Origin: Ruminococcus bicirculans (ex Wegman et al. 2014)
Lineage (GTDB): Bacteria > Bacillota > Clostridia > Oscillospirales > Oscillospiraceae
Direction of reading: 5' to 3'
Assembly (NCBI GenBank): GCA_963649145.1
Contig: CAVJGI010000002.1
Span: 4,105-68,104 of the forward strand
Length of the DNA: 64,000 nucleotides
Part shown: positions 1 to 64,000 of the stretch, one piece after another
Layout of the letters: every line of letters starts with the position of its first letter
Position numbering within the stretch: position 1 is the stretch's first letter
Made by a program: the position numbers and the translations under genes
Notes under the pieces: generated by a model
What the model was told of the DNA's origin: nothing
Databases searched by the model: none
Seen by the model: the letters and a program-made list of their open reading frames with translations, nothing else

Positions 1-1
1 G

Positions 2-979
2 GAGCCGGAGGAGATCATCTTCACCTCCGGCACGACCGGCGGGATCAATCTCTTGGCGCAGATGTTCGCCGAGCAGGTCCTCCGCCCCGGCGACGCCGTC
101 ATCACGACGCAGATGGAGCACCACTCCAACCTCGTGCCGTGGCAGGAGGCGTGCCGCCGGAGCGGGGCGGAGCTGCGCGTCGCGCCCGTCACGGACCGCG
201 GGGAGCTCGACCTCCCGGCGCTCGCGCGGCTGCTGACGCCGGAGGTGAAGCTCCTCGCCATCACCGCCGTCTCCAACCTCACCGGCACGGTGAACCCGCT
301 GGAGGCGATCATTCCGGCGGCGCACGCCGTCGGCGCGGCGGTGCTCGTGGACGCGGCGCAGGCGCTGCGCCACCGGCGCATCGACGTCCGCGCGCTCGGC
401 TGCGATTTTCTCGTTTTCTCCGGTCACAAGCTCGGCTCACCCGGCGGCATCGGCGTGCTCTATGCCGCGCGGGACCGGCTCGCGCAGCTGCGCCCCGTCC
501 GCTTCGGCGGCGGGATGGTCGACGACGTGACGGACTATGAAGCGACATTTTCCGCCGCGCCGCAGTGCTTCGAGGCGGGAACGCCGAACTATCCGGCGGC
601 GATCGGGCTCGGCGCGGCGCTGGAATATTTGCAGGGCATCGGGCTGGACGCCGTCGCCGCGCGCGAGCACGCGCTGCTCGCGGCGTATGAGGAAATGCTC
701 GGAAAATTCCCCGCCGTGCGTATTTTGGGCGCGCCGCGCTCTCGTGCCGGAGCGCTCAGCTTCACGGTCGAGGGCGCGAGCGCGTTCGATGTCGCCGTGC
801 TGCTCGATAAGCTCGGCGTCGCGGTCCGCAGCGGCCACCACTGCGCCCGCCCCCTGCTCCGCCGCCTCGGTGCCGACTACGCCGTCCGCATCTCGCCCGC
901 GTTTTATAATGACTTCGACGAGCTGGAGACCGTAGAAGCCGCCCTCCGCCGCGTCTTCGGCGTGCTGGGGGCGAAATAA
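2..979 (+). CDS. cysteine desulfurase (class V PLP fold, SufS/CsdA-like); 5' end lies outside the window
   Basis: The frame is open from base 2 (EPEEIIFTSGTTGGINL...) into listed ORF 53..979. It has the PLP-lysine motif FSGHKL and the active-site loop SGHHCA, and is followed by a hairpin terminator. Confidence 0.85.
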   Translation, partial: EPEEIIFTSGTTGGINLLAQMFAEQVLRPGDAVITTQMEHHSNLVPWQEACRRSGAELRVAPVTDRGELDLPALARLLTPEVKLLAITAVSNLTGTVNPLEAIIPAAHAVGAAVLVDAAQALRHRRIDVRALGCDFLVFSGHKLGSPGGIGVLYAARDRLAQLRPVRFGGGMVDDVTDYEATFSAAPQCFEAGTPNYPAAIGLGAALEYLQGIGLDAVAAREHALLAAYEEMLGKFPAVRILGAPRSRAGALSFTVEGASAFDVAVLLDKLGVAVRSGHHCARPLLRRLGADYAVRISPAFYNDFDELETVEAALRRVFGVLGAK

Positions 980-983
980 AAAA

Positions 984-1010
984 AGCGCCCCATGGGCGCT
1001 TTTTCGCTTT
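984..1010 (+). terminator. intrinsic terminator after the cysteine desulfurase gene
   Basis: AGCGCCC-CATG-GGCGCT hairpin followed by TTTTCGCTTT. Confidence 0.7.
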
Positions 1011-1034
1011 TTAAAACAGCACGCAGCAGGTGAA
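1011..1034. repeat. 24-bp direct repeat, left copy (TTAAAACAGCACGCAGCAGGTGAA); identical to 2386..2409
   Basis: Exact 24/24 identity read directly. The right copy is the stop codon plus the last 7 codons (FTCCVLF*) of the minus-strand gene 2386..2913. Confidence 0.9.
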
Positions 1035-1053
1035 AAGGTTCTCGGATACTTCC

Positions 1054-1082
1054 TTGCAAATCCAAAAGATGCGTGATATAAT
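1054..1082 (+). promoter_or_regulatory. sigma-A-type promoter for the lipoprotein gene
   Basis: TTGCAA, 17-nt spacer, TATAAT. An AAAGGAGG RBS sits 8 nt before the ATG at 1110. Confidence 0.7.
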
Positions 1083-1109
1083 GCCACTATCAAAAAGGAG
1101 GTAAATAGA

Positions 1110-2054
1110 ATGAAGAAAACACTTTGTCTGATCCTCGCACTCACTATGATATTTTCCCTTGCTGGATGCGGTAAAAGCGAAAAAACACCCGATGTTAAAC
1201 AAAGTAACATTATCGAGCCGTATCTGGATGAAGAAGGAAACTTCGTTAGCAGCCTCTCTAAATTCGTTGTCGAACCGGATAAGTATTTTCCGAAGAGCAC
1301 GGTTGAAACGAACTCAGAAGATGACGGCTCTCGCATTATGGTTTACGTTGAGTTCTGTACTCAGGAAGAGATTGATGCGTATGCCGCTGATGCTAAAGGC
1401 GATAGATTCGTCAAGCTGTCATATTCAGGAGACGATGGAAAAGGCTGGAATGATGCTGAGGGCTGGTATTCCTTTGCCGTTGCTACTGAGGACAGTGGCG
1501 ATGATGAACAGCCTTTGAATGCGCTGTTTATCTACTGCATCAATAGCGATTTCGCGTATGATTTGAGACATCCTAAGGTTGAGGAGTCGCCCGTCCCTAC
1601 TGTTGAACCGACTCCGGAGCCTACGCCCGAACCTGTAGAAGAAAAAGATATTCGGTGGGATGTGATCAGGGAGCACGTAAAGATGCTTTCAATCACTGGT
1701 CCTGTTTATACAGACGAAGAGTCCGTTCGGATAATTGATTATATGAGCGAAAATTCTTTTGGAAGCGATGATGGAACTGAAATTCGCGAGCTTCTTGATG
1801 AGGATCCTGCACTTTATGTAGCAGTTTTTACTTTTACGCTTTCTTCATTACTTAAAGAAGAAAATGTCGTTTCAGATAAGGATTTTGCTTCGGCAGCGAA
1901 AGCGCTCCAGTTTCTTTTCACGTTCTACTATTACGATTACGATAATGAAAATTTAAATACCTCACTTACAAACGACGAGCTTGAATTACTCGAAACTATT
2001 TACCAAAACAGCGAGATCTTAGACGTTCTTCCCGAAATCCTTTCTGATAAATAA
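1110..2054 (+). CDS. hypothetical lipoprotein encoded in a low-GC insert
   Basis: Signal peptide with lipobox (MKKTLCLILALTMIFSLAGCG) and a strong RBS. It has an EPTPEPTPEP linker. GC is visibly about 40% against about 68% in the flanks. No family was recognised. Confidence 0.75.
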   Translation: MKKTLCLILALTMIFSLAGCGKSEKTPDVKQSNIIEPYLDEEGNFVSSLSKFVVEPDKYFPKSTVETNSEDDGSRIMVYVEFCTQEEIDAYAADAKGDRFVKLSYSGDDGKGWNDAEGWYSFAVATEDSGDDEQPLNALFIYCINSDFAYDLRHPKVEESPVPTVEPTPEPTPEPVEEKDIRWDVIREHVKMLSITGPVYTDEESVRIIDYMSENSFGSDDGTEIRELLDEDPALYVAVFTFTLSSLLKEENVVSDKDFASAAKALQFLFTFYYYDYDNENLNTSLTNDELELLETIYQNSEILDVLPEILSDK

Positions 2055-2063
2055 CCTCTACCA

Positions 2064-2112
2064 AAGCCCTTGTACGGACCTCTAATCAGGTCTCGCAAGG
2101 GCTTTTCTTTTT
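2064..2112 (+). terminator. intrinsic terminator after the lipoprotein gene
   Basis: Long hairpin AAGCCCTTG...CAAGGGCTT with an inner GACCT/AGGTC stem, followed by TTTTCTTTTT. Confidence 0.75.
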
Positions 2113-2157
2113 GCAAAAATCGGTGAGAAATCGTCCGTAAACTGCTGGTCAGATTTG

Positions 2158-2339
2158 TGCCCAGTTTTTTCTTTCTGCCCACTTTTTCTGGGCGACTGAG
2201 AAAATTCGCAATGTGAAACCGAGTCAAAAATGCAAAAATGGCCAGAAAAGCTGGGCAATTGCCCACTTTTTAAAACAAAAGTGGCCAGCTGAAACCGTTG
2301 CGCCCCAACGGTTTGCGGGTTTCTGCCCACTTTGCCCAC
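2158..2339. repeat. cluster of TGCCCA(C/G)TT motifs plus the palindrome TGGGCAATTGCCCA
   Basis: Motif copies at 2158-2166, 2176-2184, 2260-2268 and 2324-2332, plus a partial copy at 2333-2339. The perfect 14-bp palindrome is at 2252-2265. The stretch is non-coding. Confidence 0.6.
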
Positions 2340-2385
2340 CTATTTTTCATTACGCGCGAGAAAAAATTTTATATGCAGCGCCTTC

Positions 2386-2913
2386 TTAAAACAGCACGCA
2401 GCAGGTGAAGGCGATCTTTTTGTCGCCGTAGTAGTAGGGGAGGGCGTTGCTGCGGCAGACGTCGCTGACGAAGAGACCGCAGGCTTCCATGGAGGGGGCG
2501 AGGGTCTCCGGGTGACGGCAGGGGGCGTCCGGGTAGGTACACGCCGCGCAGCGGGTGCAGGTTCCGGCGCCCATGGGCAGAAAATCGAGCCCCTGCGCGT
2601 GCAGACGCGCGAGAAGGCGGTAAAAATTCGCGTCGTTGCGTCGCGAGACCTCCTCCGCCGCCTCCAAATCGAGCGAGTCCTCGCGCTCACCGATGGTCTG
2701 GAGCAGAACGCCGCCGCGGTATTTCCCGGCGCGCTCCCGCCAAAGCTCCAGCTCGCCGCAGCCCGGCGGACAGCTCCACCTTCGCCCGAAGCTCCGGCAG
2801 CGGTCGGCGCGGCACATGCTGCGCACCTCCGGCAGAAAGCGCAGCGTCGCGGGGTCGAGGTCCGCCGCGGCGGAGAAACCGCATTCGAGCGCGGCGGCTT
2901 TCACGTCGATCAT
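2386..2913 (-). CDS. DUF2284-type predicted metal-binding protein (Cys-rich)
   Basis: Cys-rich motifs SMCRADRCRSFGRRWSCPPGCG and GAGTCTRCAACTYPDAPC. The RBS GAGAGGA lies upstream. Its last 24 nt are duplicated at 1011..1034. Confidence 0.65.
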   Translation of the reverse strand: MIDVKAAALECGFSAAADLDPATLRFLPEVRSMCRADRCRSFGRRWSCPPGCGELELWRERAGKYRGGVLLQTIGEREDSLDLEAAEEVSRRNDANFYRLLARLHAQGLDFLPMGAGTCTRCAACTYPDAPCRHPETLAPSMEACGLFVSDVCRSNALPYYYGDKKIAFTCCVLF

Positions 2914-2927
2914 CCGTCAAGGTCCTC

Positions 2928-4139
2928 TCATTCGTAAAAAAACATCGCGTCCACAAAGCGCTCGTCGAAGTCCCGCGCACCGGAGAGCTCCAGATAGCGG
3001 CAGCGCGCCGCCGCGCGGCGGACACCCTCGCGCCCGCAGTCCGTCAGACAGAGCGCCGCGCCGAGCCCGGCACTGTTGCCGACGTGGTGCGTCTTTTCGC
3101 GCAGCGCCGGGGGCAGCAGCCCGATGGTGCAGGCGCTGCGCAGGTCCATGGAAGCACCGAAGCCACCGGCGAGCAGAACCGCGGAGACATCCCCATACCG
3201 CTTGCCGCTGCGCGCGAGCAGCGTCTCGATCCCGGCGCGAACCGCCGCCTTCGCGAGCTGGAGCTGCCGCAGGTCCTGCGCCGTGACGAACACGCGGTCG
3301 GTGAGGTCATAGCGCTCGCCGCGCAGCCTGCCTGTCTCGTCGAGCAGACCGTTTTCGAGCAGCGCTGCCGCGGCGTCGATGAGCCCGCTGCCGCAGAGGG
3401 TCTCGGCGGTGCCGTCGCCGATCACGCGGACCGTCAGGTTGCGGTCCACGGCGTTGATCGCGCCCGGCACGGCGCGGGAGCCGCAGGCGATCTCCGCCCC
3501 CTCAAACGCCGGACCCGCCGCCGCAGCGCAGCAGAGAAAGCCGTCCCGGTCGCCGAGCGCCATCTCGCCGTTTGTGCCGACGTCCAGAAACAGCACGGTC
3601 TCCGCGCTCCCGGCAGCGCCGCTCGCGACCAGCCCGGCGGTGATGTCGCCGCCGACATAGCCGGAGACGGCGGGACAGAGATAGAGCATGCAGTCCGCCG
3701 GAAGACCGGGCAGGAACTCCGCTGCCGCGCGTTCAAAACCGAAGTGGCTCAGCGGTGTAAACGGCGCTCTTCCGATGCCCGCCGGCGAGAGCCCGGCGAA
3801 AAGATGCTCCATCACGGTGTTCCCCGCGACCGCGGCGCGGCGGAGGCGGGAGAGGTCCGGGCAGAGCGCGCGCAGCATCGCGCCGAGCTGGTCCCGGACG
3901 GCGCGCGTGAGCGCTTCGAGTCCGCCGGGCGTTTCCGCGTAGCGGATGCGGCTGATGACGTCCGCGCCGTAAGCGCACTGGGCGTTCCGCTCGCCGCACC
4001 GGGCAATGCCGTGGAGCAGACCGTCGTTTAAGATCTCCTGCGCGGAGTGCCCCTGCTCGATCGCGGCGGGAACGAGCTCCTTGACGGCTTTGACCCGCCC
4101 CTTCTCCACTGCGTCTGAAACCTTGTCCAGAATCGTCAT
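2928..4139 (-). CDS. ASKHA-domain corrinoid activation (RACo-like) protein; truncated or chimeric, with a B12-binding cap-like N-terminus
   Basis: The C-terminal ~350 aa carry RACo-type motifs (YGADVISRI, LFLDVGTNGEMALG, LAGGFG). The first ~50 aa (ILDKVSDAVEKGRVKAVKELVPAAIEQGHSAQEILNDGLL) resemble the helical cap of corrinoid proteins. There is no 2Fe-2S domain and no first DxGTT motif. Confidence 0.6.
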   Translation of the reverse strand: MTILDKVSDAVEKGRVKAVKELVPAAIEQGHSAQEILNDGLLHGIARCGERNAQCAYGADVISRIRYAETPGGLEALTRAVRDQLGAMLRALCPDLSRLRRAAVAGNTVMEHLFAGLSPAGIGRAPFTPLSHFGFERAAAEFLPGLPADCMLYLCPAVSGYVGGDITAGLVASGAAGSAETVLFLDVGTNGEMALGDRDGFLCCAAAAGPAFEGAEIACGSRAVPGAINAVDRNLTVRVIGDGTAETLCGSGLIDAAAALLENGLLDETGRLRGERYDLTDRVFVTAQDLRQLQLAKAAVRAGIETLLARSGKRYGDVSAVLLAGGFGASMDLRSACTIGLLPPALREKTHHVGNSAGLGAALCLTDCGREGVRRAAARCRYLELSGARDFDERFVDAMFFYE

Positions 4140-5431
4140 AAGTTCTCTGTCCTCTCGCTTATTTTTTCGGTGTCGATGCGGCGCGAGCGCTTGCGGAAGC
4201 GGTCCGGCGAAACGCCCTCAAGCTCGCGGAACACCTTGCAGAAATAGCTCTGGTCGCTGAAGCCGACAAGCTGGCAGACCTCCGCCACGGAGACGGGACC
4301 GGAGAGCAGGAGCAGCTTGCTGCGCTCGATGCGGATGCGGTTTAAATACGCGCGGTAGGTGACGCCCGTCTCCTCGCGGAACACGCGGGAGAAATAAGTC
4401 GGGGAGTAGCCCGCGGCTGCTGCGGCGTCCTCCAGCGTGAGCGGTTGGGCGTAATTCGCGGAGAGAAACTCGATCGCTCGCTGCACCGCGTCGGAAAGTC
4501 CGCTGCTGCCGAGGTCGATGACGAGACGGAGAAAGTGGTTCATCGTGCGCGAGAGCCGCGCCGTGAGGTCCGACTGGGATTCCGCGAGGCGCAGGTGCTC
4601 GCGGCAGCGGTCGCTGAGCTCAAACACCTGCGCGCTGCCCGCTCCGGCGGCGATCGCTGCGCGGGAGATGATGACGAGCAGCTCCTGCACGCGCTGCATA
4701 ATGTCCGCCTCGCTGCGGATATAGAAGAAAATATAGCCGAGGAGCTGACCCAGCAGCTCGTTCGCGAGCGCGGAATCTCCGCGGGCGACCGCCTCGTAGA
4801 GCGCCTGCTCGCGCGCCATGGGGTAGCCCACGGCGCGAGCGCTGCGCTTGATGCCCGCAATGTAGCTTCCGATATAATTCTGCTGGTCGTTCTCACTCTG
4901 GCTGAGAAAGACCTCATGGCTGCTGTCGCTGACGACGACGGCGCTCGCGAAGAGCTGACCGGAGAGATAGTGCAGACGCTGGGGCGTCATCGCCGGGACG
5001 CGCTCAAGTCCGTTGCGGAGCCTTACCTCGATCGCCGCGGGCAGCGGGGAGGGGAGCGCCTCGCTTTCGAGCACGTCGTCCGTCTCCGTGATGCGCACGG
5101 GACCGGCGATGAGCGCCGCCGTGGTCCTGCCGCCCTCGATGACCGGTGCGGCGCAGAAGGCGAGCCCCAGCGGGCAGAAGTAAGTATAGCGCCCGCCGAA
5201 GCGCTCCGAGGCGAGCACGCCCTCGGCGTGGAGCGCGCGGCAGTGCAGCCCGGTGAGCTGTAGCGAGTCGCGCAGGCGCTCGCAGAAGGCGCAGTCCGCC
5301 CCCTGCGGCGACTGGGCATAGAGCGCCTTTCCGTTCCGCGTGAGCAGCAGGCAGCGCACGTCGAGCGAAAGGGAAAAGGAATCCACCGCGGCGCGCGCAA
5401 GGCGCACCTCGATCGTGCTGCGGCTCGGCAT
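4136..5431 (-). CDS. PocR-domain / AraC-family transcriptional regulator
   Basis: N-terminal PocR-like sensory region (YTYFCPLGLAFCAAPV) and a C-terminal AraC HTH (YSPTYFSRVFREETGVTYRAYLNRIRIERSKLLL). GGAGG RBS. Confidence 0.8.
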   Translation of the reverse strand: MPSRSTIEVRLARAAVDSFSLSLDVRCLLLTRNGKALYAQSPQGADCAFCERLRDSLQLTGLHCRALHAEGVLASERFGGRYTYFCPLGLAFCAAPVIEGGRTTAALIAGPVRITETDDVLESEALPSPLPAAIEVRLRNGLERVPAMTPQRLHYLSGQLFASAVVVSDSSHEVFLSQSENDQQNYIGSYIAGIKRSARAVGYPMAREQALYEAVARGDSALANELLGQLLGYIFFYIRSEADIMQRVQELLVIISRAAIAAGAGSAQVFELSDRCREHLRLAESQSDLTARLSRTMNHFLRLVIDLGSSGLSDAVQRAIEFLSANYAQPLTLEDAAAAAGYSPTYFSRVFREETGVTYRAYLNRIRIERSKLLLLSGPVSVAEVCQLVGFSDQSYFCKVFRELEGVSPDRFRKRSRRIDTEKISERTENL

Positions 5432-5591
5432 GGGGGCCTCCTTTCGAGAAGATAGAGCAAAAAAATCATAAATTCCGAAAATGTTCTATATCCTCCGCCG
5501 CGCCGCGTCAGTAAGAATGTGAAAAAAGATGCGAATAAGATCAAAGCCTGACGAATAGCATGGAACCATCCGGGATCAAGGGGTTGCTGCC

Positions 5592-6281
5592 ATGCTTTCG
5601 TCTTTTCTTGCGCTGTTTTTTTCGGGACTCTTTTTCTCGCTGCGGCTCGGACCGGGGAGCGGGTCGTTCCCGCGCCCGCTGCGCGCGGAGGAGGAGGCGC
5701 GCGCTGTGGAGGCGTGGGTCTCCCGCGGCGACATCGCCGCGCGCAACGAGCTTGTGGAGCACAATCTCCGCCTCGTGGCGCACATCGTGAAGAAATACTA
5801 CGCCCACGCCGCCGATCAGGAGGACCTCATCTCCATCGGCACCATCGGCCTGATCAAAGGCGTCAGCACCTACCGCCCAGATAAAAAGGTCCGGCTCGCG
5901 ACCTATGCGAGCAGGTGTATTGAAAATGAGATCCTCATGTACTTCCGCGCGCAGCGGAAGAGTGCGGGGGACCTCAGTCTTTCGGACAGCATTGAGAGCG
6001 ACGGGGAGGGGAATTCTCTCTCGCTCATCGACGTTCTGGCGGGGGAGGAGGACCTCTTTGAGAATGTCAGCACCGCGGAGCTGCGCGGGCAGGTGCGCGA
6101 GGCGGTCGGTCGCGTGCTGGATGCGCGCGAGGCGGAGGTCATCCGCCTGCGCTACGGGCTCGATTCCGCCGCGCCGTTGACCCAGCGCGAGACCGCCGAG
6201 CGCTGCGGCATCAGCCGGAGCTATATATCGCGCATCGAGAAAAAAGCGCTCGAAAAGCTCCGCAACGCGATCGAGGGCTGA
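5592..6281 (+). CDS. sigK: sporulation sigma factor K (pro-sigma-K), uninterrupted
   Basis: Hydrophobic pro-sequence followed by FPRPL. Also has EHNLRLVAHIVKKY, DLISIGTIGLIK, ATYASRCIENEILMYFR and ISRSYISRIEKKAL, which closely parallel B. subtilis SigK. Confidence 0.85.
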   Translation: MLSSFLALFFSGLFFSLRLGPGSGSFPRPLRAEEEARAVEAWVSRGDIAARNELVEHNLRLVAHIVKKYYAHAADQEDLISIGTIGLIKGVSTYRPDKKVRLATYASRCIENEILMYFRAQRKSAGDLSLSDSIESDGEGNSLSLIDVLAGEEDLFENVSTAELRGQVREAVGRVLDAREAEVIRLRYGLDSAAPLTQRETAERCGISRSYISRIEKKALEKLRNAIEG

Positions 6282-6296
6282 CGCGGCACGCGCCCC

Positions 6297-6325
6297 TTGC
6301 GGAAAGCGCAAAAACGGCGTATAAT
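6297..6325 (+). promoter_or_regulatory. sigma-A-type promoter upstream of the HAD gene
   Basis: TTGCGG, 17-nt spacer, TATAAT. Confidence 0.55.
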
Positions 6326-6359
6326 GATACAATACCAACGAAAAAGGAGAGGAGCATTT

Positions 6360-7532
6360 ATGGCAGGGGAGCGGTATATCAGAGAGCACAAGGAGGACCT
6401 TCCCGTCCTCGCGATCTGCTACGATTTCGACAAAACGCTGTCACCGGACGATATGCAGGCGCAGGGTTATATCCAGTCGGTGGGCTGCGATGTCCGGGAT
6501 TTCTGGAACGAGTCGAACGAACTGGCGGAACAGAACGATATGGACCAGAACCTCGCCTATATGCTCCTGATGAAAAAGCGCGCGGCGGGCAAGGTGCTCT
6601 TTACGCGCGAAAAGCTGGCGGCATACGGCGCGAGCGTCAGCCTGTTTCCGGGCGTGGAGGACTGGTTCGGACGCATCCGCGCTTACGGCGCGGCGCACGG
6701 CGTCATCGTGGAGCACTACATTATCTCCTCCGGCCTGAAGGAGATGATCGAGGGCACCGCCGTTGCGAAAGCCGGCGTGTTCAAGAAGATCTATGCCAGC
6801 AGCTTTTATTACGACGCCGACGGCGTGGCGGAGTGGCCGGCGCAGGTCGTGAACTACACGAACAAGACCCAGTTTCTCTTCCGCATCGAAAAGGGCGTTC
6901 TGGACATCAACGACCCCGGCGTGAACGACTCCTTCCCGCCGGATGAGCTGCGCGTCCCGTTCCGCAACATGGTCTATATCGGCGACAGCGACACGGATGT
7001 TCCCTGCATGAAGCTCGTGGACGCTTACGGCGGCTATTCCATCGGCGTTTACAGTGCGGAGACGAAGGACAAGGCGAAGGTCTACAAAATGATGCGCGAC
7101 GGTCGTATCCGCTATTTTGCCCCGGCGGATTATTCTGACGGCGCGGAGCTGGATACGCTGCTCAAGGCCATCATCGACCGCACGGCGCGCAACGAAGCGC
7201 TGGAGTCCCGGTATTTCGCCTGCCGCAAGGAACAGACGGAGTCCGACCGGAGCCGCAGCGACGAGGAGAAGAGAAAGGCCGCGCTTTTGCTGGAGCTGGA
7301 GAGCAGCGCCAGCTTCGCCGCCACGCACGCGGCGGTGGAAAAGCTGCGGCAGGTCGCGGCGTGGACCGCGGCGGAGCGCGAGCTGCTGTTCGCCGCCGCG
7401 CTTGCGAACAGTCAGGTCCGCTATATCCTCGCCGACCCGGACGTGAAGGCGTTTTTCACCGGGCTGCTGGCGGACGCCGGACCGCTCACAAAGGCGGCGC
7501 GGGAGGTGCAGGCGGCGATGGAGAAAACATAA
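6360..7532 (+). CDS. HAD-superfamily hydrolase with a ~100-aa helical C-terminal extension
   Basis: HAD motifs CYDFDKTL (DxDxT), IISSG and YIGDSDTDVPCM. The start was moved to the ATG at 6360, which follows the GGAGAGGAG RBS. Confidence 0.75.
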   Translation: MAGERYIREHKEDLPVLAICYDFDKTLSPDDMQAQGYIQSVGCDVRDFWNESNELAEQNDMDQNLAYMLLMKKRAAGKVLFTREKLAAYGASVSLFPGVEDWFGRIRAYGAAHGVIVEHYIISSGLKEMIEGTAVAKAGVFKKIYASSFYYDADGVAEWPAQVVNYTNKTQFLFRIEKGVLDINDPGVNDSFPPDELRVPFRNMVYIGDSDTDVPCMKLVDAYGGYSIGVYSAETKDKAKVYKMMRDGRIRYFAPADYSDGAELDTLLKAIIDRTARNEALESRYFACRKEQTESDRSRSDEEKRKAALLLELESSASFAATHAAVEKLRQVAAWTAAERELLFAAALANSQVRYILADPDVKAFFTGLLADAGPLTKAAREVQAAMEKT

Positions 7533-7559
7533 GGCCGGACGGGGGAGACAAAAAATATC

Positions 7560-7588
7560 TTGCGATACGCCGGATAATTTGCTACAAT
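7560..7588 (+). promoter_or_regulatory. sigma-A-type promoter upstream of the DegV gene
   Basis: TTGCGA, 17-nt spacer, TACAAT. Confidence 0.55.
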
Positions 7589-7641
7589 GAAGCCCGTGCC
7601 GCATCGCGGCAGAGCTTTTTTGAAACAGGAGCCTGCGCTTT

Positions 7642-8487
7642 ATGAATGTTAAGATCACATCCGACAGCACCTGCGACCTCTCGCCGGAGCTCATTGAAAA
7701 ATACGATATCTCCATCACACCGCTGACCGTCCACTGCGGGGAGTGCAGCGGCTCGGACGGCCTCGGCATCACGCCGGAGGACATTTACGAATATGTCGCG
7801 AAGAGCGGGAAGCTCCCGAAGACGAGCGCCGTCAACGTCTATGACTACGTGCAGGAGTTCCGCCGCTGGCGGGACGCCGGGATGACCGTCGTCCACTTCT
7901 GCATCAGCGCGGATTTTTCCGCCTGCTTCCAGAACGCGAATCTCGCTGCCGATGAGGTCGGCGGCGTGCTCGTCGTGGATTCCCGCAATCTTTCCAGCGG
8001 GCAGGGACTGCTCGTGCTCCGCGCCGCGGAGATGGCTGCGGCGGGCAGCAGCGCCGAGGAAATCTGGCAGGAATGCACCGAGCTTGCAAGCCGCGTGGAG
8101 GCGAGCTTCGTGGTCGACAGTCTCGACTATCTCTACAAAGGTGGCCGCTGCTCCGCGCTGAGCGCCTTCGGCGGCAACCTGCTGCGCCTGAAGCCCTGCA
8201 TCGAGGTGCGCGGCGGCAAGATGGTGCCGGGGAAAAAATACCGCGGCAGGATCGAGCATGTCATGCTCCAATACGTCGCCGAGCGCGTCAGCGCCCGCGG
8301 CGATATCGATTGGCGCCGCGCCTTCATCACCCACACCCGCTGCGCTCCGGAGGCGGTCGCCGCCGTCCGCGCAAAGCTGGAGGAGCTGGGTCACTTCGAG
8401 GAAATTCTGGACACCACCGCCGGCGCCACCGTAACGAGCCACTGCGGACCCAATACCCTCGGCGTGCTGTTTATCCGGAACAAATAA
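7642..8487 (+). CDS. DegV-family fatty-acid-binding protein
   Basis: Typical DegV N-terminus (KITSDSTCDLSPELIEKYDISITPLTV), typical length (281 aa) and YLYKGGR motif. Confidence 0.85.
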   Translation: MNVKITSDSTCDLSPELIEKYDISITPLTVHCGECSGSDGLGITPEDIYEYVAKSGKLPKTSAVNVYDYVQEFRRWRDAGMTVVHFCISADFSACFQNANLAADEVGGVLVVDSRNLSSGQGLLVLRAAEMAAAGSSAEEIWQECTELASRVEASFVVDSLDYLYKGGRCSALSAFGGNLLRLKPCIEVRGGKMVPGKKYRGRIEHVMLQYVAERVSARGDIDWRRAFITHTRCAPEAVAAVRAKLEELGHFEEILDTTAGATVTSHCGPNTLGVLFIRNK

Positions 8488-8495
8488 GGTTTTTC

Positions 8496-8528
8496 GCGCC
8501 GCCCTCCGGGGCGGCGCGCTTAATTTTT
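8496..8528 (+). terminator. intrinsic terminator after the DegV gene
   Basis: GCGCCGCCC-TCCG-GGGCGGCGC hairpin followed by a T-rich tail. Confidence 0.7.
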
Positions 8529-8555
8529 GACAAGAAACGCGATCCGTGGTAGAAT
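8527..8555 (+). promoter_or_regulatory. sigma-A-type promoter of the two-component/VanY cluster
   Basis: TTGACA, 17-nt spacer, TAGAAT, with a TG extension (TGGTAGAAT). Confidence 0.65.
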
Positions 8556-8618
8556 CATACAAAAATGATGCAACGCCGGGACATAATAAAACTCTGAAAA
8601 AAGAAGGTGGCGTTTGAA

Positions 8619-9272
8619 ATGATAAAAATTCTGGTCGTGGAGGACGAAAAGCCGATCAACGATCTGATCGAGATGAATCTGACCGAGGCGGGGTATGAGT
8701 GTACCTGCGTGTATGACGGCATCGCCGCCTGCGACGCGGTGGAGAACCAGCGCTTTGACCTTGTGCTGCTGGACATCATGCTCCCCGGCGCGGACGGATA
8801 TGAGGTGCTGGACTACATCAAGCCGCTGGAGATCCCCGTCATCTTCCTGACGGCGAAAGGCAGCACGGAGGACAAGGTGAAGGGCTTAAAGCTCGGCGCG
8901 GACGACTATCTTACGAAGCCGTTTGAGATCGTCGAGCTGCTCGCGCGCGTGGAGAGCATCCTGCGCCGCGCGGGGAAGACCCAGATGGAGCTCGTCGTCG
9001 GCGACGTGACGATCGACACGCGCTCGCGCGCCGTGCGCCGCGGGAATAAGGACGTGCAGCTGACGATGAAGGAATATGAGCTCCTCCTGCTCTTCGCCCG
9101 CAACCGCAACATCGCGCTGTTCCGCGAGACGCTCTATGAGCATGTCTGGGGCAACGACTATATGGGCGACTCCCGCACCGTGGACCTCCATGTGCAGCGT
9201 CTGCGCAAGAAGCTGCACTGGGAGGACAAGATCAAGGCAATTTACAAGGTAGGCTACCGACTGGAGGTCTGA
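8619..9272 (+). CDS. OmpR-family response regulator
   Basis: Receiver domain (ILVVEDE...DLVLLDIMLP) plus winged-helix output (LTMKEYELLLLFARN...VDLHVQRLRKKL). ATG at 8619 follows the GAAGGTGG RBS. Confidence 0.9.
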   Translation: MIKILVVEDEKPINDLIEMNLTEAGYECTCVYDGIAACDAVENQRFDLVLLDIMLPGADGYEVLDYIKPLEIPVIFLTAKGSTEDKVKGLKLGADDYLTKPFEIVELLARVESILRRAGKTQMELVVGDVTIDTRSRAVRRGNKDVQLTMKEYELLLLFARNRNIALFRETLYEHVWGNDYMGDSRTVDLHVQRLRKKLHWEDKIKAIYKVGYRLEV

Positions 9273-9276
9273 ACGC

Positions 9277-10248
9277 TTGGAACGCAAAAACAGCCGGCCG
9301 CTCAAGACGTTTTTCGCTGCGGCGGCGGTCATCGCGGTCATCGTCTGCATCGGCGAGTGCATCCTGCTCCGCCGCGTGCCCGCCGCGTCGCGCTATTACG
9401 GCGCTTATATCGTGTTTCTGCTCGTCTCCGTGCTCGCCGGCGGCTTTTTCGTTTACGCCGTGGAGTGGTTCGTGAGCTCCGCGGAAACGCGGACGATGCG
9501 GCTTCAGAAGGTGCGCATCAGCGAGCTTGAGCGCAGCATCGAAAACCTCGAAAACGTCGCGTCCCGGCGCGAGGAGTTCATCGGCTCGTTCGCCCATGAG
9601 CTCAAAACGCCGCTCACCGCCATCATCGGCTACGCGGACATGCTCCGGAGCAAGGACATGAACCCCAAATCCCGCTTCACCGCCGCGGGCTATATCTTCT
9701 CCGAGGGCAAGCGCCTTGAGGCGCTCTCGCTGAAGCTGATGGATATCATCGTCGCGGGCAAGCAGGAGTTCGAGCCGAAAAAGTTCGAGGTGGGCTACTT
9801 CATCCGCTCCATCGCGGCGGTGACGGTGCCGAGCCTCTCGAACGACGGGCTGACGCTCGATCTGCGCTGGGAACCCGGCACGATCGAGGTCGAGCCGGAC
9901 CTTTTCAAAACGCTGATGATCAACCTTGTGGACAACGCGCGCAAGGCGAGCAAGAAGGGCGACGTCATCGAGCTTTTCGGCAAGGCGGAGGACGGCGGCT
10001 ACGCGCTCTATGTCCGCGACCATGGCCGCGGCATGCCCGCCGAGGAGCTCAGCCGCATCACGGAGCCGTTTTACATGATCGACAAGTCCCGTTCCCGCGC
10101 CCAGAACGGCGCCGGACTCGGTCTTGCGCTCTGCCAGCGCATCGCGGAGCTGCACGGGACGCGGCTCGAATACGAGAGCGAGCTTGGCAAGGGCACAACG
10201 GTGCGGATATTGCTGAAGGGAGGCGCTGCGCGTGAAGAAGCTGACTGA
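9277..10248 (+). CDS. sensor histidine kinase (HisKA/HATPase)
   Basis: H-box FAHELKTPLT, N-box DNARKAS and G-boxes DHGRGM and GAGLGLAL, with two N-terminal TM segments. TTG start after GGAGG. Confidence 0.85.
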   Translation: MERKNSRPLKTFFAAAAVIAVIVCIGECILLRRVPAASRYYGAYIVFLLVSVLAGGFFVYAVEWFVSSAETRTMRLQKVRISELERSIENLENVASRREEFIGSFAHELKTPLTAIIGYADMLRSKDMNPKSRFTAAGYIFSEGKRLEALSLKLMDIIVAGKQEFEPKKFEVGYFIRSIAAVTVPSLSNDGLTLDLRWEPGTIEVEPDLFKTLMINLVDNARKASKKGDVIELFGKAEDGGYALYVRDHGRGMPAEELSRITEPFYMIDKSRSRAQNGAGLGLALCQRIAELHGTRLEYESELGKGTTVRILLKGGAAREEAD

Positions 10249-10924
10249 ATCGCTGCACCTCACGGAGCGGACGAAGCTGATCGTCACCATTGCGGCAGCG
10301 GCGGCTCTGCTGCTCGCGGCGATGCTCGTGCCGCTTGCGTTCCGGACGGCGGAGCCCGCCGCGGAGACGGACGGCGCGCCGCGCCGTGCGGAGATCTTCC
10401 AGCGCTATCTCGCGGGGGACGACAGCGTCGCCGTGGAGCGCATCGAGATGCCGGGCTCGGAGCTCACCGCCGCCTGCGAAACGCGGATGCACACCCTCGC
10501 CGCCCGCTGCATTGACGACCGCGAGGCGGAGCTGGGCGGACCCTACAGCAGCGAATACACCGTCCTGACGGACGGAGAGACGACGCTGCGCATCGCGCGC
10601 ATGTGGCTGGAGCAGCGCGGCGACTGGCAGAACTGGCTGGACGTGTTTTTCGACGCGGACACCGGGACGGTCTACCGCCTCTATTTAAGCCGCGAGCGGC
10701 TCAGCCACGCGGAGCGCTACCCCGCGACGCAGGAGAGCCGCCCGACCGTGGAATACACGGCGGAGATGCTCGCCGCCGAGCTCGGCGGGACCGTGCGCTC
10801 CCTGCGCGAGACGGGCTCGAACCGCGCCTTCGTGACGATCGACGCGGCGCAGGGCAGCGCGTTTTACGACATCGCCTGCGTCTGCTACGATAACCTCATC
10901 GACCTCACCATCGACTGCCTGTGA
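10232..10924 (+). CDS. hypothetical membrane-anchored protein co-transcribed with the two-component system
   Basis: GTG start overlaps the kinase stop, with GGGAGG RBS. It has a single N-terminal TM helix (LIVTIAAAAALLLAAMLVPLAF). No family was recognised. Confidence 0.6.
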   Translation: MKKLTESLHLTERTKLIVTIAAAAALLLAAMLVPLAFRTAEPAAETDGAPRRAEIFQRYLAGDDSVAVERIEMPGSELTAACETRMHTLAARCIDDREAELGGPYSSEYTVLTDGETTLRIARMWLEQRGDWQNWLDVFFDADTGTVYRLYLSRERLSHAERYPATQESRPTVEYTAEMLAAELGGTVRSLRETGSNRAFVTIDAAQGSAFYDIACVCYDNLIDLTIDCL

Positions 10925-11008
10925 GCGCCCGCCGCAGGCAGTTTCCCACATCTGTGGGGCAATTTCGCCCCGAAAAGCGTCGAAATCCGCCGACGGTGGA
11001 GGAAAAGC

Positions 11009-11037
11009 TTGCGAAATCCGGAAAAGCATGGTAGAAT
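11009..11037 (+). promoter_or_regulatory. sigma-A-type promoter upstream of the first VanY gene
   Basis: TTGCGA, 17-nt spacer, TAGAAT (TGG extension). Confidence 0.6.
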
Positions 11038-11133
11038 ATGCCATCGTGGTATAGTGTAGATAAAGAATTCTATTCCGCTCATCCGGTCCGCGGCGCAAGG
11101 CGCGGACGAGAGAAAGGGGAAAATATTCTGCTT

Positions 11134-11922
11134 ATGGCAAACAAGGGCAAAAGCCTGATCCTGCTGGTATTGACGGTGCTGCTGCTCGTCGTCATCAGCT
11201 CCCGCGTCGCGCCGGACGCCGCGCGCGATACGGAGCGGGGACCGACGGCGGTGGACGATCCGCCGGTCGTGACCTCCTCGCCCATCGCGGAGGAGACCCC
11301 GGAGCCGACGCCGACGCCCGAACTGCGCATCCGGGACCGTCTGCCCGGCATTTCGACCGGGGACTGGAATCTGAAGCTCGTGAACGAGACTTACGTCCTC
11401 TCGAACTCCTTCGCGCCGGACGTCACCGCCGTGCGCGACAATCAGTATTTCGACACCCGCGCCGCCGACGCGCTGGAGGCGATGCTCTCCGCGGCGGAGG
11501 AGGCGGGCTACACCGTCGTGATCTCCGCGGCTTACCGGCCTTACTCGACGCAGGCGTACCTCTTCTTCGGCAAGGCGAGCCAGATCGCTTGGGGTGGCAC
11601 GGTCGAATATGCCGAGGCGGAGCAGCTCGCGCGCAAGGTCGTCGCCTATCCCGGCACGAGCGAGCACCAGCTCGGTCTCGCGGTCGACATTCTGGACAGC
11701 TCCTCGACCAAGCTGGACATCGAGTCCACCGAGGACCTTCCCGTGCTGAAGTGGCTGACGGAGCATTGCGCCGAATACGGCTTCATCGCCCGCTATCCGA
11801 AGGACAAGCAGGACATCACCGGCTGGTATGAGCCGTGGCACTTCCGCTATGTCGGCGAGACCTGCGCGAAGTTTATGATGGACGAGGGGCTGACGCTCGA
11901 AGAGTTCATCGAGGAGTTTTAA
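11134..11922 (+). CDS. VanY/M15B-type D-alanyl-D-alanine carboxypeptidase, membrane-anchored
   Basis: Zinc and catalytic motifs SEHQLGLAVD and EPWHFRYVG, with an N-terminal TM helix. Start set at MANKGKSLILLVL. Confidence 0.85.
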   Translation: MANKGKSLILLVLTVLLLVVISSRVAPDAARDTERGPTAVDDPPVVTSSPIAEETPEPTPTPELRIRDRLPGISTGDWNLKLVNETYVLSNSFAPDVTAVRDNQYFDTRAADALEAMLSAAEEAGYTVVISAAYRPYSTQAYLFFGKASQIAWGGTVEYAEAEQLARKVVAYPGTSEHQLGLAVDILDSSSTKLDIESTEDLPVLKWLTEHCAEYGFIARYPKDKQDITGWYEPWHFRYVGETCAKFMMDEGLTLEEFIEEF

Positions 11923-11996
11923 GACTACATAAAAACAAAAAGGGGAGGAGCGCCCGCTCCTCCCGCGCTTTTGCGAAGAAAGCTGGGAGACGAGAT

Positions 11997-12776
11997 ATGA
12001 AAAAACTGACCGTATTTCTGCTGCTCGCGGCGCTGCTGCTCTCGCTCGGAGCCTGCACCGTCCGTCCGGAGACGACTCCGGAGCCGACATCGGAGCCCAC
12101 CGCGGCGCCGACGCCGACGCCCGAACCGCCCCCGGAGCCCACGCCCACGCCGACACCGACCCCGGAACCGACCCCCACGCCCACGCCGGAGCCCACCCCG
12201 GAGCCGACGCCTTACCGCCCGGACGTGGACATCACGAGCTGGGAATATATCCTCGCGAACCCGACGCACGACATCGGGACCTATGTCCCGGAGCTCACGG
12301 AGCTCGAAGGCGGGCAGTATTTCGATTCCCGCGCCGTGGACGCGCTGAAGGACTTCATCGCCGCGGGGCGCGCCGAGGGGCTCAGCGTTTACCTCAGCTC
12401 CAGCTACCGCAGCTATGACATGCAGAATTACCTCTACGAGCGCAAGGTCGCCCAGTACGGCGGCGACCGCGCCGTCGCCGCGACGATCGTCGCCCCGCCG
12501 GGCACGAGCGAGCACCAGACCGGTCTTTGCTGCGATATCACGGACCAGTATTACGCCGTGAAGGACGCCTCGCTGGAGAACACCGCGCTTTATCAGTGGA
12601 TGGCGGTGCACTGTCAGGAATACGGCTTCATCGTCCGCTACCCGAAGGACCGGCAGGACGTGACCGGCATCATCTATGAGCCGTGGCATTTCCGCTATGT
12701 CGGCGTCGAGGCGGCGACGTTTATTATGGAAAACGACCTCACACTGGAGGAGTTCCTCGCGCTTTACGAGGATTGA
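11997..12776 (+). CDS. VanY/M15B-type D-alanyl-D-alanine carboxypeptidase lipoprotein (paralog)
   Basis: Lipobox LLLSLGAC, long Pro/Thr linker, SEHQTGLCCD and EPWHFRYVG. Confidence 0.85.
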   Translation: MKKLTVFLLLAALLLSLGACTVRPETTPEPTSEPTAAPTPTPEPPPEPTPTPTPTPEPTPTPTPEPTPEPTPYRPDVDITSWEYILANPTHDIGTYVPELTELEGGQYFDSRAVDALKDFIAAGRAEGLSVYLSSSYRSYDMQNYLYERKVAQYGGDRAVAATIVAPPGTSEHQTGLCCDITDQYYAVKDASLENTALYQWMAVHCQEYGFIVRYPKDRQDVTGIIYEPWHFRYVGVEAATFIMENDLTLEEFLALYED

Positions 12777-12831
12777 CGCAAAATGTGGGCGCAGAACGGA
12801 AAAAAATTTCCGTCTGCGCCCAAAATAAGGG

Positions 12832-12860
12832 TTGATTTGCGATGACGGTTGTGCTATGAT
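12832..12860 (+). promoter_or_regulatory. sigma-A-type promoter of the rimP-nusA-infB operon
   Basis: TTGATT, 17-nt spacer, TATGAT. Confidence 0.65.
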
Positions 12861-12889
12861 GGTACCGTTAGATGATAGTAACCTTGACT

Positions 12890-12914
12890 GAGTGGGCGCC
12901 CCCCACTCTTTTTT
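12890..12914 (+). terminator. terminator-like hairpin in the rimP-nusA leader (candidate attenuator)
   Basis: GAGTGGG-CGCCC-CCCACTC followed by TTTTTT. It lies about 30 nt after the -10 element and 52 nt before the rimP ATG. Confidence 0.55.
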
Positions 12915-12966
12915 GTGAGCAAAAATGCCGGCTTAAAATTTTGCCGGCGGGCAGAGGAGAGACGCG

Positions 12967-13419
12967 ATGAACGCAGTTGCACAGCGTGTTTGGGACCTTG
13001 CCGCGCCGCTCGCGGCGGAGCAGGGGATCGAGATCTGGGACGTGGAGTATCTCCGCGAGGCGGGACAGTGGTTCCTGCGCGTTTATATTGACAAAGAAGG
13101 CGGCGTCGGCATCGACGAGTGCGAGCGATTCAGCCGCGCGTTCGACCCCATTCTGGACGAGGCGGACCCCATTCCCGGCAGCTACGTTTTCGAGGTCAGC
13201 TCCGCCGGAGCCGAGCGGGAGCTGAAGCGCCCCGGCGACTTTGCCCGCTTCCTCGGCAGCTTCGTGGAGGTCAAGCTCTACCGCGCCGTCGATAACGCCA
13301 AGGTCTTCACCGGCTTCCTCCGCGCTTATGCGGACGGGGACGTCACGGTAGACTGCGGCGGCACGGAGCGCACCTTCCCCAAGGCGGATGTCGCGCAGGT
13401 GCGTCTGCGCATCCAGTAA
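12967..13419 (+). CDS. rimP: ribosome maturation factor RimP
   Basis: Typical size and motifs (LRVYIDKEGGVGIDECERFSRAFDPILD, LEVSSAGAEREL). It sits immediately upstream of nusA. Confidence 0.9.
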   Translation: MNAVAQRVWDLAAPLAAEQGIEIWDVEYLREAGQWFLRVYIDKEGGVGIDECERFSRAFDPILDEADPIPGSYVFEVSSAGAERELKRPGDFARFLGSFVEVKLYRAVDNAKVFTGFLRAYADGDVTVDCGGTERTFPKADVAQVRLRIQ

Positions 13420-13481
13420 AAGAGAAATACACTATGCGTCCCGGATGGGGACAGCAATGCGATAAGGAGTTTTTGAGAGAC

Positions 13482-14549
13482 ATGAACGCAGAATTTTTCA
13501 CCGCGATCGAGGACATCGAGAAGGAAAAGGGCATTCCCCGCCAGTATATGTACGACAAGATCCGCCTCGCGATGCTCGCGGCTTACCGCAAGGATAACCC
13601 CGAAGCGGGCGAGAACGTTGTCGTCGATATGAGCGAGGAGAAGAAAAAGATCGAGATGTACGTCCTCATGGACGTCGTGGACGAGGTGGAGGACCCCGCC
13701 ACCCAGATCCAAGTCGACGCGGCGAAAACCTATAATAAGCGCGCCCGCGCGGGCACCCAGATCAAGATCCCGGTCGAGACGAAAAAGTTCGGCCGCATCG
13801 CGGCGCAGGCGGCGAAGCAGGTCATCATTCAGGGCATCCGCGAAGCCGAGCGCGGCATCGTTTACGAGGAGTTCACCAGCAAGGAGCACGAGATCCTGAC
13901 CGGCGTCATCCAGCGCATCAACCCGACGAACAACGGCGTGACCATCAAGATCAGCTCCAACAGCGAGTTCACCGAGGCGCTGCTGCCCCAGAACGAGCAG
14001 ATCAAGGGCGAAACGCTCACCGAGGGCGACCGCATCAAGGTCTACGTCGTCGAGGTGCGCAACTCCACCCGCGGCCCGCAGGTGCTCATTTCCCGGACCC
14101 ATCCGGGCCTCGTGAAGCGCCTGTTCGAGCTTGAGGTCCCCGAAATTTTCGACGGCACGGTGGAGATCAAGTCCATCGCCCGCGAAGCGGGAAGCCGCAC
14201 GAAGATGGCGGTCTGGAGCAACGAGCCGGATGTTGACCCCATCGGCGCCTGCGTCGGTCCCAAGGGCGGCCGCGTCGCCGCCATCGTGAGCGAGCTCGGC
14301 GGCGAGAAGATCGACATCATCAAATACAGCGATAATATCGAGGAGTTCGTCGCCGCGGCGCTCGCCCCGGCGGAGGTCCTCAGCGTCACCCAGTTCGAGG
14401 ACGGCAAGAGCTGCCGCGTCATCGTGCCGGATAACCAGCTCTCGCTCGCCATCGGCAAGGAGGGCCAGAACGCCCGCCTCGCCGCGAAGCTGACGGGCTA
14501 CAAGATCGACATCAAACCGGAGAGCGACGCCGGCGCGCCGCTCGAATAA
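13482..14549 (+). CDS. nusA: transcription termination/antitermination factor NusA
   Basis: S1 and KH domains (FGRIAAQAAKQVIIQGIREAER, GACVGPKGGRV, LAIGKEGQNARLAAKLTGYKIDI). ATG at 13482 follows AAGGAG. Confidence 0.95.
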   Translation: MNAEFFTAIEDIEKEKGIPRQYMYDKIRLAMLAAYRKDNPEAGENVVVDMSEEKKKIEMYVLMDVVDEVEDPATQIQVDAAKTYNKRARAGTQIKIPVETKKFGRIAAQAAKQVIIQGIREAERGIVYEEFTSKEHEILTGVIQRINPTNNGVTIKISSNSEFTEALLPQNEQIKGETLTEGDRIKVYVVEVRNSTRGPQVLISRTHPGLVKRLFELEVPEIFDGTVEIKSIAREAGSRTKMAVWSNEPDVDPIGACVGPKGGRVAAIVSELGGEKIDIIKYSDNIEEFVAAALAPAEVLSVTQFEDGKSCRVIVPDNQLSLAIGKEGQNARLAAKLTGYKIDIKPESDAGAPLE

Positions 14550-14576
14550 GCGAAAAAGGAGGCGGCAGGGGAGACC

Positions 14577-14846
14577 ATGCAGAAGAAAATACCGATGCGG
14601 CAGTGTCTCGGCTGCCGCGAAATGAAGCCGAAGCGGGAGCTCATCCGCGTCGTGCGCTCGCCGGAGGGGGCGATCAGCCTCGATTTCCGCGGCAAAGCCA
14701 ACGGCAGAGGGGCTTATGTCTGCCCCAGCCCGGACTGCCTGAAAAAAGCGGTCCGCGCCAAGGCGCTCGAACGCGCGCTGGAAACGCCGATCCCGGACGA
14801 GATCTTCGCGCAGTTGCAGGCGCAGATGGAGGCGGGGGAGACATGA
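14577..14846 (+). CDS. YlxR/RnpM (DUF448) RNA-binding protein
   Basis: RQCLGCREMKPKRELIRVV...GRGAYVCPSPDC. It holds the conserved position between nusA and infB. Confidence 0.85.
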   Translation: MQKKIPMRQCLGCREMKPKRELIRVVRSPEGAISLDFRGKANGRGAYVCPSPDCLKKAVRAKALERALETPIPDEIFAQLQAQMEAGET

Positions 14847-15253
14847 GCAGAGCACTGGGTTATCTCGGCATCGCCCGCCGCGGCGGGAATCTTGAGCTCG
14901 GCGAGGAAAACGCCAAGGCGCTCGTAAAGTCCGGCAAGGCGCGGCTGATGTGCCTCGCGTCGGACGCATCCGACGGCGCTCGTCGCCGCGCGGAGGGCTA
15001 TGTGTTTGAAACAAATGTTCCGCTGACCGTGCTGCCTTTTCTAAAGGAGCAGATCTCCGAAGCGACGGGGCGTCCCGGCTGCTCGATGGCGGCATTTGCG
15101 GACCTCGGACTCGCGGCAAGCTTCGCCGCGGCGCTGGAGGAGGAGTTCGGCGCGGACTACGCCCCGCTCGCAGCGGCGCTCGCCGCGAAGCGGGACAGGG
15201 CAAAAGCCCGGAAGAAGAGCGCGGGCGCGAAAAAGGGAGATAGGAGGAATTAA
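14843..15253 (+). CDS. L7Ae/YlxQ-family RNA-binding protein with a basic C-terminal tail
   Basis: ATGA overlap with the ylxR stop. GIARRGGNLELGEENAKALVKSGKARLMCLASDAS matches the YlxQ pattern. Confidence 0.75.
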   Translation: MSRALGYLGIARRGGNLELGEENAKALVKSGKARLMCLASDASDGARRRAEGYVFETNVPLTVLPFLKEQISEATGRPGCSMAAFADLGLAASFAAALEEEFGADYAPLAAALAAKRDRAKARKKSAGAKKGDRRN

Positions 15254-15256
15254 CGT

Positions 15257-17593
15257 ATGAGCAGTTTGGACAATAAATACAGGATTCACGAGGTGGCGAA
15301 GGATTTCGGACTGCCGAGCAAGACCGTTACCGAGATCTTGACGGAGTATATCGCCGCGCCGAAAAACCACATGCAGGTGCTGGAAAACCCGGAGCTGGAC
15401 GTCATCTTCGAGTATCTGACCCAGCATAATCAGGTCGGCTCCATCGCGGAGATCTTCGCCGTTCCGGAAAAGCCGAAGGAGGCGCCGAAGGCCGAGGCAA
15501 AGCCCGCCGCCCAGCCCGCCGCCGCAAAGCCGGCGCAGAGCGCACCCGCGGCGGCTCCCGCCCCCGCCGCCGCACCGAAGAAAGAAGAGCCGAAGCCCCA
15601 CGTTCCCAAGCCCGCGGCGGAAAAGCGTATCGTCGATACCCGCGGCTCCACGAACACGAACCTCAGCAAATACGACGAGAAGTTCGAGACCATGGCGGGC
15701 GCGCGCGGCGAAAAGCAGCGCGGCGGCAAGGAGAAATTCAACAACAAGAACAAGCAGCGCCAGAATATGCAGACCTCGGCGAAGCGCCGGCAGGAGGAGC
15801 GCGACAAGATGCAGCGCCTTCAGCTGGAGATCGCGAAGAAGCAGAAGCTCAAGGTCTCCATCCCCGACGAGATCAGCGTCGGCGAGCTGGCGAGCCGCAT
15901 GAAGAAGACCGGCGCGGAGGTCGTGAAATGCCTCATCCGCAACGGCGTGATGGCGTCCCTCAGCCAGATCATCGACTTTGACACCGCCGCCATCATCGCG
16001 GAGGAAATGGGCTGCCTCGTCGAGCGCGAGGTCCACGTCACCGTCGAGGAGCGCCTCATCGACGACCACGAGGACACCGCAGAGGAGCTCGTTCCCCGCG
16101 CCCCGGTCGTCGTCGTTATGGGTCACGTCGACCACGGCAAGACCAGCCTGCTCGACCGCATCCGCAAGTCCAACGTCGCCTCCGGCGAAGCCGGCGGCAT
16201 TACGCAGGCAATCGGCGCTTACACCGTTGAGATCAACGGAAGCCCGATCACCTTCCTCGACACGCCGGGCCACGAGGCGTTCACCTCCATGCGCGCCCGC
16301 GGCGCGATGGTGACGGATATCGCCATCCTCGTCGTTGCGGCGGACGACGGCATTATGCCCCAGACCGTCGAGTCCATCAACCACGCCAAGGCAGCGGGCA
16401 TCCCCATCGTCGTCGCCATCAACAAGATGGACGTCGTCGGCGCGAACCCGGACCGCATCAAGCAGCAGCTCACCGAGTACGACATCGTTCCCGAAGAGTG
16501 GGGCGGCGAGACCATCGTCTGCCCGATCTCCGCAAAGACCGGTCAGGGCATCGATGACCTGCTCGAAAACCTCGTCGTTCTCGCCGAGGTGCAGGAGCTG
16601 AAGGCAAACCCGAACCGCGCCGCCCGCGGCACGGTCATCGAAGCGCGTCTCGACAAGGGGCGCGGTCCCGTCATGACCGTCCTCGTCCAGAACGGCACGC
16701 TCCACACCGGCGACCTCATCATCGCAGGCACCGCCGTCGGTCGCGTGCGCGTGATGACGAACGACAAGGGCCAGCGCGTCGAGTCCGCGGGTCCGAGCGT
16801 CCCGGTGGAGATCACCGGCATGAGCGAGGTCCCCGGCGCGGGCGATGTGTTCAACGCCGTCACGGACGAGCGCATGGCGCGCGAGCTGGTCGCCCAGCGC
16901 AAGGAGCAGCAGAAAAACGAGAGCTTCGGCGTCGCCCGCAAGGTCACGCTGGACGATCTCTTCGCCCAGATCCAAGAGGGCGAGCTCAAAAACTTCAACA
17001 TTATCGTCAAGGCGGACGTTCAGGGCTCCGCCGAGGCGGTGCGCACGAGTCTGGAGAAGCTCTCCAACGACGAGGTGCGCGTCAAGGTCATCCACTGCGG
17101 CGTCGGCGCCATCAACGAGAGCGACGTCATGCTCGCCGCGACCTCCGGCGCGGTCATCGTCGGCTTCAACGTCCGTCCGGACAATGCCGCGCGCGACAAC
17201 GCCGCCCGCGCGGGCGTGGACATCCGCATGTACCGCGTCATCTATGACTGCATCGAGGAGATCGAGTCCGCGATGAAGGGCATGCTCGCGCCGAAGTTCG
17301 AGGAGGTCATCATTGGGCACGCCTCCGTGCGCGAGACCTATAAGGTCAGCAAGGTCGGCACCGTCTGCGGCTGCTACGTCACGGACGGCAAGATCCAGCG
17401 CGGCTGCAAGGTCCGCATCCTGCGCGACAACGTGGTCATCCACGAGGGCGATCTCGCCTCCCTCCGCCGCTTCAAGGACGACGTCAAGGAGGTCGCCGAG
17501 GGCTACGAGTGCGGTATGCAGATCGAAAAGTTCAACGACATCAAGGTGGACGACGTGATCGAATGCTTCCTGATGCAGGAGATCAAGCGGTAA
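15257..17593 (+). CDS. infB: translation initiation factor IF-2
   Basis: GTPase motifs [24 protein letters not shown] and NKMD. Ala/Pro/Lys-rich N-terminal region. Confidence 0.97.
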
Positions 17594-17606
17594 AAAAGAT
17601 CAACGA

Positions 17607-17638
17607 AAAGGGCGCATCCGCCGGTGCGCCCTTTTTTC
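17607..17638 (+). terminator. intrinsic terminator between infB and rbfA
   Basis: GGGCGCA-TCCGCCGG-TGCGCCC followed by TTTTTT. Confidence 0.7.
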
Positions 17639-17659
17639 AAATTCAAAGGAGAATGCAAT

Positions 17660-18034
17660 ATGGCAAGCAACAAGCTCCAGCGGACGAACGAGGATATCCG
17701 CTTCGCCCTCTCCCGGCTGCTCCCGCAGGTGAAGGACCCGCGCGTGCAGCAGGGGGAGCTGATGAGCATCACCCACGTGGACACGACAGGCGACCTGCGC
17801 TACTGCAAGGTCAGCGTCAGCTTCCTCGGCGAGGTGAACGAAAAGGAATTTAAAAAGGGCATCAAGTCCGCGTCGCCGTGGCTGCGGCGCGAGCTCGGCG
17901 CGGCGCTCAGCCTGCGCTACACGCCGGAGCTCATTTTTGAGCTGGACCACTCCATCGAGCACGGCGCTTATATCAACAGCCTGATCGAAAAGCTCGATAT
18001 CCCGAAGGAGGAGCCGCAGCATGACGACGAATGA
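17660..18034 (+). CDS. rbfA: ribosome-binding factor A
   Basis: R(T)NEDIRFALSRLL...VKDPRV...ITHVDTTGDLRYCKVSVS. ATG at 17660 follows AAAGGAG. Confidence 0.9.
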   Translation: MASNKLQRTNEDIRFALSRLLPQVKDPRVQQGELMSITHVDTTGDLRYCKVSVSFLGEVNEKEFKKGIKSASPWLRRELGAALSLRYTPELIFELDHSIEHGAYINSLIEKLDIPKEEPQHDDE

Positions 18035-18956
18035 GGCGGCGGCGTTGCTCCGCGCCCATGACGCCATTCAGCTCGTGACCCACACCCGCCCGGACGGGGA
18101 CACGCTCTGCTCCGCCGCGGCGCTCTGCTCCATGCTGCGCCGGATGGGGAAGCGCGCGTGGCTTTTCCCGAATCCGGAGATCACGGAGAAGTTTCAGCCG
18201 CTGACGGCGGCATTTCTCGCCGGGGGCGGCGAGACGGCGGCTTACACCGTCAGCGTCGACGTCGCAGGGACGGAGATGTTCTGCCCCGGCTTTTCCGGCG
18301 CGGTCGATCTCGCGATCGACCATCACCCGAAAAATCCCGGCTTCGCCGCCGCCACGCTCCTGCGCGGCGAGAAGGCGAGCACGGGCGAGATCATTTTAGA
18401 GCTCGCCGACGCGCTCGGCTGCGGCGTTACGCCGGAGGAGGCGACGCTGCTCTATATCGCGCTCAGCACGGACTGCGGCTGCTTCTGCTACGGCAACACC
18501 TGCGCGGACACCCACCGCGCCGCGGCGCGGCTGATGGACCTCGGCGCGAACCACCGCTGGGTCAATAAGCAGTTTTTCCGCTCGTTCAGCTTCCCGCGTC
18601 TGAAGCTGGAGGGCATGATCTTCGCCACGCTCCGCTCTTACCGCGAAAACCGGATCAACATCGCGGTCATCACGCTCGACATGATGCGCGAGAGCGGCGC
18701 GACGGAGGACGACTGCGACGATCTCGCCTCCCTCGCCGGGAAGGTGCGCGGCAACGTCGTGTCCATCACCGTGCGCGAGATCGCGCCGGGGCGCAGCAAG
18801 GCGTCCGTGCGCACGAACGAGCTGGTGGACGCCTCGGCGGTCTGCGCGCTCTTCGGCGGCGGCGGACACAAAATGGCATCCGGCTGCACGGTGGACCTGC
18901 CGCCCCAGACCCTCGCCGACCGTATGCTGGACGCCGTGAACGAGATCTGGAAATGA
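18021..18956 (+). CDS. DHH/DHHA1 phosphoesterase (NrnA-like oligoribonuclease / pAp phosphatase)
   Basis: HTRPDGDTLCSAAAL, DHH and GGGGHKMASG motifs. Confidence 0.85.
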   Translation: MTTNEAAALLRAHDAIQLVTHTRPDGDTLCSAAALCSMLRRMGKRAWLFPNPEITEKFQPLTAAFLAGGGETAAYTVSVDVAGTEMFCPGFSGAVDLAIDHHPKNPGFAAATLLRGEKASTGEIILELADALGCGVTPEEATLLYIALSTDCGCFCYGNTCADTHRAAARLMDLGANHRWVNKQFFRSFSFPRLKLEGMIFATLRSYRENRINIAVITLDMMRESGATEDDCDDLASLAGKVRGNVVSITVREIAPGRSKASVRTNELVDASAVCALFGGGGHKMASGCTVDLPPQTLADRMLDAVNEIWK

Positions 18957-19828
18957 ACGGCATTTTACTCATCGACAAGCCCGCCGGCTGGACGAGCATG
19001 GACGTCTGCGCCAAGCTGCGCGGCGCGCTGCACGAAAAGCGCGTGGGCCACTCCGGAACGCTCGACCCGATGGCGACCGGGCTGCTCGCCGTGTTTCTCG
19101 GCCGCGCCACGCGCGCGGTGGAGTTCGCTGAGGCGGCGGAGAAGGAATATCTTGCCGCCCTGCGCCTCGGCGTCACGACGGACACGCAGGACACGTCCGG
19201 AACTGTTCTGGAGCAGCGCGAAGCCGACGTCTCCGACGCGGCGCTGGACGCCGCGCTCGCGCGCTTTCGCGGCGAGATCGAGCAGCTGCCGCCCATGTAT
19301 TCGGCGATCAAGATCGGCGGGAAGAAGCTCTACGAGATCGCCCGCCGCGGCGGTGAGGTGGAGCGAAAGCCCCGCCGCGTCACGATCTATGAGCTCGATC
19401 GCCTCGGACGGGACGACGCGGGCGACATTCTGCTCCGCGTCCGCTGCTCCAAGGGCACCTACATCCGCGCGCTTTGCCACGATATCGGCGCCGCTCTCGG
19501 CTGCGGCGGCTGCATGAGCGCCCTGCGGCGCACCCGTGCGGGGGAGTTCACGCTCGCCGAAGCACACACGCTCGACGACGTGCTCGCCGCGGCGGAGGAA
19601 GGGCGCGCCGAGGCGCTGCTCCTCCCGGTGGACACGCTTTTCCGCGCTTACCCCGCACTGACGCTCACCGCCCCGCAGGAGCGTGCGCTGCGCTCCGGTG
19701 TGCGCTACACCTGCCCGCTGCCGGAGGGGGCCGTTTACCGGCTCTATGCCCCGGACGGCGCGTTTCTCGCGCTCGGCGAGGTGCGGGAGGGGAAAATGTG
19801 CTCCCGCAAGAATTTTTTTGAGAATTGA
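18953..19828 (+). CDS. truB: tRNA pseudouridine(55) synthase TruB
   Basis: GILLIDKPAGWTS, the catalytic-Asp motif HSGTLDPMATGLL, and PPMYSAIK. Confidence 0.95.
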   Translation: MNGILLIDKPAGWTSMDVCAKLRGALHEKRVGHSGTLDPMATGLLAVFLGRATRAVEFAEAAEKEYLAALRLGVTTDTQDTSGTVLEQREADVSDAALDAALARFRGEIEQLPPMYSAIKIGGKKLYEIARRGGEVERKPRRVTIYELDRLGRDDAGDILLRVRCSKGTYIRALCHDIGAALGCGGCMSALRRTRAGEFTLAEAHTLDDVLAAAEEGRAEALLLPVDTLFRAYPALTLTAPQERALRSGVRYTCPLPEGAVYRLYAPDGAFLALGEVREGKMCSRKNFFEN

Positions 19829-19840
19829 AGCTGGTTTTTT

Positions 19841-20737
19841 ATGGAACAAAGACCCAAAACCGTGCTCGCGCTCGGCTTTTTTGACGGCGTTCATATCGGA
19901 CACGCCGCGCTGCTGAACGCGGCGAAGGCGCGCGCCGCCGCGCTCGGTGCGGAGCCCGCGGTGCTGACTTTTGACCTCCACCCTGATATTTTCGTCAAAA
20001 AAACGCCCGTGCCGCTGCTCTGCTCGCCGGCGGACCGCGCCTATATCATCCGCCGTTTTTTCGGTATTGAACGGACCTGCTGCATCCACTTCAATGAGCA
20101 CACGATGCATATGCCGTGGCACGAGTTTCTGGACGGCGTCTGCGCGGAATATAACGCCGCCGGCTTCGTCGTCGGCTATGACTTCCGCTTTGGCGACCGC
20201 GGCGAGGGCGACGGCGAAAAGCTGGCGTCTTACTGCGCCGCGCGCGGTCTTGGCTGCGATATTATCCCCGCCGTCTCGCTGGACGGCGAGGTCGTGAGCT
20301 CCACGCGCATCCGCGCCGTTGTCGCCGCGGGGGAGATGGAGCACGCCGCGGCGCTGCTGGGGCATCCCCATCTGCTGACGGACAATGTCCGCAGCGGACT
20401 GCGCCTCGGCAGGCGGCTTGCGAGCCCGACCATCAACATGCGCTTTGAGCCCGGCGTGCTCATCCCGCGCCGCGGCGTTTATGCGACGCGCGTCGTCCTG
20501 CCGGACGGGGAGCACCCCGCCGTCACGAACATCGGCACGCGCCCGACCGTCGGCGGCGAAAACGTTACGGTCGAGAGCAACATCCTCCATTTCACCGGCG
20601 ACCTCTACGGAAAGCGCGTCTGCGTCGAGCTCGCGCACTTCCTGCGCGACGAGCGGAGGTTCGATTCCGTGGAAGCCCTCGGCGAGCAGATCCGCCGCGA
20701 CGCCCAGCGCGCCGGGGAGCTGCTGGAGCGCGGCTGA
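19841..20737 (+). CDS. ribF: bifunctional riboflavin kinase / FAD synthetase
   Basis: LGFFDGVHIGH, SSTRIR and PTINM...GVYATRV motifs. Confidence 0.93.
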   Translation: MEQRPKTVLALGFFDGVHIGHAALLNAAKARAAALGAEPAVLTFDLHPDIFVKKTPVPLLCSPADRAYIIRRFFGIERTCCIHFNEHTMHMPWHEFLDGVCAEYNAAGFVVGYDFRFGDRGEGDGEKLASYCAARGLGCDIIPAVSLDGEVVSSTRIRAVVAAGEMEHAAALLGHPHLLTDNVRSGLRLGRRLASPTINMRFEPGVLIPRRGVYATRVVLPDGEHPAVTNIGTRPTVGGENVTVESNILHFTGDLYGKRVCVELAHFLRDERRFDSVEALGEQIRRDAQRAGELLERG

Positions 20738-20744
20738 AAAAAAG

Positions 20745-20785
20745 AAAGGCGGACGCTTTCAAAAAAAGCGTCCGCCATTCTTTTC
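20745..20785. terminator. bidirectional terminator after ribF (left copy of a duplicated terminator arm)
   Basis: GGCGGACGC-loop-GCGTCCGCC with an A-run upstream and a T-run downstream. The 21 nt at 20738-20758 are repeated exactly at 21818-21838. Confidence 0.75.
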
Positions 20786-20793
20786 GGTTTCCG

Positions 20794-21741
20794 TCAGCTG
20801 TGGAAGGGACCGGGACCGGGCCATTTGCCGCTGCCGCCCATTTCGGCTTCGAGTTTTTCGAGCTGCTTCAGGAGGTTCATACGCACCGCCTCGTTCGGAA
20901 GGTCGGCGGCAAGGATCCCCATGCGGATCCCCTCGATGCTCAGCTCGCCCCGTCTGATCGCGTCCGCGGTCTCTTTGCCGAAGGTTAGCTCTTTGAAGCG
21001 TTCCTCCGGTGGCGTCATCTCGGTGATCTCCTCCGGTGTGTAGCCGCGGTTGCAGTACATCCGCGTCGTGTTGTGGAACGCGGTGAAAAGGTCGACAAAC
21101 ATTTTCATGGCGTTCTTGGACTTCATCCGGACGCCATACGCATCCAGAGCGTCGATGACCTCCTCCATCGCGGAGACCGTGACGTCGTTCACGATGCAAA
21201 GGAACTCGTAAAGAAGCGCGTTTGCGCTCACCTCGCTCAGACCGCCGCGCTCTGTCAGGAAGAGGAAAAGCCTGCGGCGCGCCGGGGTGTTCTCGCAGCA
21301 AAAGGGGTCGGCATATTCCAGAAAATCCTTTTTTTCCGGCACATAATAGGGCTTGCCCTGCTGAAGACTCTTTGTCTCGTAAATCAGCTCCCCGTCCTCG
21401 TCGAACAGCACATAGTTTATGATCTCGCGGTCAAGCGGCTTCGTGGGCTTTCCGTCGTCATAGAGCTCGTCATCGCCGAGGATGGAGTAGCACTCGCACT
21501 CATGCCGCGCGATCTCCGCAAAGGCGAGGAACTCCTCCTCCGTTACCAGCTTGGGGCTATAGGAGAAAACGATCTCCTTTGCCTTGCGCAGCGGGATGAT
21601 GCCGTAGAGATTTGCCATCGCGTTGAAATATTTGCGGAGGAGCCGCGAGGTCGTGTCCTTCAGCGGGATCTCCCGGTAAAGCGCGTTCAGCTGCCTGCGG
21701 GAATACTCCTGCGGGAATTCGTAATCTTTGTCCTTTGCCAT
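20794..21741 (-). CDS. hypothetical protein (orphan cassette gene), no recognisable domain
   Basis: Long ORF with its own TTGACT-17-TAGAAT promoter and GGAGGA RBS. The start was moved to the ATG at 21741 because the listed ATG at 21780 overlaps the -10 hexamer. GC looks lower (about 55-58%) than in the neighbours. Confidence 0.7.
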   Translation of the reverse strand: MAKDKDYEFPQEYSRRQLNALYREIPLKDTTSRLLRKYFNAMANLYGIIPLRKAKEIVFSYSPKLVTEEEFLAFAEIARHECECYSILGDDELYDDGKPTKPLDREIINYVLFDEDGELIYETKSLQQGKPYYVPEKKDFLEYADPFCCENTPARRRLFLFLTERGGLSEVSANALLYEFLCIVNDVTVSAMEEVIDALDAYGVRMKSKNAMKMFVDLFTAFHNTTRMYCNRGYTPEEITEMTPPEERFKELTFGKETADAIRRGELSIEGIRMGILAADLPNEAVRMNLLKQLEKLEAEMGGSGKWPGPGPFHS

Positions 21742-21778
21742 GTCGCTTCCTCCTCTGAATAATTGCGATCTCTTTGCC

Positions 21779-21807
21779 ATTCTAACGTGGATCGCGCTTC
21801 AAGTCAA
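21779..21807 (-). promoter_or_regulatory. sigma-A-type promoter of the orphan gene
   Basis: On the minus strand: TTGACT, 17-nt spacer, TAGAAT. Confidence 0.65.
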
Positions 21808-21824
21808 GCGGAACGGCAAAAAAG

Positions 21825-21857
21825 AAAGGCGGACGCTTACTTTGCGTTCGCCTTTTT
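21825..21857. terminator. bidirectional terminator (right copy), downstream of feoB on the minus strand
   Basis: GGCGGACGC-loop-GCGTTCGCC hairpin (one mismatch) with flanking A and T runs. Confidence 0.65.
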
Positions 21858-21994
21858 GAAATTTTTGCGCCCTTCTTTTTCTCTCAGGCGCGCGTTGGGC
21901 TCTCTTTTGTGTCTCGCCGGAGCCCCGGCTCGATCGTAGCTTAGCACAGATCGCGGTGGGGCGCAAGTGTAAAATCTGGGAAAGTGCCACGCTG

Positions 21995-24352
21995 TCAAAG
22001 CAGCGTCCCGACCGCGTGGACAGCTGCGGCGCAGAGCCACGCCAAGACGCACTGGAACACCACGACGAGCGCCGCCCAGCGTCCGCCCAGCTCGCGCCGG
22101 ATGGCGGCGACGGCGGCGACGCAGGGGGTGTAGAGCAGGCAGAACACGAGCAGCGCCGCGGCGGAAAGCGGCGTCAGGATGCTCGTCACCGCCGCCCCGC
22201 CCAGCAGGACCGTCAGCGTTGAGACAACGCTCTCCTTCGCCATAAAGCCCGCGGCAAGCGCCGTCACGATGCGCCAGTCGCCGAAGCCGAGCGGCGCGAA
22301 CACCGGGGAGAGGAAGCCCGCGATGACGGCGAGGATGGAGTCCTTCGCGTCCGAAACGACGTTTAAGCGGAAATCAAAGGTCTGGAGGAACCAGACGACG
22401 ATGGAGGCGAGGAAAATGACCGTGAACGCGCGCTGAAGAAAATCGCGCGCCTTGTCCCAGAGCAGATGGGCGACGTTGCCGAGCCCCGGCAGACGGTAAT
22501 TCGGCAGCTCCATCACGAAGGGGACCGCCTCGCCCTTGAAGAGCGTGTTCTTCGATGCGAGTGCGACGAGAACTCCGACTAAGATCCCCAGCAGATAGAG
22601 CGCGAGCATCACGAGCCCGCCGCGGCCGGGGAAGAACGCCGCCGTGAAAAACCCGTAGATCGGAAGCTTGGCGGTGCAGGACATAAACGGCGTCAGCACG
22701 ATCGTCATGCGACGGTCCCGCGCGCTCGGCAGCGTGCGGCTCGCCATGACGCCCGGCACCGTGCAGCCGAAGCCGATGAGCATCGGCACGATGCTGCGCC
22801 CGGAGAGTCCGAGGCGGCGCAGCAGCTTATCCATGACGAAGGCGATGCGCGCCATGTATCCGCTGTCTTCGAGCATAGAGAGGAAGAAAAACAGCACGAC
22901 GATGATCGGAATGAAGCTCAGCACGCTCCCGACGCCTCCGAAAATGCCGTCTATGACGAGCGAGTGGATGACGGGGTTGACGTTCGCCTCAGCAAGCGCG
23001 CCGTCCGTGAGCGCGGTCAGCGCGTCGATCCCGCGGGCGAGCAGGTTTTGCAGCGCCGCGCCGACAACGTTGAAGGTGAGGTAAAACACCAGCGCCATGA
23101 TCGCGATAAACGCCGGGATCGCGGTGTATTTCCCGGTCAGGACCCGGTCGATCCTGCGGCTGCGGATATGCTCGCGGCTCTCCCGCGGGCGGACGACCGT
23201 GCGCGAGCAGAGACGCCCGATAAAGTCAAAGCGCATGTCCGCGATCGCCGCGGCGCGGTCGAGCCCGCGCTCGGACTCCATCTGAACGACGATATGCTCC
23301 ACCATCTCGCGCTCGTTTTCGCTCAGCCGCAGCGCCTCCGTGACGAGCGCGTCACCCTCGACGAGCTTGCTCGCGGCGAAGCGCAGCGGCAGCCCCGCCG
23401 CAGCAGCGTGGTCTTCGATAAGGTGCATAATGCCGTGGAGACAGCGGTGGACAGCGCCGCCGTGGGCATTTTCGTCGCAGAAATCGACGCGCCCCGGCTT
23501 TTCCTGATAGCGGGCGATGTGGATCGCGTGGCGCACGAGCTCGTCGATGCCCTCGTCCCGCGCGGCGGAGATGGGCACGACCGGCACGCCGAGCATTGCC
23601 TCCATCTCGTTGATGCGGATCGTGCCGCCGTTGCCGCGCACCTCGTCCATCATGTTCAGCGCGAGCACGACCGGCGTGTCCAGCTCCATCAGCTGCATCG
23701 TGAGGTAGAGATTGCGCTCAATGTTTGTCGCGTCGGCGATGTTGATGATGCAGCGCGGCTTTTCCTCCAGAATGAACTGGCGCGAAACGATCTCCTCCGC
23801 CGAGTAAGGCGAGAGGGAATAAATGCCGGGCAGGTCCGTGACGAGCGTGTGCGCGTGTCCGCGGATGGCGCCGGATTTGCGGTCCACGGTGACGCCGGGG
23901 AAGTTGCCGACATGCTGGTTCGAGCCCGTGAGGGCATTGAAAAGCGTCGTCTTGCCGCAGTTCTGGTTTCCGGCGAGGGCGAAGGTCAGCAGCGCGTCCT
24001 CCGGCAGCGCCGTGCCTTCGGATTTTGTGTGATAGCGCCCCTCCTCGCCGAGACCGGGGTGCTCCGCGTCATGCGGGTGCTCGCGCTGAGGATAGTCGCG
24101 GTGCGCGCTCTGCGGGCGCTCCACGGCGCTCAGGGGCTCGATCCCGATCTCCGCCGCGTCTGCGAGGCGCAGCGTCAGCTCATAGCCGTGGATGCGAAGC
24201 TCCATCGGGTCGCCCATCGGCGCGAGCTTCATCAGCTTCACCCGCGCGCCGGGGATGACGCCCATATCGAGAAAATGCTGCCGCAGCGCACCCTCGCCGC
24301 CGACAGAAAGGATTTGCGCCACCTCGCCGGGGCGCAGCTGGTCCAAGGTCAT
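21995..24352 (-). CDS. feoB: ferrous iron transporter, FeoA-FeoB fusion
   Basis: N-terminal FeoA/SH3-like domain (GEVAQILSV...GVIPGARVKLMKLAPMGDPMEL). This is followed by the FeoB G-domain (ALAGNQNCGKTTLFNALTG) and a polytopic membrane domain. Confidence 0.93.
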   Translation of the reverse strand: MTLDQLRPGEVAQILSVGGEGALRQHFLDMGVIPGARVKLMKLAPMGDPMELRIHGYELTLRLADAAEIGIEPLSAVERPQSAHRDYPQREHPHDAEHPGLGEEGRYHTKSEGTALPEDALLTFALAGNQNCGKTTLFNALTGSNQHVGNFPGVTVDRKSGAIRGHAHTLVTDLPGIYSLSPYSAEEIVSRQFILEEKPRCIINIADATNIERNLYLTMQLMELDTPVVLALNMMDEVRGNGGTIRINEMEAMLGVPVVPISAARDEGIDELVRHAIHIARYQEKPGRVDFCDENAHGGAVHRCLHGIMHLIEDHAAAAGLPLRFAASKLVEGDALVTEALRLSENEREMVEHIVVQMESERGLDRAAAIADMRFDFIGRLCSRTVVRPRESREHIRSRRIDRVLTGKYTAIPAFIAIMALVFYLTFNVVGAALQNLLARGIDALTALTDGALAEANVNPVIHSLVIDGIFGGVGSVLSFIPIIVVLFFFLSMLEDSGYMARIAFVMDKLLRRLGLSGRSIVPMLIGFGCTVPGVMASRTLPSARDRRMTIVLTPFMSCTAKLPIYGFFTAAFFPGRGGLVMLALYLLGILVGVLVALASKNTLFKGEAVPFVMELPNYRLPGLGNVAHLLWDKARDFLQRAFTVIFLASIVVWFLQTFDFRLNVVSDAKDSILAVIAGFLSPVFAPLGFGDWRIVTALAAGFMAKESVVSTLTVLLGGAAVTSILTPLSAAALLVFCLLYTPCVAAVAAIRRELGGRWAALVVVFQCVLAWLCAAAVHAVGTLL

Positions 24353-24372
24353 GCGTGTTTCCTCTCTCTATG

Positions 24373-24390
24373 TGTTAGTTCTGACTAACA
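24373..24390. promoter_or_regulatory. perfect 7-4-7 palindrome TGTTAGT-TCTG-ACTAACA between the feoAB promoter and RBS (candidate metalloregulator operator)
   Basis: The inverted repeat was read directly. It lies downstream of the minus-strand TTGACA-17-TATCAT promoter at 24404-24432. Confidence 0.5.
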
Positions 24391-24391
24391 A

Positions 24392-24432
24392 AAAGCTGCC
24401 GCCATGATAAACCATGGCGGCAGCTTTGTCAA
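24392..24432 (-). terminator. terminator of the DHHW/MBOAT operon with the feoAB promoter nested inside it
   Basis: On the minus strand: AAAGCTGCCGCCATG-loop-CATGGCGGCAGCTTT followed by TTTG. The -35 TTGACA and -10 TATCAT overlap the hairpin. Confidence 0.6.
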
Positions 24433-24471
24433 CGGGAAACGCGCGGATTTTCAGCGGGGCGAGGGAGGGCG

Positions 24472-25590
24472 TCAATACCCCGCGAGGAACAGATTATTGT
24501 CCTCGGCGAAGTTTTTGACGCTGTAGCACACAAGCACGGCGTCGATGTCGTGCTCGGCGGCATAGGCTTTTATGCTGCTGCGGTAATAGCGAAGGTCCAG
24601 AATGTGGAGCTCGGAGAAGTGGGCGGTCAGGTAGGGGCTCAGCGTGTCCATATAGGAGTCGCGAAGGATGAGCAGGCGCGGCGCGTCGGTGTGCTCCGTC
24701 GCGACGGTCAGCAGCGGGGTGTTGCCGCCGTAGAAATAAGAATATTTGTCCTTCACGGCGAGGAAGCTCTCGTCATACATCTTGCCCGGAACGGCGGCGC
24801 CCTGCGGGTAGTTCGTGACGGTGACGCCCGTGTCCGGGACGAAGGTGCTGATGCTGTCCGGCTTCACCCACGAAAAGCCGGAGCTGGAATAGGTCGTGCC
24901 GTAAAACTCCTCGCTGACGACGGTCTCGCTGTAATCGCCGAGCGGTACGGCGTCGAAGCCCATCGCGTCGGCGAGGGCGGCATAGCCGTAATAAGCGCCG
25001 AGCGTGGTCCAGTGGTGGTCCGTGCGGAAGAAGATGGGCTCATCGCGGTGGGCGGCGAGCGCGGAGGCAATGTCCACAGTCTGCGCCGTGACGTAGTTAT
25101 AGGCGTAGTCGATGGTGTCCAGCTGGCTGTCGTTCGGCGCACCGTCCGGCAGCAGATCGCGGTCGATCTCCGCCGCGGAGGGGATGAGCGCGAAATAGAC
25201 GGGGACGTCCACATTCTCCGCGAGGGCGTTCACGGCGTCCAGATTAAAATCCAGATCGTCCTGCGCGGGCGCGGTGTAGGGCTCCAGCAGCGTTTCGCCC
25301 TCGCAGAGATAAATGCCGTTGTTCGCGTCCTTCCCGGCGGCGAGCTCCGCGCCGGCTTTCAGCGTCGTCCACCCGTCGCGCAGGGGGAACTGGTCGGTGA
25401 TGAAGTCCTCGTAAGCGGTCGTGAATTTGCCGGAGAAGAGGGCGGAGAAGGTGAATTTCGGCTCGGTCTGGAGCGCGCGGTTCTCGCGCTCGGAGAAGCT
25501 CTTTTTCGGGAGAACGAGCCCCAGCACGAACAGCACGCCGATAAAGACGAGAAACAGCACGGTCTGGACAATAGCGGCTTTCTTTTTCAT
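24472..25590 (-). CDS. DHHW-family protein (AlgX/PatB-like partner of the MBOAT O-acyltransferase)
   Basis: N-terminal TM anchor and the signature FRTDHHWTTLGAYYGY. It is directly downstream of the MBOAT gene. Confidence 0.8.
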   Translation of the reverse strand: MKKKAAIVQTVLFLVFIGVLFVLGLVLPKKSFSERENRALQTEPKFTFSALFSGKFTTAYEDFITDQFPLRDGWTTLKAGAELAAGKDANNGIYLCEGETLLEPYTAPAQDDLDFNLDAVNALAENVDVPVYFALIPSAAEIDRDLLPDGAPNDSQLDTIDYAYNYVTAQTVDIASALAAHRDEPIFFRTDHHWTTLGAYYGYAALADAMGFDAVPLGDYSETVVSEEFYGTTYSSSGFSWVKPDSISTFVPDTGVTVTNYPQGAAVPGKMYDESFLAVKDKYSYFYGGNTPLLTVATEHTDAPRLLILRDSYMDTLSPYLTAHFSELHILDLRYYRSSIKAYAAEHDIDAVLVCYSVKNFAEDNNLFLAGY

Positions 25591-25607
25591 TCCTGCTTGC
25601 CCTCCTT

Positions 25608-27002
25608 TCAGAAGCGGAAATAGAGAAACGGGTTATACGTCGCGTCCACGAGATACGCCGTGGAGAGAATGAGCACCGCGGCGATCATCACGGGCGTCAG
25701 CGCGGCGCGGACGCGCTCGCTGAGGCGGTCGTAGAGCCGCTTTCCGAGCGGCAGACAGGCGACGATCGCGACGACGAAGATCACGGCGTAGTTGCGCAGG
25801 TAAAAGAGGTCCTGCGCGCTCCAGAGCCCGGCTCCGCCGCCGAACATCGCGCGGTAATAGCCGAAGGCGGCGCTCATGCTCGGCAGGTCGAACATGACCC
25901 AGCCGCAGACGGCGACGACAAGGGCGTAGACCGTCGCGAGGACGGGGACTTTTTTGAGCGGCTTTAAGAGGAACAGCTTTTCCAGCATCAGGAACAGCGC
26001 GTAATAAAGCCCCCAGCAGAGGAAGGTCCAGTTCGCGCCGTGCCAGAAGCCTGTGAGCGCCCAGACGATCAGAATGTTCAGCATTTGCCGCGCCATCCCC
26101 TTGCGGTTGCCGCCGAGGGGAATATAAACATAGTCGCGGAACCATGTGCCGAGACTGATATGCCAGCGCCGCCAGAATTCCGTTACGGAGCGGGAGATAT
26201 AGGGGTAATCGAAGTTTTCAAGGAACTCAAAGCCCAGCATCCTGCCGAGGCCGATCGCCATGTCGGAGTAGCCGGAGAAGTCAAAGTAAATTTGCAGCGA
26301 GAAGGCGAGGATGCCCATCCAAGAGCCCAGCACGGTCAGCTCCGCGCCGGAGGCGGCGGAGTAAACGTCCCAGAGCGCGCCGATGTTGTTCGCGATGAGC
26401 ACCTTTTTGCCGAGACCGACAATGAAGCGCCGCACGCCGGAGGCGAACTGGTCCACGCTGTTCGCGCGGAAGCCGAGCTGGCCGGCGACATCTTTATAGC
26501 GCACGATGGGACCGGCGATGAGCTGGGGGAAGAGCGCCACAAAGGTGCCGAAGGAGATGAAGCTGCGCTGAAGCTCCGCGTCGCCGCGGTAAACGTCGAT
26601 GGGGTAGCTCATCGTCTGGAAGGTGTAGAACGAAATGCCGATCGGCAGCGTCAGCCCAAGCGTTGCGATATGGACGCCGGGAATGCGGCTGAGCGTTGCG
26701 GCGAAGAGGTCGTAATACTTGAAAAAGCCGAGCAGCGCGAGGTTCACCACAACGTCCGCCGTGAGCCACGCCTTCGCGCGGCGGCGGTCGGTGTGCTTAT
26801 ACTTCTCCACGAGGAAGCCCGCGGCGAAGTTGATCGCCATGGAAAACACCATCAGCAGCACATAGACCGGCTCGCCCCAGCCGTAAAACACGAGGTTCAC
26901 GGCAAAGAGCCAGACGTTGCGCCAGCGTGTCGGGACAAAATAATAGACCGCCAGCACGACCGGCAGGTATTGGAACATGAAAAGCAGGCTGGAAAAGACC
27001 AT
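25608..27002 (-). CDS. MBOAT-family membrane O-acyltransferase (AlgI/DltB-like)
   Basis: Polytopic protein. FWRRWHISLGTWFRDYVYIPLGGNR contains the conserved MBOAT His. Confidence 0.88.
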   Translation of the reverse strand: MVFSSLLFMFQYLPVVLAVYYFVPTRWRNVWLFAVNLVFYGWGEPVYVLLMVFSMAINFAAGFLVEKYKHTDRRRAKAWLTADVVVNLALLGFFKYYDLFAATLSRIPGVHIATLGLTLPIGISFYTFQTMSYPIDVYRGDAELQRSFISFGTFVALFPQLIAGPIVRYKDVAGQLGFRANSVDQFASGVRRFIVGLGKKVLIANNIGALWDVYSAASGAELTVLGSWMGILAFSLQIYFDFSGYSDMAIGLGRMLGFEFLENFDYPYISRSVTEFWRRWHISLGTWFRDYVYIPLGGNRKGMARQMLNILIVWALTGFWHGANWTFLCWGLYYALFLMLEKLFLLKPLKKVPVLATVYALVVAVCGWVMFDLPSMSAAFGYYRAMFGGGAGLWSAQDLFYLRNYAVIFVVAIVACLPLGKRLYDRLSERVRAALTPVMIAAVLILSTAYLVDATYNPFLYFRF

Positions 27003-27035
27003 GAGCGGCGTTTCTCCTTGGTTTTCTTCGGATTA

Positions 27036-28061
27036 TCAGTCGTCTTCGTCCGGCGTGTCCGCGGCGGGACGGTCCGGGCGGAAATCGCCGAGCGGGTTCG
27101 CGCTCGCGGCGGAGCGGAGCTCGCTGCTGTCGACGTGGGTGTAGATCTGGGTGGTGTTGAGGTTTTCGTGCCCCAGCAGCTCCTGAAGCGTGCGGACGTC
27201 GACGCCGTTTTGCAGCATCAGCGTCGCCGCCGTGTGGCGCAGCTTGTGGGCGGAATACTTGTCCGCGTCCAGCCCGGCGCGCAGGAGGCTTTTTTTGACC
27301 ATGCTGTGGACCGCCTCGCGGCTGAGCCGCCCGTGGCGCGCGGAGAGAAAGAGCGCATTGCTCCGTGCCCCGGCGGTCGGGCGGACGAGCAGGTAGTCGT
27401 TGATGGCGGCGGCGGTGGCGTCATTCAAATAGACGACTCGCTCCTTGCCGCCCTTGCCGAACACGCGGAGATTATCGCTGCGCACGTCGGCGAGGTTCAG
27501 CCCCACGATCTCCGAAATGCGGAGACCGCAGTTTAGGAAGATACATAGAATGCAGTAGTCCCGCTCGCGGAAGCGTCCGTCCACGGCGGAGAGGAGCTGG
27601 CGGCTCTCCTCCAGCGTGAGGTAGCGGGGGAGGGCTTTCGGGATCTTCGGCGAGTCGAGGTCCTGCACGGGGTTTTCCTTCAGGAGCTTCGCCTTGCTCG
27701 TGAGATATTTATAAAAGCTCTTGATGGACGCGATCTTACGCGCGCGGCTCGCCGCGCCGATGCCGTAGCTCGTCTCGCGGCTATGCTGGTTGCGCACGCG
27801 GTCGCGGCTTAAAAACGAAAGGAACGCATACACTTCCGAGAGCGTCACCGAGCCGACAAAATCGAGGTCCACGTCCGCAATGTCGATCTCCTCGATGTCC
27901 GTTCCCGCGGGAACGACGCCGCGGCTTAGCTTCAGATAGCGGAAAAAGGTCCGCAGGTCGAGGAAGTATTCGTCCACGGTGTTCTTCGAGTGCCCGCGGA
28001 TGGTCTCGTGATAGGTGAGGAAGTCCTGTAAAATTTTCGGTGTTCCGGCTCTGTAGTCCAT
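27036..28061 (-). CDS. tyrosine recombinase, XerC/XerD-like
   Basis: The catalytic region has AHKLRHTAAT, LGHENLNTTQIYTHV and an ARxGRLS-type Arg. An SAM-like N-terminal domain is present. ATG at 28061 follows AAGAGG. Confidence 0.8.
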   Translation of the reverse strand: MDYRAGTPKILQDFLTYHETIRGHSKNTVDEYFLDLRTFFRYLKLSRGVVPAGTDIEEIDIADVDLDFVGSVTLSEVYAFLSFLSRDRVRNQHSRETSYGIGAASRARKIASIKSFYKYLTSKAKLLKENPVQDLDSPKIPKALPRYLTLEESRQLLSAVDGRFRERDYCILCIFLNCGLRISEIVGLNLADVRSDNLRVFGKGGKERVVYLNDATAAAINDYLLVRPTAGARSNALFLSARHGRLSREAVHSMVKKSLLRAGLDADKYSAHKLRHTAATLMLQNGVDVRTLQELLGHENLNTTQIYTHVDSSELRSAASANPLGDFRPDRPAADTPDEDD

Positions 28062-28244
28062 CAAACGCGCCTCTTTGTTCCGTAGCTTTTCCACAAACCA
28101 GCGCCGCCAGCGGCGCAGGGTATTTTTATCATTTTAACCGTTTTTTCCGCTTTCGTCAACATTGCAAAAATAATTCTATCTTTTTTGTCGAAAAGGTGGT
28201 ATAGTATCAGCATTCACTTCGTTTTTCCAAAGGAGGCAAACGCT

Positions 28245-29459
28245 ATGAGCATCCAGATGGCTGCCCGTATGGAGCAGGTCCATTCCGATATCCGCGGTCC
28301 CATTTTTGTTGAGGCGAACCGCATGGCTGCGGAGGGGACGCCGATCCTGAAGCTGAACACCGGCAACCCGGCGACCTTCGGCTTTCCGATGCCGGAGAGC
28401 GTTCGCGGCGCGCTGGAGAAAAATCTCGATAAGGCGGTCGCTTACTGCGACTTAAAAGGCATGCCGGAGGCGCGCCGCGCCATCTGCGACTATCATCTCT
28501 CCCGCGGCGTGCAGGGCATCACGCCGGAGAGCATCTTCATCGGCAACGGCGTCAGCGAGATCGCGACGATGATCTCGACCGCGCTCTTCGACTACGGCGA
28601 CGAGATCCTGATCCCGACGCCGAGCTACTCGCTCTGGACCAACGTCGCCTACATCACGGGCAGCAAGCCCGTGCTCTACCGCTGCGATGAGCAAAGCGGC
28701 TGGTATCCCGACGTGGCGGACATCCGACGCAAGATCACGCCGAAGACCAAGGCGATTTTGCTCATCAACCCCAATAACCCCACCGGCGCGGTCTATCCGC
28801 TGGAGGTCCTGCTCGACATCATCAAGCTCGCGTGGGAGCGCGATCTCGTCATCATCTCCGACGAGATCTATGACCGCCTCGTGATGGATGGGCTCACGAC
28901 CTATTCCACCGCCGCGCTCGCGCCGGAGCTGCCGGTCATCACCTGCAACGGGCTCAGCAAGAGCCACATTATCTGCGGCTTCCGCTGCGGCTGGATGTGC
29001 GTCTCCGGTCCGGAGAGCTTCACAAAGCCGATGATCGAGGCGGTGCAGAAGCTCGCCGCCATGCGTCTTTGCGGCAACGCGCTGACCCAGCTCGTCATCC
29101 CCGCCGCGCTCGCCGACAGCGCGAGCACGCAGGCGATGCTCGTCCCCGGCGGCAGACTCTATGAGCAGCGCGAGGCGACCTGCCGCGCACTCGATGAGAT
29201 CCCCGGCATTACTTACGTGAAAAACCACGCCGCGTTCTACCTCTTCCCGCGTGTCGACGCCGCGAAGTTCCACATCACGAGTGACAAGCAGTTCGCGATG
29301 GATGTCCTCCACGCGACGCACATTCTTTTCGTCCCCGGCAGCGGCTTCGACTGGGCAGAGCCGGACCACTTCCGCCTCGTCATGCTCCCGCAGCCGGAGA
29401 TCATGGCCAAGGCGATGGGGGACATCGGAAAATTCCTCGAAACCTATCAGCAGGCGTAA
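28245..29459 (+). CDS. class I/II PLP aminotransferase, AlaA-like (alanine aminotransferase family)
   Basis: DIRGPI...ILKLNTGNPATFGF N-terminus, SKSHIICGFRCGW (PLP lysine), AAAGGAGG RBS. Confidence 0.85.
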   Translation: MSIQMAARMEQVHSDIRGPIFVEANRMAAEGTPILKLNTGNPATFGFPMPESVRGALEKNLDKAVAYCDLKGMPEARRAICDYHLSRGVQGITPESIFIGNGVSEIATMISTALFDYGDEILIPTPSYSLWTNVAYITGSKPVLYRCDEQSGWYPDVADIRRKITPKTKAILLINPNNPTGAVYPLEVLLDIIKLAWERDLVIISDEIYDRLVMDGLTTYSTAALAPELPVITCNGLSKSHIICGFRCGWMCVSGPESFTKPMIEAVQKLAAMRLCGNALTQLVIPAALADSASTQAMLVPGGRLYEQREATCRALDEIPGITYVKNHAAFYLFPRVDAAKFHITSDKQFAMDVLHATHILFVPGSGFDWAEPDHFRLVMLPQPEIMAKAMGDIGKFLETYQQA

Positions 29460-29476
29460 AAACCGCCGCTCATCCC

Positions 29477-29510
29477 GCGTCTGCCGGAACTTTTTTCGGC
29501 AGACGCGGCG
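29477..29510 (+). terminator. intrinsic terminator after the aminotransferase gene
   Basis: CGCGTCTGCCG-loop-CGGCAGACGCG hairpin. Confidence 0.6.
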
Positions 29511-29528
29511 AAAAACGCAAATTCGGCG

Positions 29529-29557
29529 TTGACATTTCCTGCCGATTGTGCTAATAT
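29529..29557 (+). promoter_or_regulatory. sigma-A-type promoter of the tRNA-Ser genes
   Basis: TTGACA, 17-nt spacer, TAATAT (overlapping TATAAT). Confidence 0.65.
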
Positions 29558-29594
29558 AATCGGGCAACTGAAAATCCGTTTTCGAGTTCGGTTT

Positions 29595-29686
29595 GGAGAA
29601 GTACCCAAGAGGCCGAAGGGGCTCCCCTGCTAAGGGAGTAGGGCGTGTTGAGCGCCGCTCGGGTTCAAATCCCGACTTCTCCGCCA
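29595..29686 (+). tRNA. tRNA-Ser (anticodon GCT), type II with long variable arm, CCA encoded
   Basis: Folded by hand. Acceptor stem GGAGAAG/CTTCTCC, anticodon stem-loop CTCCC-CTGCTAA-GGGAG, T-loop GGTTCAAATCC. Confidence 0.9.
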
Positions 29687-29691
29687 CAAGA

Positions 29692-29722
29692 AAGAGACGC
29701 CGAGCGCGGCGTCTCTTTTCTT
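29692..29722 (+). terminator. hairpin plus T-run between the two tRNA-Ser genes
   Basis: GAGACGCCG-AGCG-CGGCGTCTC followed by TTTTCTT. Confidence 0.6.
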
Positions 29723-29742
29723 ATCTATTGCGTTTCCTATCC

Positions 29743-29831
29743 GGAGAGTTACCGAAGCGGTCATAACGGGGCGGTCTTGAAAACCGTTAGGGCGCAAGCC
29801 CACGCGGGTTCGAATCCTGCACTCTCCGCCA
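29743..29831 (+). tRNA. tRNA-Ser (anticodon TGA), type II, CCA encoded
   Basis: Folded by hand. Acceptor stem GGAGAGT/ACTCTCC, anticodon loop CTTGAAA, T-loop GGTTCGAATCC. Confidence 0.9.
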
Positions 29832-29834
29832 CGA

Positions 29835-29866
29835 AAAGAGCACCTGCGTAAGCAAGTGCTCTTTTC
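29835..29866 (+). terminator. intrinsic terminator after the second tRNA-Ser
   Basis: GAGCAC...GTGCTC hairpin followed by TTTTC. Confidence 0.6.
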
Positions 29867-29868
29867 GA

Positions 29869-29969
29869 GTTAAGTGTGCCTTGCGGCACGCTTAACTTCA
29901 CTTCGCGCAAAGCGCGAAGCTTCACCGCGGCGAAGCCGCCGCTTCACTTGGGCGCAGCCCAACCTTCAC
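29869..29969 (+). repeat. array of four short hairpins, each followed by CTTCAC
   Basis: CTTCAC at 29896, 29920, 29942 and 29964 (spacing 24/22/22). The hairpins are GTTAAGTGTGCC-TTGC-GGCACGCTTAAC, CTTCGCGC-AAA-GCGCGAAG, GCGGC-GAA-GCCGC and TTGGGC-GCA-GCCCAA. Confidence 0.8.
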
Positions 29970-29987
29970 GATTCAGGAGGAATCACA

Positions 29988-30470
29988 ATGCTGAACTACA
30001 GAAGGCTCACCGCGGCGGACGATGCGGCGGTGGCAAAGATCATCCGCGATAACTTGGAGGCGCGGCACCTCGATATTCCGGGCACGGCGTATTTTGACCC
30101 GGAGCTCGACCGCCTGAGCGCTTATTATGACGCCGCTCCGCGGACGCGGACTTATTTCGTCGCGCTGGACGAGGCGGGGCAGGTGATCGGCGGCGTCGGC
30201 GCTGCGGAATTTACCGCGATCCCCGGCTGCGCGGAGATCCAGAAGCTCTATCTGAGCGACGGCGCAAAGGGGAGAGGCTGCGGAAAAGAGCTGATGCAGA
30301 TCGCGGAGAATTGGGCGCGCGAAGCCGGATTTCAGCGGCTCTATCTTGAGACGCACAGCAGCCTGAAGGCGGCGGTCGGTCTCTACGAAAAGCTGGGCTT
30401 CCGCGATATCCCGCGCCCGGCGTCCGTCCTCCACGGAACGATGGACCGCTTCTTTCTGAAGGAGCTGTGA
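29988..30470 (+). CDS. GNAT-family N-acetyltransferase
   Basis: Acetyl-CoA-binding pattern (IQKLYLSDGAKGRGCGKELMQ). ATG at 29988 follows AGGAGG. Confidence 0.8.
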   Translation: MLNYRRLTAADDAAVAKIIRDNLEARHLDIPGTAYFDPELDRLSAYYDAAPRTRTYFVALDEAGQVIGGVGAAEFTAIPGCAEIQKLYLSDGAKGRGCGKELMQIAENWAREAGFQRLYLETHSSLKAAVGLYEKLGFRDIPRPASVLHGTMDRFFLKEL

Positions 30471-30471
30471 A

Positions 30472-30508
30472 TAAAAAAGGAAGCGCCCGGCGGCGCTTCC
30501 TTTTTTTC
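30472..30508. terminator. bidirectional terminator between the GNAT gene and pgmB
   Basis: GGAAGCGCC-CGGC-GGCGCTTCC flanked by A-run and T-run. Confidence 0.75.
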
Positions 30509-31147
30509 TTATAGACACACCCGGACCAGCTCTGCGGCGGAGCTGAGGTTCCGGTCGCCGAGCCCTTTTGCCGCGGCGTCGCCGACGCAGGCGAGGGGGA
30601 AGCCCCCGGCGCGGGCGGCTGCGGCGCCGGAGGCGGCATCCTCCACGACGAGGCAGTCCGCGGGCGGGAGCGCGAGCATCTCCGCTGCCTTGAGAAAGAC
30701 CTCCGGGTCCGGCTTCGCGCGGGTGATGCAGCTGCCGTCGCATACGGCGTCGAAGAAGCCGCCGAGACCGAGGCGGTCCAGAATAAAGGGTGCGTTGCGG
30801 CTCGACGAGCCGACGGCGAGGCGCAGCCCGGCGCGCCGCAGCGCGCGGAGCATCTCCGCGACGGCGGGGTCGAGGTCCGCGGGGCTCATCCCGGCGAGCA
30901 GCGCGCGGTAGCGCTCGTTTTTCCGCGCGGCGAGCGATTCCTTCTCCGTGTCGGACCAGCTCCGGCTGCTCTTGGCGAGAATGAGCTCCAGACTTGCCAT
31001 GCGCGAAACGCCGCGCAGCGCGTCGTTGTCCCGGCGGTCAAAGGGGATGCCGAGCTCGTCGGCGAGGCTTTTCCAAGCCTGATAGTGATATTCGTCCGTG
31101 GAGCAGAGCACGCCGTCCAAGTCAAAGATCACAGCGCGAAAACGCAT
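30509..31147 (-). CDS. pgmB: beta-phosphoglucomutase (HAD family)
   Basis: FDLDGVL, EYHYQAWKSLADELGI, RGVSRMASLELIL and KPDPEVFLKAA are near-colinear with L. lactis PgmB. Confidence 0.85.
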   Translation of the reverse strand: MRFRAVIFDLDGVLCSTDEYHYQAWKSLADELGIPFDRRDNDALRGVSRMASLELILAKSSRSWSDTEKESLAARKNERYRALLAGMSPADLDPAVAEMLRALRRAGLRLAVGSSSRNAPFILDRLGLGGFFDAVCDGSCITRAKPDPEVFLKAAEMLALPPADCLVVEDAASGAAAARAGGFPLACVGDAAAKGLGDRNLSSAAELVRVCL

Positions 31148-31165
31148 AGTTTCGCTTCTCCTTTC

Positions 31166-31203
31166 TCAAAAAACGCCCCGGCGCAGCTTCGCTGCACCGG
31201 GGC
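31166..31203 (-). terminator. intrinsic terminator after the ABC ATPase gene (minus strand)
   Basis: GCCCCGGTGCAGC-GAA-GCTGCGCCGGGGC on the minus strand, followed by TTTTTTG. Confidence 0.65.
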
Positions 31204-31218
31204 AAAAAACGCGGAATG

Positions 31219-32856
31219 TCAGAACGTCAGCGAGCCGGAGGCGATGCGCTTACCGCTGCGGCGGTCGAATAGCATGACCTGATCGCCGGAGACGGAGACG
31301 GGAACCTTCGCGCCGATGGTGAACAGCGAGCTGCCGAACACCACGCCGGTCAGCAGGTAGCCGCCGACGCGGACCTTGATGGTGGATTCCATACCGGTCG
31401 GCATCGCACCGTAAATTTCGCCGGAGAGCGAGCCGGTCTCGTCGGAGATGTCGAGGAACTCCGGACGGATGCCGAGCACGAAGTCTTCATTCGTGACGGC
31501 GGGCGCTTCCTGAAGGGCGTCGTCCTCCTCGTCGACCTTGGCGATGTGGTAGCGGAAGACCTCGTCCTTATTGCCCTTTTCGACATAGCCCTTTTCCGCG
31601 GTCTTCGCCTTCAGCGCGGCGGCTTTGTCCGCGTCCGCTTTGTCGCGGGCGGCGAACCATGCGGCGAGGTCGAGCGGCGTGGAGGGGCGGAAGGTCGCCT
31701 TCTCGCCGCCGAGAACAGTGAGCGAGAGACTGCCGTCGGCGTTCTGAGCGCCGCGGGCCTCCACAAAGTTGATGGACGGGTTGCCCACAAAGTCCGCGAC
31801 GAAGAGGTTCGCCGGCTGGTGATAGACGTCCAGTGGGGCCTCGTACTGCTGAAGCACGCCGTTGTCGATGAGGCAGATCTGGGTCGCGAGCGTCATTGCC
31901 TCCATCTGGTCGTGGGTGACGTAGACGAAGGTGGAACCGGTCTCGACGTGCAGACGCTGGAGCTCATAGCGCATTTCGAGGCGGAGCTTCGCGTCGAGGT
32001 TGCTGAGCGGCTCGTCCATAAAGAGTACGGTCGGCTCCGGAGCGAGGGTGCGGGCGATGGCGACGCGCTGCTGCTGACCGCCGGAGAGCTCGGCGGGGTA
32101 GCGGTCCATGAACATACCGATCTTGACGATGCGGCTGACGCGGCGGACAGTGAGGTCGATCTCCTCCTTCGTCAGCTTGCGGGTCGTCAGGATAGGCTCG
32201 CCCCCGCGGGTGAAGCGGAACTCGGCGTCCAGCGGCGTTCCGGCGCTCTCTGCTGCCTTCTTCGCGGCGGCAGTCTTTGCGCGCAGCGTTTCCGCCTCGG
32301 CGGTGACGTCCTTGCCGGACTCCAGATGATAGTCAAAGAGCTTCTTCGCCGTGTACTGGGAGAGGGTGAAGGCGTCGATGAGCTTCAGCACAGCCTTTTT
32401 GCCGTCCAGCTTTCCGTCCTTGTCGCGGCACTCGTCCAGCACCGCACGCACCTCGGCGGGGGAGGAGAGGATCTCGGCAAGGCGGGCGGCGTTTTTCGCC
32501 TCGAAGTCGATCTTCGGCATCGGCTCCTTGACGTTCGCAAGACCGAAGGAGATGTTCTGGTAAACGGTCATGTTGGGCCAGAGCGCATAGTTCTGGAACA
32601 GGAAACCGACGCGGCGCTTGTTCGGCGGGATGTTGATGCCGAGCGCACTGTCGAAAACGACGGTGTCGCCGATGGTGATGCGCCCGCTCGTCGGGGTCTC
32701 AAGACCCGCGATCATACGCAGCGTGGTCGTCTTGCCGCAGCCGGAGGGACCCAGCAGCGTGACGAAGGCGTTGTCGGCGATGGTGAGGCTCAGGTCCTCA
32801 ACGGCGTAGAATTTGCCCCAGCGCTTGGTGACGTGTTCAAGTTTGATTTCAGGCAT
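31219..32856 (-). CDS. ABC transporter ATP-binding protein (MalK/FbpC-like) with a ~120-aa insertion in the helical subdomain
   Basis: Walker A GPSGCGKTT, Q-loop FQNYALWP, signature LSGGQQQR, Walker B LFMDEPLS, H-loop YVTHDQ. About 150 residues separate FGL from LSGGQ, against about 30 in canonical members. Confidence 0.88.
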   Translation of the reverse strand: MPEIKLEHVTKRWGKFYAVEDLSLTIADNAFVTLLGPSGCGKTTTLRMIAGLETPTSGRITIGDTVVFDSALGINIPPNKRRVGFLFQNYALWPNMTVYQNISFGLANVKEPMPKIDFEAKNAARLAEILSSPAEVRAVLDECRDKDGKLDGKKAVLKLIDAFTLSQYTAKKLFDYHLESGKDVTAEAETLRAKTAAAKKAAESAGTPLDAEFRFTRGGEPILTTRKLTKEEIDLTVRRVSRIVKIGMFMDRYPAELSGGQQQRVAIARTLAPEPTVLFMDEPLSNLDAKLRLEMRYELQRLHVETGSTFVYVTHDQMEAMTLATQICLIDNGVLQQYEAPLDVYHQPANLFVADFVGNPSINFVEARGAQNADGSLSLTVLGGEKATFRPSTPLDLAAWFAARDKADADKAAALKAKTAEKGYVEKGNKDEVFRYHIAKVDEEDDALQEAPAVTNEDFVLGIRPEFLDISDETGSLSGEIYGAMPTGMESTIKVRVGGYLLTGVVFGSSLFTIGAKVPVSVSGDQVMLFDRRSGKRIASGSLTF

Positions 32857-32859
32857 GAT

Positions 32860-34689
32860 TTAACCTCCGATTCCCTTGTCGAGGCTCGCGCCCGTGACCT
32901 TGTTGACAAGCGCGTTGCAGACAAGAATGGTGATGATGAGGATCAGGTTGATGCCGCTGGAGAAGGCGTAAAGCCCCATCTCGTCGAAGTAGTCCAGCGT
33001 GGTGGAGAGGATGAAGCCCTGCACGCAGAGCAGCATGAAAAGCGAGAGCTCGCGCAGGCAGGTCATAAACGGCAGCAGGAAGCCGGAGATGATGGAGGAC
33101 TTCTGGATCGGGATGATGATGCGCGTCATGCGCTTCCACCACGGGATGTTCTGGATGATCGCCGCCTCCTCAATCTCGCCGGAGAGCTGGAGCATGGAGT
33201 TCAAGGAGCTGCGGCTCGCGAAGGGGATATACTTGACCGTGCCGGCGATGATGAGCAGCGTGTAGGTGTTGAAGAGGTTCAGCTTCTCCGTCGAGAACAG
33301 GATGAAGAACGCGACGCCGACGGCGATGGAGGGCATCAGATAGGGCAGGAAGGCGATGGAGTTGACGTAGTTCGCCCAGCGGCTGCGGCGGTTTTTGGAG
33401 ACCGCATAGCCGATCATGGTGCCGATGGAGCCGGCGAGCAGCGCGCAGGCGACGGAGGTCAGTATCGTGCCCTTAAAAGCGCGCCAGATGGTTTCGTTAT
33501 ATAGGATACCCTTCTGACCGTACATGCCGTTTTCCGTGATGTTCTCGTTCGTCAGCCACCACTTCGTCGTGAGGTTCGAGGCGTCGCCCGTGTAGAGGAA
33601 GGAGTAGTCGCCGGGGTTCGGGAGGAAGGTCTCGAACGCGAAGGAGATGATGGGGAAGATGCTGGTGAAGAAGGTGATGATGACGAGGATGAGCGCGATG
33701 ACGATGCGTCCGGCTTTGCCGAGACGGATCTTGGAGATCTGCCCGGATTTGCCGGTGACGGTCGTGTAGTTCTTGCGGCTGCGCAGCGAGAACTGGTTGA
33801 GCAGCATGATCGCGACGCCGAAGACCATCATAATGATGGCGAGGATGCTCGCTTCGCCGGTGTACTTGCTGTTCATGGAGATATACTTCGTGCTGAGCGT
33901 GCTGAGTCCGAGATAGTGCGGCACGGGGTAAGAGCCCATCGCGCTGCCGAACACGAGCAATATCGTGGACAGAATGGCGGGCTTCACGAGCGGGAGCGTC
34001 ACGCGGAACATGGTGCGCCATTTCGGGGTGTCCAGAATGGTCGCGGCTTCCTCAAGGTTCGCGTCCATATTCCGGAAAATGCCGCCGATGAGGATATAGG
34101 CGAAGGGCGCGTAGTGCAGACCCAGCACCATCAGGCTCGGAAACAGGCCCTTGCACCACCACATCGGCATATTGATGCCGAAGAGCGCGGCGAGCAGACC
34201 GTTGCTCGTGCCGGTGACGGCGTTGGAGTTGAAGAGGTTCTGCCACACGACGGCGAGCGTCCACTGCGGCATAATGTAGGGGAAAATGAAGATGGAGCTC
34301 AGATATTTTCTCCAAGCGAGGTCCGTGCGCGTGATGAGAAACGCGAACAGCCCGCCGAAGATAATGGACACCACGCAGGTGCCGAAGGCGAGCAGGACGG
34401 TGTTGAGCAGCGGCGTCCAGAGGTTCGTCTTGGCAAGGCGGCTGGTGAAAAGGTCTACGTAGTTGACAACGGTGTAGCCGGAGGACTGGCCCGTCAGGTG
34501 GGCGTCGATCGTGCCGGCATGGATCTTGAAGGTGTCCTCCACGATGGCGACGATGGGGGCGACCGTTGTAAAGGTCAGGATGATGCCGAGCAGCACGAGG
34601 ATGACGTTGTGCGGCTTGGAAAAGAAGGTCTTGAGCTTGTTTAGGATGATCGTGCCTTGGCTTGCGCGGAGGGTGGTTGACTCGTTCAT
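32860..34689 (-). CDS. fused two-domain ABC permease (FbpB/AfuB-like, ~12 TM)
   Basis: 609 aa and polytopic, with two BPD-type permease halves. It lies between the ATPase and the binding-protein genes. Confidence 0.85.
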   Translation of the reverse strand: MNESTTLRASQGTIILNKLKTFFSKPHNVILVLLGIILTFTTVAPIVAIVEDTFKIHAGTIDAHLTGQSSGYTVVNYVDLFTSRLAKTNLWTPLLNTVLLAFGTCVVSIIFGGLFAFLITRTDLAWRKYLSSIFIFPYIMPQWTLAVVWQNLFNSNAVTGTSNGLLAALFGINMPMWWCKGLFPSLMVLGLHYAPFAYILIGGIFRNMDANLEEAATILDTPKWRTMFRVTLPLVKPAILSTILLVFGSAMGSYPVPHYLGLSTLSTKYISMNSKYTGEASILAIIMMVFGVAIMLLNQFSLRSRKNYTTVTGKSGQISKIRLGKAGRIVIALILVIITFFTSIFPIISFAFETFLPNPGDYSFLYTGDASNLTTKWWLTNENITENGMYGQKGILYNETIWRAFKGTILTSVACALLAGSIGTMIGYAVSKNRRSRWANYVNSIAFLPYLMPSIAVGVAFFILFSTEKLNLFNTYTLLIIAGTVKYIPFASRSSLNSMLQLSGEIEEAAIIQNIPWWKRMTRIIIPIQKSSIISGFLLPFMTCLRELSLFMLLCVQGFILSTTLDYFDEMGLYAFSSGINLILIITILVCNALVNKVTGASLDKGIGG

Positions 34690-34819
34690 GGCTTCCTCCT
34701 CTCAGATTTTCGGAGCCGGGGGCGTTTTGGAAAGGAAGCGCCCTTGGATGCTTATGATCCAAGGGCGCTTTGCTTTAACTTGAATATTTCAGCGCCGGGG
34801 AAGGGGTAGCTTAGCGCTT

Positions 34820-36241
34820 TTAGCCCGCGCTGTACTTCGTCAGCATCTCGATCCAGCTGCCGACGGTGAAGGCGACGGAGGCGCAGTACTCAGGATCTTC
34901 GAGCACGAGCTTGCCGTCGGTGGTCCACCACTCATAGCCGTGGTCGTTCTTCGCGGCGAACTTGACGGTGGTGCCGTCCTCGTCCATACCGCCGATGGAG
35001 TGATGGAAGTTGGCCTCGGTCTCCTCGGCAACGATCGGGTTGCTGGAGTAGCCGCCCATGTCCTTGCCCCAAGCGGAGAAGCCGTCGGCGGTGCAGGTCA
35101 TGTAAGCGATGAAGGCGCAGGCAGTCCAAGGCAGGGGGCTGTTGTCGGTGACGAACAGATAGTGGCAGTAGCCGTAGCCGCCGATGCCCTCGTAGCCGTC
35201 CTCATAAGCGGCGACCTTGACGTTGTTGACGGAAACGGTAGCGGACTCCTCGACGGAGCGGAGCTTGGAGTAAACGATCAGACCGAACTGATCCTTCGCG
35301 GAAGCGTCCACGAGGGTGTTGCAGATCGGGCCGTCGTCGGTCTGGGCGTTGTAGCTCTCGACCCAGAGCTTGATCCACGCAAGGGCGTAAGCGCCGTCGG
35401 CGCCGAGACCGAGGTCAGCGGCCTCAGACTCCATCTCCTTGATGGTGGGCTCGAAGTAAGCCTGCTCGTCGGCGGGCAGAGCCTCATAGGACTCCTTCAG
35501 CCAAGCGGCATAGTCGTCGCGGGTCAGCATGTAAAGGAAGTTCTTGCCGACGATCTCGGAGTCGATGTCCATGAACAGGCCATGCTCGCCCTCGGCGATG
35601 AAGTCCCAGCAGTTGTCGTAGGTCTTGTCGCCGACGCAGTTGTACATGAAGACTTTGTTCAGGGTCTGGAGCGGCAGGAAGCCGGTGTAGTCCTCGGCGG
35701 TGGTGCCGTTGGCGTCAGCCCAGTCCTTCGGGATGAAGGTGTCCAGAATACCGGTCTGGACCATCTTGCTCTCGATCTGGTTGCCGTCCTGAATCAGGGT
35801 CATGGCGAAGGTTCCGGTGGTCTTCAGAGAGTCAGCGGTCAGCTGATCGAAGATCTTGTTGTTCTTCGGCTGCTGCCACTCGAACTGCATGTCGTAGCTG
35901 GAGTCGATGGTCTTCAGATACTCGATGAACAGGGGCAGAGCGCTCTTGCCGCGGCTGGAGTTGCCGACGCCGTAGAACATCTTGCCGTTGGATTCCTCGA
36001 TGGCTTTCTTGGCGAGCTCCTCAAGGGTCATGCTTTCGGCTTCCTTGATGATCTTCTGGACCTCGGTGAGGTTCTCCTCGACCTCAGGGGTCTTGGTCTC
36101 CTCAGGGGTCTTGTCCTCGCTGCCGCCGTTGTTGGTGGTGTCCGGGGTCTTGGTCGGGTCAGGCGTGTTGGTCTGTGTGCCGCAGGCGGCCAGAGCAAAC
36201 ACCATGACGAGCGCAAGAATCAGAGCAATGATCTTTTTCAA
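34820..36241 (-). CDS. extracellular solute-binding lipoprotein of the ABC importer
   Basis: TTG start at 36241, 7 nt after GAGGAGGA. Lipobox VFALAAC, with a Thr/Pro/Glu-rich linker. Confidence 0.8.
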   Translation of the reverse strand: MKKIIALILALVMVFALAACGTQTNTPDPTKTPDTTNNGGSEDKTPEETKTPEVEENLTEVQKIIKEAESMTLEELAKKAIEESNGKMFYGVGNSSRGKSALPLFIEYLKTIDSSYDMQFEWQQPKNNKIFDQLTADSLKTTGTFAMTLIQDGNQIESKMVQTGILDTFIPKDWADANGTTAEDYTGFLPLQTLNKVFMYNCVGDKTYDNCWDFIAEGEHGLFMDIDSEIVGKNFLYMLTRDDYAAWLKESYEALPADEQAYFEPTIKEMESEAADLGLGADGAYALAWIKLWVESYNAQTDDGPICNTLVDASAKDQFGLIVYSKLRSVEESATVSVNNVKVAAYEDGYEGIGGYGYCHYLFVTDNSPLPWTACAFIAYMTCTADGFSAWGKDMGGYSSNPIVAEETEANFHHSIGGMDEDGTTVKFAAKNDHGYEWWTTDGKLVLEDPEYCASVAFTVGSWIEMLTKYSAG

Positions 36242-36533
36242 AATAGTGTCCTCCTCATAAATTTTTGTCCGAAACGGCGAAAGCCGCCGTCCCAACGTCT
36301 TCATTCTACGGACTCGTTGCACAAATGAACAGTGGACGATCCTGCGTTATTTTGTGTTTCCCTGCGATTCTTTCAATTTTTGGCTTAAATTTTGTGAAAA
36401 AGTGTGATATAATCAGCCCGACGGGGCGGAGAAGTTGTATAAAACGTTCGGACGACCGGATTACATGTACGTTCTGAACGATATACAGCCGTCCGCCATG
36501 AACGGACAGAATTCGACATACGGAGAAACGACT

Positions 36534-37562
36534 ATGCGCGTAAAACGCAGCTTTATCCGCATATTGACCCTCGCGCTCGCGCTGCTGCTCCTCGCCGGCT
36601 GCGGGGAGAGCGCGCCGCAGGAGGACCTCGCCCCCGCGGAGAGCGAGCGCCTTGTGCTCTATACCTCCCATAAGCGCGAGGTGTGGTGGCCCATCGTGAA
36701 GGAATTTGAACAGCGCACCGGCATCTGGGTCGAGGTCGTCGAGGGCGGCACGAACGAGCTGCTCGAACGGCTCGAAGGCGAAAAGACCGCGCCGCGGGCG
36801 GACGTGATGTTCGGCGGCGGCGTGGAGAGCCTCGACGCCTGCCGCGCGCTTTTTGAGAGCTACACCTGCGAGGGAGCGGAGGAGATCCTGCCCGCTTACC
36901 GCGCCGCGGACGACGTGTGGACGCCGTTTTCCGCGCTGCCGGTGGTCCTTATCTATAACCCGAAGCTCGCCGCGCCCGGCGCGCTGACGGGCTGGGCGGA
37001 CCTGCTCGACGAGGCTTGGCGCGGGGAGATCGCCTTCGCCGATCCCGCCGTGTCCGGCTCCTGCTTCACCGCGCTCATGACCTTCGTCAGCGCCGTCGAC
37101 CTCGAAACGGACGCCGCGCTCCGCGCCTTCGCCGAGGCGCTCGACGGCGTGCAGCTCGGCGGCTCCGGCGAGATCGTCAGCGCCGTGTCCGGCGGCGAAG
37201 CCCGCGTCGGCGTAACGCTGGAGGAGACCGCCTGCAAGCGCATCGCCGCCGGGGACGAGATCGCGCTCGTCTACCCCGCGGACGGGACGAGCTGCGTGCC
37301 GGACGGCACCGCCGTCGTCGCCGGTGCGCCGCACGCGGAAAACGCCCGCGCCTTCGTCGACTTCACCATCAGCCGCGACGTACAGAATCTTCTGCAAAGC
37401 GCGCTGAGCCGCCGCTCCGTGCGCGCCGATCTGGACGCGCCGGAGGGCCTTCCACCGCTCGCGGACATCGCCATGGTCGACTATGACGTCCGCTGGGCGA
37501 GCGAGATGCACGAGTCGCTGCTGATGAGCTGGGAATTTTATTTCGGAGCGGAGGAGCCCTGA
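36534..37562 (+). CDS. Fbp/Afu-like periplasmic binding lipoprotein, probable co-sensor for the adjacent kinase
   Basis: Lipobox LLLAGCG. LVLYTSHKREVWWPIVKEFEQRTGIWVEVVEGGTNELLERL is the typical FbpA/AfuA-family N-terminus. It ends 1 nt before the kinase gene. Confidence 0.8.
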   Translation: MRVKRSFIRILTLALALLLLAGCGESAPQEDLAPAESERLVLYTSHKREVWWPIVKEFEQRTGIWVEVVEGGTNELLERLEGEKTAPRADVMFGGGVESLDACRALFESYTCEGAEEILPAYRAADDVWTPFSALPVVLIYNPKLAAPGALTGWADLLDEAWRGEIAFADPAVSGSCFTALMTFVSAVDLETDAALRAFAEALDGVQLGGSGEIVSAVSGGEARVGVTLEETACKRIAAGDEIALVYPADGTSCVPDGTAVVAGAPHAENARAFVDFTISRDVQNLLQSALSRRSVRADLDAPEGLPPLADIAMVDYDVRWASEMHESLLMSWEFYFGAEEP

Positions 37563-37563
37563 G

Positions 37564-39282
37564 ATGAAAGCAAAAAAACGCCGCTCTTACCGCAAACGGC
37601 TCAACGCCGCCTTCCTCGCCGTGTCGCTCGTGCCGCTGCTGCTCTGCTCCGCGCTGCTGCTCCAGATCTTCCGGCTTCGCACGGCGGCAGCCGCCCAGCA
37701 GACGGCGGAGGACCACCTCCTCGCCGCCTCCGCCGCGCTCGACACGCTCCGCACCGCGCTCGATGACGCCGCGGACGCCCTCCGGCGCGACGCGATCGTC
37801 CGCCTTGCGCTTACCGGCGCTTCGGACACCGCGGCGGTCTATGACCATATTTTCGACACGACAGAGTCCGTCCGCGCCATCGCGCGCGTGGACCTCTATG
37901 ATGCCGCGGGGCGCTGGCGCTATTCCACGCGCTCCGCGCCGCTCGCCACCTCGCTCCCGACGGACTGGGGCGTGCTCCACGCCGCGGCGGGCGCGGGACC
38001 GGACGGGCTCGTGCTCTGCGCCGCGGAGGAGAACGCCGGCGGCGACGCGCCGCTGCTCTATGCCGCCGCGATGCTCGCCGACAGCGCGGGGGACGCCGCA
38101 GGCTATCTTGTCGTGAGTTTAAGCGAGAGCCAGCTCCGCGCGCTGCTCGGCGCTTCCGCCGGCGCGCAGAACGAGCTGCTGGTGCTCGACGGCTACTGGC
38201 GCGCGGTCTTCTGCACCCAGCCGAGCCAGACGGAGACGCTCGCCGCCGCGCTGCGCGCCCAGCTGCTCTCCGGCGACCGTCTCGCGGGGCTCGGCGACGA
38301 CTTTAATTACACGGTCCGCCGCCACGCGGGGACCGGGCTCTCCCTTGTGCTCCAGCAGCCGCAGGTGTTTACCCACGCGACGGAGCGCATGCTCTATTCC
38401 ATCGGCGCGCTCTGCGGACTTGTCTGCATCGCGCTCAGCATCCTGCTGAGTCTCCAGCTCAGCCGCCAGATCTTCCGCCCCGTGGGGCGTCTCCACGACG
38501 CCATCGGGCGCGTCGGCGCGGACCATGACCTCTCCGTCCGCGTCCCGGTGCCGGAGGGGGAGACGGACGAACTCGCCGAGCTCGCCGAGCGCTTCAACGC
38601 CATGGTCGACTCGCTCCACCGCAACCAGCAGGCGCTGCTCGAAAACCAGCGTGCGCTCAACGAGGCGCAGATCCGCATGCTTCAGGCGCAGCTGAACCCC
38701 CATTTCCTCTGCAACACGCTGGACACGATGAAGTGGATCAGCAAGATCAATCAGGTGCCGCAGGTCGCCGTGATGAGCACGAACCTTGCGGATATCCTGC
38801 GCTTCTGCATCTCCCCGGCGGAGTTTGTCCCCCTCCGGCGGGAGCTCGAGATTCTGGAGCGCTACGTCGAGATCCAGCGCATCCGCCTCTCGGACAGTTT
38901 TAGTTACGGGTCTGATATACCATCGGAGCTTCTGGATGAAACCGTGCCGAAGATGCTGCTCCAGCCGCTTGCGGAAAACGCGATATTGCACGGGCTCTCC
39001 GGCGTGCCGGACGGCAGACTTTTCGTCAGCGCGCGGCGGGAGGGGGACGACCTCGTCATCCGCGTGCAGGACAACGGCCCCGGCTTCCCGCCGGAGCTGC
39101 TGGGACCCTACCAGCCGCCCGCGGAGCAGACGGGTCACCTTGGGCTGCTGAATGTGGACACGATTCTGCGCAAGCAATACGGTGAGGGCTTCGGCCTTTG
39201 CCTAGAAAACGCCCCGGAGGGCGGCGCGTGCATCACGGCGCGTCTCCCGGCTGCGGGGAAGAAGGAGGACGGACAATGCTGA
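37564..39282 (+). CDS. YesM/LytS-type sensor histidine kinase (HAMP + His_kinase + HATPase)
   Basis: Two TM segments flank a ~250-aa extracytoplasmic domain. Has a HAMP domain, QLNPHFLCNTLDTMKW and a GGACITARL ATPase end. Confidence 0.85.
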   Translation: MKAKKRRSYRKRLNAAFLAVSLVPLLLCSALLLQIFRLRTAAAAQQTAEDHLLAASAALDTLRTALDDAADALRRDAIVRLALTGASDTAAVYDHIFDTTESVRAIARVDLYDAAGRWRYSTRSAPLATSLPTDWGVLHAAAGAGPDGLVLCAAEENAGGDAPLLYAAAMLADSAGDAAGYLVVSLSESQLRALLGASAGAQNELLVLDGYWRAVFCTQPSQTETLAAALRAQLLSGDRLAGLGDDFNYTVRRHAGTGLSLVLQQPQVFTHATERMLYSIGALCGLVCIALSILLSLQLSRQIFRPVGRLHDAIGRVGADHDLSVRVPVPEGETDELAELAERFNAMVDSLHRNQQALLENQRALNEAQIRMLQAQLNPHFLCNTLDTMKWISKINQVPQVAVMSTNLADILRFCISPAEFVPLRRELEILERYVEIQRIRLSDSFSYGSDIPSELLDETVPKMLLQPLAENAILHGLSGVPDGRLFVSARREGDDLVIRVQDNGPGFPPELLGPYQPPAEQTGHLGLLNVDTILRKQYGEGFGLCLENAPEGGACITARLPAAGKKEDGQC

Positions 39283-40022
39283 GAGTTATGGTCGTGGAGG
39301 ACGAGGAGCTCATCCGCCGCGGGATCGTGCTCGCCGTGGACTGGGCGGCGCTGGACTGCGTCGTCGTCGGCGAGGCGTCCAACGGGGAAGAGGCGCTCGC
39401 GCGCGAAGCGGAGTGCCGCCCGACGCTCATCATCACGGACCTCAAAATGCCGCACATGGACGGGCTCGAAATGCTCGCGAAGCTCCGCGAGCGCGGCTGC
39501 ACGGCGCATGTCATCATCCTGACGGCTTACGATTCCTTTGCCTACGCCCAGACCGCGCTGCGCCTCGGCGCGGTGGATTTTCTGCTGAAGCCCTTCCACG
39601 ACGGCGACCTTGAAAATGCCGTGCTCGCGCTGCAAAAGCGCCTCGCCGCGCGGGAAAAGCCGCCCGAACCCGAACTCCCGCCGGTGCGGACGGACAGCCG
39701 CAGCCGCTATGTGCAGGAGGCAATGGACTATATCGGCAGGCGATATGCCTCGCCGGAGCTCTCCATCGCGGAGGTCGCCGCCGCCCTCGGCGTCAGCGAG
39801 GGGCACCTGAGCCACACTTTTAAAAAGGAGACCGGACTCACCGTCGGCGCTTACCTGACCCGCTGCCGCATCCAGCGCGCCATGGCGCTGCTGCGCGAGG
39901 GAAAAAAGCGCGTCTACGAGGTCGCGGAGGCGGTCGGCTACCGGGATATCACCTATTTTTCCGGCACCTTCAAAAAGGTCGTCGGCATGAGCCCGACGGA
40001 ATATCAGAACGCGGTAAAATAA
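39276..40022 (+). CDS. YesN-type response regulator (receiver + AraC HTH)
   Basis: VMVVEDEELIRRG...ITDLKMPHMDG receiver domain. C-terminal AraC HTH (YRDITYFSGTFKKVVGMSPTEY). Confidence 0.88.
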   Translation: MLRVMVVEDEELIRRGIVLAVDWAALDCVVVGEASNGEEALAREAECRPTLIITDLKMPHMDGLEMLAKLRERGCTAHVIILTAYDSFAYAQTALRLGAVDFLLKPFHDGDLENAVLALQKRLAAREKPPEPELPPVRTDSRSRYVQEAMDYIGRRYASPELSIAEVAAALGVSEGHLSHTFKKETGLTVGAYLTRCRIQRAMALLREGKKRVYEVAEAVGYRDITYFSGTFKKVVGMSPTEYQNAVK

Positions 40023-40027
40023 ACAGG

Positions 40028-40057
40028 GAGGAGGTCCGGGCGGACCTCCTCTTTTTC
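40028..40057 (+). terminator. intrinsic terminator after the response regulator gene
   Basis: GAGGAGGTCCG/CGGACCTCCTC hairpin followed by TTTTT. Confidence 0.7.
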
Positions 40058-40071
40058 CATGCAAGTTGGAG

Positions 40072-40100
40072 TTGAATTGCATCGCAAAAGCGTGTATAAT
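40072..40100 (+). promoter_or_regulatory. sigma-A-type promoter upstream of ybaK-uvrA
   Basis: TTGAAT, 17-nt spacer, TATAAT with a TG extension. Confidence 0.6.
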
Positions 40101-40140
40101 AGTAGACCGGATATTTTCCCGGAACGGGAGGTTTTTATTG

Positions 40141-40632
40141 ATGGCAAAGGAACAGAAAACGAATGTGATGCGCGTGCTGGAGCAGAAGAAGATCCCCTAC
40201 ACGGCGCTGGAATATCCGCATGACGAGGGCGCGGTGGACGGCGTGACCGTCGCGAAGCTGACCGGGCAGGACCCGGCGACCGTGTTCAAGACGCTCGTCG
40301 CCGTCGGCGCGAGCCGGACGAACTATGTCTTCGTCATCCCCGCGGCGCGGGAGCTGGACCTCAAAAAAGCGGCGAAGGCGGCAGGGGAGAAGTCCGTCGC
40401 CATGCTGCACGTGGCGGAGCTTCTGCCGCTCACGGGCTATGTCCGCGGCGGGTGCAGCCCGATCGGAATGAAAAAGCAGTTCCGCACGTTTTTCGACGCG
40501 AGCGTGGAGACGCTCGACCGCGTGTTCGTGAGCGCGGGGCGCATCGGCGCGCAGGTCGGCGTCGCGCCCGCGGCGCTGCTCGCGCTCGTGCGCGGGGAGA
40601 CGGCGGAGCTTTGTGTGGAGGATAAGGCATAA
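40141..40632 (+). CDS. ybaK: Cys-tRNA(Pro)/Cys-tRNA(Cys) deacylase YbaK
   Basis: [35 protein letters not shown]. Confidence 0.85.
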
Positions 40633-40634
40633 AG

Positions 40635-43466
40635 ATGCAGGACTCGATCATCATCCGCGGTGCGCGGGAGAACAATCTGAAAAATATCGACGTGGAGATC
40701 CCGCGCGACAAGCTCGTCGTCGTCACCGGGCTCTCCGGCAGCGGTAAGAGCAGCCTCGCCTTCGACACGATCTATGCCGAGGGCCAGCGCCGCTATGTGG
40801 AGAGCCTGTCGTCTTACGCGCGGCAGTTTCTCGGTCAGATGGACAAGCCCGATGTGGACAGCATCGACGGGCTTTCCCCCGCTATCTCCATCGACCAGAA
40901 GACCACGAGCCGCAACCCGCGCTCCACGGTCGGCACCGTTACGGAAATTTACGACTATCTCCGTCTGCTCTGGGCGCGCGTCGGCGTGCCGCACTGCCCG
41001 AAGTGCGGCAAGGAGATCCGCCAGCAGACGGTGGACCAGATCATCGACCAGCTCCTGACCCTGCCGGAGCGCGCGAAGCTCCAGATCCTCGCTCCGGTCG
41101 TCCGCGGACGCAAGGGCGAGCACGCCAAGGTCTTTGAGGACGCGCGCCGCGCCGGATTTGTCCGCGCCCGCGCGGACGGCAGCATGTTCGATCTCTCCGA
41201 GGAGATCAGGCTCGACAAGAACAAAAAGCACTCCATCGAGATCGTCGTGGACCGCATCGTCTTGAAGCCGGACATCACCCGCCGCCTGACCGACTCGGTC
41301 GAAACGGCACTGAAGCTTGCCGGCGGGCTCGTGCTCGTTACGGTCGCGGACGAGGCGGGGGAGCGGGAGCTCAGCTTTTCCCAGAACTACGCCTGCGAGG
41401 ACTGCGGCATCTCCATCGAGGAGCTGACGCCGCGGCTTTTCTCCTTCAATAACCCCTTCGGCGCCTGCCCGACCTGCGGCGGTCTCGGCGTCCAGCTTCA
41501 GGTGGACCCGGCGCTCATTATCCCGGACCCCGGCAAGTCGATCTTAGACGGCGCGATCACCGCCTCCGGCTGGGGCAACGTCCGCGAGGACACCATTTCC
41601 CGCATGTATTTCGACGCGCTCGCAAAGCGCTATCATTTCAAGCTCACGGACCCCGTGTCCAGCCTCTCCAAGGATGCGCTGGACGCCGTGCTTTACGGCA
41701 CGAAGGGCGAAAAGCTGGAGCTTTCCTATGAGCGCAAGAGCGGCAAGGGCACGCTGAGCCAGCCCTTCGAGGGCGTCATCACGAACTTAAACCGCCGCTA
41801 CCGCGAGACCCAGAGCGCCACGATGCGCGAGGATCTGGAGCAGTGCATGAGCGAGATCCCCTGCCCGGACTGCGCCGGACGGCGCTTAAAGCGCGAAGCC
41901 CTCGCCGTCACGGTCGGCGGGCTGAACATTATGGAGTTCACGGAGCTCAGTGTAGAAAACGAGCTGGCGTTCATCAATGATCTGCACCTTGAAGGTCAGA
42001 AGCTGATGATCGCGGGTCAGATTTTAAAGGAGATCCGCTCGCGGCTGGAGTTCCTCTCCAGCGTCGGGCTCTCTTACCTGACGCTCTCGCGCGCCGCGGC
42101 GACACTGAGCGGCGGCGAGGCGCAGCGCATCCGCCTTGCGACCCAGATCGGGTCGAGTCTGATGGGCGTGCTCTATATCCTCGACGAGCCCTCCATCGGT
42201 CTGCACCAGCGCGACAACGCGAAGCTGATCGCAACGCTCAAGCACCTGCGCGACATCGGCAATACCCTCATCGTCGTCGAGCACGACACGGACACCATGT
42301 ATGCCGCGGACCACATCATCGACATCGGTCCCGGCGCGGGCGTCCACGGCGGCGAGCTCGTCGGGCAGGGCACCGTGGCGGACATCTGTGCGAGCCCGCG
42401 TAGCGTCACGGGCGACTATCTGAGCGGCAGGAAGAAGATCCCCGTCCCGCCTTCTCGCCGGAGCGGGACCGGAAAATTCCTCACCGTCCGCGGCGCGGCG
42501 GAGAACAACCTCAAGAATATCGACGCGCGCTTTCCGCTCGGCGTGTTCACCTGCGTCACCGGCGTTTCCGGCAGCGGCAAGAGCAGCCTTGTGAACGAAA
42601 TTCTCTATAAAACGCTCGCTTCGCGCTTAAACCGCATGAAGGTCCGCCCCGGCAAGTGCGCCGGTGTGGACGGGCTGGAGAACGTGGACAAGGTCATCGC
42701 CATCGACCAGAGCCCGATCGGGCGCTCTCCGCGCTCCAACCCCGCGACTTATACCGGCATGTTCAACGATATCCGCGACCTCTTCGCCGAGAGCAGCGAC
42801 GCCAAGCTCCGCGGCTACGGTCCCGGCAGATTCTCCTTCAACGTCCGCGGCGGACGCTGCGAAGCCTGCGCGGGCGACGGTCTGCTCAAGATCGAGATGC
42901 ACTTCCTGCCGGATATTTATGTCCCCTGCGAGGTCTGCCACGGCGCACGCTATAACCGCGAGACGCTAGAGGTGCGCTATAAGGGCAAAAACATCGCCGA
43001 GGTGCTCGACATGACAGTCGAGGAGGCGGTCACGTATTTCGAGAACATCCCCAAGATCCGCGACCGGGTCCAGACGCTGCTGGACGTCGGGCTCGGCTAT
43101 ATCAAGCTCGGCCAGCCGGCGACGACGCTCTCCGGCGGCGAGGCGCAGCGCGTGAAGCTCGCGACGGAGCTCAGCAAGCGCAGCACCGGGCGCACGGTCT
43201 ACGTCCTCGACGAGCCGACCACGGGACTGCACATGGCGGACGTCCACCGCCTCATCGACGTGCTCCAGAAGCTCACCGACGCGGGCAACACCGTCATCGT
43301 CATCGAGCACAATCTGGACGTCATCAAATGCGCCGACCACATCATCGACCTCGGTCCCGAAGGCGGCGACAAGGGCGGGCAGATCGTCTTCACCGGAACG
43401 CCGGAGCAGTGCGCCGAGTGTCCGGAGAGCGCCACGGGCGAATTTCTGAAGGCAATGCTGGAATAA
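40635..43466 (+). CDS. uvrA: excinuclease ABC subunit A
   Basis: [48 protein letters not shown], two ABC modules and zinc-finger Cys clusters. Confidence 0.98.
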
Positions 43467-43488
43467 CGAGAGAAAAAACGGGGGAACC

Positions 43489-45696
43489 ATGGAAAACGGC
43501 TTTGACGAGCTCGTCGGCACCGTCGATGAGATCATCTATACCAACGAGGAAAACGGCTATACCGTGCTGCGTCTGGAGCGGGACGACGGCGAGACCGTCA
43601 CCGCGACGGGCTGTCTGCCCTTCGCCGCGCCCGGCGAGCAGCTCATGCTCTACGGGAGCTGGACGACCCACGCGACTTACGGCCAGCAGTTCCGCGCGGA
43701 ATACGCCGAGCGGAGCATGCCGCGCGGCGCGGAGGCGGTGTATGAATATCTCGCGAGCCGCGTCATCCGCGGCGTCGGACCCGCGACGGCGAGCGTCATC
43801 ATCTCCGCCTTCGGGGACAAGGCGCTGGACGTCATCGAAAACGAGCCGGAAAAGCTCGCCGGACTGCGCGGGATCAGTCTGAAAAAGGCGAAGGAGATGA
43901 GCGAGGCGCTCCGGCGTCAGCTCGGTCTGCGCCGGTTGATGGAGTTCCTGAACAGCCACGGTCTGAAGCCCCACTTCGCCATGCGGCTCTACCGCTCTTA
44001 CGGCGACCGCGCGCTCTCGCTCATTCAGGAAAACCCCTATATCCTCTGCGCGCCCCATATCGGCGCAGAGTTTTCCGACGCGGACACACTCGCGCTCGAC
44101 CTCGGTCTCGACGGGGACAGCCCGGAGCGCATCTCCGCCGCCGTCTGCTTTGAGCTCCAGCATAACGCCGGGAACGGCCATGTCTTCATCCCGCGCGAAA
44201 AGCTCATCCTTGCGACCGCCAAGCTCCTCAATATCGAGCCCGGGGCGGTGGAGAGCGGGCTCGACGAGCTGCTGCGCCGCGGCGACGTGGTGGAGCAGTC
44301 CGTCGCCGGCTGTGAGGCTTGCTATCTGAAGGACCTTTACGAAGCCGAGCGCAGCAGCGCAGAGCGGCTTTCCACCATGGCTGCGGCGCGCTTTTCCTGC
44401 AAGCAGGATTTTTCCGAGCTGCTCGGCGGCATCGAGCGCGCGCAGGGCATTACTTACGCACCCCAGCAGCGCAAAACGCTGGAGACCGCCTCCCGGTCCC
44501 AGCTGATGCTCATCACCGGCGGACCCGGCACCGGCAAGACGACGACGGTCCGCGCCATCATCGCCATGTATGAAACGCTGGGGCTCACGGTCCAGCTCGC
44601 CGCCCCGACGGGGCGCGCGGCAAAGCGCATGGCGGAGCTTACGGGCTGCGAGGCGGTGACGATCCACCGTCTGCTGGAGGCGGGCTATGCCGAGGGCAGC
44701 TTTGACCTCGTTTTCAAGCGTAATGCGGCAAATCCGCTGCGCTGCGACGCGCTCATCGTGGATGAGTGCTCCATGATCGACATCACGCTCCTCGCCGCGC
44801 TGCTCGCCGCGCTGCCGCGCGAGTGCCGTCTTATTTTAGTCGGCGACGCGGACCAGCTTCCGAGCGTCGGACCCGGCAACGTGTTTCTCGATATCCTGCG
44901 CTCGAACCGCGTTGCGGTCGTGCGCCTGACGGAAATTTTCCGCCAGACGGCGGACAGCCGCATCGTGCAGTACGCCCACCGGATCAACGCCGGCGAGCAT
45001 CCGCCCATTGCGGAGAATAAAGGCGACTTTTTCTTCATGCGCCGCCTGAAGCCGGACGCCGCCGTGCAGCTCATCGTCCAGCTCTGCGCCGAGCGGCTGC
45101 CGAAAAATATGCACATCCCCTCGGAGGAGATCCAAGTCCTGACCCCGATGCGCCGCGGCGGTGCGGGGGTCTATGCCTTAAACGCCGCGCTTCAGGCGGC
45201 GCTCAACCCGCCCGCGGAGGGCAAGCCGGAGAAAAAATTCGGCGAATTTATCTTCCGGCTCGGCGATCGGGTGATGCAAATCCGAAATAACTATGATATA
45301 ATATGGACCACCGCCGACCAGAAAACCGCCGGGACCGGCGTTTTCAACGGCGACATCGGCTATATCACCGCCATCGACCCCGCGCAGGAGACGCTCACCG
45401 TCGACTTCGACGGGCGCAGCGCGCTCTACGGCTTCGATATGCTCTCCGAGCTCGAACACGCTTGGGCGATGACGGTCCACAAATCGCAGGGCAGCGAATA
45501 CCGCGCCGTCATCCTCTGCGTCTGCGGCGCGCCGCGCCAGCTCGCTTACCGCGGCGTGCTCTATACCGCCGTGACCCGCGCGCGCGAGCTGCTCATCGCC
45601 GTCGGGGACGACGGGCTCATCGACCAGATGATCGACAACCACAAGCAGGCGCGGCGCTACAGCGGACTGCGCGCGCGGCTTGCCGAGGCGGAGTGA
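43489..45696 (+). CDS. recD2: RecD2-like SF1B ATP-dependent DNA helicase
   Basis: ITGGPGTGKTT Walker A, LIVDECSM, LVGDADQLPSVGPGNV and TVHKSQGSE motifs. Confidence 0.9.
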   Translation: MENGFDELVGTVDEIIYTNEENGYTVLRLERDDGETVTATGCLPFAAPGEQLMLYGSWTTHATYGQQFRAEYAERSMPRGAEAVYEYLASRVIRGVGPATASVIISAFGDKALDVIENEPEKLAGLRGISLKKAKEMSEALRRQLGLRRLMEFLNSHGLKPHFAMRLYRSYGDRALSLIQENPYILCAPHIGAEFSDADTLALDLGLDGDSPERISAAVCFELQHNAGNGHVFIPREKLILATAKLLNIEPGAVESGLDELLRRGDVVEQSVAGCEACYLKDLYEAERSSAERLSTMAAARFSCKQDFSELLGGIERAQGITYAPQQRKTLETASRSQLMLITGGPGTGKTTTVRAIIAMYETLGLTVQLAAPTGRAAKRMAELTGCEAVTIHRLLEAGYAEGSFDLVFKRNAANPLRCDALIVDECSMIDITLLAALLAALPRECRLILVGDADQLPSVGPGNVFLDILRSNRVAVVRLTEIFRQTADSRIVQYAHRINAGEHPPIAENKGDFFFMRRLKPDAAVQLIVQLCAERLPKNMHIPSEEIQVLTPMRRGGAGVYALNAALQAALNPPAEGKPEKKFGEFIFRLGDRVMQIRNNYDIIWTTADQKTAGTGVFNGDIGYITAIDPAQETLTVDFDGRSALYGFDMLSELEHAWAMTVHKSQGSEYRAVILCVCGAPRQLAYRGVLYTAVTRARELLIAVGDDGLIDQMIDNHKQARRYSGLRARLAEAE

Positions 45697-45701
45697 GCGC
45701 G

Positions 45702-46355
45702 ATGGGGCTTCTTTCCGCCGTTCTGGACCTGCTTTACCCGCCGCGCTGCGTGTTCTGCCGCCGCATCATGCGCTCCTCAGCCGAGCGCGTCTGCCCGGAC
45801 TGCGCAAAAACGCTGCCCTACGCGGGCGCGAGAGGGGAGCGGCATGGCGACTTTTTCAGCGTCTGCTGCGCGCCGCTGCTCTACGAAGGCGCCGTGCGCG
45901 AATCGCTGTTGCGCTATAAGTTCCACGAATGCCCCGGCTACGCCGCGCCTTACGGTGAGATCCTCGCCGCGTGTGTCCGCGAGGAGCTGGACGGGCGCTG
46001 GGACACGCTCTCGTGGGTGCCGCTCAGCCGCCGGAGACTGCGCGAGCGCGGCTATGATCAGGCGCAGCTGCTCGCCGGGGAGACGGCGGAGCGCCTTGGG
46101 ACCGCGGCGGTGCGGACGCTCGAAAAGCACGTGGACACCGCGCGGCAGTCCGCCACGGGAAGCCGCGAAAAGCGCGCGGCGAACATCTCCGGCGCTTACC
46201 GCGTCCCGGACCCCGCCCTCGTCGCCGGGCGGCGCATCCTGCTCATCGACGACATTATGACCACGGGCGCGACGCTCTCGGAGGCAGCCCGCACCCTGCG
46301 CGCCGCCGGCGCGTCGGAGGTCGTCTGCGCGGTGCTGGCGACGTCGCCGGACTAA
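45702..46355 (+). CDS. comFC: ComF-family protein (ComFC, PRTase-like)
   Basis: N-terminal zinc-finger CVFC...CPDC and PRTase motif ILLIDDIMTTGATL. Confidence 0.85.
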   Translation: MGLLSAVLDLLYPPRCVFCRRIMRSSAERVCPDCAKTLPYAGARGERHGDFFSVCCAPLLYEGAVRESLLRYKFHECPGYAAPYGEILAACVREELDGRWDTLSWVPLSRRRLRERGYDQAQLLAGETAERLGTAAVRTLEKHVDTARQSATGSREKRAANISGAYRVPDPALVAGRRILLIDDIMTTGATLSEAARTLRAAGASEVVCAVLATSPD

Positions 46356-46414
46356 AGCCGGAAATTTCAGTCTATACTTTTGCCTATACTTATTGATTTG
46401 AGGAGAACGGACCC

Positions 46415-47446
46415 ATGCTCTTTTTTGAGAGAGACATCGCAATCGACCTTGGAACGACCAACACGCTGGTCTATGTCCGCGGAAAGGGCGTCGCCATGCG
46501 CGAGCCGACCATCGTCGCCGTGGACAAGACGACCGGGAAGCTGCTGAAGATCGGCGAGGAGGCGCAGAAGATGCTGGGGCGCACCCCGGCGAACATCGTC
46601 GCCATCCACCCGATCGCGAACGGCGTCATTTCCGACTACGACATGACCACCCGCATGCTTCAGGAGCTGCTGAGCCGCGTCACGAGCTTCAGCTTTTTCA
46701 AGCCGCGCGTGATCGTCTGCGTGCCGAGCAGCATCACCGGCGTGGAGGAGCGCGCCATCATCGACGCGACAATCGAAGCCGGTGCGCGAAAGGTCTACCT
46801 GCTGGAGACCGCCGTCGCAACGAGCACCGGCGCGGGAATCGACATCTCCAAGCCGGAGGGCCATCTCGTCATCGACATCGGCGGCGGCACGACGGAGGTC
46901 GCCGTGGTCTCCCTCGGCGGCGTGGTGGAGGTCGAGTCCATCAAGACCGCGGGCGACGAGTTCGACGAGGCGATCGTCCGGTACATACGCCGGAAGCACA
47001 ACGTCCTCATCGGCGCGCGCACCGCGGAGGAGCTCAAGCGCGCCATCGGCTGCGTCTATACCCGGCGCGAGGTCGAGACCCGTGAGGTCAAGGGCCGCTG
47101 CCTGCTGACCGGTCTGCCCAAGGCGGTCACGGTCAACTCCAACGACATGATCGAGGCGCTCGCCGAGCCGGTCGAAAAGGTGCTGGAGACCATCCACATG
47201 GTTTTGGAGCGCACCCCGCCGGAGCTCGTGGCGGACATCTCCGTCAACGGCATCGTCATGTCCGGCGGCGGCAGCCTTCTCTGGGGGCTCGACAAGCTCA
47301 TCACGAGCCGCACCGGGATCGAAGCCGTCGTAGTGGACGACACCCTCGCCTGTGCCGCCTACGGAGCCGGAAAAATGCTCCGCGAGCTGAACAACATGCA
47401 GGAGGGCATGATCAACCTCGCGAGAAGAAAGCAGATGAAAGGGTAA
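46415..47446 (+). CDS. mreB: rod-shape-determining protein MreB
   Basis: IAIDLGTTNTLVY, VIDIGGGTTEVAV and MSGGGSLL actin-fold motifs. Confidence 0.95.
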   Translation: MLFFERDIAIDLGTTNTLVYVRGKGVAMREPTIVAVDKTTGKLLKIGEEAQKMLGRTPANIVAIHPIANGVISDYDMTTRMLQELLSRVTSFSFFKPRVIVCVPSSITGVEERAIIDATIEAGARKVYLLETAVATSTGAGIDISKPEGHLVIDIGGGTTEVAVVSLGGVVEVESIKTAGDEFDEAIVRYIRRKHNVLIGARTAEELKRAIGCVYTRREVETREVKGRCLLTGLPKAVTVNSNDMIEALAEPVEKVLETIHMVLERTPPELVADISVNGIVMSGGGSLLWGLDKLITSRTGIEAVVVDDTLACAAYGAGKMLRELNNMQEGMINLARRKQMKG

Positions 47447-47448
47447 AA

Positions 47449-47478
47449 AAACCGGCTCCCGAACGGGAGCCGGTTTTT
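47449..47478. repeat. 30-bp terminator hairpin, left copy (AAACCGGCTCCCGAACGGGAGCCGGTTTTT)
   Basis: Exact copy of 47712..47741 in direct orientation. The asymmetric GAAC loop fixes the orientation. Confidence 0.9.
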
Positions 47479-47711
47479 CAGCCTGTCAAAAAAAGTCCAA
47501 ACAACGCGGCGAAGCCGCACAATTTAAAGGCCTCCCTGTGTAAGGGAGGCTGTCAGCCGAAGGCTGACTGGAGGGTTGTAAGCTTCTGAAATTGCCAAGC
47601 TTGGCGTTTTCGGAAGCTTGGTAACAACCCCTCAGTCGCGCTTCGCGCGCCAGCTCCCCTTGCACAGGGGAGCCTTTAAAATCGCAGATCGCGGAGTTCT
47701 TTGACAGGCTG
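47479..47711. mobile_element. 233-bp non-coding fold-back element with 12-bp perfect terminal inverted repeats (MITE-like)
   Basis: CAGCCTGTCAAA at 47479-47490 and TTTGACAGGCTG at 47700-47711. The two arms are colinear imperfect inverted copies around the central CCAAGCTTGG. There is no ORF, and the element is flanked by the 30-bp duplication. Confidence 0.6.
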
Positions 47712-47741
47712 AAACCGGCTCCCGAACGGGAGCCGGTTTTT
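47712..47741. repeat. 30-bp terminator hairpin, right copy
   Basis: Identical to 47449..47478. It also serves as the terminator for the minus-strand hydrolase gene. Confidence 0.9.
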
Positions 47742-47748
47742 GCTTGAT

Positions 47749-48687
47749 TCACATCTTGCTCTCCAGCCAGCGGAGGACGTCGTTATAGACCTCATTGCGG
47801 CAGAGCTCGTTCAGAATTTCGTGCCGTCCGCCGGGGTAGAGCTTCAGGGAGACGTCCGTCATGCCGGCGCGGAGGAAGTTCTCATACGCGCGGCGGACGC
47901 CCTTGCCGCTCTCGCCGACGGGGTCGGCATCGCCCGCAATGAAGAGCACCGGCAGCTCGCGGCGCATCAGGCGGACATTATCCAGCTTCGAGATCATCTG
48001 GATGCCGCCCATCATGTCGTGGAACAGCCCCACCGTCGGGACGAAGCCGCAGAGCGGGTCGGCGTTGTAGCGGTCGACATGCGCCTCGTCGCGCGTCAGC
48101 CAGTCGTTCGGCGTGCGCGCGGGCTGGAACGCCTTGTTGTAGCCGCCGAAGGCGAGATTATTGAGCTTATCGCTGTGGTAGCGCGGACCGTGCTTTTTGA
48201 TCTCCAGTGCGCTCGCGAGCTTGCCGCCCGCGACGACGGCGGCGGGCTGCTGCCCGGTGCCGCAGATGACCGCGCCGGAAAGCCCCTCGGACCAGCGCAG
48301 CAGGTAAGTGCGGGTCAGGAAGCTGCCCATGCTGTGACCGAAGAGAAAATACGGCAGCTCCGGGAACTCCGCGTGCGTGAGCTGATAGAGCCGGTGCATA
48401 TCACCGACGGCGGTCATCCAGCCGTTTTCGTCGGCAAAATGACCAAGCTCGCCGTCGGCGCTGACGCTCTGACCGTGGCCCAGATGGTCGTTTGCTACGA
48501 CGAGGAAGCCGTTTTCGGCGAGGTACGCCGCGAACTCGTCGTAGCGCTCCACGTGCTCGGCAATGCCGTGCGCGATCTGCAAAACGGCGCGGGGCGCGGT
48601 GTCCGGCGTGCAGCGGCGGACGTGGATCTGGGTCACGCCGTCGCCGGAGGGGAAGGTGTAGTCGGAAAAAACGGGCATGGGGTTCAT
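47749..48687 (-). CDS. alpha/beta hydrolase (lysophospholipase / monoacylglycerol-lipase-like)
   Basis: HGIAEH, nucleophile elbow GHSMGS, and the C-terminal GGRHEILNE His motif. Confidence 0.85.
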   Translation of the reverse strand: MNPMPVFSDYTFPSGDGVTQIHVRRCTPDTAPRAVLQIAHGIAEHVERYDEFAAYLAENGFLVVANDHLGHGQSVSADGELGHFADENGWMTAVGDMHRLYQLTHAEFPELPYFLFGHSMGSFLTRTYLLRWSEGLSGAVICGTGQQPAAVVAGGKLASALEIKKHGPRYHSDKLNNLAFGGYNKAFQPARTPNDWLTRDEAHVDRYNADPLCGFVPTVGLFHDMMGGIQMISKLDNVRLMRRELPVLFIAGDADPVGESGKGVRRAYENFLRAGMTDVSLKLYPGGRHEILNELCRNEVYNDVLRWLESKM

Positions 48688-48709
48688 CCTCCTCTATCAG
48701 AATGTGTTG

Positions 48710-48853
48710 TCAACTGTTTCCGTGCAGCTTGAGATCGCCGCTGACGGTCTCTACCTCAATCTTGAAGCCGCCGTCGCCGAAGCGATAGGTCCCGTTCTGC
48801 GCCGTGAGCGCGAGGGCGAGCGCGAGGATCGGGATCAGTTTTTTGCGTTTCAT
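48710..48853 (-). CDS. possible small secreted peptide (47 aa); not in the ORF track
   Basis: ATG..TGA frame translated by hand: MKRKKLIPILALALALTAQNGTYRFGDGGFKIEVETVSGDLKLHGNS. The N-terminus is signal-like. AAAGGAG lies upstream, but at a long 15-nt spacing. Confidence 0.3.
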   Translation of the reverse strand: MKRKKLIPILALALALTAQNGTYRFGDGGFKIEVETVSGDLKLHGNS

Positions 48854-48884
48854 AAGGTTTATGTAACGCTCCTTTCCACTAAGC

Positions 48885-49190
48885 TCAGCCCAGCATCGCC
48901 CGGATGCTGTCCGCCGGGACGACGCCGACGCTCGCGTTCACGGGCTCGCCGCCGCGGAACAGGATCAGCGTCGGGATGGACTGCACGCCGTAGCGCATCG
49001 CGAGCTCCGGCTGCTCGTCCACGTTGACCTTGCCGAACTTCACCTTGCCTTCTAACTCCCCGGCGAGCGCCTCCACGACGGGGGCGAGCATGCGGCAGGG
49101 ACCGCACCACGACGCCCAGAAATCGAGCAGCACGGGCGTCTCCGCGCCCTCGACCTCGGCGGCAAAATTTTCTTTCGTAACTTCCAGCAT
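48885..49190 (-). CDS. trxA: thioredoxin
   Basis: WASWCGPCRML active site, 101 aa. Confidence 0.93.
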   Translation of the reverse strand: MLEVTKENFAAEVEGAETPVLLDFWASWCGPCRMLAPVVEALAGELEGKVKFGKVNVDEQPELAMRYGVQSIPTLILFRGGEPVNASVGVVPADSIRAMLG

Positions 49191-49208
49191 AATGATCGTT
49201 CTCCTTTG

Positions 49209-49421
49209 TCATTTGGATTTGTAGTAAAGATAACAGTGGCAGAAGCCCTCAAACTCCGGGTCGGCGATCTGCTCGCGGAACTCGCGGCACATGCACTTGG
49301 TGTCCTCCGTCCGTTCCAGACGGCAGGGGCAGTAGCCGCCCGTGCGCTTCAGCCCCTCCTTGACGGTTTTGACGATCTCCTCGTCGGGATTGAGCGTGAT
49401 CTTCATTCTTCGGTCTTGCAC
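49209..49421 (-). CDS. ferredoxin:thioredoxin reductase catalytic-subunit-like protein
   Basis: CPC...CMC...CHC cysteine pattern (GGYCPCRLERTEDTKCMCREF...GFCHCYLY). The start is ambiguous (GTG at 49421 or ATG at 49406). Confidence 0.7.
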   Translation of the reverse strand: MQDRRMKITLNPDEEIVKTVKEGLKRTGGYCPCRLERTEDTKCMCREFREQIADPEFEGFCHCYLYYKSK

Positions 49422-49508
49422 CGCCTTTCGGATTTTCTTCGGTCATATTATAACACAAACTGTCAAGAAATACAATAAAACTTGTGCGCGGGACGCAGAC
49501 ATTCGCGG

Positions 49509-49537
49509 TTGACTTTCCCGGAACGGTATGATAAGAT
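49509..49537 (+). promoter_or_regulatory. sigma-A-type promoter of guaB
   Basis: TTGACT, 17-nt spacer, TAAGAT. Confidence 0.5.
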
Positions 49538-49729
49538 AAATCGCAAGCATTTCAGACGCAGTTCTTGCTGAAAGGAGGCGGAGCGCTATGAATAAGTTTG
49601 CACGCATTGCGCCCGTTTCCGGCGCGTTTTTCCCGGCTGCAAAAAAGTGACAAGGTCGCTTTGCGAGCCGGGATTTTGTTATATGTAGTCAAAAATTTAC
49701 ACATAAGAGAAAGAGGAGGATCACGTCCC

Positions 49730-51235
49730 ATGGCAACCATCATCAACGAACCGTCCCATACCTTCAACGAATATCTGCTTATCCCCGGATATTCCTCCAG
49801 CGCCTGCATTCCGAGCGACATCTCGCTGAAGACCCCGCTCACGAAGTTCAAGAAGGGCGAGACCCCGGCGATCACGATGAACATCCCGATGGTCTCCGCC
49901 ATCATGCAGTCCGTGTCCGACGACCGGCTCGCCGTCGCGCTCGCGGTCGAGGGCGGCGTGTCCTTCATTTACGGCTCCCAGACCATCGAAAATCAGGCGG
50001 CGATGGTCGCGCGCGCCAAGAACTATAAGGCTGGCTTCGTTCCGAGCGACTCTAACCTCAGCCCGAAGGCGACGCTCGCGGACGTCCTCGCACTCAAGGA
50101 GCGCACGGGACACTCCACCGTCGCCGTCACGGAGGACGGCAGCGCCGAGGGCAGACTCGTCGGCATCATCACGAGCCGCGATTACCGCGTCAGCCGTATG
50201 GACCCCAAGACCCCGGTCACGGAGTTCATGACCCCCTACGAAAAGCTCATCTGGGCGCCGGAGGGCACGAGCCTGAAGGAAGCCAACGACATCATCTGGG
50301 AGCATAAGCTCAACGCCCTGCCCATTGTCGACGGCGACGGCAAGCTCTGCTACTTCGTCTTCCGCAAGGACTACGAAAACCACAAGCAGAACCCGAACGA
50401 GCTGCTCGACGCGCACAAGCGCTACGTTGTCGGCGCGGGCATCAACACCCGCGACTACGCCGAGCGCGTTCCCGCCCTGCTCGAAGCGGGTGCGGACGTG
50501 CTCTGCATCGACTCCTCCGAGGGATTCACCGACTGGCAGAAGTTCACCCTCGCGTGGATCCGCGCCCACTACGGCGACAGCGTCAAGGTCGGCGCGGGCA
50601 ACGTTGTGGACGCCAAGGGCTTTCGTTTCCTCGCCGAGTGCGGCGCGGACTTCGTGAAGGTCGGTATCGGCGGCGGCTCCATCTGCATCACGCGCGAGAC
50701 CAAGGGCATCGGCCGCGGACAGGCGACCGCCCTCATCGACGTCTGCACCGAGCGCGACCGCTATTATCAGGAGACCGGCATTTATATCCCCGTCTGCTCC
50801 GACGGCGGCATCGTCTATGACCACCACATCACGCTCGCTCTCGCCATGGGCGCGGATTTCGTGATGCTCGGCCGCTACTTCGCCCGCTTCGACGAGAGCC
50901 CGACGAACAAGATCAACATCGGCGGCACCTACTACAAGGAGTACTGGGGCGAAGGCTCTGCCCGCGCGAAGAACTGGCAGCGCTATGACCTCGGCGGCGA
51001 GGCGAAGCTCAGCTTTGAAGAGGGCGTGGACTCTTACGTGCCTTACGCCGGTTCCCTGAAGGATAACGTCGCGATGTCGCTTTACAAGGTGCGCTCCACC
51101 ATGTGCAACTGCGGTGCGATGAGCATCCCGGAGCTTCAGGAGAAGGCGGTGCTGACGCTCGTCTCCGCCACCAGCATCGTCGAGGGCGGCGCGCACGACG
51201 TCATCCAGAAGGACAAGAGCATGTCCGTAAAGTAA
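49730..51235 (+). CDS. guaB: IMP dehydrogenase
   Basis: [10 protein letters not shown], a CBS pair, and the catalytic loop [15 protein letters not shown] at 49730 follows AGAGGAGG. Confidence 0.93.
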
Positions 51236-51278
51236 AATTTCCCCGGTCCGCCGGCGGAAAATTTGCCGAAATTGCGCC

Positions 51279-51307
51279 TTGACGCAAAGCCCGCCGGGTG
51301 CTAAACT
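51279..51307 (+). promoter_or_regulatory. sigma-A-type promoter of the pur operon
   Basis: TTGACG, 17-nt spacer, TAAACT. Confidence 0.55.
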
Positions 51308-51327
51308 GGGACCGTAAAAACCAAATT

Positions 51328-51412
51328 GTTTCCCGTGACTGACGGAATGATGTGGAGCACCACAGAGGAGCGGGAAACAAGCGAACGCAAAAAATGCCGA
51401 CCGTCTGGGCGC
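51328..51412 (+). promoter_or_regulatory. ZTP (pfl-motif) riboswitch aptamer
   Basis: CCCGUGACUGACGGAAUGAUGUGGAGCACCACAGAGGAGCGGG, a linker, then GCCGACCGUCUGGGCG. This closely parallels the Fusobacterium ZTP aptamer as remembered (UGACUGACGGAA...CCGACCGUCUGGGCG). Confidence 0.85.
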
Positions 51413-51460
51413 ACTCTAACTCAATGACCTTGGGTTTCAGTGCGCCCATTTTCGTTTTTA
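51407..51460 (+). terminator. expression-platform terminator of the ZTP riboswitch
   Basis: GGGCGCACT...AGTGCGCCC followed by ATTTTCGTTTTT. Its 5' arm overlaps the aptamer pseudoknot strand CUGGGCG. Confidence 0.8.
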
Positions 51461-51474
51461 TAAGGAGAATTTCT

Positions 51475-51960
51475 ATGAAAAAGATCGGGATCGTGATGGG
51501 CAGCGCGAGCGATATGCCCGTGGTGAAAAAGGCCGCGGACATGCTCGAAAAATTCGGCGTGCCCTATGAGATGCACATTTATTCCGCCCACCGGACGCCG
51601 GGGGAGGCGCGCGCCTTTGCCGAGACTGCCCGCGAGCGCGGCTTCGGCGCGATCATCGCCGCCGCGGGGATGGCAGCCCACCTCGCCGGTGCGCTCGCCG
51701 CGGCGACGACGCTGCCGGTCATCGGCATTCCCGTCGCCTCCGCTCTCGGCGGGATGGACGCCCTGCTCGCCACCGTGCAGATGCCCTCCGGCATCCCGGT
51801 CGCGACCGTGGCGATCGACGGGGCGAAAAACGCCGCGTATCTCGCGGTGCAGATCCTCGCCGTGACGGACCCGGCGCTCGCCGAGGCGCTCGCCGCCGAC
51901 CGCGCGGTGACGGCGGAGACCATTCTCGCCGCGGACGCGGCGCTGGAGGTGGCGAAATGA
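51475..51960 (+). CDS. purE: N5-carboxyaminoimidazole ribonucleotide mutase (class I PurE)
   Basis: GSASD, SAHRTP and [10 protein letters not shown] motifs. Confidence 0.92.
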
Positions 51961-52474
51961 TCGGGATGGAGGGAAAAACGCTCCGCTCCGAGCGCCTTGC
52001 TTACCGCCTTCTGGCGGAGACGACAAGCCAGCGCTCCGCGCGATTCTGTCCGACCGCGACGTGACGGAGCCCGCGGGCTTTCTCCCGGCGGAGACGGACG
52101 CGGAATTTGACAAGTTCTTTGCCCACCTCACGCAGTACAACACCGCGCTCGGCATTTATCTGGGCGATACGCTCATCGGCTATATCCACGTCAACCGCTA
52201 CCACGGCGGCGGGGAGTATGCCGAAAAAAGCTGCGTCGACACGGGCTTCGTCATCGGCAAAGCGTATCAGAACCGCGGCTATGCCACGGAGACGCTGCGG
52301 ACGCTGACGGCTTATTTGAAGCAGCGCTTCGACTTTTGCTTTGCCGACTGTTTCCTCTCAAACGAGCCTTCCCGCCGCGTCATCGAGCGCTGCGGCTACC
52401 GCTATGTGGAGGACTACACCATGCAATTCCGCGCCCTCGGCAGGGAGGAGACCTGCCACAGCTACGTTTACTGA
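51957..52474 (+). pseudogene. GNAT (RimJ/RimL-like) N-acetyltransferase disrupted by a 1-nt frameshift
   Basis: Frame A, starting at the ATGA overlap with the purE stop, gives [21 protein letters not shown] and then stops at 52062. The +2 frame continues [21 protein letters not shown] into listed ORF 52061..52474. The junction is at GCGGAG^ACGAC (~52019). Confidence 0.7.
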
Positions 52475-52530
52475 AAACGCCGTCATGCTTTTTATAAAAA
52501 ACCAAAATCTCAAAAAACGGAGGAACGATC

Positions 52531-53211
52531 ATGGAGCTGGTTTACACCGGAAAGACGAAGAACGTTTACGCGCTGGAAAACGGGAATTACCTGCTGAAGT
52601 TCAAGGACGACTGCACGGGCAAGGACGGCGTGTTTGACCCCGGCGAGAATGCCGTCGGGCTGACCATCGACGGCGTCGGCGACGTCAATCTGCGCATGTC
52701 CGTCTATTTCTTCGAGAAGATCAACGCCGCGGGCATCCGCACCCACTATGTCGGCGCAGACCTCGGCGAGACGACCATGGAGGTCCTCCCGGCGAAGGTT
52801 TTCGGCAAGGGGCTTGAGGTTATCTGCCGCCGCCGCGCGGTCGGCAGCTTCCTGCGCCGCTACAGCGAGTATGTCGAAGAGTGTGCGCCGCTGCCCTATT
52901 ACGTGGAGACCACCTTCAAAAACGACGCCAAGGGCGACCCCATCGTGACGCGCGACGGACTGATCGTCCTCGGCGTGATGACCGGCGAGCAGTACGACGC
53001 GATCCGCGAGATGACCCAGCGCATCACGAAGATCGTCGCCGACGACCTTGCCGAAAAGGGGCTGGAGCTTTACGACATCAAGTTTGAATACGGCTACGAT
53101 GCCGACGGCGGCGTGATGCTCATCGACGAGATCGCCTCCGGCAATATGCGCGTTTATAAGGACGGCAAGTATATCGACCCGATGACGCTCTCCGAGCTGT
53201 TCTTTGCGTAA
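52531..53211 (+). CDS. purC: SAICAR synthetase
   Basis: YTGKTKNVY...LKFKDDCTG and the typical C-terminal region. Confidence 0.92.
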
Positions 53212-54638
53212 TGGGCGGCTTTTTCGGCGCGGTTTCGAGCCGCAATGTCGTACTGGACGTCTTTTTCGGTACGGATTACCACAGTCACCTCGGCACGCGC
53301 AACGCCGGGCTCGCGTTCTGGGACGGCGAGCGCGGCTGCCAGCGCCAGATCCACTCTATCGCGAACACGCCCTTCCGCACGCGCTTTGAGGACGATCTCC
53401 CGGAGTTTCAAGGGCACTGCGGCATCGGCTGCATCAGCGACAGCGACCCCCAGCCGCTGCTCGTGCGCTCCCATCTCGGACTTTACGCCATCACGACCGT
53501 CGGCATGATCGCGAACGCCGAAGAGCTGGTGCAGACTTATTTCTCCGACCACGGCCACCAGTTTATGGCGATGAGCTCCGGCGCGGTGAACGCCACGGAG
53601 CTCGTCGCGGCGCTCATCAACGAGAAGGAGACGCTCGCCGAGGGCATCGTCCACGCCCAGAGCCTCATCGACGGCGCGATGAGCATCCTGCTCATGACGG
53701 GCGAGGGCGAGATCATCGCCGCGCGCGACCGCTGCGGACGCCTGCCCGTGCTGCTTGGGCAGAGCGAGGAGGGCTGCTGCGTCTCCTTCGAGTCCTTCGC
53801 TTACCAGAAGCTCGGCTATCATAATTTAGCCGAGCTCGGTCCCGGCGAGGTCGTGCGCCTAGGGCGCACGGGCTATGAGACGCTCGTTCCGGCAAAGCCG
53901 GAGAACCTCAAGATCTGCGCCTTTCTCTGGACCTATTACGGCTACCCGAACTCCAACTACGAGGGCGTGAACGTGGAGCTGATGCGCTACCGCAACGGCG
54001 CGGTCATGGCGCGCAGCGAGCGCGAGCGCGGCACGATGCCGGACGTGGACTATGTCGCCGGCGTGCCCGATTCCGGGATTCCCCACGCCATCGGCTACGC
54101 GACGGAGAGCGGCAGACCCTTCGCCCGCCCCTTCGTGAAATACACCCCGACATGGCCGCGCTCGTTTATGCCGAGCAGTCAGGCGGTGCGCGATCAGGTC
54201 GCCAAGATGAAGCAGATCCCGGTCCCGGAGCTCATCGAGGGCAAAAAGCTGCTTTTTGTGGACGACTCCATCGTCCGCGGCACCCAGCTGCGCGAAACGG
54301 TCGATTTTCTCTATGAATCCGGCGCGGAGGAGGTCCACATGCGCTCGGCGTGCCCGCCGATCATGCATGTCTGCAAATATTTGAATTTCTCCCGCGGCAA
54401 CTCCGAGCAGGAGCTGCTGACCCGGCGGACCATCCGCCGTCTGGAGGGCGAGGCGGGGGACGCCCATGTGAAGGAATACGCCGACGCTTCCACGGAGCGG
54501 GGACAGTGCCTGCTTCACGCCATCTGCAAGGAAATGGGCTTCCAGTCCCTCGGCTATCAGACGCTGGACGGACTGCTGGAGGCGATCGGACTCGATAAAG
54601 ACAAGGTCTGCACCTATTGCTGGACCGGAGAGGAGTGA
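53211..54638 (+). CDS. purF: amidophosphoribosyltransferase-like protein lacking the N-terminal nucleophile Cys
   Basis: The PRTase domain is intact (LLFVDDSIVRGTQL, GVPDSGIPHAIGYA), and Fe-S-type Cys residues are retained (CAF..., ACPPIMHVC, CTYCW). The N-terminus reads MGGFFG instead of (M)CG(I/V)xG. Confidence 0.8.
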   Translation: MGGFFGAVSSRNVVLDVFFGTDYHSHLGTRNAGLAFWDGERGCQRQIHSIANTPFRTRFEDDLPEFQGHCGIGCISDSDPQPLLVRSHLGLYAITTVGMIANAEELVQTYFSDHGHQFMAMSSGAVNATELVAALINEKETLAEGIVHAQSLIDGAMSILLMTGEGEIIAARDRCGRLPVLLGQSEEGCCVSFESFAYQKLGYHNLAELGPGEVVRLGRTGYETLVPAKPENLKICAFLWTYYGYPNSNYEGVNVELMRYRNGAVMARSERERGTMPDVDYVAGVPDSGIPHAIGYATESGRPFARPFVKYTPTWPRSFMPSSQAVRDQVAKMKQIPVPELIEGKKLLFVDDSIVRGTQLRETVDFLYESGAEEVHMRSACPPIMHVCKYLNFSRGNSEQELLTRRTIRRLEGEAGDAHVKEYADASTERGQCLLHAICKEMGFQSLGYQTLDGLLEAIGLDKDKVCTYCWTGEE

Positions 54639-54646
54639 GAACCCCT

Positions 54647-55684
54647 ATGGAAAATTCCCATTCTGAGGCCTACGCCGCCGCGGGCGTGGATATCGAAGCG
54701 GGCTACGCCGGTGTTCAGCTCATGAAAGCCGACGTTGCGCGCACGCGCATCCCCGGCGTTTTAAGCGAGCTCGGCGGCTTCGGCGGCGTGTTCGCGCCGG
54801 ACTTCTCCGGAATGGACGAGCCCGTGCTCGTCTCCGGAACGGACGGCGTCGGCACCAAGCAGCGCATCGCGCAGCTTTTAGGCCGTCACGACACCGTCGG
54901 CATCGACTGCGTCGCCATGTGCGTCAACGATATCGTATGCTGCGGCGCAAAGCCCCTTTTCTTCCTCGACTATATCGCCATCGGCAAAAATGTGCCGGAA
55001 AAGGTCGCCGCGCTGGTCTCCGGCGTGGCGGAGGGCTGCGTCCGCGCCGGCTGCGCGCTCATCGGCGGCGAGACCGCGGAGCACCCCGGCACGATGGCGG
55101 CGGGGGACTATGACCTCGCGGGCTTTTCCGTCGGCGTTGCCGACCGGAAAAAGCTCATCGACGGCTCCGCCGTCCGCCCCGGCGACGTGATCCTGGCGCT
55201 GCCGAGCAGCGGACTGCACTCCAACGGCTACTCCCTCGTGCGCCGTGTGTTCGACGTGGAGCGCGCCGACCTCGGCAGGTATGTCGATGCCCTCGGCGAG
55301 ACGCTCGGCGACGCGCTGCTGACGCCGACGGAGATCTATGTGAAGCCCGTCCTCGCCGCCGTCGCCGCCGCGGAGGTCCATGGCGTCAGCCACATCACGG
55401 GCGGCGGCTTTTACGAAAACATTCCCCGCGCCCTCCCGAAGGGGCTTTCCGCGCGCCTTGACCGCGCGGCGATTCAGACGCCGCCGATCTTCGCGCTGCT
55501 CCAGCGCGAGGGGAATATCTCCGAGCGCGATATGTTCAACACTTACAATATGGGCGTCGGCATGAGCATGACCGTCTCACGCGAAACGGCGGACGCCGCG
55601 CTCGAAGCCCTGCGTGAAAACGGCTGCGCGGCTTATATCCTCGGCGAGGTCGCCGAGGGCGGAGAGCGGGTGCAGCTATGCTGA
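54647..55684 (+). CDS. purM: AIR synthetase
   Basis: YAAAGVDIEAG, SGTDGVGTK and GGETAEHPG motifs. Confidence 0.95.
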   Translation: MENSHSEAYAAAGVDIEAGYAGVQLMKADVARTRIPGVLSELGGFGGVFAPDFSGMDEPVLVSGTDGVGTKQRIAQLLGRHDTVGIDCVAMCVNDIVCCGAKPLFFLDYIAIGKNVPEKVAALVSGVAEGCVRAGCALIGGETAEHPGTMAAGDYDLAGFSVGVADRKKLIDGSAVRPGDVILALPSSGLHSNGYSLVRRVFDVERADLGRYVDALGETLGDALLTPTEIYVKPVLAAVAAAEVHGVSHITGGGFYENIPRALPKGLSARLDRAAIQTPPIFALLQREGNISERDMFNTYNMGVGMSMTVSRETADAALEALRENGCAAYILGEVAEGGERVQLC

Positions 55685-56310
55685 GCGCAGCGCGCGCCCG
55701 CATCGCGGTGCTCGTCTCCGGCGGCGGGACGAATTTACAGGCGCTTCTGGACGCCGAGCGCGCCGGTACGCTCCGGAGCGGGACCGTCGCCCTCGTCGTC
55801 TCCAACAACTCCGCGGCTTACGCGCTGACCCGCGCCGAGCGCGCCGGGGTGGAGCGCGCGGTGCTGACCCGCGCTGCATGCGCCTCGCAGGAGGGCTTTG
55901 AAGCGGCGCTGACCGCGCTGCTGGAGGAGAAGGAGATCGACCTCATCATCCTCGCCGGCTTCCTCAGCATTTTGAGCGCCGATTTCACGCGGCGCTATGA
56001 CCGGCGCATCCTGAACGTTCACCCCTCGCTCATCCCGTCTTTCTGCGGCAAGGGCTTTTACGGGCTCCGCGTCCACGAGACGGCACTCGCGCGCGGCGTG
56101 AAGATCACGGGCGCGACGGTACACTATGTCAACGAGATCCCCGACGGGGGACGCATCCTGCTCCAGAAGGCGGTGGCGGTCCGACCGGACGACACGCCGG
56201 AGACGCTGCAAAGGCGCGTGATGGAGCAGGCGGAGTGGATCATCCTGCCGCAGGCGGCGGAGATGGTCTCCGCCAATATTCTGAAAAAGAAAGCGGGGAG
56301 AGCGCTATGA
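55678..56310 (+). CDS. purN: GAR formyltransferase
   Basis: IAVLVSGGGTNLQAL, NVHPSLIP and TVHYVNEIPDGG motifs. Confidence 0.93.
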   Translation: MLSAARARIAVLVSGGGTNLQALLDAERAGTLRSGTVALVVSNNSAAYALTRAERAGVERAVLTRAACASQEGFEAALTALLEEKEIDLIILAGFLSILSADFTRRYDRRILNVHPSLIPSFCGKGFYGLRVHETALARGVKITGATVHYVNEIPDGGRILLQKAVAVRPDDTPETLQRRVMEQAEWIILPQAAEMVSANILKKKAGRAL

Positions 56311-56939
56311 CCGACCTTCTGGAGCTTCTGAGATCGAACCCCTATCCCGGCCGCGGCATCGTCGTCGGCGCGGGGCGCGTTTATTACTTCATCATGGGCC
56401 GCAGCGAAAACAGCCGCAACCGCATCTTCGCCGAAACGCCGGACGGCATCCGCACGGAGGCGTTTGACCCGGCGAAGCTTGCCGACCCCAGCCTCATCAT
56501 CTATCACCCCGTCCGCCGCGTTCCCGGCGCGCTCATCGTCACGAACGGCGACCAGACGGACACCATCCGCGACACCGGCGATTTCCGCGCCGCGTTGGAA
56601 ACGAGGGAATTTGAGCCGGACGCGCCGAACTATACGCCGCGCATCTCCGCCGTCTGTTATGACACCGGCGCGTTCGAGCTTTCCATCTTAAAGCGCGTGC
56701 AGGGGCGCTGCCTGCGGGAATTTTTCGCCTACGCCGGCTGCGAGCCGGGGACCGGCTTTTTCCTCAGCACCTATCAGGGCGACGGCGACCCGCTGCCGAG
56801 CTTTTCCGGCGAGCCGGTCGAGGTCACCATGCCGGAACCGGAGGCGGTCTGGGGCGCGCTGAACGCGGAGAACAAGGTTGCGCTTTATGCAAACGTCGGC
56901 GGCAGCGTCCGCCTTTTCAACAAACATCTGGGGGACTGA
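56307..56939 (+). CDS. purO: PurO-type IMP cyclohydrolase-like protein
   Basis: ATGA overlap with the purN stop. NPYPGRGIVVG N-terminus, ~210 aa. It sits next to an AICARFT-only purH. Confidence 0.7.
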   Translation: MTDLLELLRSNPYPGRGIVVGAGRVYYFIMGRSENSRNRIFAETPDGIRTEAFDPAKLADPSLIIYHPVRRVPGALIVTNGDQTDTIRDTGDFRAALETREFEPDAPNYTPRISAVCYDTGAFELSILKRVQGRCLREFFAYAGCEPGTGFFLSTYQGDGDPLPSFSGEPVEVTMPEPEAVWGALNAENKVALYANVGGSVRLFNKHLGD

Positions 56940-56944
56940 GACTT

Positions 56945-58123
56945 ATGACGGAACTGGAACTGAAATACGGCTGCAATCCGAACCAGAAGCCCGCGCGCAT
57001 TTACCGGCGCGACGGCGGCGAGCTGCCCATCGAGGTGCTGAACGGCAAACCGGGCTACATCAATTTTCTCGACGCCTTCAATTCGTGGCAGCTCGTGCGC
57101 GAGCTGCGCGCGGCGACGGGGCTTCCCGCCGCCGCGAGCTTCAAGCATGTCTCGCCCGCCGGAGCCGCCATCGGGCTCCCGCTCAGCGAGACGGAGCGGA
57201 AGATCTATTTCGCCGAGGACGCCGCGGCGCTGACGCCCGTCGCCTGCGCCTATATCCGTGCCCGCGGCGCGGACCGGCTCTGCTCTTACGGCGACTGGGC
57301 GGCGCTCAGCGACGTCTGCGACGAGGCGACGGCGCGTTATCTGAAAAACGAGGTCTCCGACGGCATCATCGCGCCGGGCTACACCCCCGCCGCGCTGGAG
57401 ATCCTGAAAAGCAAGAAAAAGGGGAACTACAACATCGTCCGCATCGACCCCGACTATGTTCCGGCGGCACTGGAGACGCGCGACGTGTTCGGCGTCACCT
57501 TTGCGCAGGGACGCTCCGACGCGGAGATCACGGCGGCGCTGCTCGGCAATATCGTGACGGAGAATAAGCGTCTGCCGGACGAGGCTAAGCTCGATATGTT
57601 AACGGCGATGATCACGCTGAAATACACCCAGTCCAACTCCGTCTGCTACGTCAAGAACGGGCAGGCGATCGGCGTCGGCGCGGGGCAGCAGAGCCGCATC
57701 CACTGCACGCGCCTCGCCGGGCAGAAGGCGGATAACTGGTATCTGCGCCAGCACCCGCAGGTGCTCGCGCTGCGCTTCGTGGACGGCATCCGCCGCCCGG
57801 ACCGCGACAACGCGATCGACGTCTATCTCTCCGACGAGAGCGACGACGTGCTCGACGACGGCGCATGGCAGGCGGTGTTCGCCGAGCGCCCCGCGCCGCT
57901 CAGCGCGGCGGAAAAGCGCGCTTGGATCGCGACGCAGCACGGCGTGACCGTCGGCAGCGACGCATTCTTCCCCTTCGGCGACAATGTGGAGCGCGCCCGC
58001 AAAAGCGGCGTGGACTACATCGTCGAGCCGGGCGGCAGCATCCGCGACGACCACGTGATCGCGACGGCGGATAAATACGGCATCGTGATGGCGTTCACGG
58101 GGCTGCGGCTGTTCCACCACTGA
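56945..58123 (+). CDS. purH: AICAR formyltransferase (PurH C-terminal-domain-only form)
   Basis: LKYGCNPNQ, SFKHVSPAGAA and GGSIRDD motifs. There is no MGS-like cyclohydrolase domain. Confidence 0.88.
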   Translation: MTELELKYGCNPNQKPARIYRRDGGELPIEVLNGKPGYINFLDAFNSWQLVRELRAATGLPAAASFKHVSPAGAAIGLPLSETERKIYFAEDAAALTPVACAYIRARGADRLCSYGDWAALSDVCDEATARYLKNEVSDGIIAPGYTPAALEILKSKKKGNYNIVRIDPDYVPAALETRDVFGVTFAQGRSDAEITAALLGNIVTENKRLPDEAKLDMLTAMITLKYTQSNSVCYVKNGQAIGVGAGQQSRIHCTRLAGQKADNWYLRQHPQVLALRFVDGIRRPDRDNAIDVYLSDESDDVLDDGAWQAVFAERPAPLSAAEKRAWIATQHGVTVGSDAFFPFGDNVERARKSGVDYIVEPGGSIRDDHVIATADKYGIVMAFTGLRLFHH

Positions 58124-58143
58124 AAATAACCGGGAGGGAGAAT

Positions 58144-59409
58144 ATGAAGCTTCTCGTTGTCGGCGGCGGAGGCCGCGAGCATGCGATCATCAAAAAGTTG
58201 AAGGAAAACCCCACCGTCGGGACCGTTTACGCCCTGCCGGGCAACGGCGGCATCGCGGCGGACGCGGTCTGCGTGCCGATCGCCGCGACGGACATTGACG
58301 CTATCTGCGATTTCGCCGCGGAAAACGGCGTGGATTACGCCGTCGTTGCGCCGGATGACCCGCTCGCCGCGGGCTGCGTGGACGCACTGACGGCGCGGGG
58401 CGTGCCCTGCTTCGGACCGACAAAGGCGGCGGCGGAGATCGAGAGCAGCAAGGTCTTTGCCAAAAACCTGATGCGCAAATACGGCATCCCCACGGCGGAC
58501 TACCGCGTTTTCACCTCCGCGGCGGAGGCGGAGGCTTATCTCGCGAGCGCACCGCTGCCCGCCGTCATCAAGGCGGATGGGCTCGCGCTCGGCAAGGGCG
58601 TCGTCATCGCCGAGACGCGCGAAGCGGCGATGGACGCCGTGCGCGGGATGATGGAGGACAAAAAGTTCGGCGCGAGCGGAGAGACGATCGTCGTTGAGGA
58701 ATTTCTCACCGGACCGGAGGTCTCCGTCTTAGCGTTCACGGACGGGGAGACGCTCCGCCCGATGGTGTCCTCCATGGACCATAAGCGCGCGCTCGACGGC
58801 GACCGGGGGCTCAATACCGGCGGCATGGGCGCCGTCGCGCCGAATCCCTATTACACCCCGGCAGTCGCGGCGGAGTGCATGGAGAAAATTTTCCTGCCCA
58901 CGATCCGCGCCATGAAAGCGGAGGGGAGACCCTTCCGCGGCTGCCTTTATTTCGGGCTGATGCTGACGCCGCAGGGTCCCAAGGTCATTGAATATAACTG
59001 CCGCTTCGGGGACCCGGAGACGCAGGCGGTGCTCCCGCTGCTCGAAAGCGACCTGCTTATCGTGATGCGCGCCGTCACGGACGGCACGCTCGCCAAAACG
59101 CCGGTGCGCTGGCGCACGGGATTTTCCTGCTGCGTCGTGCTCGTGTCCGAGGGATATCCGCAGCACTATGAGACGGGCTTCCCGATCACCGTCCCGGACG
59201 ATCTGCCCGCGGAGGTCTTCGTCGCGGGCGCGAAGGAGCGCCGCGGTGTGCTCTATACCGCCGGGGGCCGCGTGCTCGGCTGCACCTGCGTGGCGCGCTC
59301 GCTCCGCGAGGCGGTAGACGGCGCTTACCGCGCGGCGGAGCAGATCAGCTTTGAAAATGTTTACTACCGGCACGACATTGGCGCGAAGGCGCTCGCCGCG
59401 GAGGGGTGA
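58144..59409 (+). CDS. purD: GAR synthetase
   Basis: KLLVVGGGGREHA and the ATP-grasp motifs. Confidence 0.95.
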   Translation: MKLLVVGGGGREHAIIKKLKENPTVGTVYALPGNGGIAADAVCVPIAATDIDAICDFAAENGVDYAVVAPDDPLAAGCVDALTARGVPCFGPTKAAAEIESSKVFAKNLMRKYGIPTADYRVFTSAAEAEAYLASAPLPAVIKADGLALGKGVVIAETREAAMDAVRGMMEDKKFGASGETIVVEEFLTGPEVSVLAFTDGETLRPMVSSMDHKRALDGDRGLNTGGMGAVAPNPYYTPAVAAECMEKIFLPTIRAMKAEGRPFRGCLYFGLMLTPQGPKVIEYNCRFGDPETQAVLPLLESDLLIVMRAVTDGTLAKTPVRWRTGFSCCVVLVSEGYPQHYETGFPITVPDDLPAEVFVAGAKERRGVLYTAGGRVLGCTCVARSLREAVDGAYRAAEQISFENVYYRHDIGAKALAAEG

Positions 59410-59415
59410 AACAAA

Positions 59416-62400
59416 ATGGTTTACAGAGTTTTCGTAGAGAAAAAGCCCGGACTTGCCGCGGAAGCGGACCGCCTTCTGCGCGACGCGCGGGAGCTGCTCG
59501 GTGTCTCCGGTCTGGAGCACGTTCGCGTTTTGAACCGCTACGACGCCGAGGGGCTCGGCGAGGCGCTCTTCGAGACCGCCTGCCGCAGCGTGTTTTCCGA
59601 GCCGCAGGTGGATAACGTCTGCGCCGAGCCCGACCTCACCGGCGCGGCGGCGGTGTTCGCCGCGGAGTATCTGCCCGGACAGTTCGACCAGCGCGCGGAC
59701 AGCGCCGCCCAGTGCATCCAGCTCATCTCCCGCACCGAGCGCCCCGCCGTGCGCTCGGCGAAGGTCTACGCGCTCTACGGCGCGCTGACGGACGCCGAGA
59801 TCGAAAAGATCAGGAAATACGTCATCAACCCGGTCGACTCCCGCGTTTCCTCGCCGGATAAGCCGGAGACGCTTGTCCTCGATTATGACCGCCCGGATTC
59901 CGTGGAGACGCTCACGGGCTTCCGGGAGCTGGACCGCGCGGGGCTGGAGCGCTTCGCCGCGGAGCGGGGGCTCGCCATGGACTGCGGCGACCTCGCGTTC
60001 TGCCAGCGCTATTTCCGCGACGAGCGGCGCGATCCGACGATCACGGAGATCCGCGTGATCGACACCTATTGGTCCGACCACTGCCGCCACACGACCTTCA
60101 ACACCGTGCTGGACGACGTGCGCTTTGCCGACCCGCTTTTAGAGCGCGCATGGCGGCATTATCTCGATACCCGCGCCGCGCTCGGCAGGACGAAGCCCGT
60201 TTCGCTGATGGACCTCGGCACCATCGCGGCAAAGGCGCTGAGGGCTGCGGGACGGCTCCCGAAAATCGACGAGAGCGAGGAGATCAACGCCTGCACCGTG
60301 AAGCTGGACGTCACGGTGGACGGAAAGGCCGAGCCGTGGCTGCTGCTTTTCAAGAACGAGACCCATAACCACCCGACGGAGATCGAGCCCTTCGGCGGCG
60401 CGGCGACATGCATCGGCGGCGCGATCCGCGACCCGCTCTCCGGCAGGGGCTATGTTTACGGCGCGATGCGCCTCACGGGGGCTGCCGACCCGCTTGCGGC
60501 TGTGGACGAAGCGCTGCCGGGCAAGCTGCCCCAGCGCAAGATCTGCACCGGCGCGGCGGAGGGCTATTCCTCTTACGGCAACCAGATCGGGCTCGCCACC
60601 GGGCTCGTGGACGAGGTATATCACCCCGGCTACGCCGCCAAGCGCATGGAGATCGGCGCGGTCATCGCCGCGGCTCCCGCCGCCAATGTGCGCCGCGAGC
60701 GCCCGGCTCCGGAGGATGTGGTCATCCTCCTCGGCGGCAGCACGGGGCGAGACGGCATCGGCGGCGCGACGGGCTCCAGCCGCGCCCACGACAGCCGCTC
60801 CGTGGAGCGCTGCGGCGCGGAGGTGCAGAAGGGCAACGCCCCGGAGGAGCGCAAGCTCCAGCGCCTGTTCCGGAACCCGGCGGCGAGCCGCCTCATCAAG
60901 CGCTGCAACGATTTCGGCGCGGGCGGCGTCTCCGTCGCCGTCGGCGAGCTCGCCGACGGGCTGGACATCGACCTCGACGCGGTGCCGAAAAAATATGAGG
61001 GACTCGACGGCACGGAGCTCGCCATCAGCGAGTCGCAGGAGCGCATGGCGGTCGTCGTCGCGCCGGAGGACGCGGCGCAGTTCCTTGCGCTTGCGGCGGA
61101 GGAGAATCTTCAGGCAGTTCCCGTCGCGCGCGTGACGGCGGAGCCGCGGCTTCATATGCGCTGGAACGGCAATCTGATCGTGGATGTTTCCCGCGCGTTT
61201 CTGGATACGAACGGCGCGGAAAAGCACGCCGACGCCGCACCCGCGGCAGCGGCGCTGAAGCCGCAGCGCATAGGCGGCGGTTTTGCCGAAAACCTCCGCG
61301 CGCTCGCCGGGAGCCTGCAATGCTGCACGCGGCGCGGACTTTCCGAGCGCTTTGACTCTACGATCGGCGCGGGCACGGTGCTGATGCCCTTCGGCGGCGC
61401 GCGGCAGCGCACCCCGATTCAGGCGATGGCGCAGAAAATTTCGCTCGAACGCGGCGAAACGGAGGACTGCACGCTGATGAGCTGGGGCTTTGACCCCGCG
61501 CTCTCGTCGGAGAGCCCTTACCACGGCGCTTACTGCGCGGTGGTGGAGTCCGTCTGCCGCCTCATCGCCTCCGGCGCGGCGTTTGAAGACGTTTACCTCA
61601 GCTTTCAGGAATATTTCCCCCGCCTCGGCGCGTCGCCGGAGCGCTGGGGGCAGCCGCTCGCGGCGCTGCTCGGCGCGTTCGAGGCGCAGATGGCGCTCGG
61701 CGTCGCCGCCATCGGCGGCAAGGACTCCATGAGCGGCAGCTTCGAGTCGCTGGACGTCCCGCCGACGCTCGTCTCCTTCGCCGTGACGCACGGCAAAACG
61801 GGGGAGGTCGTGAGCCCGGAATTCAAGTCCGCGGGCAGCAGCGCCATATTGCTCACGGCGGAGACGGACGAAAACGGACTTCCGACGGGGGAGAGCCTCG
61901 CAGCGCTCTTTGCGCGCGTGACGGCGCTGCTCCGCAGCGGGAGGGCAGTCGCGTGCTACGCCCCCGGCGCGGGCGGCATCGCCGACGCAGTGCTTAAAAT
62001 GTGCCTCGGCAATGGGCTCGGCTTCCGCTTTGCGGCGGGGCTGGATATGGCGGCGCTCTTTACCCGCCGCTGCGGAGCTTTTGTGCTGGAGGTTACGGAG
62101 CGCGTCCCCGGCGCGCTGACGCTCGGCGAGGTGACGGCGGAGCCGGAGCTCACGCTCGGCGGGGAGACGGTCTCCCTCGCGGAGCTGGAGGCGCTCTCCG
62201 AGGCGAAGCTGGAGCCGGTCTATCCGAGCTGCGCCCCGGCGCACTCCGGCGCGGCCGAGGATTTTGGCTATGCCGGACCGCGGCAGGCTTCCCCGGTACA
62301 TATCCGCACGGCGAAGCCGCGCTTCCTCATCCCGGTCTTTCCGGGCACAAACTGCGAATACGACAGCGCCCGCGCGGTCGAGCATGCCGGCGGCGAGGCG

Positions 62401-63111
62401 GAAATTTTCATCGTGCGCAACCTCAGTGCCGCGGACGTGGAGCGCAGCGTGGAGCGCTTTGCCGCGCGCGTGCGCGATGCGCAGGCGATCTTCATCCCCG
62501 GCGGCTTCTCCGGCGGCGACGAGCCGGACGGCAGCGGAAAATTCATCACGGCGTTCTTCCGCTCCGGCGCGGTGCGCGAGGCGGTAACGGCGCTGCTCGA
62601 CGAGCGCGGCGGGCTCATGTGCGGCATCTGCAACGGCTTTCAGGCGCTCATCAAGTTAGGACTCGTGCCTTACGGACGGATCCTCGACACGGACGAGAAC
62701 TGCCCGACGCTGACGCATAACCTCATCGGACGCCACCAGTCCCGCATCGTGCGCACGCGCATTGCGTCGAATAAGTCCCCGTGGCTCGCCGAGACGCGTG
62801 TCGGCGAGGTGTATTCCGTTCCCGTTTCCCACGGCGAGGGCAGATTCTTTGCCGACGAAGCGCTCATCCGCCGCCTTGCGGAAAACGGCCAGATCGCGAC
62901 GCAGTACGCCGACGACGCCGGGCATGCGTCCATGGATATCCGCTTCAACCCGAACGGCTCCGCCTTCGCCGTCGAGGGCATCACCTCGCCGGACGGCAGG
63001 GTCTTCGGCAAGATGGGCCACGCCGAGCGCGTGGGATCGGGGCTTTACAAAAACGTTCCGGGCGATTATAATATCAAAATGTTTGCGTCCGCTGTGCGGT
63101 ATTTCAAGTAA
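59416..63111 (+). CDS. purL: FGAM synthase, single-chain large form (PurS/L/Q fused)
   Basis: 1231 aa. It has the C-terminal glutaminase GICNGFQAL...HGEG and central FGAM synthase domains. Confidence 0.95.
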
Positions 63112-63140
63112 GCAAAAATTTTATTTCAGGAGGAGACGAC

Positions 63141-64000
63141 ATGTCATACAGAAGCGACATCGAAATCGCGCAGGCGTGCGAAATGCAGCCGATTATGCAG
63201 ATCGCCGACCGCGCACACGTTGACGAAAAATTTGTGGAGCCCTACGGGCGCTATAAAGCCAAGATCGATCCGGCACTGCTGCGGGAAACGCAGCGGGGCG
63301 AGGGGAAGCTGGTCCTTGTGACCGCCATCACGCCCACCCCGGCGGGGGAGGGCAAGACCACGACGACCATCGGTCTTGCCGACGGGCTGCGCCGCATCGG
63401 ACGCGACGCGGTCGTCGCCCTGCGCGAGCCCTCGCTCGGTCCCGTGTTCGGCGTCAAGGGCGGCGCCGCCGGCGGCGGCTATGCGCAGGTCGTTCCGATG
63501 GAGGACATCAACCTCCACTTCACCGGCGACTTCCACGCCATCGGTGCGGCAAACAATCTGCTCGCCGCCATGCTCGATAACCATATTCAACAGGGCAACG
63601 CCCTCCATATCGACCCTCGGCGCATCACGTGGAAGCGCTGCGTCGATATGAACGACCGCCAGCTCCGTTTTATCGTGGACGGTCTCGGCGGAAAAGCCAA
63701 CGGCACCCCGCGCGAGGATGGCTTCGATATCACTGTCGCGAGCGAGATCATGGCGGTGTTCTGCCTCGCAAGCTCCGTCGCGGACCTGAAGGAGCGCCTC
63801 GGCAGGATCGTTGTGGCTTACACCTATGACGACGAGCCCGTCACCGCGGCGGATCTCCGCGCCGTCGGCGCGATGACCGCGCTGCTGCGCGACGCGCTGA
63901 AGCCGAATCTGGTCCAGACGCTGGAGGGCACGCCCGCATTTGTCCACGGCGGTCCCTTCGCGAACATCGCCCACGGCTGCAACAGCGTGATGGCGACGCG
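63141..64000 (+). CDS. fhs: formate--tetrahydrofolate ligase (3' end outside the window; not in the ORF track)
   Basis: Translated by hand from the ATG at 63141 after AGGAGGAG: [11 protein letters not shown]...[20 protein letters not shown]...[18 protein letters not shown]...[10 protein letters not shown]. The frame is open to the window end. Confidence 0.93.

Follow-up and report, generated by a model that had tools for sequence, protein, structure and literature searches.

Three places in the 64,000-nucleotide stretch of DNA analyzed here (the window) carry additional DNA between convergent genes, each bracketed by a direct repeat, which raises the question of whether a single process created them. 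A sequence-only reading of the window had reported exact repeats of 24, 21, and 30 bp, and we found all three, at 1011–1034 and 2386–2409 (site 1), 20738–20758 and 21818–21838 (site 2), and 47449–47478 and 47712–47741 (site 3). The genes on the two sides indeed converge: a class-V aminotransferase (+) and a DUF2284 gene (–) at site 1, ribF (+) and feoB (–) at site 2, and mreB (+) and an alpha/beta hydrolase (–) at site 3. The claimed contact with terminators held in three different forms, the repeat being a whole hairpin at site 3, a hairpin arm at site 2, and a segment starting 2–3 nt past a terminator at site 1, and the payloads, as stated, share no similarity. By our own estimate, an exact 21-mer is expected to recur within 6 kb about 3e-4 times in 64 kb of 63% GC. 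Our reading, to which we assign a probability of roughly 75%, is that site 3 holds a MITE mobilized in trans and sites 1 and 2 hold cassettes of the type called "insertion with long target duplication," with no one demonstrated origin for the three.

Comparison with relatives gave the polarity of the events. None of the three inserts is present in the sister genome G006, or in G002 as far as its contigs reach, and each repeated segment is there in one copy: the empty site 1 with a single repeat copy was present in G006, and the empty site 3 with a single hairpin in both genomes. The empty sites identify the long repeats as true target duplications, as had been supposed. The three inserts are recent, as are the exact duplications on their flanks. 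The inserts at sites 1 and 2, each single-copy in the genome, were gained in this lineage once it and the sister species had separated.

Site 3 is the only one of the three with an identified cause, and its parts are as follows.

47449..47478: left target-site duplication, the whole mreB/hydrolase terminator hairpin
47479..47711: MITE, 233 bp, non-coding, with 16-bp terminal inverted repeats
47479-47494 and 47696-47711: the terminal inverted repeats, CAGCCTGTCAAAAAAA / CAGCCTGTCAAAGAAC
47523..47680: inner palindromic module nested in the MITE, TTTAAAGG...CCTTTAAA
47712..47741: right target-site duplication, identical to the left copy

The insert is a miniature version of an insertion sequence (IS) that probably belongs to the IS1182 family: it is short, non-coding, and multicopy, has the terminal inverted repeats of an IS, and is flanked by target duplications. 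The duplicated hairpin, ccggctccc-gaac-gggagccgg followed by T5, is evident by eye and was missed by the terminator scanner. Genome-wide, 132 loci resemble the 233-bp element, 68 of them touching a contig end; the inner module also stands alone at many loci (hits covering only element positions 45–202), and its end is found in 45–55 copies. Hairpin duplications flank MITE copies at C2, C4, C13, C32, C34, C49, C87, and C12. In each of the older copies C12, C32, and C34, the two flanking hairpins have loops that are reverse complements of each other, which is outside the prediction of simple fill-in.

The ends of the MITE match those of the parent IS at 13 of 14 and 14 of 14 scored positions. 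The parent has about 23 identical copies whose interior is lost from the assembly, and its 16-bp ends (CAGCYYGTCAAAGAAC) lie on about 47 contig ends, end A on about 23 and end B on about 24. Searches with PF01609, PF05598, and PF13751 gave no match in the window's own genome, and PF01609 and PF13751 none in five same-genus MAGs. An intact relative (L049) is 1,507 bp long and has ends, CAGTCTGTCAAAGAAC, that can be aligned with ends A and B; on the IS1182-family model NF033551 of NCBIfam (cutoff 270), its transposase reaches 386.6 bits, and it also matches DUF772, DDE_Tnp_1, and DDE_Tnp_1_6, a domain set like that of the IS1182 family as a whole. At end B, 24 readable codons (..NSIF..CKRTPAFAA*) match the conserved C terminus of this clade (..WSWxNSIF..CKRTPAFAC). 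The parent has short terminal inverted repeats and, with length and reading frame read in intact relatives (1,507–1,524 bp, one ORF of 470–476 aa), falls among single-ORF elements of 1.3–2 kb. Judged by its ends, the 24 C-terminal codons, and the intact relative rather than by its own transposase, it probably belongs to the IS1182 family. As agents, the sequence-only reading had offered a site-specific recombinase recognizing hairpins or template switching at stalled forks or hairpins; at site 3, both give way to a probable IS1182-family DDE transposase, which would have mobilized the MITE in trans by acting on its 16-bp inverted ends.

Insertion points of the IS and its MITEs lie at hairpin feet, whatever the primary sequence; the hairpins are GC-rich and palindromic, and most are intrinsic terminators. 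Across the genome, 81 of 91 element ends (89%) abutted a hairpin foot, against 77 of 5,000 random positions (1.5%); the hairpin was there at 22 of 23 A ends, 23 of 24 B ends, and 36 of 44 other ends. Twelve A/B flank pairs carry exact direct duplications of 45, 29, 24, 34, 33, 36, 33, 35, 31, 31, 19, and 19 bp, each consisting of a whole palindromic hairpin, and at seven of these twelve sites, G006 and/or G002 have uninterrupted sequence with a single hairpin. The whole hairpin (19–45 bp) thus ends up in direct orientation on both sides, so that each flanking gene keeps a terminator. Palindromic or hairpin targets and direct repeats of variable, sometimes long length are among the marks by which IS1182 elements are judged, and the parent IS shows them; the ISfinder table reportedly lists direct repeats of 0–60 bp for the family. 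Within the clade, L088 shows a 35-bp hairpin duplication, L049, L089, and L042 have the element between two different hairpins, and L086 has a 10-bp non-hairpin duplication; whole-hairpin duplication is therefore frequent, not obligatory. IS1182-type elements outside this clade but from the same bacterial family end differently (GGGGCTGTCGCAAAA...), and the loci examined showed no hairpins on their flanks, which makes hairpin-foot insertion a property of the clade and not of the family. From its products, the transposase would appear to attack a cruciform or the 5′ feet of the hairpin.

Hairpin targeting by the IS1182 family is already published: IS1272 targets terminator hairpins independently of sequence, and both papers cite Siguier 2015 for palindrome targeting by some IS1182 members (PMC5678879, PMC4923244). 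The element studied here resembles IS1272/TnSha1 of staphylococci in its transposase family, its 16-bp terminal inverted repeats, and its structure-recognized, terminator-type hairpins of unrelated sequence. However, IS1272 deletes the stem-loop wholly or in part and leaves no target duplication, whereas this clade duplicates the entire stem-loop exactly; its element family has also yielded a large MITE population. Stem-loop replacement of the IS1272 type was rejected, as empty sister sites carry one hairpin and occupied sites two exact copies. The outcome is the complement of stem-loop deletion and fits an alternative pathway, given in the IS1272 work only as a hypothesis, in which attack on the 5′ feet is predicted to duplicate the whole stem-loop (PMC5678879, PMC4923244). 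Each insertion regenerates the terminator for both neighbors, which is plausibly why a 2.2-Mb genome can tolerate more than 100 copies.

Abundant intergenic palindromic repeats and an IS homing to hairpins are also features of REP/REPIN sequences and the REP-targeting IS (RAYT, IS1397, IS110/IS1111). Those systems use HUH or DEDD enzymes, or make 3–4-bp duplications in a specific repeat family, whereas the targets here are unique terminators unrelated to one another, each of which is duplicated in full.

Site 2 has the same geometry around a gene.

20738..20776: left copy of the bidirectional terminator hairpin after ribF, stem-loop at 20748-20776
20777..21817, minus strand: insert, about 1.04 kb, 57% GC
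20797-21741, minus strand: ORF of 315 aa
21807-21779: the ORF's own promoter, within the insert
21818..21857: right hairpin copy, loop diverged, 3′ arm that of the single G006 copy

The scanner called terminator-like hairpins at 20748–20776 and 21823–21857. Both copies are complete hairpins, making the target duplication about 39 bp long; their loops and one 3′-arm base have diverged, and identity is left only in the 5′ arm. Homologues of the encoded protein are ~329 aa long with a C-terminal SEC-C motif, which the site-2 copy has lost. The insert is present in a 97%-identical strain and absent in G006 and G002.

An empty site alone cannot separate insertion from deletion between direct repeats, and sites 1 and 2 might in principle be ancestral and lost in the sister species. 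We regard this as very improbable. No homologue of the site-2 gene was found in the regions of G001, G003, and G004 fetched as matching the ribF/feoB query, and G003 has other DNA between its ribF and feoB matches. Furthermore, the single G006 hairpin combines the left copy's loop type with the right copy's 3′ arm, a mosaic that a crossover inside the 21 bp of identical arm would not produce.

Site 1 is built differently.

980..1004, plus strand: intrinsic terminator hairpin of a cysteine-desulfurase-like gene
1007..1034: left repeat copy, an orphaned duplicate of the DUF2284 gene's 3′ end
1035..2385, plus strand: insert, 1351 bp, 43% GC
1054-1082: promoter in the insert
1110-2054: lipoprotein ORF
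near 2064-2107: the insert's own terminator
2158-2340: cluster of TGCCCACTT motifs
2252-2265: palindrome TGGGCAATTGCCCA
2266..2277: third, partial repeat copy CTTTTTAAAACA, 12 nt exact
2382..2409: right repeat copy, the stop codon and last seven codons of the DUF2284 gene (2386-2913, minus strand)

The hairpin at 980–1004 was called by the terminator scanner. The repeat does not form a hairpin; counted from 1007 and 2382, it is 28 bp long with one mismatch. [quoted passage not shown] The core of the cassette, 1049–2268, was found again at a different locus in a metagenome contig (L077), and the homology stops where the partial repeat copy directly follows the palindrome. In that contig, the cassette comes directly after a hairpin duplicated by the same MITE as at site 3, and its flank may be a diverged repeat of the hairpin's 3′ arm (about 17 of 22 nt). 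The foreign composition, the rarity of the protein, and the presence of the cassette elsewhere in a related organism further oppose ancestry followed by deletion.

The same locus could be read as a miniature or decayed integrative element that a tyrosine or serine recombinase inserted in trans, the 24–28-bp repeat being the attL/attR core at the DUF2284 3′ end. The repeat restores the gene's 3′ end, like many integrase att sites, and the insert combines foreign composition with a partial third core copy and, in its right part, ~8 copies of a 9–10-nt motif in both orientations that resemble arm-type binding sites; at least one classical att-type arrangement occurs in the genome, on C70, where a 42-bp tRNA 3′ end brackets 3.4 kb. 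Nevertheless, we think this origin unlikely, as the insert has no recombinase gene, the nearest being 25 kb off and unlinked, and the L077 cassette sits at an unrelated target sequence, which counts against a fixed att site. The window contains one tyrosine recombinase gene:

27036..28094, minus strand: Xer-like tyrosine recombinase gene, Phage_integrase and SAM-like domains

The earlier remark that no direct link between this gene and the inserts was seen agrees with our analysis, which found none to any of the three. Integration by a tyrosine recombinase or Xer was rejected for sites 1–3: the inserts contain no recombinase gene, the target in L077 differs, and the three repeats, when compared by sequence, were unrelated to each other and not dif-like.

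Neither insert 1 nor insert 2 was found to have inverted ends or a mobility gene. Compared with the transposon end consensus, sequences within 45 nt of their boundaries matched at best at 7–9 of 14 positions, the same as random 45-nt windows. Both are single-copy, promoter-bearing gene cassettes of the class "insertion with long target duplication" (Nobusato 2000; Furuta 2010, PMC2853133), with a target duplication of about 39 bp comprising the whole hairpin at site 2 and of 24–28 bp from the hairpin foot at site 1, the latter below the class cutoff of >30 bp in the consulted passages of PMC2853133. As those passages describe the class, unique gene-bearing DNA without inverted ends or mobility genes is absent from a close relative, and the flanking direct duplication, tens of base pairs long and often overlapping a gene's 3′ end, is single-copy when empty, as at sites 1 and 2. 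The cases described there carry restriction-modification genes, unlike the lipoprotein and SEC-C-family genes here with repeats of 24–39 bp, and the same passages do not mention a link to terminator hairpins, on which the repeats of sites 1 and 2 are anchored. The class has neither an established mechanism nor a known enzyme. For sites 1 and 2, we favor staggered breaks at or beside the hairpin, after which foreign DNA would have been captured.

Could one hairpin-directed enzyme, the IS1182 transposase or another structure-specific integrase, nevertheless have inserted all three payloads? The products at site 2, C17, and C26 look like those of the IS in that a whole unique hairpin is duplicated directly; at site 1, the repeat begins at a hairpin foot; and the L077 cassette directly follows a MITE-duplicated hairpin, perhaps with the diverged 3′-arm repeat on its flank. 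DDE transposases, however, require their own ends, and the cassette ends match the consensus only at background level. The site-1 repeat has no hairpin, and a search for tandem hairpin footprints or hybrid structures found none. We consider a shared enzyme improbable. Of the common terminator-proximal route proposed from the sequence alone, hairpin-directed insertion exists, as the 89% against 1.5% demonstrates, and it accounts demonstrably for site 3 only; with the ends of sites 1 and 2 at background and a site-1 repeat that is not a hairpin, a single route for all three does not follow.

The IS-like whole-hairpin duplication at site 2 makes a link to the same enzyme possible there, and three further end-less inserts lie between duplicated unique hairpins elsewhere in the genome (C17, C26, and C94). 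A broader proposal, which we hold to be doubtful, is that terminator hairpins are general landing pads in this lineage for the structure-directed integration of end-less promoter-plus-gene cassettes. An IS1182-type transposase would act on non-cognate DNA, or the host would cleave at cruciform feet and capture ends; the step would duplicate the terminator, and termination would thus be kept for every transcription unit. Site 2, C17, C26, and C94 are candidates for such products, as is, possibly, the site-1 cassette in the window and in L077. If end-less cassettes do use the same structural target, terminators are a route of gene gain.

Template switching or break repair at stalled forks or cleaved hairpins, with no dedicated mobile-element enzyme, has also to be weighed for the end-less inserts. 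The duplicated segments lie at or beside strong palindromes, the hairpin loops here change rapidly and in some cases are inverted, a hallmark of template switching, and no enzyme is known for the long-target-duplication class. Template switching copies DNA from inside the cell, though, and the site-1 insert is foreign; the genome holds no donor copy of any cassette. We find this origin quite unlikely.

With exact whole-hairpin duplications and matching empty sites, the genome and its sister species form an unusually clean natural data set. The duplicated hairpins may pass for att sites or template-switch products, and the element breaks the assembly at roughly 47 contig ends.

The repeats under study lie in an assembly of 2.23 Mb in 158 contigs with 62.5% GC, of which the window is C2:4105-68104. 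We recovered the three exact direct repeats of the sequence-only reading at the same coordinates, each set between convergent genes.

Direct repeats bracketing the three inserts (window coordinates)
Site 1: 1011-1034 and 2386-2409, 24 bp exact, extending to 28 bp with one mismatch from 1007 and 2382; class-V aminotransferase gene (+) and DUF2284 gene (-)
Site 2: 20738-20758 and 21818-21838, 21 bp exact; ribF (+) and feoB (-)
Site 3: 47449-47478 and 47712-47741, 30 bp exact; mreB (+) and alpha/beta hydrolase gene (-)

By our estimate, about 3e-4 exact 21-mers would be expected to recur at most 6 kb apart in 64 kb of DNA with 63% GC. At site 3, the whole terminator hairpin makes up the repeat. 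At site 2, each copy contains a complete hairpin (20748-20776 and 21823-21857), of which only the 5' arm remains identical, and the duplicated unit is the whole hairpin of ~39 bp. The site-1 repeat contains no hairpin and consists of the last seven codons and the stop codon of the DUF2284 gene; a terminator at 980-1004 precedes it by 2-3 nt.

We compared the sites with two sister genomes, G006 and G002, that are 91-97% identical to the window around them. Both genomes aligned unbroken through site 3, with the 30-bp hairpin in a single copy. In G006, a single hairpin separates ribF and feoB, the two alignment blocks sharing a 43-bp overlap, and at site 1 the 3' end of the DUF2284 gene directly follows the terminator. 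The comparison with relatives called for by the sequence-only reading thus found all three sites empty in G006 and site 3 empty in G002 as well, and given these single-copy empty sites, we consider the three inserts to be insertions relative to the sister species. The reverse polarity, with ancestral inserts deleted in the sister lineage, is unlikely: the site-1 insert has a GC content of 43% and its cassette is found at another locus in a related organism, the fetched ribF/feoB-matching regions of more distant members of the genus contained no homologue of the site-2 gene, and the single hairpin of G006 is not the product of a crossover within the shared 21-bp arm.

In BLAST searches of the whole assembly, inserts 1 and 2 were each present in one copy, and the site-3 element had 132 related loci, 68 of them at a contig end. 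The site-3 insert is a MITE of 233 bp with 16-bp inverted repeats at its termini, CAGCCTGTCAAAAAAA ... GTTCTTTGACAGGCTG. Two longer sequences at which contigs break off begin with the same 16-mer.

Contig-terminating sequences headed by the 16-mer
End A: 55 nt, about 23 contig ends, with an inward-pointing TATAAT box
End B: 101 nt, about 24 contig ends

Such a pattern is the mark of an IS present in roughly 23 near-identical copies, the interior of which collapsed in assembly and was lost from the bin. The DDE transposase domains PF01609, PF05598 and PF13751 had no match in the genome itself, nor did PF01609 and PF13751 in five same-genus genomes; a 41-nt stretch from end A had no match among metagenome contigs, end B had none in 40 related genomes or in plasmids, and the 16-mer end pattern, sought in 300 genomes of the order, had no more than chance matches outside the assembly. 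Of 300 genomes from the same bacterial family, 78 contained the IS1182-type domain PF13751, and a fetched locus, L049, carries an intact 1507-bp element with ends CAGTCTGTCAAAGAAC. The left end of this element aligns to end A, GGTATAATGnAAnAAACG included, and its right end to end B, with GGTTCT and the subterminal hairpin. Its transposase contains the domains DUF772, DDE_Tnp_1 and DDE_Tnp_1_6, scores 386.6 bits against the NCBIfam IS1182 equivalog (cut-off 270) and has more than 5,500 relatives, most of them on contigs of 1.5-2 kb. End B contains 24 readable codons (..DNSIFQPIFACFSLSCKRTPAFAA and stop), which match the conserved C terminus of these relatives, ..WSWxNSIF....CKRTPAFAC. From the ends, the 24 codons and the intact relative, we conclude that the parent IS of the site-3 MITE is probably a member of the IS1182 family. 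Rather than the hairpin-recognizing recombinase or template switching suggested by the sequence-only reading, the agent at site 3 and in the genome at large is, judging from sequence, an IS1182-family DDE transposase with its MITEs. That reading had seen no direct link to the Xer-like tyrosine recombinase gene (27036-28094, minus strand), and we found none for any insert.

Nested in the MITE, at window positions 47523-47680, is a 158-bp palindromic module (TTTAAAGGCCTCCC...GGGGAGCCTTTAAA) that occurs at many loci genome-wide. The module is also found without the outer inverted ends, its terminal 24-mer having ~45-55 copies, and has the appearance of an independent, second family of repeats that inserted into the MITE family.

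For the 91 element ends that had 45 nt or more of flanking sequence outside the element, we scored a boundary as hairpin abutting when a perfect stem of 7 bp or longer ended at most 4 nt from it.

Boundaries abutting a hairpin
IS end A: 22 of 23
IS end B: 23 of 24
Remaining ends, MITE or solo: 36 of 44
Random genome positions: 77 of 5000 (1.5%)

This genome-wide scan at hairpins, proposed earlier as a check on the three sites, thus placed the element ends far above the random rate. Matching A-end and B-end flanks by sequence, we recovered 12 IS copies with exact direct duplications of 45, 29, 24, 34, 33, 36, 33, 35, 31, 31, 19 and 19 bp. All 12 duplications were whole palindromes, often including the pairing A- and T-tracts of a bidirectional terminator, and seven of the sites, queried as joined flanks minus one copy, were contiguous in sister genomes with one hairpin. 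The same arrangement, somewhat diverged, was found for older MITE copies on contigs C4, C12, C13, C32, C34, C49 and C87, and other species of the genus carried 34-bp "end-to-end" mini-elements and a different short MITE, also between duplicated hairpins. Among the intact relatives, L088 has an exact 35-bp hairpin duplication, L086 a 10-bp duplication of non-hairpin sequence, and L049, L089 and L042 are flanked by two different hairpins; insertion at the hairpin foot is therefore the rule of the clade, and duplication of the whole hairpin is frequent, not obligatory.

These results show that the insertion point is the hairpin feet, that the full palindrome is duplicated in direct orientation and that each side keeps one complete hairpin. 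They also show that primary sequence plays no part in target choice, as the target hairpins are unrelated. We infer that two complementary single-stranded palindromes would be filled in, a duplication route that would correspond to pathway "b" of the model for IS1272, pathway "a" being attack at the 3' feet with removal of the stem-loop (PMC5678879). IS1272 targets terminator hairpins independently of sequence, with deletion and without duplication (PMC5678879, and PMC4923244 on TnSha1), and the kind of hairpin targeting is therefore already known; the whole-hairpin duplication in the IS1182 clade of the window is the complement of that deletion outcome, on a large scale. [quoted passage not shown]

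In three of the older MITE copies (C12 15369-15594, C32 8952-9186 and C34 6995-7229), the stems of the flanking hairpins are identical and one loop is approximately the reverse complement of the other, contrary to the expectation from simple gap fill-in. As the flanking duplications were strictly direct in 12 of 12 recent IS copies, we take these loop inversions to be putative later events; hairpin loops at these sites differ between strains.

Several further repeats were seen around the elements. Mini-elements of 34-37 bp, just two 16-bp ends back to back, lie at hairpins in other genomes (L031 on contig C3 of G001, L032 and L029 in G004, and L018 on contig C7 of G104) and could have arisen from the IS by extreme deletion. 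A core GAGACCGCC-N3-4-GGCGGTCTC is common to many target hairpins (IS-end flanks on C6, C20, C23, C31, C33, C45, C97, C106, C113, C114 and C140), which points either to a target preference or to a family of repeated terminators or REP-like hairpins. A ~190-bp repeat (C49 402-589 and 10285-10474, C54 3781-4100, C113 3581-3771) has the hairpin GCTCTCCCTCTGGGAGAGC as one boundary and the same hairpin with an inverted loop as the other, and hairpins of this type adjoin an IS copy (C62) and a 150-bp MITE (C29). Dozens of copies of a ~175-bp family (AAAAAGCCTCGCAGAGTTCGCGCC...GCTGAGCGGAGTGAATCC) occur in the assembly, G006 and G002, in the assembly on C17 (~11980-12150), in the C12/C99 junction flank, on C43 and on C99.

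We compared the boundaries of the inserts with the element-end consensus, taking the best match at most 45 nt from each boundary over 14 scored positions. The ends of the site-3 MITE matched at 13 and 14 of the 14, and the site-1 and site-2 boundaries at 7-9, the same as random windows; cryptic transposon ends at the cassette boundaries were rejected on this ground. The terminator-directed insertion route proposed from sequence alone thus stands in substance for site 3 and the genome at large; the data do not extend it to the two end-less cassettes at sites 1 and 2, the boundaries of which lack element ends.

The site-1 insert carries a lipoprotein gene that is served by a promoter and a terminator within the insert. 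A 180-bp stretch at 2158-2340 contains ~8 copies of TGCCCACTT, TGCCCA(C/G)TTTT, in both orientations, joined by a perfect palindrome, TGGGCAATTGCCCA, at one end only of the cassette; the cluster resembles groups of protein-binding sites such as those of a transposon end or an origin. Among 5.8 billion sequences, the protein has just two homologues, one of them on a metagenome contig (L077) from an organism of 65-69% GC in which the same MITE family is present. The L077 cassette, with 44% GC and 77% identity to window 1049-2268, starts directly after a MITE-duplicated hairpin and ends at the palindrome. Its neighboring genes are different, and the site-1 cassette is therefore mobile. From its sequence, we rejected a dif/Xer (IMEX-type) origin for the 28-bp repeat at site 1, which is GC-rich, non-palindromic and unlike the other two repeats.

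The site-2 insert carries one gene, on the minus strand, which encodes 315 aa, has a promoter of its own and lacks matches among Pfam and NCBIfam models. More than 500 homologues, ~329 aa long, carry a C-terminal SEC-C motif that is lost in the window copy, and PHROG and PADLOC searches returned nothing but this motif. A homologue elsewhere lies in a stable chromosomal context without flanking repeats, and this and the lack of further PHROG and PADLOC matches led us to reject an autonomous mobile gene. The duplication of a whole hairpin gives site 2 the same product geometry as the IS, and a 97%-identical strain has the insertion too, with different loop mutations. In that strain (L084), a further insertion of ~610 bp (reverse-complemented coordinates ~2335-2946), absent from the window, carries a gene for a 157-aa membrane protein between feoB and a small ORF downstream of the site-2 hairpin.

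Scans of the assembly for unique hairpins duplicated at most 6 kb apart, one by exact arms and one by BLAST, returned three further end-less inserts beside the MITE cases.

Further end-less inserts
C17:12173-12526: 274-bp insert, small gene with consensus promoter; repeat 40 bp, 95% identity
C26:6351-8251: 1.8-kb insert, two genes; repeat 37 bp, 86% identity
C94:4248-4455: 125-bp insert

From its sequence, the C17 gene can be read as BrnA-like; the insert is a minimal promoter-plus-gene unit in which the hairpin adjoins the stop codon. Off-target Cas1-Cas2 integration would likewise leave an insert between copies of a palindromic repeat, and was set aside because the inserts, at 0.1-1.8 kb, are far above spacer size. 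The nearest described category for sites 1 and 2 is "insertion with long target duplication", which PMC2853133 reports for restriction-modification genes in several bacteria with a mechanism that is not known. A scan for excision footprints in the form of tandem hairpins found none and returned only CRISPR arrays. Two adjoining arrays with ~30 spacers, their repeats GTCGCGCCCCGCAAGGGGCGCGTGTATGACGAT and ...GTGGATTGAAAT, are located at C14:24470-26550. At C70:6831-10312, 3.4 kb with 54% GC lie between exact 42-bp direct copies of a tRNA 3' end, an arrangement that looks like a classical integrase-type island.

Follow-up and report, generated by a model that had tools for sequence, protein, structure and literature searches.

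A phage-derived lipoprotein cassette with a truncated origin-like element, bracketed by a duplicated gene end, in Ruminococcus bicirculans

The chromosome of Ruminococcus bicirculans carries, immediately beside a gene for a DUF2284 protein, an uninterrupted piece of siphophage DNA that derives from the phage's replication-module region. This fragment occupies positions 1035-2385 of the window (the entire 64,000-nucleotide stretch of DNA that was analysed) and comprises one ‘moron’ (a lipoprotein gene under a strong sigma-70-type promoter of its own and followed by its own terminator), together with most of an origin-like element. The evidence supports the view that this insert is lineage-specific foreign DNA bracketed by the duplicated 3ʹ end of its target gene. 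As the best explanation for its arrival we propose illegitimate, microhomology-guided insertion of origin-proximal phage DNA with target duplication, to which we assign a probability of about one half. The features involved, in window coordinates, are as follows.

980-1010 (hairpin 980-1004 plus T tract), no single strand: bidirectional intrinsic terminator, from a terminator scan
1011-1034, plus strand: left, orphan copy of the 24-bp repeat (duplicated target), an exact match to 2386-2409
1035-1053, plus strand: leftmost foreign DNA, preceding the promoter; BLAST homology to the low-GC contig L016 runs from base 1035
1054-1101, plus strand: cassette promoter and ribosome binding site (RBS), with TTGCAA at 1054-1059, TG-extended TATAAT at 1074-1082 and the RBS AAGGAGG at 1095-1101
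1110-2054, plus strand: gene for a 314-aa lipoprotein, from its open reading frame (ORF) and lipobox LAGC (Cys20)
2063-2113, plus strand: cassette intrinsic terminator, an inverted repeat with arms at 2063-2072 and 2096-2105, then a T run
2150-2374, no strand assigned: truncated conserved phage non-coding element, origin-like, from its homology to the gap that follows the gene for the lipoprotein homologue on phage contig L033
2375-2385, plus strand: junction-proximal 11 bp GCAGCGCCTTC, which with the following TTAAAAC resembles phage GCGGCGCTTTAAAAC after the element in L033
2386-2409, minus strand: right copy of the 24-bp repeat, made up of the final 7 codons of DUF2284 and its stop, from the repeat match and ORF
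2386-2913, minus strand: DUF2284 gene (predicted metal-binding protein), intact after insertion (Pfam PF10050, E 5.2e-42)

The insert and its chromosomal site

The direct repeat TTAAAACAGCACGCAGCAGGTGAA is exact over its whole length (24/24 identical), and identity extends to 27 of 28 bases when 1007-1034 is compared with 2382-2409. Matches to the 24-mer with three or fewer mismatches arose in 0 of 100 shuffles, and the entire 2.23-Mb genome (G000) contains no copies besides the flanking pair. The left copy lies directly 3ʹ of the terminator hairpin at 980-1004, which is common to the cysteine desulfurase gene on the plus strand and, before the insertion, to DUF2284 on the minus strand. The insertion point is a gap of 0 bp between this bidirectional terminator and the DUF2284 stop codon, and the flanks are chromosomal housekeeping genes. 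An empty site exists in the same-genus genome G006, where the homologous hairpin abuts the DUF2284 stop and a single 24-mer is present. The 3ʹ end of DUF2284 is the same in G006 and differs by two bases in G002. An identical insert with both repeats occurs in one other NCBI assembly and in three Logan run assemblies, which rules out an assembly artefact. All five assemblies of the species represent the filled site, and contigs encoding the identical lipoprotein or the identical DUF2284 protein all have the same arrangement.

The GC content of the insert is 0.43, compared with 0.70 and 0.67 for its flanks and 0.625 for the genome, and third codon positions differ even more (0.41 in the lipoprotein gene versus 0.86-0.90 in neighbouring genes). 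We infer that the insert is fixed in the species and that its composition has not drifted toward that of the host. The promoter scan scores the TTGCAA-17-TATAAT arrangement at 10 of 12 matches plus the TG extension. Alignment shows the promoter and RBS region to be kept in L016 and in the sister lineage L015 discussed below, and the cassette terminator is nearly invariant among L015, L016 and L033. An Rfam scan of 900-2600 gave only sub-threshold terminator look-alikes, and neither the INPHARED phages nor the PLSDB plasmids gave a blastn match to the insert. A 44-aa upstream ORF of L016 belongs to no family and may not be a real gene.

Much of this arrangement had been described in a first-pass annotation made from the letters alone. 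Its report of the repeat at 1011-1034 and 2386-2409 proved exact, and the ORF confirms its reading of the right copy as the DUF2284 stop plus the last 7 codons and of the left copy as orphaned. The AT-richness that it estimated for the insert (about 40% versus about 68% GC) agrees with the measured 43% versus 67-70%, and the complete unit that it recognized is present as promoter (1054-1082), RBS, lipoprotein ORF and terminator (2063-2105). Its statement that no integrase is present also holds, as the lipoprotein gene is the only ORF within 1035-2385. Three checks that it suggested gave clear outcomes. Relatives do include an empty site (in the congener G006, with the terminator abutting the DUF2284 stop), the genome has no 24-mer copies other than the flanking two, and a search for homologues of the 314-aa protein yielded a distant phage homologue, P0004, although no Pfam or PDB family.

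In the lipoprotein, a signal peptide is followed by a beta-rich N-terminal domain, which is conserved, and a Pro-rich linker leads from there to a helical C-terminal domain, which is variable. Searches against Pfam, PADLOC and PDB gave no match, and the PHROGs matches either were confined to residues 1 to about 63, at the signal-peptide end, or had E values above 0.1. A search for related loci in IMG/VR with the lipoprotein alignment likewise returned signal-peptide matches only. Only four family members were found among 5.8 billion proteins; P0004 is 28% identical over the full-length alignment and 35% identical over 60% of the query. An AlphaFold model built from a 3-sequence alignment was unusable (pLDDT 40). 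The N-terminal domain has a dN/dS of 0.04-0.10, and the protein is a member of a very small phage-borne family under strong purifying selection.

Phage source of the fragment

The gene for P0004 resides in L033, where it is followed by the same non-coding element that is present at 2150-2374 of the window. This element is 74-86% identical to sequences in more than 20 IMG/VR contigs, of which 13 copies were taken into the element alignment. Its iterons, TGCCCA(C/G)TT, run in both directions, and the element also includes the palindrome TGGGCAATTGCCCA (2252-2265), the hairpin CCACTTTT-TAAAACA-AAAAGTGG (2263-2284), a second hairpin (2293-2313) and GCGGG with further iterons (2315-2340), and its AT-rich tract is cut off after TTATAT. 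Eight copies of the iteron motif lie at 2158-2339. The iterons vary by lineage (TGCCCACTT versus GGACACTTT) around an invariant hairpin. The window copy, of about 225 bp, corresponds to the left three-quarters of the element, and the right-hand inverted iterons of the phage copies are missing.

In the contigs whose surroundings were read, the element lies in the replication module, upstream of genes for a nuclease, an exonuclease and a protein of about 950 aa; the full trio is present downstream in 7 of 8. On this basis the element is probably a phage replication origin, albeit a putative one recognized from its sequence and setting. It defines a new and widely conserved non-coding landmark in a large family of gut siphophages. 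These are gut viral contigs of about 25-80 kb that carry a primase-polymerase, a helicase, MazG, the nuclease/exonuclease pair and the conserved protein of about 950 aa, and phages of the family also encode a single-stranded DNA (ssDNA)-binding protein. The lipoprotein gene adjoins the element in L033, whereas L093, L063 and others have different small genes there; other family phages have unrelated lipoprotein or small membrane-protein genes in this place. No copy of the element was found in 400 other genomes of the same order, and no other genes of the source phage family were found in G000. The source phage itself was not found.

Two internal features of the element initially resembled parts of a site-specific recombination system and were rejected as such. 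A partial third repeat (2266-2293), considered as a vestigial att site, is the conserved hairpin of the phage element, and the repeated TGCCCACTT motifs, considered as arm-type recombinase sites, belong to the conserved element that lies 25-42 kb from the integrase in temperate relatives. The 20-mer CAGTTTTTTCTTTCTGCCCA has only chance matches in GTDB genomes and IMG/VR.

Routes of insertion

The route that we propose begins with phage DNA from beside the origin, plausibly single-stranded, which, in the course of replication or repair, would have become linked to the chromosome through two illegitimate junctions, without an integrase. The right junction would have formed in an extended microhomology of 10 of 11 positions between phage CTTCTTAAAAC and chromosomal CTTTTTAAAAC. 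If the two chromosomal junction points crossed each other by 24 bp, these 24 bp would have been copied twice to produce the direct repeat, and the duplication would leave DUF2284 intact. A local alignment of window 2361-2412 with L033 pairs window ATTTTATATGCAGCGCCTTCTTAAAAC with ATTTTTATGCGGCGCTTTAAAAC at the same relative position, and an equal or better score was obtained in 2 of 500 shuffles. This resemblance at the same position suggests that TTAAAAC is native to the phage. The source phage would then be expected to read GCAGCGCCTTCTTAAAAC followed by its own sequence, without AGCACGCAGCAGGTGAA.

An experimental precedent is SPDIR, in which ssDNA from IncQ plasmid replication integrates at extended microhomologies at replication forks in Acinetobacter baylyi (bioRxiv 10.1101/2024.07.02.601687). 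In SPDIR and DIR as reported, ectopic DNA is likewise joined through two illegitimate junctions at extended microhomologies without a site-specific recombinase (bioRxiv 10.1101/2024.07.02.601687, 10.1101/2023.11.22.568220). There, too, ssDNA from plasmid replication is a documented substrate. However, SPDIR/DIR events are microindels of tens of bases, whereas the present insert measures 1.35 kb and is accompanied by a 24-bp duplication; moreover, the organism here is a gut Clostridia-like anaerobe, and the mechanism is read from its end-product only. To our knowledge, there is no demonstrated case of SPDIR that forms a duplication. If the replication or repair route is correct, the insert would be a natural, kilobase-scale counterpart of SPDIR, a process that so far has been observed in Acinetobacter experiments alone.

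At least three islets of this type, the present insert among them, occur in the genome, and each is empty in one congener. Of the other two, one lies at window 20738-21838 and is associated with a terminator duplication of about 43 bp; at the other (C67:7781-10121), a gene end is duplicated over 64 bp. Both carry a single gene without an integrase, and both sites are empty in G006. A further islet is located at C70:6831-10312.

Integrase-mediated recombination, which the first-pass annotation had favoured, would make the 24-bp copies the att sites of a tyrosine integrase, and the cassette would be a decayed element or prophage, or a mini-element mobilized in trans like a CIME or satellite. Perfect repeats that duplicate a gene 3ʹ end and finish exactly at the stop codon are what such a process would leave, and an empty site exists in G006. 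Here and on C67, the repeats start exactly at the stop codon, which is typical of att identity blocks located at gene ends. The genome encodes at least 8 tyrosine and at least 8 serine recombinases, relatives of the source phage are temperate (with tyrosine integrases of 410-426 aa), and one of the other direct-repeat-flanked islets in the genome lies at the 3ʹ end of a tRNA, which is a classic target for att recombination. A phage-type origin would also suit a mobilizable cassette that behaves as a satellite. Nevertheless, there is no integrase in or beside the insert, and the nearest PF00589 match is about 25 kb away, at about 27.1 kb of the window. The motif cluster of the element is unique within G000, and the 24-mer is confined to its flanking pair. 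Among 2.9 million IMG/VR viral contigs, none contains the 24-mer, and the phage loci compared have no look-alike with five or fewer substitutions. Its two metagenome matches are uninterrupted DUF2284 ends followed by a LysR-family regulator gene, and by inspection the 24-mer lacks dyad symmetry.

The position of the fragment in its phage family also argues against this route. In the four temperate relatives, the element that resembles a set of arm sites lies in mid-genome as a landmark, at a distance of 25-42 kb from the integrase gene, and it is therefore not an attP. Colinearity of the insert with phage DNA extends to 0-15 bp from each core, so that prophage decay would need two large and precisely placed deletions. 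With no integrase nearby, the 24-mer in no viral contig, and the insert colinear with a mid-genome phage stretch that recurs in a sister lineage at another site without repeats, the att-type origin put forward in the first-pass annotation is not upheld, and we consider integrase action, including action in trans, rather unlikely.

The sister lineage L015 carries a 77%-identical block at a different locus, between serA and coaX. The flanks of this block match contig C17 of G000 at 96-97%, where only 28 bp separate them. The cassettes of G000 and L015 have a dS of 1.4 while their host flanks are 96-97% identical, which indicates independent acquisitions. The L015 block has breakpoints that differ from those in G000, a more truncated origin element and no direct repeat of 10 bp or more around the cassette, all of which are difficult to reconcile with att recombination. 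A 24-nt repeat near the L015 cassette is part of an adjacent MITE-like element. The right junction in L015 has only a GCG overlap and lies about 30 bp earlier in the element. Two captures of nearly the same block would need strong selection or a substrate bias, either of which we can only suppose, and this counts against illegitimate insertion.

A Campbell-type single crossover, or homology-facilitated illegitimate recombination through a short true homology that becomes duplicated, could also generate the structure. The donor would be circularized or anchored at one end, possibly DNA of another bacterium with the cassette beside a DUF2284 homologue, and RecA or a phage annealing protein would be the catalyst. 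Repeats of 21-64 bp are within the minimal homology for recombinase-mediated exchange, which in E. coli is about 23-27 bp, and phages of the family encode an exonuclease and an ssDNA-binding protein. Furthermore, the terminator copies of the islet at 20738-21860 combine, as reciprocal hybrids, the chromosomal sequence seen in G006 with a donor sequence that differs slightly from it, as expected from a single crossover between similar sites. For the insert itself, however, this route needs a donor that already had the 24-mer beside the phage fragment, which only moves the question back a step. No such donor was found, as all contigs with the identical lipoprotein or DUF2284 protein are alike, and the 24-mer is in none of the phage loci compared. 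We judge this route to be improbable.

Mobility as a transposon, MITE or integron cassette, with the 24 bp as a fixed-length target duplication or recombination site, would account for a discrete small unit flanked by direct repeats and for a homologous unit at a second site in the sister lineage. Yet the insert has no terminal inverted repeats, no transposase and, by inspection, no attC-like core site, and the genome has only one copy of it. The two known copies have different ends, and the one in L015 lacks a duplication. A length of 24 bp is far greater than the known duplications made by DDE transposases, and the duplications of the three islets differ (24, about 43 and 64 bp). This very improbable explanation is already close to refuted.

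Perfect repeats at a gene 3ʹ end mimic the textbook att signature, but in this instance they most likely arose without an integrase. Similar events could be mislabelled by island-finding rules in which such repeats are treated as synonymous with site-specific recombination. If insertion by the illegitimate route that we propose is correct, it would offer bacteria a means to gain single expressed genes from phages that may never lysogenize them. Most likely, the insert was kept because its surface lipoprotein is expressed and useful, and the origin remnant may be a passenger or may have an added function of its own.

Relation to known systems

One speculative extension, which we think has only a small chance of being correct, is that a moron plus a partial origin constitutes a recurrently domesticated two-part module that sister lineages captured independently from diverged phages. 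Origin-proximal ssDNA intermediates would then be favoured long-patch substrates at forks, the same process would have made several islets (with 24-64-bp duplications), and the module would be kept for protection through surface exclusion, initiator titration or both.

Several established systems share parts of this architecture. CIMEs are att-flanked islands without an integrase, such as the relatives of ICESt1 and ICESt3 at the fda 3ʹ end of Streptococcus thermophilus. They resemble the present insert in that direct repeats reproduce the 3ʹ end of a protein gene, no recombinase lies inside and relatives have an empty site. In contrast, no cognate integrase, attP or arm sites were found here, the insert is a colinear mid-genome phage fragment, and its sister copy is without repeats.

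Phage morons are independent units within phage genomes that consist of promoter, gene and terminator (Cumby, Davidson & Maxwell 2012, PMC3594210). The cassette matches this description in that a single gene has its own promoter and terminator, its GC content is unlike that of its neighbours (0.43 versus 0.70), it encodes a cell-envelope protein, and P0004 occupies the same slot beside the element in a phage genome. Its presence among related phages is patchy (L033 has it, L093 and L063 do not). It differs in being alone in a bacterial chromosome with an origin-like piece, outside any prophage.

The element resembles iteron-type origins, since its hairpins and AT-rich tract are flanked by clusters of iterons, both direct and inverted, within a replication module. 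In phage-encoded resistance (PER) of lactococcal phages, origins are supplied in trans (PMC8965321). By analogy, the chromosomal copy of the element could in principle titrate a phage initiator. However, this copy is a putative origin in truncated form, without the right-hand inverted iterons. Host CRISPR spacers (on C14) match a different phage family of 58% GC, which weakens the defence reading.

A final parallel exists with the Ltp-type superinfection-exclusion lipoproteins of temperate Streptococcus thermophilus phages (PMC3952083). The lipoprotein has a different domain layout from these proteins and no detectable sequence similarity to them, but like them it is phage-borne and is predicted to be an independently expressed surface lipoprotein.

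The insertion beside the DUF2284 gene

A 24-bp sequence, TTAAAACAGCACGCAGCAGGTGAA, occurs exactly twice in the window and exactly twice in the complete 2.23-Mb, 158-contig genome, and a shuffled-sequence control gave matches in 0 of 100 shuffles. The identity extends to 28 bp when one mismatch is allowed. As the first-pass annotation had claimed, the right copy coincides with the 3ʹ end of a gene, and the two copies enclose AT-richer DNA:

980-1004, bidirectional terminator
1011-1034, left copy of the 24-mer, directly after the terminator
1035-2385, insert, 1351 bp between the repeat copies
2386-2409, right copy of the 24-mer, comprising the stop codon and last seven codons of the DUF2284 gene
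2386-2913, minus strand, DUF2284 gene

The insert has a GC content of 43%, against 70% and 67% in its flanks (about 40% and about 68% had been proposed) and 62.5% in the genome, and its gene has a GC3 value of 0.41 versus 0.86-0.90 in neighbouring genes. All four parts of the expression unit originally suggested are found: a near-consensus extended -10 promoter, a strong ribosome-binding site, an ORF for a 314-amino-acid lipoprotein with the lipobox LAGC, and a hairpin terminator. A further portion of about 280 bp is non-coding and repeat-rich.

Related genomes were compared in search of an empty site, and the insertion of foreign DNA was confirmed. In the same-genus relative G006 (93% identical), the homologous terminator directly abuts the DUF2284 stop codon, and a single copy of the 24-mer is present. 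Neither the insert nor its non-coding part was found in 60 relatives and 400 further genomes of the order. Four further assemblies, one from NCBI and three from Logan runs, have the filled structure as well; three of them are identical to the window over the whole compared stretch and the fourth is 99.7% identical. This rules out an assembly artefact, and the insert appears to be fixed in the species.

In a third congener, G002, DUF2284 is directly followed by a LysR-family regulator gene, as it is in two metagenome contigs of the G002 type, and the junction is therefore variable within the genus, where it has been remodelled repeatedly. The regulator in these G002-type genomes (L004/L030/L031) starts at most 12 bp past the DUF2284 stop codon on the same strand, with no terminator between them. 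On the other side of the insert, the 1200-bp cysteine desulfurase gene (window 1-971; C2:3876-5075) has a second copy, 99.9% identical, at C45:13112-14311, and other assemblies break at window positions ~917-942 because this gene is present twice. The two copies sit in otherwise diverged paralogous operons, with a SufE-like gene upstream in one and downstream in the other, and the duplication represents either gene conversion or the collapse of an assembly repeat.

The insert derives from a phage genome

Database comparison of the lipoprotein, as the first-pass annotation had advised, revealed no relatives in Pfam, PADLOC or PDB, and matches to PHROGs were limited to the signal-peptide end or had E > 0.1. 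Among 5.8 billion proteins, only three homologues were found. Its N-terminal domain is under strong purifying selection (dN/dS 0.04-0.10), while the C-terminal domain varies. P0004, the most distant of the three homologues, shows 28% identity over a full-length alignment (35% over 60% of the query by BLASTP) and keeps the two-domain layout.

P0004 is encoded by a 19-kb Logan contig (L033; 46% GC) that is plainly a phage, whose gene set includes a PHROG primase-polymerase, a helicase, an ssDNA-binding protein, MazG, a nuclease, an exonuclease, a conserved 948-amino-acid protein and an HNH endonuclease. Directly downstream of the P0004 gene, at L033:10960-11300, is the same non-coding sequence found at window 2150-2374. 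An IMG/VR search seeded with the iteron pair AAGTGGGCA...AAGTGGGCA gave more than 20 contigs that are 74-86% identical to window ~2259-2372, and two 31%-GC contigs exhibit the same architecture with another iteron, GGACACTTT. The order of components is iterons, an invariant hairpin (CCACTTTT-TAAAACA-AAAAGTGG), a second hairpin whose pairing is kept while its sequence varies, GCGGG, more iterons, an AT-rich tract and inverted iterons. Around the invariant hairpin, the iteron sequence differs by lineage (TGCCCACTT versus GGACACTTT). An apparent partial third copy of the 24-bp repeat at 2266-2293 is in fact this hairpin.

The layout is that of an iteron-type origin, and we term the element origin-like. 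It is conserved in a large family of gut siphophages (element-bearing loci are, besides L033, the IMG/VR loci L093, L099, L063, L077, L049, L110, L071, L105, L096, L106 and L103, and L034/L035). The neighbourhood of the element was read in eight contigs: in seven, a gene trio encoding a nuclease, an exonuclease and a protein of ~950 amino acids lies downstream of it, and in several of them it is adjoined by unrelated genes for lipoproteins, secreted proteins or small membrane proteins. Morons (independently expressed promoter-gene-terminator units in phage genomes) for lipoproteins and small membrane proteins cluster around the element. In the window copy, the AT-rich tract is cut off after TTATAT at about 2374, and the inverted iterons of the right-hand side are missing.

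From moron leader through moron to origin-like element, the insert is colinear with phage sequence, and homology to the low-GC contig L016 begins at 1035. The most fitting description is a phage moron captured in the chromosome together with a truncated origin-like element, the target being duplicated over 24 bp. Analogy with phage morons (PMC3594210) and Ltp-type exclusion proteins (PMC3952083) makes it plausible that the lipoprotein acts at the cell surface, possibly in an anti-phage role, and in lactococcal systems resistance can follow from an origin supplied in trans (PMC8965321). A defence function for the captured block is speculative, because host CRISPR spacers hit another phage family (58% GC) rather than the iteron family, and no iteron-family prophage was found in 400 genomes of the order. 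The CRISPR array (C14:24473-26490) has 30 repeats (GTCGCGCCCCGCAAGGGGCGCGTG...). Its spacer 2 exactly matches seven IMG/VR contigs of 55-59% GC, and these contigs are hit by ten spacers in all (those named being 2, 15-20, 22 and 23), with 0-3 mismatches for the spacers other than spacer 2. The contigs likely represent a natural phage of the host, unrelated to the iteron family.

Routes of insertion

Integrase-mediated insertion had been proposed in the first-pass annotation and is only partly supported: there are repeats that reproduce the target 3ʹ end, and there is an empty site. Moreover, the repeat begins precisely at the stop codon, a tendency of att identity blocks, the phage family has temperate members, and the source phage of the insert was not found. 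However, the insert neither contains nor adjoins a recombinase gene, the recombinases of this genome being located elsewhere, and 2.9 million viral contigs lack the 24-mer, so no attP was found. In the metagenome collection the 24-mer occurs only as DUF2284 gene ends, and no phage locus compared carries a near-match. Nor is the origin-like element itself attP: four of five long relatives of the source phage encode a tyrosine integrase, and there the distance between integrase and element is 25-42 kb. Given the colinearity of the insert with phage DNA, a decayed prophage would need two deletions of >20 kb, each ending within 0-15 bp of an att core. An integrase acting in trans, or decay of an integrated element, is less likely than the illegitimate joining described below. 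A tyrosine recombinase gene with a 365-amino-acid open frame (window ~27126-27623; C2:31230-31727, minus strand) lies ~25 kb away from the cassette and may indicate an integrative element distinct from it.

A second capture, with no flanking repeat and with other ends, also argues against att-based insertion. The ENA contig L015 carries a block homologous to the insert (77% DNA and 70% protein identity) between serA and coaX. Its flanks are 96-97% identical to contig C17 of the genome under study, where a terminator of just 28 bp separates them; L015 therefore comes from a near relative, and C17 represents the empty site. Relative to the window insert, the left end is ~15 bp further in and the right end is ~30 bp earlier in the origin-like element, where only GCG overlaps with the terminator hairpin. 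With a dS of 1.4 between the two cassettes but a divergence of about 3.5% between the hosts, the blocks were acquired independently from diverged donors and did not arise by transposition. A MITE-like, hairpin-rich repeat of ~160-300 bp adjoins the L015 cassette (L015:1083-1378) and occurs at window 47445-47741; its matches fall on well over 100 contigs of the genome under study, often at contig ends.

The 27-base sequence that leads up to and into the right repeat, ATTTTATATGCAGCGCCTTCTTAAAAC, resembles ATTTTTATGCGGCGCTTTAAAAC, which occupies the same place between element and next gene in L033 (an equal score arose in only 2 of 500 shuffles). The phage therefore would natively have ended in ...CTTCTTAAAAC, which matches the chromosomal CTTTTTAAAAC at 10 of 11 positions, and the right junction may be an extended microhomology between phage and chromosome. 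If the two chromosomal joining points were crossed by 24 bp, then these 24 bp would be copied twice, yielding the repeat and leaving DUF2284 intact. Campbell-type integration through short homology seems less probable still than an integrase-based route. [quoted passage not shown] As the most likely mechanism we propose a long-patch version of SPDIR with origin-proximal phage DNA as donor, which would also account for both blocks ending in the AT-rich tract of the origin-like element. The data show that the insert came from a phage, that it was inserted, that att evidence is absent and that a second block was captured independently, whereas the enzymology, the single-stranded substrate and the selective benefit of capture are inferred.

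Other islets that lack an integrase

Scanning the genome for isolated direct repeats that enclose DNA of lower GC content turned up further integrase-less islets:

Window 20738-21860, 328-amino-acid ORF on the minus strand with its own promoter, 57% GC, flanked by a duplicated bidirectional terminator of ~43 bp (21 bp exact)
C67:7781-10121 (L169), 2.2-kb insert of 46% GC, flanked by a 64-bp repeat (one mismatch) of the 3ʹ end of a 260-amino-acid minus-strand gene
C70:6831-10312 (L170), 3.4 kb flanked by a 42-bp direct repeat of a tRNA 3ʹ end

Both the window islet and the C67 islet have an empty site in G006. The terminator copies of the former look like reciprocal hybrids of chromosomal and donor versions. 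The C67 repeat begins at a stop codon and adjoins a terminator, an architecture identical to that of the insert beside DUF2284, and the enclosed DNA holds one gene for a secreted protein of 605 amino acids that looks, by eye, protease-like. Although the islets are possibly independent att events, their duplications vary in length, which speaks for a route based on repair or replication rather than for one transposase or integrase. No integrase lies between the C70 repeats, where the genes, as named by eye from their sequences, encode a hybrid-cluster protein (hcp), a 4Fe-4S protein and a Crp/Fnr regulator (crp).

Follow-up and report, generated by a model that had tools for sequence, protein, structure and literature searches.

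The gene described here has its closest counterparts in the morons of phages, in mobile elements that insert at hairpins or terminators, and in proteins that carry a SecA-type metal-binding tail. Like a phage moron, it is a single gene with a predicted promoter and terminator of its own, placed between two genes that lie side by side in a relative, and it shares with morons an atypical composition and presence/absence polymorphism. However, 'moron' is a prophage term, whereas our islet is chromosomal, has the core genes ribF and feoB on its two sides and encodes a member of a protein family that is nearly absent from the phage collection we searched. Terminator stem-loops and other hairpins are also the targets of class C group II introns and of IS families that insert in REP sequences or attC. 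The insertion point of our islet is a terminator stem-loop as well, but the insert encodes neither a reverse transcriptase nor a transposase, contains no ribozyme and is present in a single copy. To our knowledge none of these elements makes a duplication of a whole hairpin, unlike what is seen here. Finally, most members of the protein family end in a flexible linker followed by the motif CPCGSGKKYKxCC, as found in the metal-binding domains of SecA, YecA and YchJ; the rest of the family protein is unrelated to these, and the protein of our islet lacks the motif altogether. The Cys4 tail of E. coli SecA is a binding site for zinc or iron and also interacts with SecB and with ribosomes (bioRxiv 10.1101/613315), and YchJ, which bears such motifs, was reported to be a redox-sensing transcription factor (PMC13377102).

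In this study we analysed 64,000 nucleotides of Ruminococcus bicirculans (ex Wegman et al. 2014) (contig CAVJGI010000002.1), a stretch that we call the window. It contains a gene for a protein of 315 amino acids, P0001, between the convergent genes ribF and feoB (Table 1). We consider it likely that P0001 was acquired horizontally and forms a transcription unit by itself, ~1.04 kb in size, which was placed into the bidirectional terminator common to ribF and feoB and which derives from the cargo of mobile elements. On the left side ribF is the last gene of the run rbfA-nrnA-truB-ribF. The neighbours of the islet in the window (truB, ribF, feoAB and genes of the DHHW and MBOAT families) occur in identical order in a congener, referred to here as G006.

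Table 1. Features of the interval between ribF and feoB and of its flanks, in window positions
Feature	Position	Strand	Remarks
ribF (FAD synthetase/riboflavin kinase)	19841..20737	+	Left core flank; Pfam FAD_syn 6.8e-36, Flavokinase 8.1e-36
Left terminator copy, bidirectional (predicted)	20738..20784	.	A-tract and stem GGCGGACGC (20748-20756)/GCGTCCGCC (20768-20776), loop TTTCAAAAAAA
Inserted segment, ~1,038 nt	20780..21817	-	Absent from the empty site of G006; contains gene, leader and promoter
P0001, 315-aa gene	20794..21741	-	ORF translation; core of the SEC-C family, Cys4 motif degenerated to GGSGKWPGPGPFHS
Ribosome-binding site AGGAGGA (predicted)	21748..21754	-	6 nt ahead of the ATG at 21741; read from the sequence
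Promoter TTGACT-17-TAGAAT, sigma-70-like (predicted)	21779..21807	-	10/12 consensus match; within the inserted segment
Right terminator copy (predicted)	21818..21857	.	A-tract and stem GGCGGACGC (21828-21836)/GCGTTCGCC (21844-21852), short loop TTACTTT
feoB 3' tail, stop codon to terminator	21858..21994	-	Collinear with G006; ancestral, outside the insert
Fused feoA-feoB ferrous iron transporter	21995..24352	-	Right core flank; Pfam FeoA, FeoB_N, FeoB_Cyto, Gate, FeoB_C

Both ends of the islet carry the 21-nt sequence AAAAAAGAAAGGCGGACGCTT, exactly repeated at 20738-20758 and 21818-21838, and these are its sole two copies in the 2.23-Mb genome with 2 mismatches allowed. A and T tracts flank two G+C-rich hairpins, the left with its stem at 20748-20776 and 20-nt arms that are 95% complementary, the right with its stem at 21828-21852. 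In each hairpin the 5' arm is supplied by a copy of the repeat; the 3' arms differ, with GCGTCCGCC in the left hairpin and GCGTTCGCC in the right one. RNA folds gave -28.9 and -31.2 kcal/mol for the left hairpin and -26.3 and -19.7 kcal/mol for the right, all four being far stabler than shuffled sequences (z-scores -4.1 to -6.8). In a terminator scan the left hairpin was called on either strand, the right one on the plus strand only. Judged by its sequence, the left copy would end transcription of ribF on the plus strand and of P0001 on the minus strand, and the right copy that of feoB on the minus strand. Only 17 nt separate the stop codon of P0001 from its terminator, and at the other end the predicted promoter begins ~10 nt past the right terminator copy; a scan returned 2 promoter-like sites against an expectation of 0.5. 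An earlier sequence-only reading of this DNA had described the exact repeat, the two terminator hairpins with differing 3' arms and the minus-strand gene with its promoter and ribosome-binding site, and all of these are found where it had placed them, the promoter by its match to the consensus only. No Rfam family above chance and no tRNA was detected, and the upstream region of P0001 resembles that of other family members in nothing beyond the ribosome-binding site.

The empty site that points to an insertion was found in G006, whose RibF is 95% identical in amino acids and whose flanks are ~93% identical in nucleotides. Here ribF and feoB are separated by a single terminator and no gene. In a blastn comparison with the G006 locus (L098), window positions 18000-20779 correspond to 2041-4819 and positions 21818-25994 to 4777-8960, so that the two blocks have 43 nt of L098 in common (positions 4777-4819). 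These 43 nt are one terminator, AAAAAAGAAAGGCGGACGC-TTTTAGAAAAAA-GCGTTCGCC-TTTT. Since both blocks share it, the window holds ~1,038 extra nucleotides (20780-21817) together with a duplicate of the whole hairpin, and represents an insertion relative to G006. The proposal of a cassette inserted at the shared terminator of a convergent core gene pair is therefore supported, and the duplicated terminator arm that came with it has to be extended: the 21-nt arm is repeated, but the unit that was duplicated is the whole hairpin of ~40 nt. The comparison of synteny in relatives, which had been suggested as a check, yielded the empty site of G006 and no housekeeping ortholog common to all relatives. 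A housekeeping ortholog at the ribF-feoB position was accordingly rejected, G006 being empty there and none being found in the congeners.

The gap between ribF and feoB is variable across congeners. In the more diverged G003 two small CotF-like ORFs and a gene for an FeoB-associated Cys-rich peptide occupy the site, and in G001 and G004 the gene that comes after ribF is not feoB but one for a large surface protein. G002, with a RibF that is also 95% identical, has an assembly break inside the terminator and a PsiE-like gene that abuts feoB. Even within the species some strains carry 612 nt with a PsiE-like gene in place of positions 21930-21994, and between this short segment and its replacement in the sister strains nothing similar was found.

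Could the empty site of G006 be a deletion scar? If P0001 were ancestral, G006 might have lost it by recombination between the direct terminator copies, and direct repeats of 21-40 nt around 1 kb are indeed a substrate for precise deletion. Long residence would also fit the fixation of P0001 in the species, its host-like GC3 of 0.79 and its long branch (see below). However, the G006 terminator combines the long loop of the left-copy type with the 3' arm of the right copy, and insertion is favoured over loss because a crossover in the 21-nt arm would leave the short loop, which is missing in G006. The distribution also speaks against loss: the diverged G003 has unrelated small genes at the site, G001 and G004 have no feoB there, and, three weak matches of 28-31% identity aside, no homolog of P0001 was found in the six congeners searched (four of them just 58-86% complete) or in 18 additional genomes belonging to the same taxonomic family. 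Loss in G006 hence seems unlikely to us. From the one genome with an empty site, the composition of the gene and its distribution we infer that P0001 was probably inserted.

Given an insertion, the question is how a whole hairpin came to be present twice. Compared with the G006 terminator, the left copy aligns through the 3' arm and has kept the ancestral-type long loop; a single change in its 3' arm has made the stem perfect. The right copy is identical to G006 in the A-tract, in both arms and in the downstream flank, and only its loop differs (TTACTTT versus the ancestral-type TTTTAGAAAAAA). Because the right loop differs and the left 3' arm is changed, a simple duplication requires later changes. 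Two routes together appear most likely to us. The join may have been made by a staggered break that spanned the hairpin and was then filled in, or by recombination of a circle bearing the same hairpin. A staggered break with fill-in would explain why the right copy agrees exactly with the chromosomal A-tract and arm, and Campbell-type recombination of a circle would account for both the hybrid character of the loops and the perfect stem on the left. In either case the acquisition event would have produced two complete terminator copies of ~40 nt each, of which the left would now end ribF and the new gene on opposite strands while the right would still end feoB. As far as can be told from the letters alone, the ribF, P0001 and feoB units might thus coexist without read-through.

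A stricter version of the circle is a site-specific mobile unit, in which a circle with one hairpin recombines into the terminator in Campbell fashion, catalysed in trans, and leaves hybrid hairpins behind. Both junctions are in fact complete hairpins of mixed composition: on the left the ancestral-type loop is joined to a perfect new 3' arm and then to insert-specific sequence, and on the right a different short loop is joined to the ancestral 3' arm. Moreover, the insert is bounded by a 25-nt inverted repeat with 88% complementarity. On the other hand, a recombinase is absent from the insert and from its sides, the unit is single-copy in the genome, and flanking direct repeats of at least 12 nt were present at none of 26 other family loci. 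In addition, the right A-tract and arm agree with G006 over 19 nt exactly, which is expected of a target duplication and not of an independent element. We regard such a site-specific unit as improbable. As none of the 26 other loci has flanking direct repeats, the duplication of the terminator is specific to the event at ribF-feoB. A transposon (IS or MITE) was rejected as well: the cassette and the AAAAAAGAAAGGCGGACGCTT repeat are each found at one place, P0001 is the sole ORF with homologs and shows no transposase signature, and a duplication of ~40 nt far exceeds the usual target duplications. An insert of 1 kb is also far too long for an off-target insertion by a CRISPR integrase.

What kind of gene was acquired? 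Searches of P0001 against Pfam, PHROGs, NCBIfam and PADLOC gave nothing significant. With PADLOC 0 families were matched at E <=1, so that no defence protein was hit and a known defence gene was rejected. The statement that no domain can be recognised therefore stands for these collections, but the gene is no orphan: at 50% clustering its relatives number more than 1,000. In a collection clustered at 90% we found 510 matches at E <=1e-3 (best non-self E 8.5e-108), and at 50% clustering the family comprises 1,055 representatives, 422 of them below 1e-10, mostly from gut Oscillospiraceae. A variant in sister strains (98%) aside, the nearest relatives are 57-61% identical. One of them, WP_329958978.1 of Vescimonas fastidiosa (57.8% identical), is named 'SEC-C metal-binding domain-containing protein' by NCBI. 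On the tree P0001 is placed within a clade of 18 rows (starred). The core of ~290 aa is homologous over its full length (E 6e-95 to 1e-108), and the best conserved blocks that P0001 has in common with the family are YREIPLKD, RKYFNAMANLYG, ARHE and CNRGYTP.

The usual family member has ~329 aa and ends in a linker and a SEC-C Cys4 motif (PF02810). This domain was detected in 71 of 84 diverse relatives and is missing from P0001, the C-terminus of which, GGSGKWPGPGPFHS, is free of cysteine and has retained only GSGK. By reading the sequence past the stop codon of P0001 in the other frames we found no vestiges of SEC-C. A separate subgroup of 315 aa has lost the motif independently. At the other end, 23 of the 84 relatives have an added N-terminal PRiA4_ORF3 domain, and three of these proteins have DUF7309 and DUF6930 as well. 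SEC-C, PRiA4_ORF3, DUF7309 and DUF6930 are the only Pfam domains found in the 84 relatives, and every one of them lies outside the core. Profile searches of the PDB likewise matched only the SEC-C tail, plus 2I1S (PRiA4_ORF3) for the N-terminal extension of longer relatives.

The surroundings of the relatives were surveyed at 69 family loci in species-representative genomes. At 25 of these a UPF0158 gene or its remnant lies directly downstream of the family member. Two modules were seen. The first has serine recombinases, an XRE regulator and an ImmA/IrrE peptidase, then an HExxH protein of 101 or 274 aa, the family member and UPF0158, followed by several small genes and, further on, YjbR and a Y-family polymerase. 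The second consists of RepA_N/DUF6017, a radical-SAM-like protein, the family member, UPF0158 and a TrbL/VirB6-like membrane protein, and is typical of integrative conjugative elements. Identical family proteins occur in the different genera Lawsonibacter, Angelakisella and Avoscillospira, and near-identical ones in different families, Oscillospiraceae and Butyricicoccaceae; hence they have been transferred recently. Among phages the family has hardly been found (1 weak match in 50,697 records), and in a plasmid collection the only match was an 861-kb replicon. The sequence-only reading had suggested a check on whether homologs are flanked by terminators or sit in defence or phage contexts. 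What we observed are mobile-element operons, with next to nothing from phage and, as mentioned above, no flanking direct repeats. Its label of a 'moron'-type cassette is correct in so far as the empty site of G006 points to an inserted single-gene unit, but not as regards the moron, as no phage genes are nearby.

P0001 differs from its family in several respects. It has neither the Cys4 tail nor a downstream UPF0158 gene, and it is monocistronic with its own predicted promoter, whereas its relatives are found inside mobile-element operons. UPF0158 and the other usual neighbours of the family are found nowhere in the genome to which the window belongs. We propose that P0001 derives from a cargo family of gut-Clostridia mobile elements, in which the gene stands in an operon behind a pair of XRE and ImmA regulators. 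The copy at ribF-feoB would then have lost its Cys4 tail, parted from UPF0158 and from its mobile-element surroundings, diverged by ~40% and gained a host-like GC3.

Composition and phylogeny give an idea of the age of the event. As the sequence-only reading had suspected, the GC of P0001 is below that of its flanks (0.577 versus 0.66 for ribF and feoB) and ranks at about the 5th percentile of long ORFs. Its GC3, however, is 0.79, against a genome mean of 0.78 and 0.59-0.68 in the relatives. Because GC3 is host-like, the low GC resides in codon positions 1 and 2. On the tree P0001 and its sister variant sit on a long stem branch of 0.73 substitutions per site and are sister to the UPF0158-associated clade. 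From the host-like GC3 and the long branch it follows that P0001 is no fresh arrival from a low-GC donor or from the sampled mobile elements. It has therefore either resided for long in a high-GC lineage or come from an unsampled high-GC donor. No donor was found, and among 5.8 billion proteins there were no intermediates of 61%-98% identity. A host-like GC3 is also compatible with an older resident gene.

Within the species, queries with two RibF variants and with P0001 brought up ten contigs (NCBI, ENA and Logan samples), all of which have an intact gene of 315 codons. There are four P0001 alleles in two haplotype groups. The 16 polymorphic sites in the ten contigs (9 synonymous, 7 non-synonymous) correspond to a pN/pS of ~0.22; the pairwise ratio is 0.24 for P0001, 0.10 for ribF and 0.065 for feoB. 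The ~40-nt leader and the -10 box differ sharply between the two haplotypes. In the second haplotype the -35 box and the spacer are identical, the -10 box reads TAAACT and the ribosome-binding site is weaker (AGAGGT). Given the intact frame in all contigs and the pN/pS of ~0.22, we regard P0001 as fixed in the species and as subject to mild purifying selection, a view based on a small number of sites (16).

It might also be that P0001 is a decaying relic, a fragment of a mobile-element operon without present function that has yet to be inactivated. Its SEC-C motif and UPF0158 partner are gone, and its pN/pS is elevated 2-4-fold over the flanking genes. Decayed copies are frequent in the family, with frameshifts, truncations or internal deletions in L052, L068, L070, L072 and L074. 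Against this, the frame is intact in 10/10 contigs although these fall into two diverged haplotypes, pN/pS is well under 1, the -35 box and spacer of the promoter are conserved, and some 0.7 substitutions per site along the stem branch have brought no stop codon. The confident structural model of the protein also argues against decay. A relic is thus an unlikely explanation, and we return to an acquired gene that has been kept.

The AlphaFold2 model of P0001 is confident (pLDDT 86.8, pTM 0.78). Foldseek searches with the full model gave no significant match (best E 0.28 in the PDB and 0.056 in BFVD), so that the structure and profile searches that had been recommended did not reveal the identity of the core. 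The N-terminal 135 residues modelled alone reached a pLDDT of 89.7 and again had no significant match (best E 0.48). The fold model consists of an N-terminal domain that is weakly winged-helix-like and an all-helical C-terminal domain. Among the weak, non-significant matches to the N-terminal domain winged-helix proteins are enriched, which may be taken as a hint from the model. Y46 and G233 are the only invariant positions in the set of 84 diverse relatives. Residues that come close to invariance (P, Y, A, F, K, L, E and G) are mostly structural, and a conserved constellation of H, D, C and S is absent. The mostly structural nature of these residues argues against a role as an enzyme. Our best guess, a tentative one, is a soluble, non-enzymatic protein with a binding or regulatory role. 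We would further guess that the ancestors of P0001 functioned alongside UPF0158 and with a metal-binding tail of the SecA type, and that P0001 acts, if at all, without both. In the literature nothing on function was found for PF07929, MM3350, DUF6930, DUF7309 or UPF0158, nor for SEC-C in combination with immunity proteins.

More speculatively, the locus might reflect an unrecognised way of moving single genes, in which a small circular or linear unit is captured at intrinsic-terminator hairpins by a host enzyme or one acting in trans. We consider this very unlikely. If it were true, duplication of the whole hairpin would let each neighbouring transcription unit retain a terminator, and convergent terminators would be preferred landing pads of low cost. 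The variable ribF-feoB gap of the genus would then be a hotspot, with P0001, the PsiE-like gene of some strains and the CotF-like genes of another species as its occupants. As it stands, the type of event is known, an ordinary gene gain, and current understanding is not overturned; it is the family that is unstudied. In conclusion, with its empty site, exact junctions and duplicated terminator the locus is a clean case of the gain of a single gene, and it suggests how a foreign gene may settle between convergent core genes with their termination undisturbed. At 50% identity the family to which this gene belongs falls into more than 1,000 clusters. It is spread by mobile elements in Clostridia of the human gut, often next to UPF0158, and its core has neither a Pfam model nor a structural relative in the PDB or BFVD. 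Both the family and UPF0158 are candidates for a new function of mobile elements.

Within the species, the gene for the 315-aa protein in the ribF-feoB cassette occurs in two haplotypes, that of the window and that of a sister-strain locus (L075), whose coding sequences are 98.7% identical. Over the -10 box and the leader of about 40 nt, the same two haplotypes differ at about 17 positions (window 21742-21784 versus L075 5960-6000): the -10 box and ribosome-binding site read TAGAAT and AGGAGGA in the window haplotype but TAAACT and AGAGGT in the other. This difference could have arisen from a swapped-in segment or from rapid regulatory divergence.

The gap between ribF and feoB varies in further ways. 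Certain strains of this species, as well as a congener (G002), have 612 nt (L075 5203-5814) in place of window positions 21930-21994, a 65-nt stretch of the 3' tail of feoB. The replacement encodes a PsiE-like membrane protein of 157 aa (its match to the Pfam model PsiE, at E 2e-4, falls narrowly under the cut-off), whose gene lies antisense to feoB and has its own terminator. Even between contigs sharing an identical RibF this replacement is polymorphic, being present in some and absent from others; hence the ribF-feoB gap is a hotspot where single genes come and go. In a second congener, G003, the gap (L099 3320-4310) carries no cassette, and we found there a pair of small ORFs, 82 and 57 aa long and CotF-like, together with a gene for a 55-aa FeoB-associated Cys-rich membrane peptide.

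Repeated hairpins were also noted elsewhere. A perfect hairpin (AAACCGGCTCCCGAACGGGAGCCGGTTTTT) forms a 30-nt exact direct repeat in the window at 47449-47478 and 47712-47741, the copies being 263 nt apart. Outside the window, on contigs C10 (35523/36079) and C43 (24/620) of the same genome, an ORF of about 120-130 aa lies between copies of a repeated hairpin, roughly 33 nt long (AAAGGCCTCCCTGTGCAAGGGAGGCTGTC). Reading by eye, we took the ORF for a putative DUF559/Vsr-like endonuclease, and repeat and ORF together look like a small repeated element. Further long exact repeats were seen in intergenic hairpins on C17 (12044/17236), C25 (17730/21823) and C43 (8052/11689). One of these measures 66 nt and brackets an ABC-transporter cluster, its copies being separated by 5.2 kb; another, of 40 nt and terminator-like, stands on either side of two long ORFs that we read, again by eye, as putative hisS and aspS. 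Contig C14 (about 24470-26460, outside the window) holds a CRISPR-like array (repeat GTCGCGCCCCGCAAGGGGCGCGTG...) with two repeat variants.

Relatives of the 315-aa protein, annotated as SEC-C metal-binding domain-containing proteins, include decayed copies.

Decayed copies of the SEC-C family at loci from other genomes
Locus	Positions	State
L074	3820-4041	73-aa mini-ORF, first 33 residues fused to the SEC-C tail
L070	5397-6032	N-terminal 101-residue fragment adjoining a UPF0158 gene
L052	6001-6998	frameshifted

Bins assigned to Bacteroidota, Spirochaetota and Actinomycetota also yielded family members, occurrences that are probably due to mis-binning. Across genera and families (Lawsonibacter, Angelakisella, Avoscillospira, Flavonifractor and Agathobaculum), the family proteins at L026, L027 and L062 and at L029, L061 and L030 are identical or only 0.003 substitutions per site apart, which shows that the element carrying them is spreading at present.
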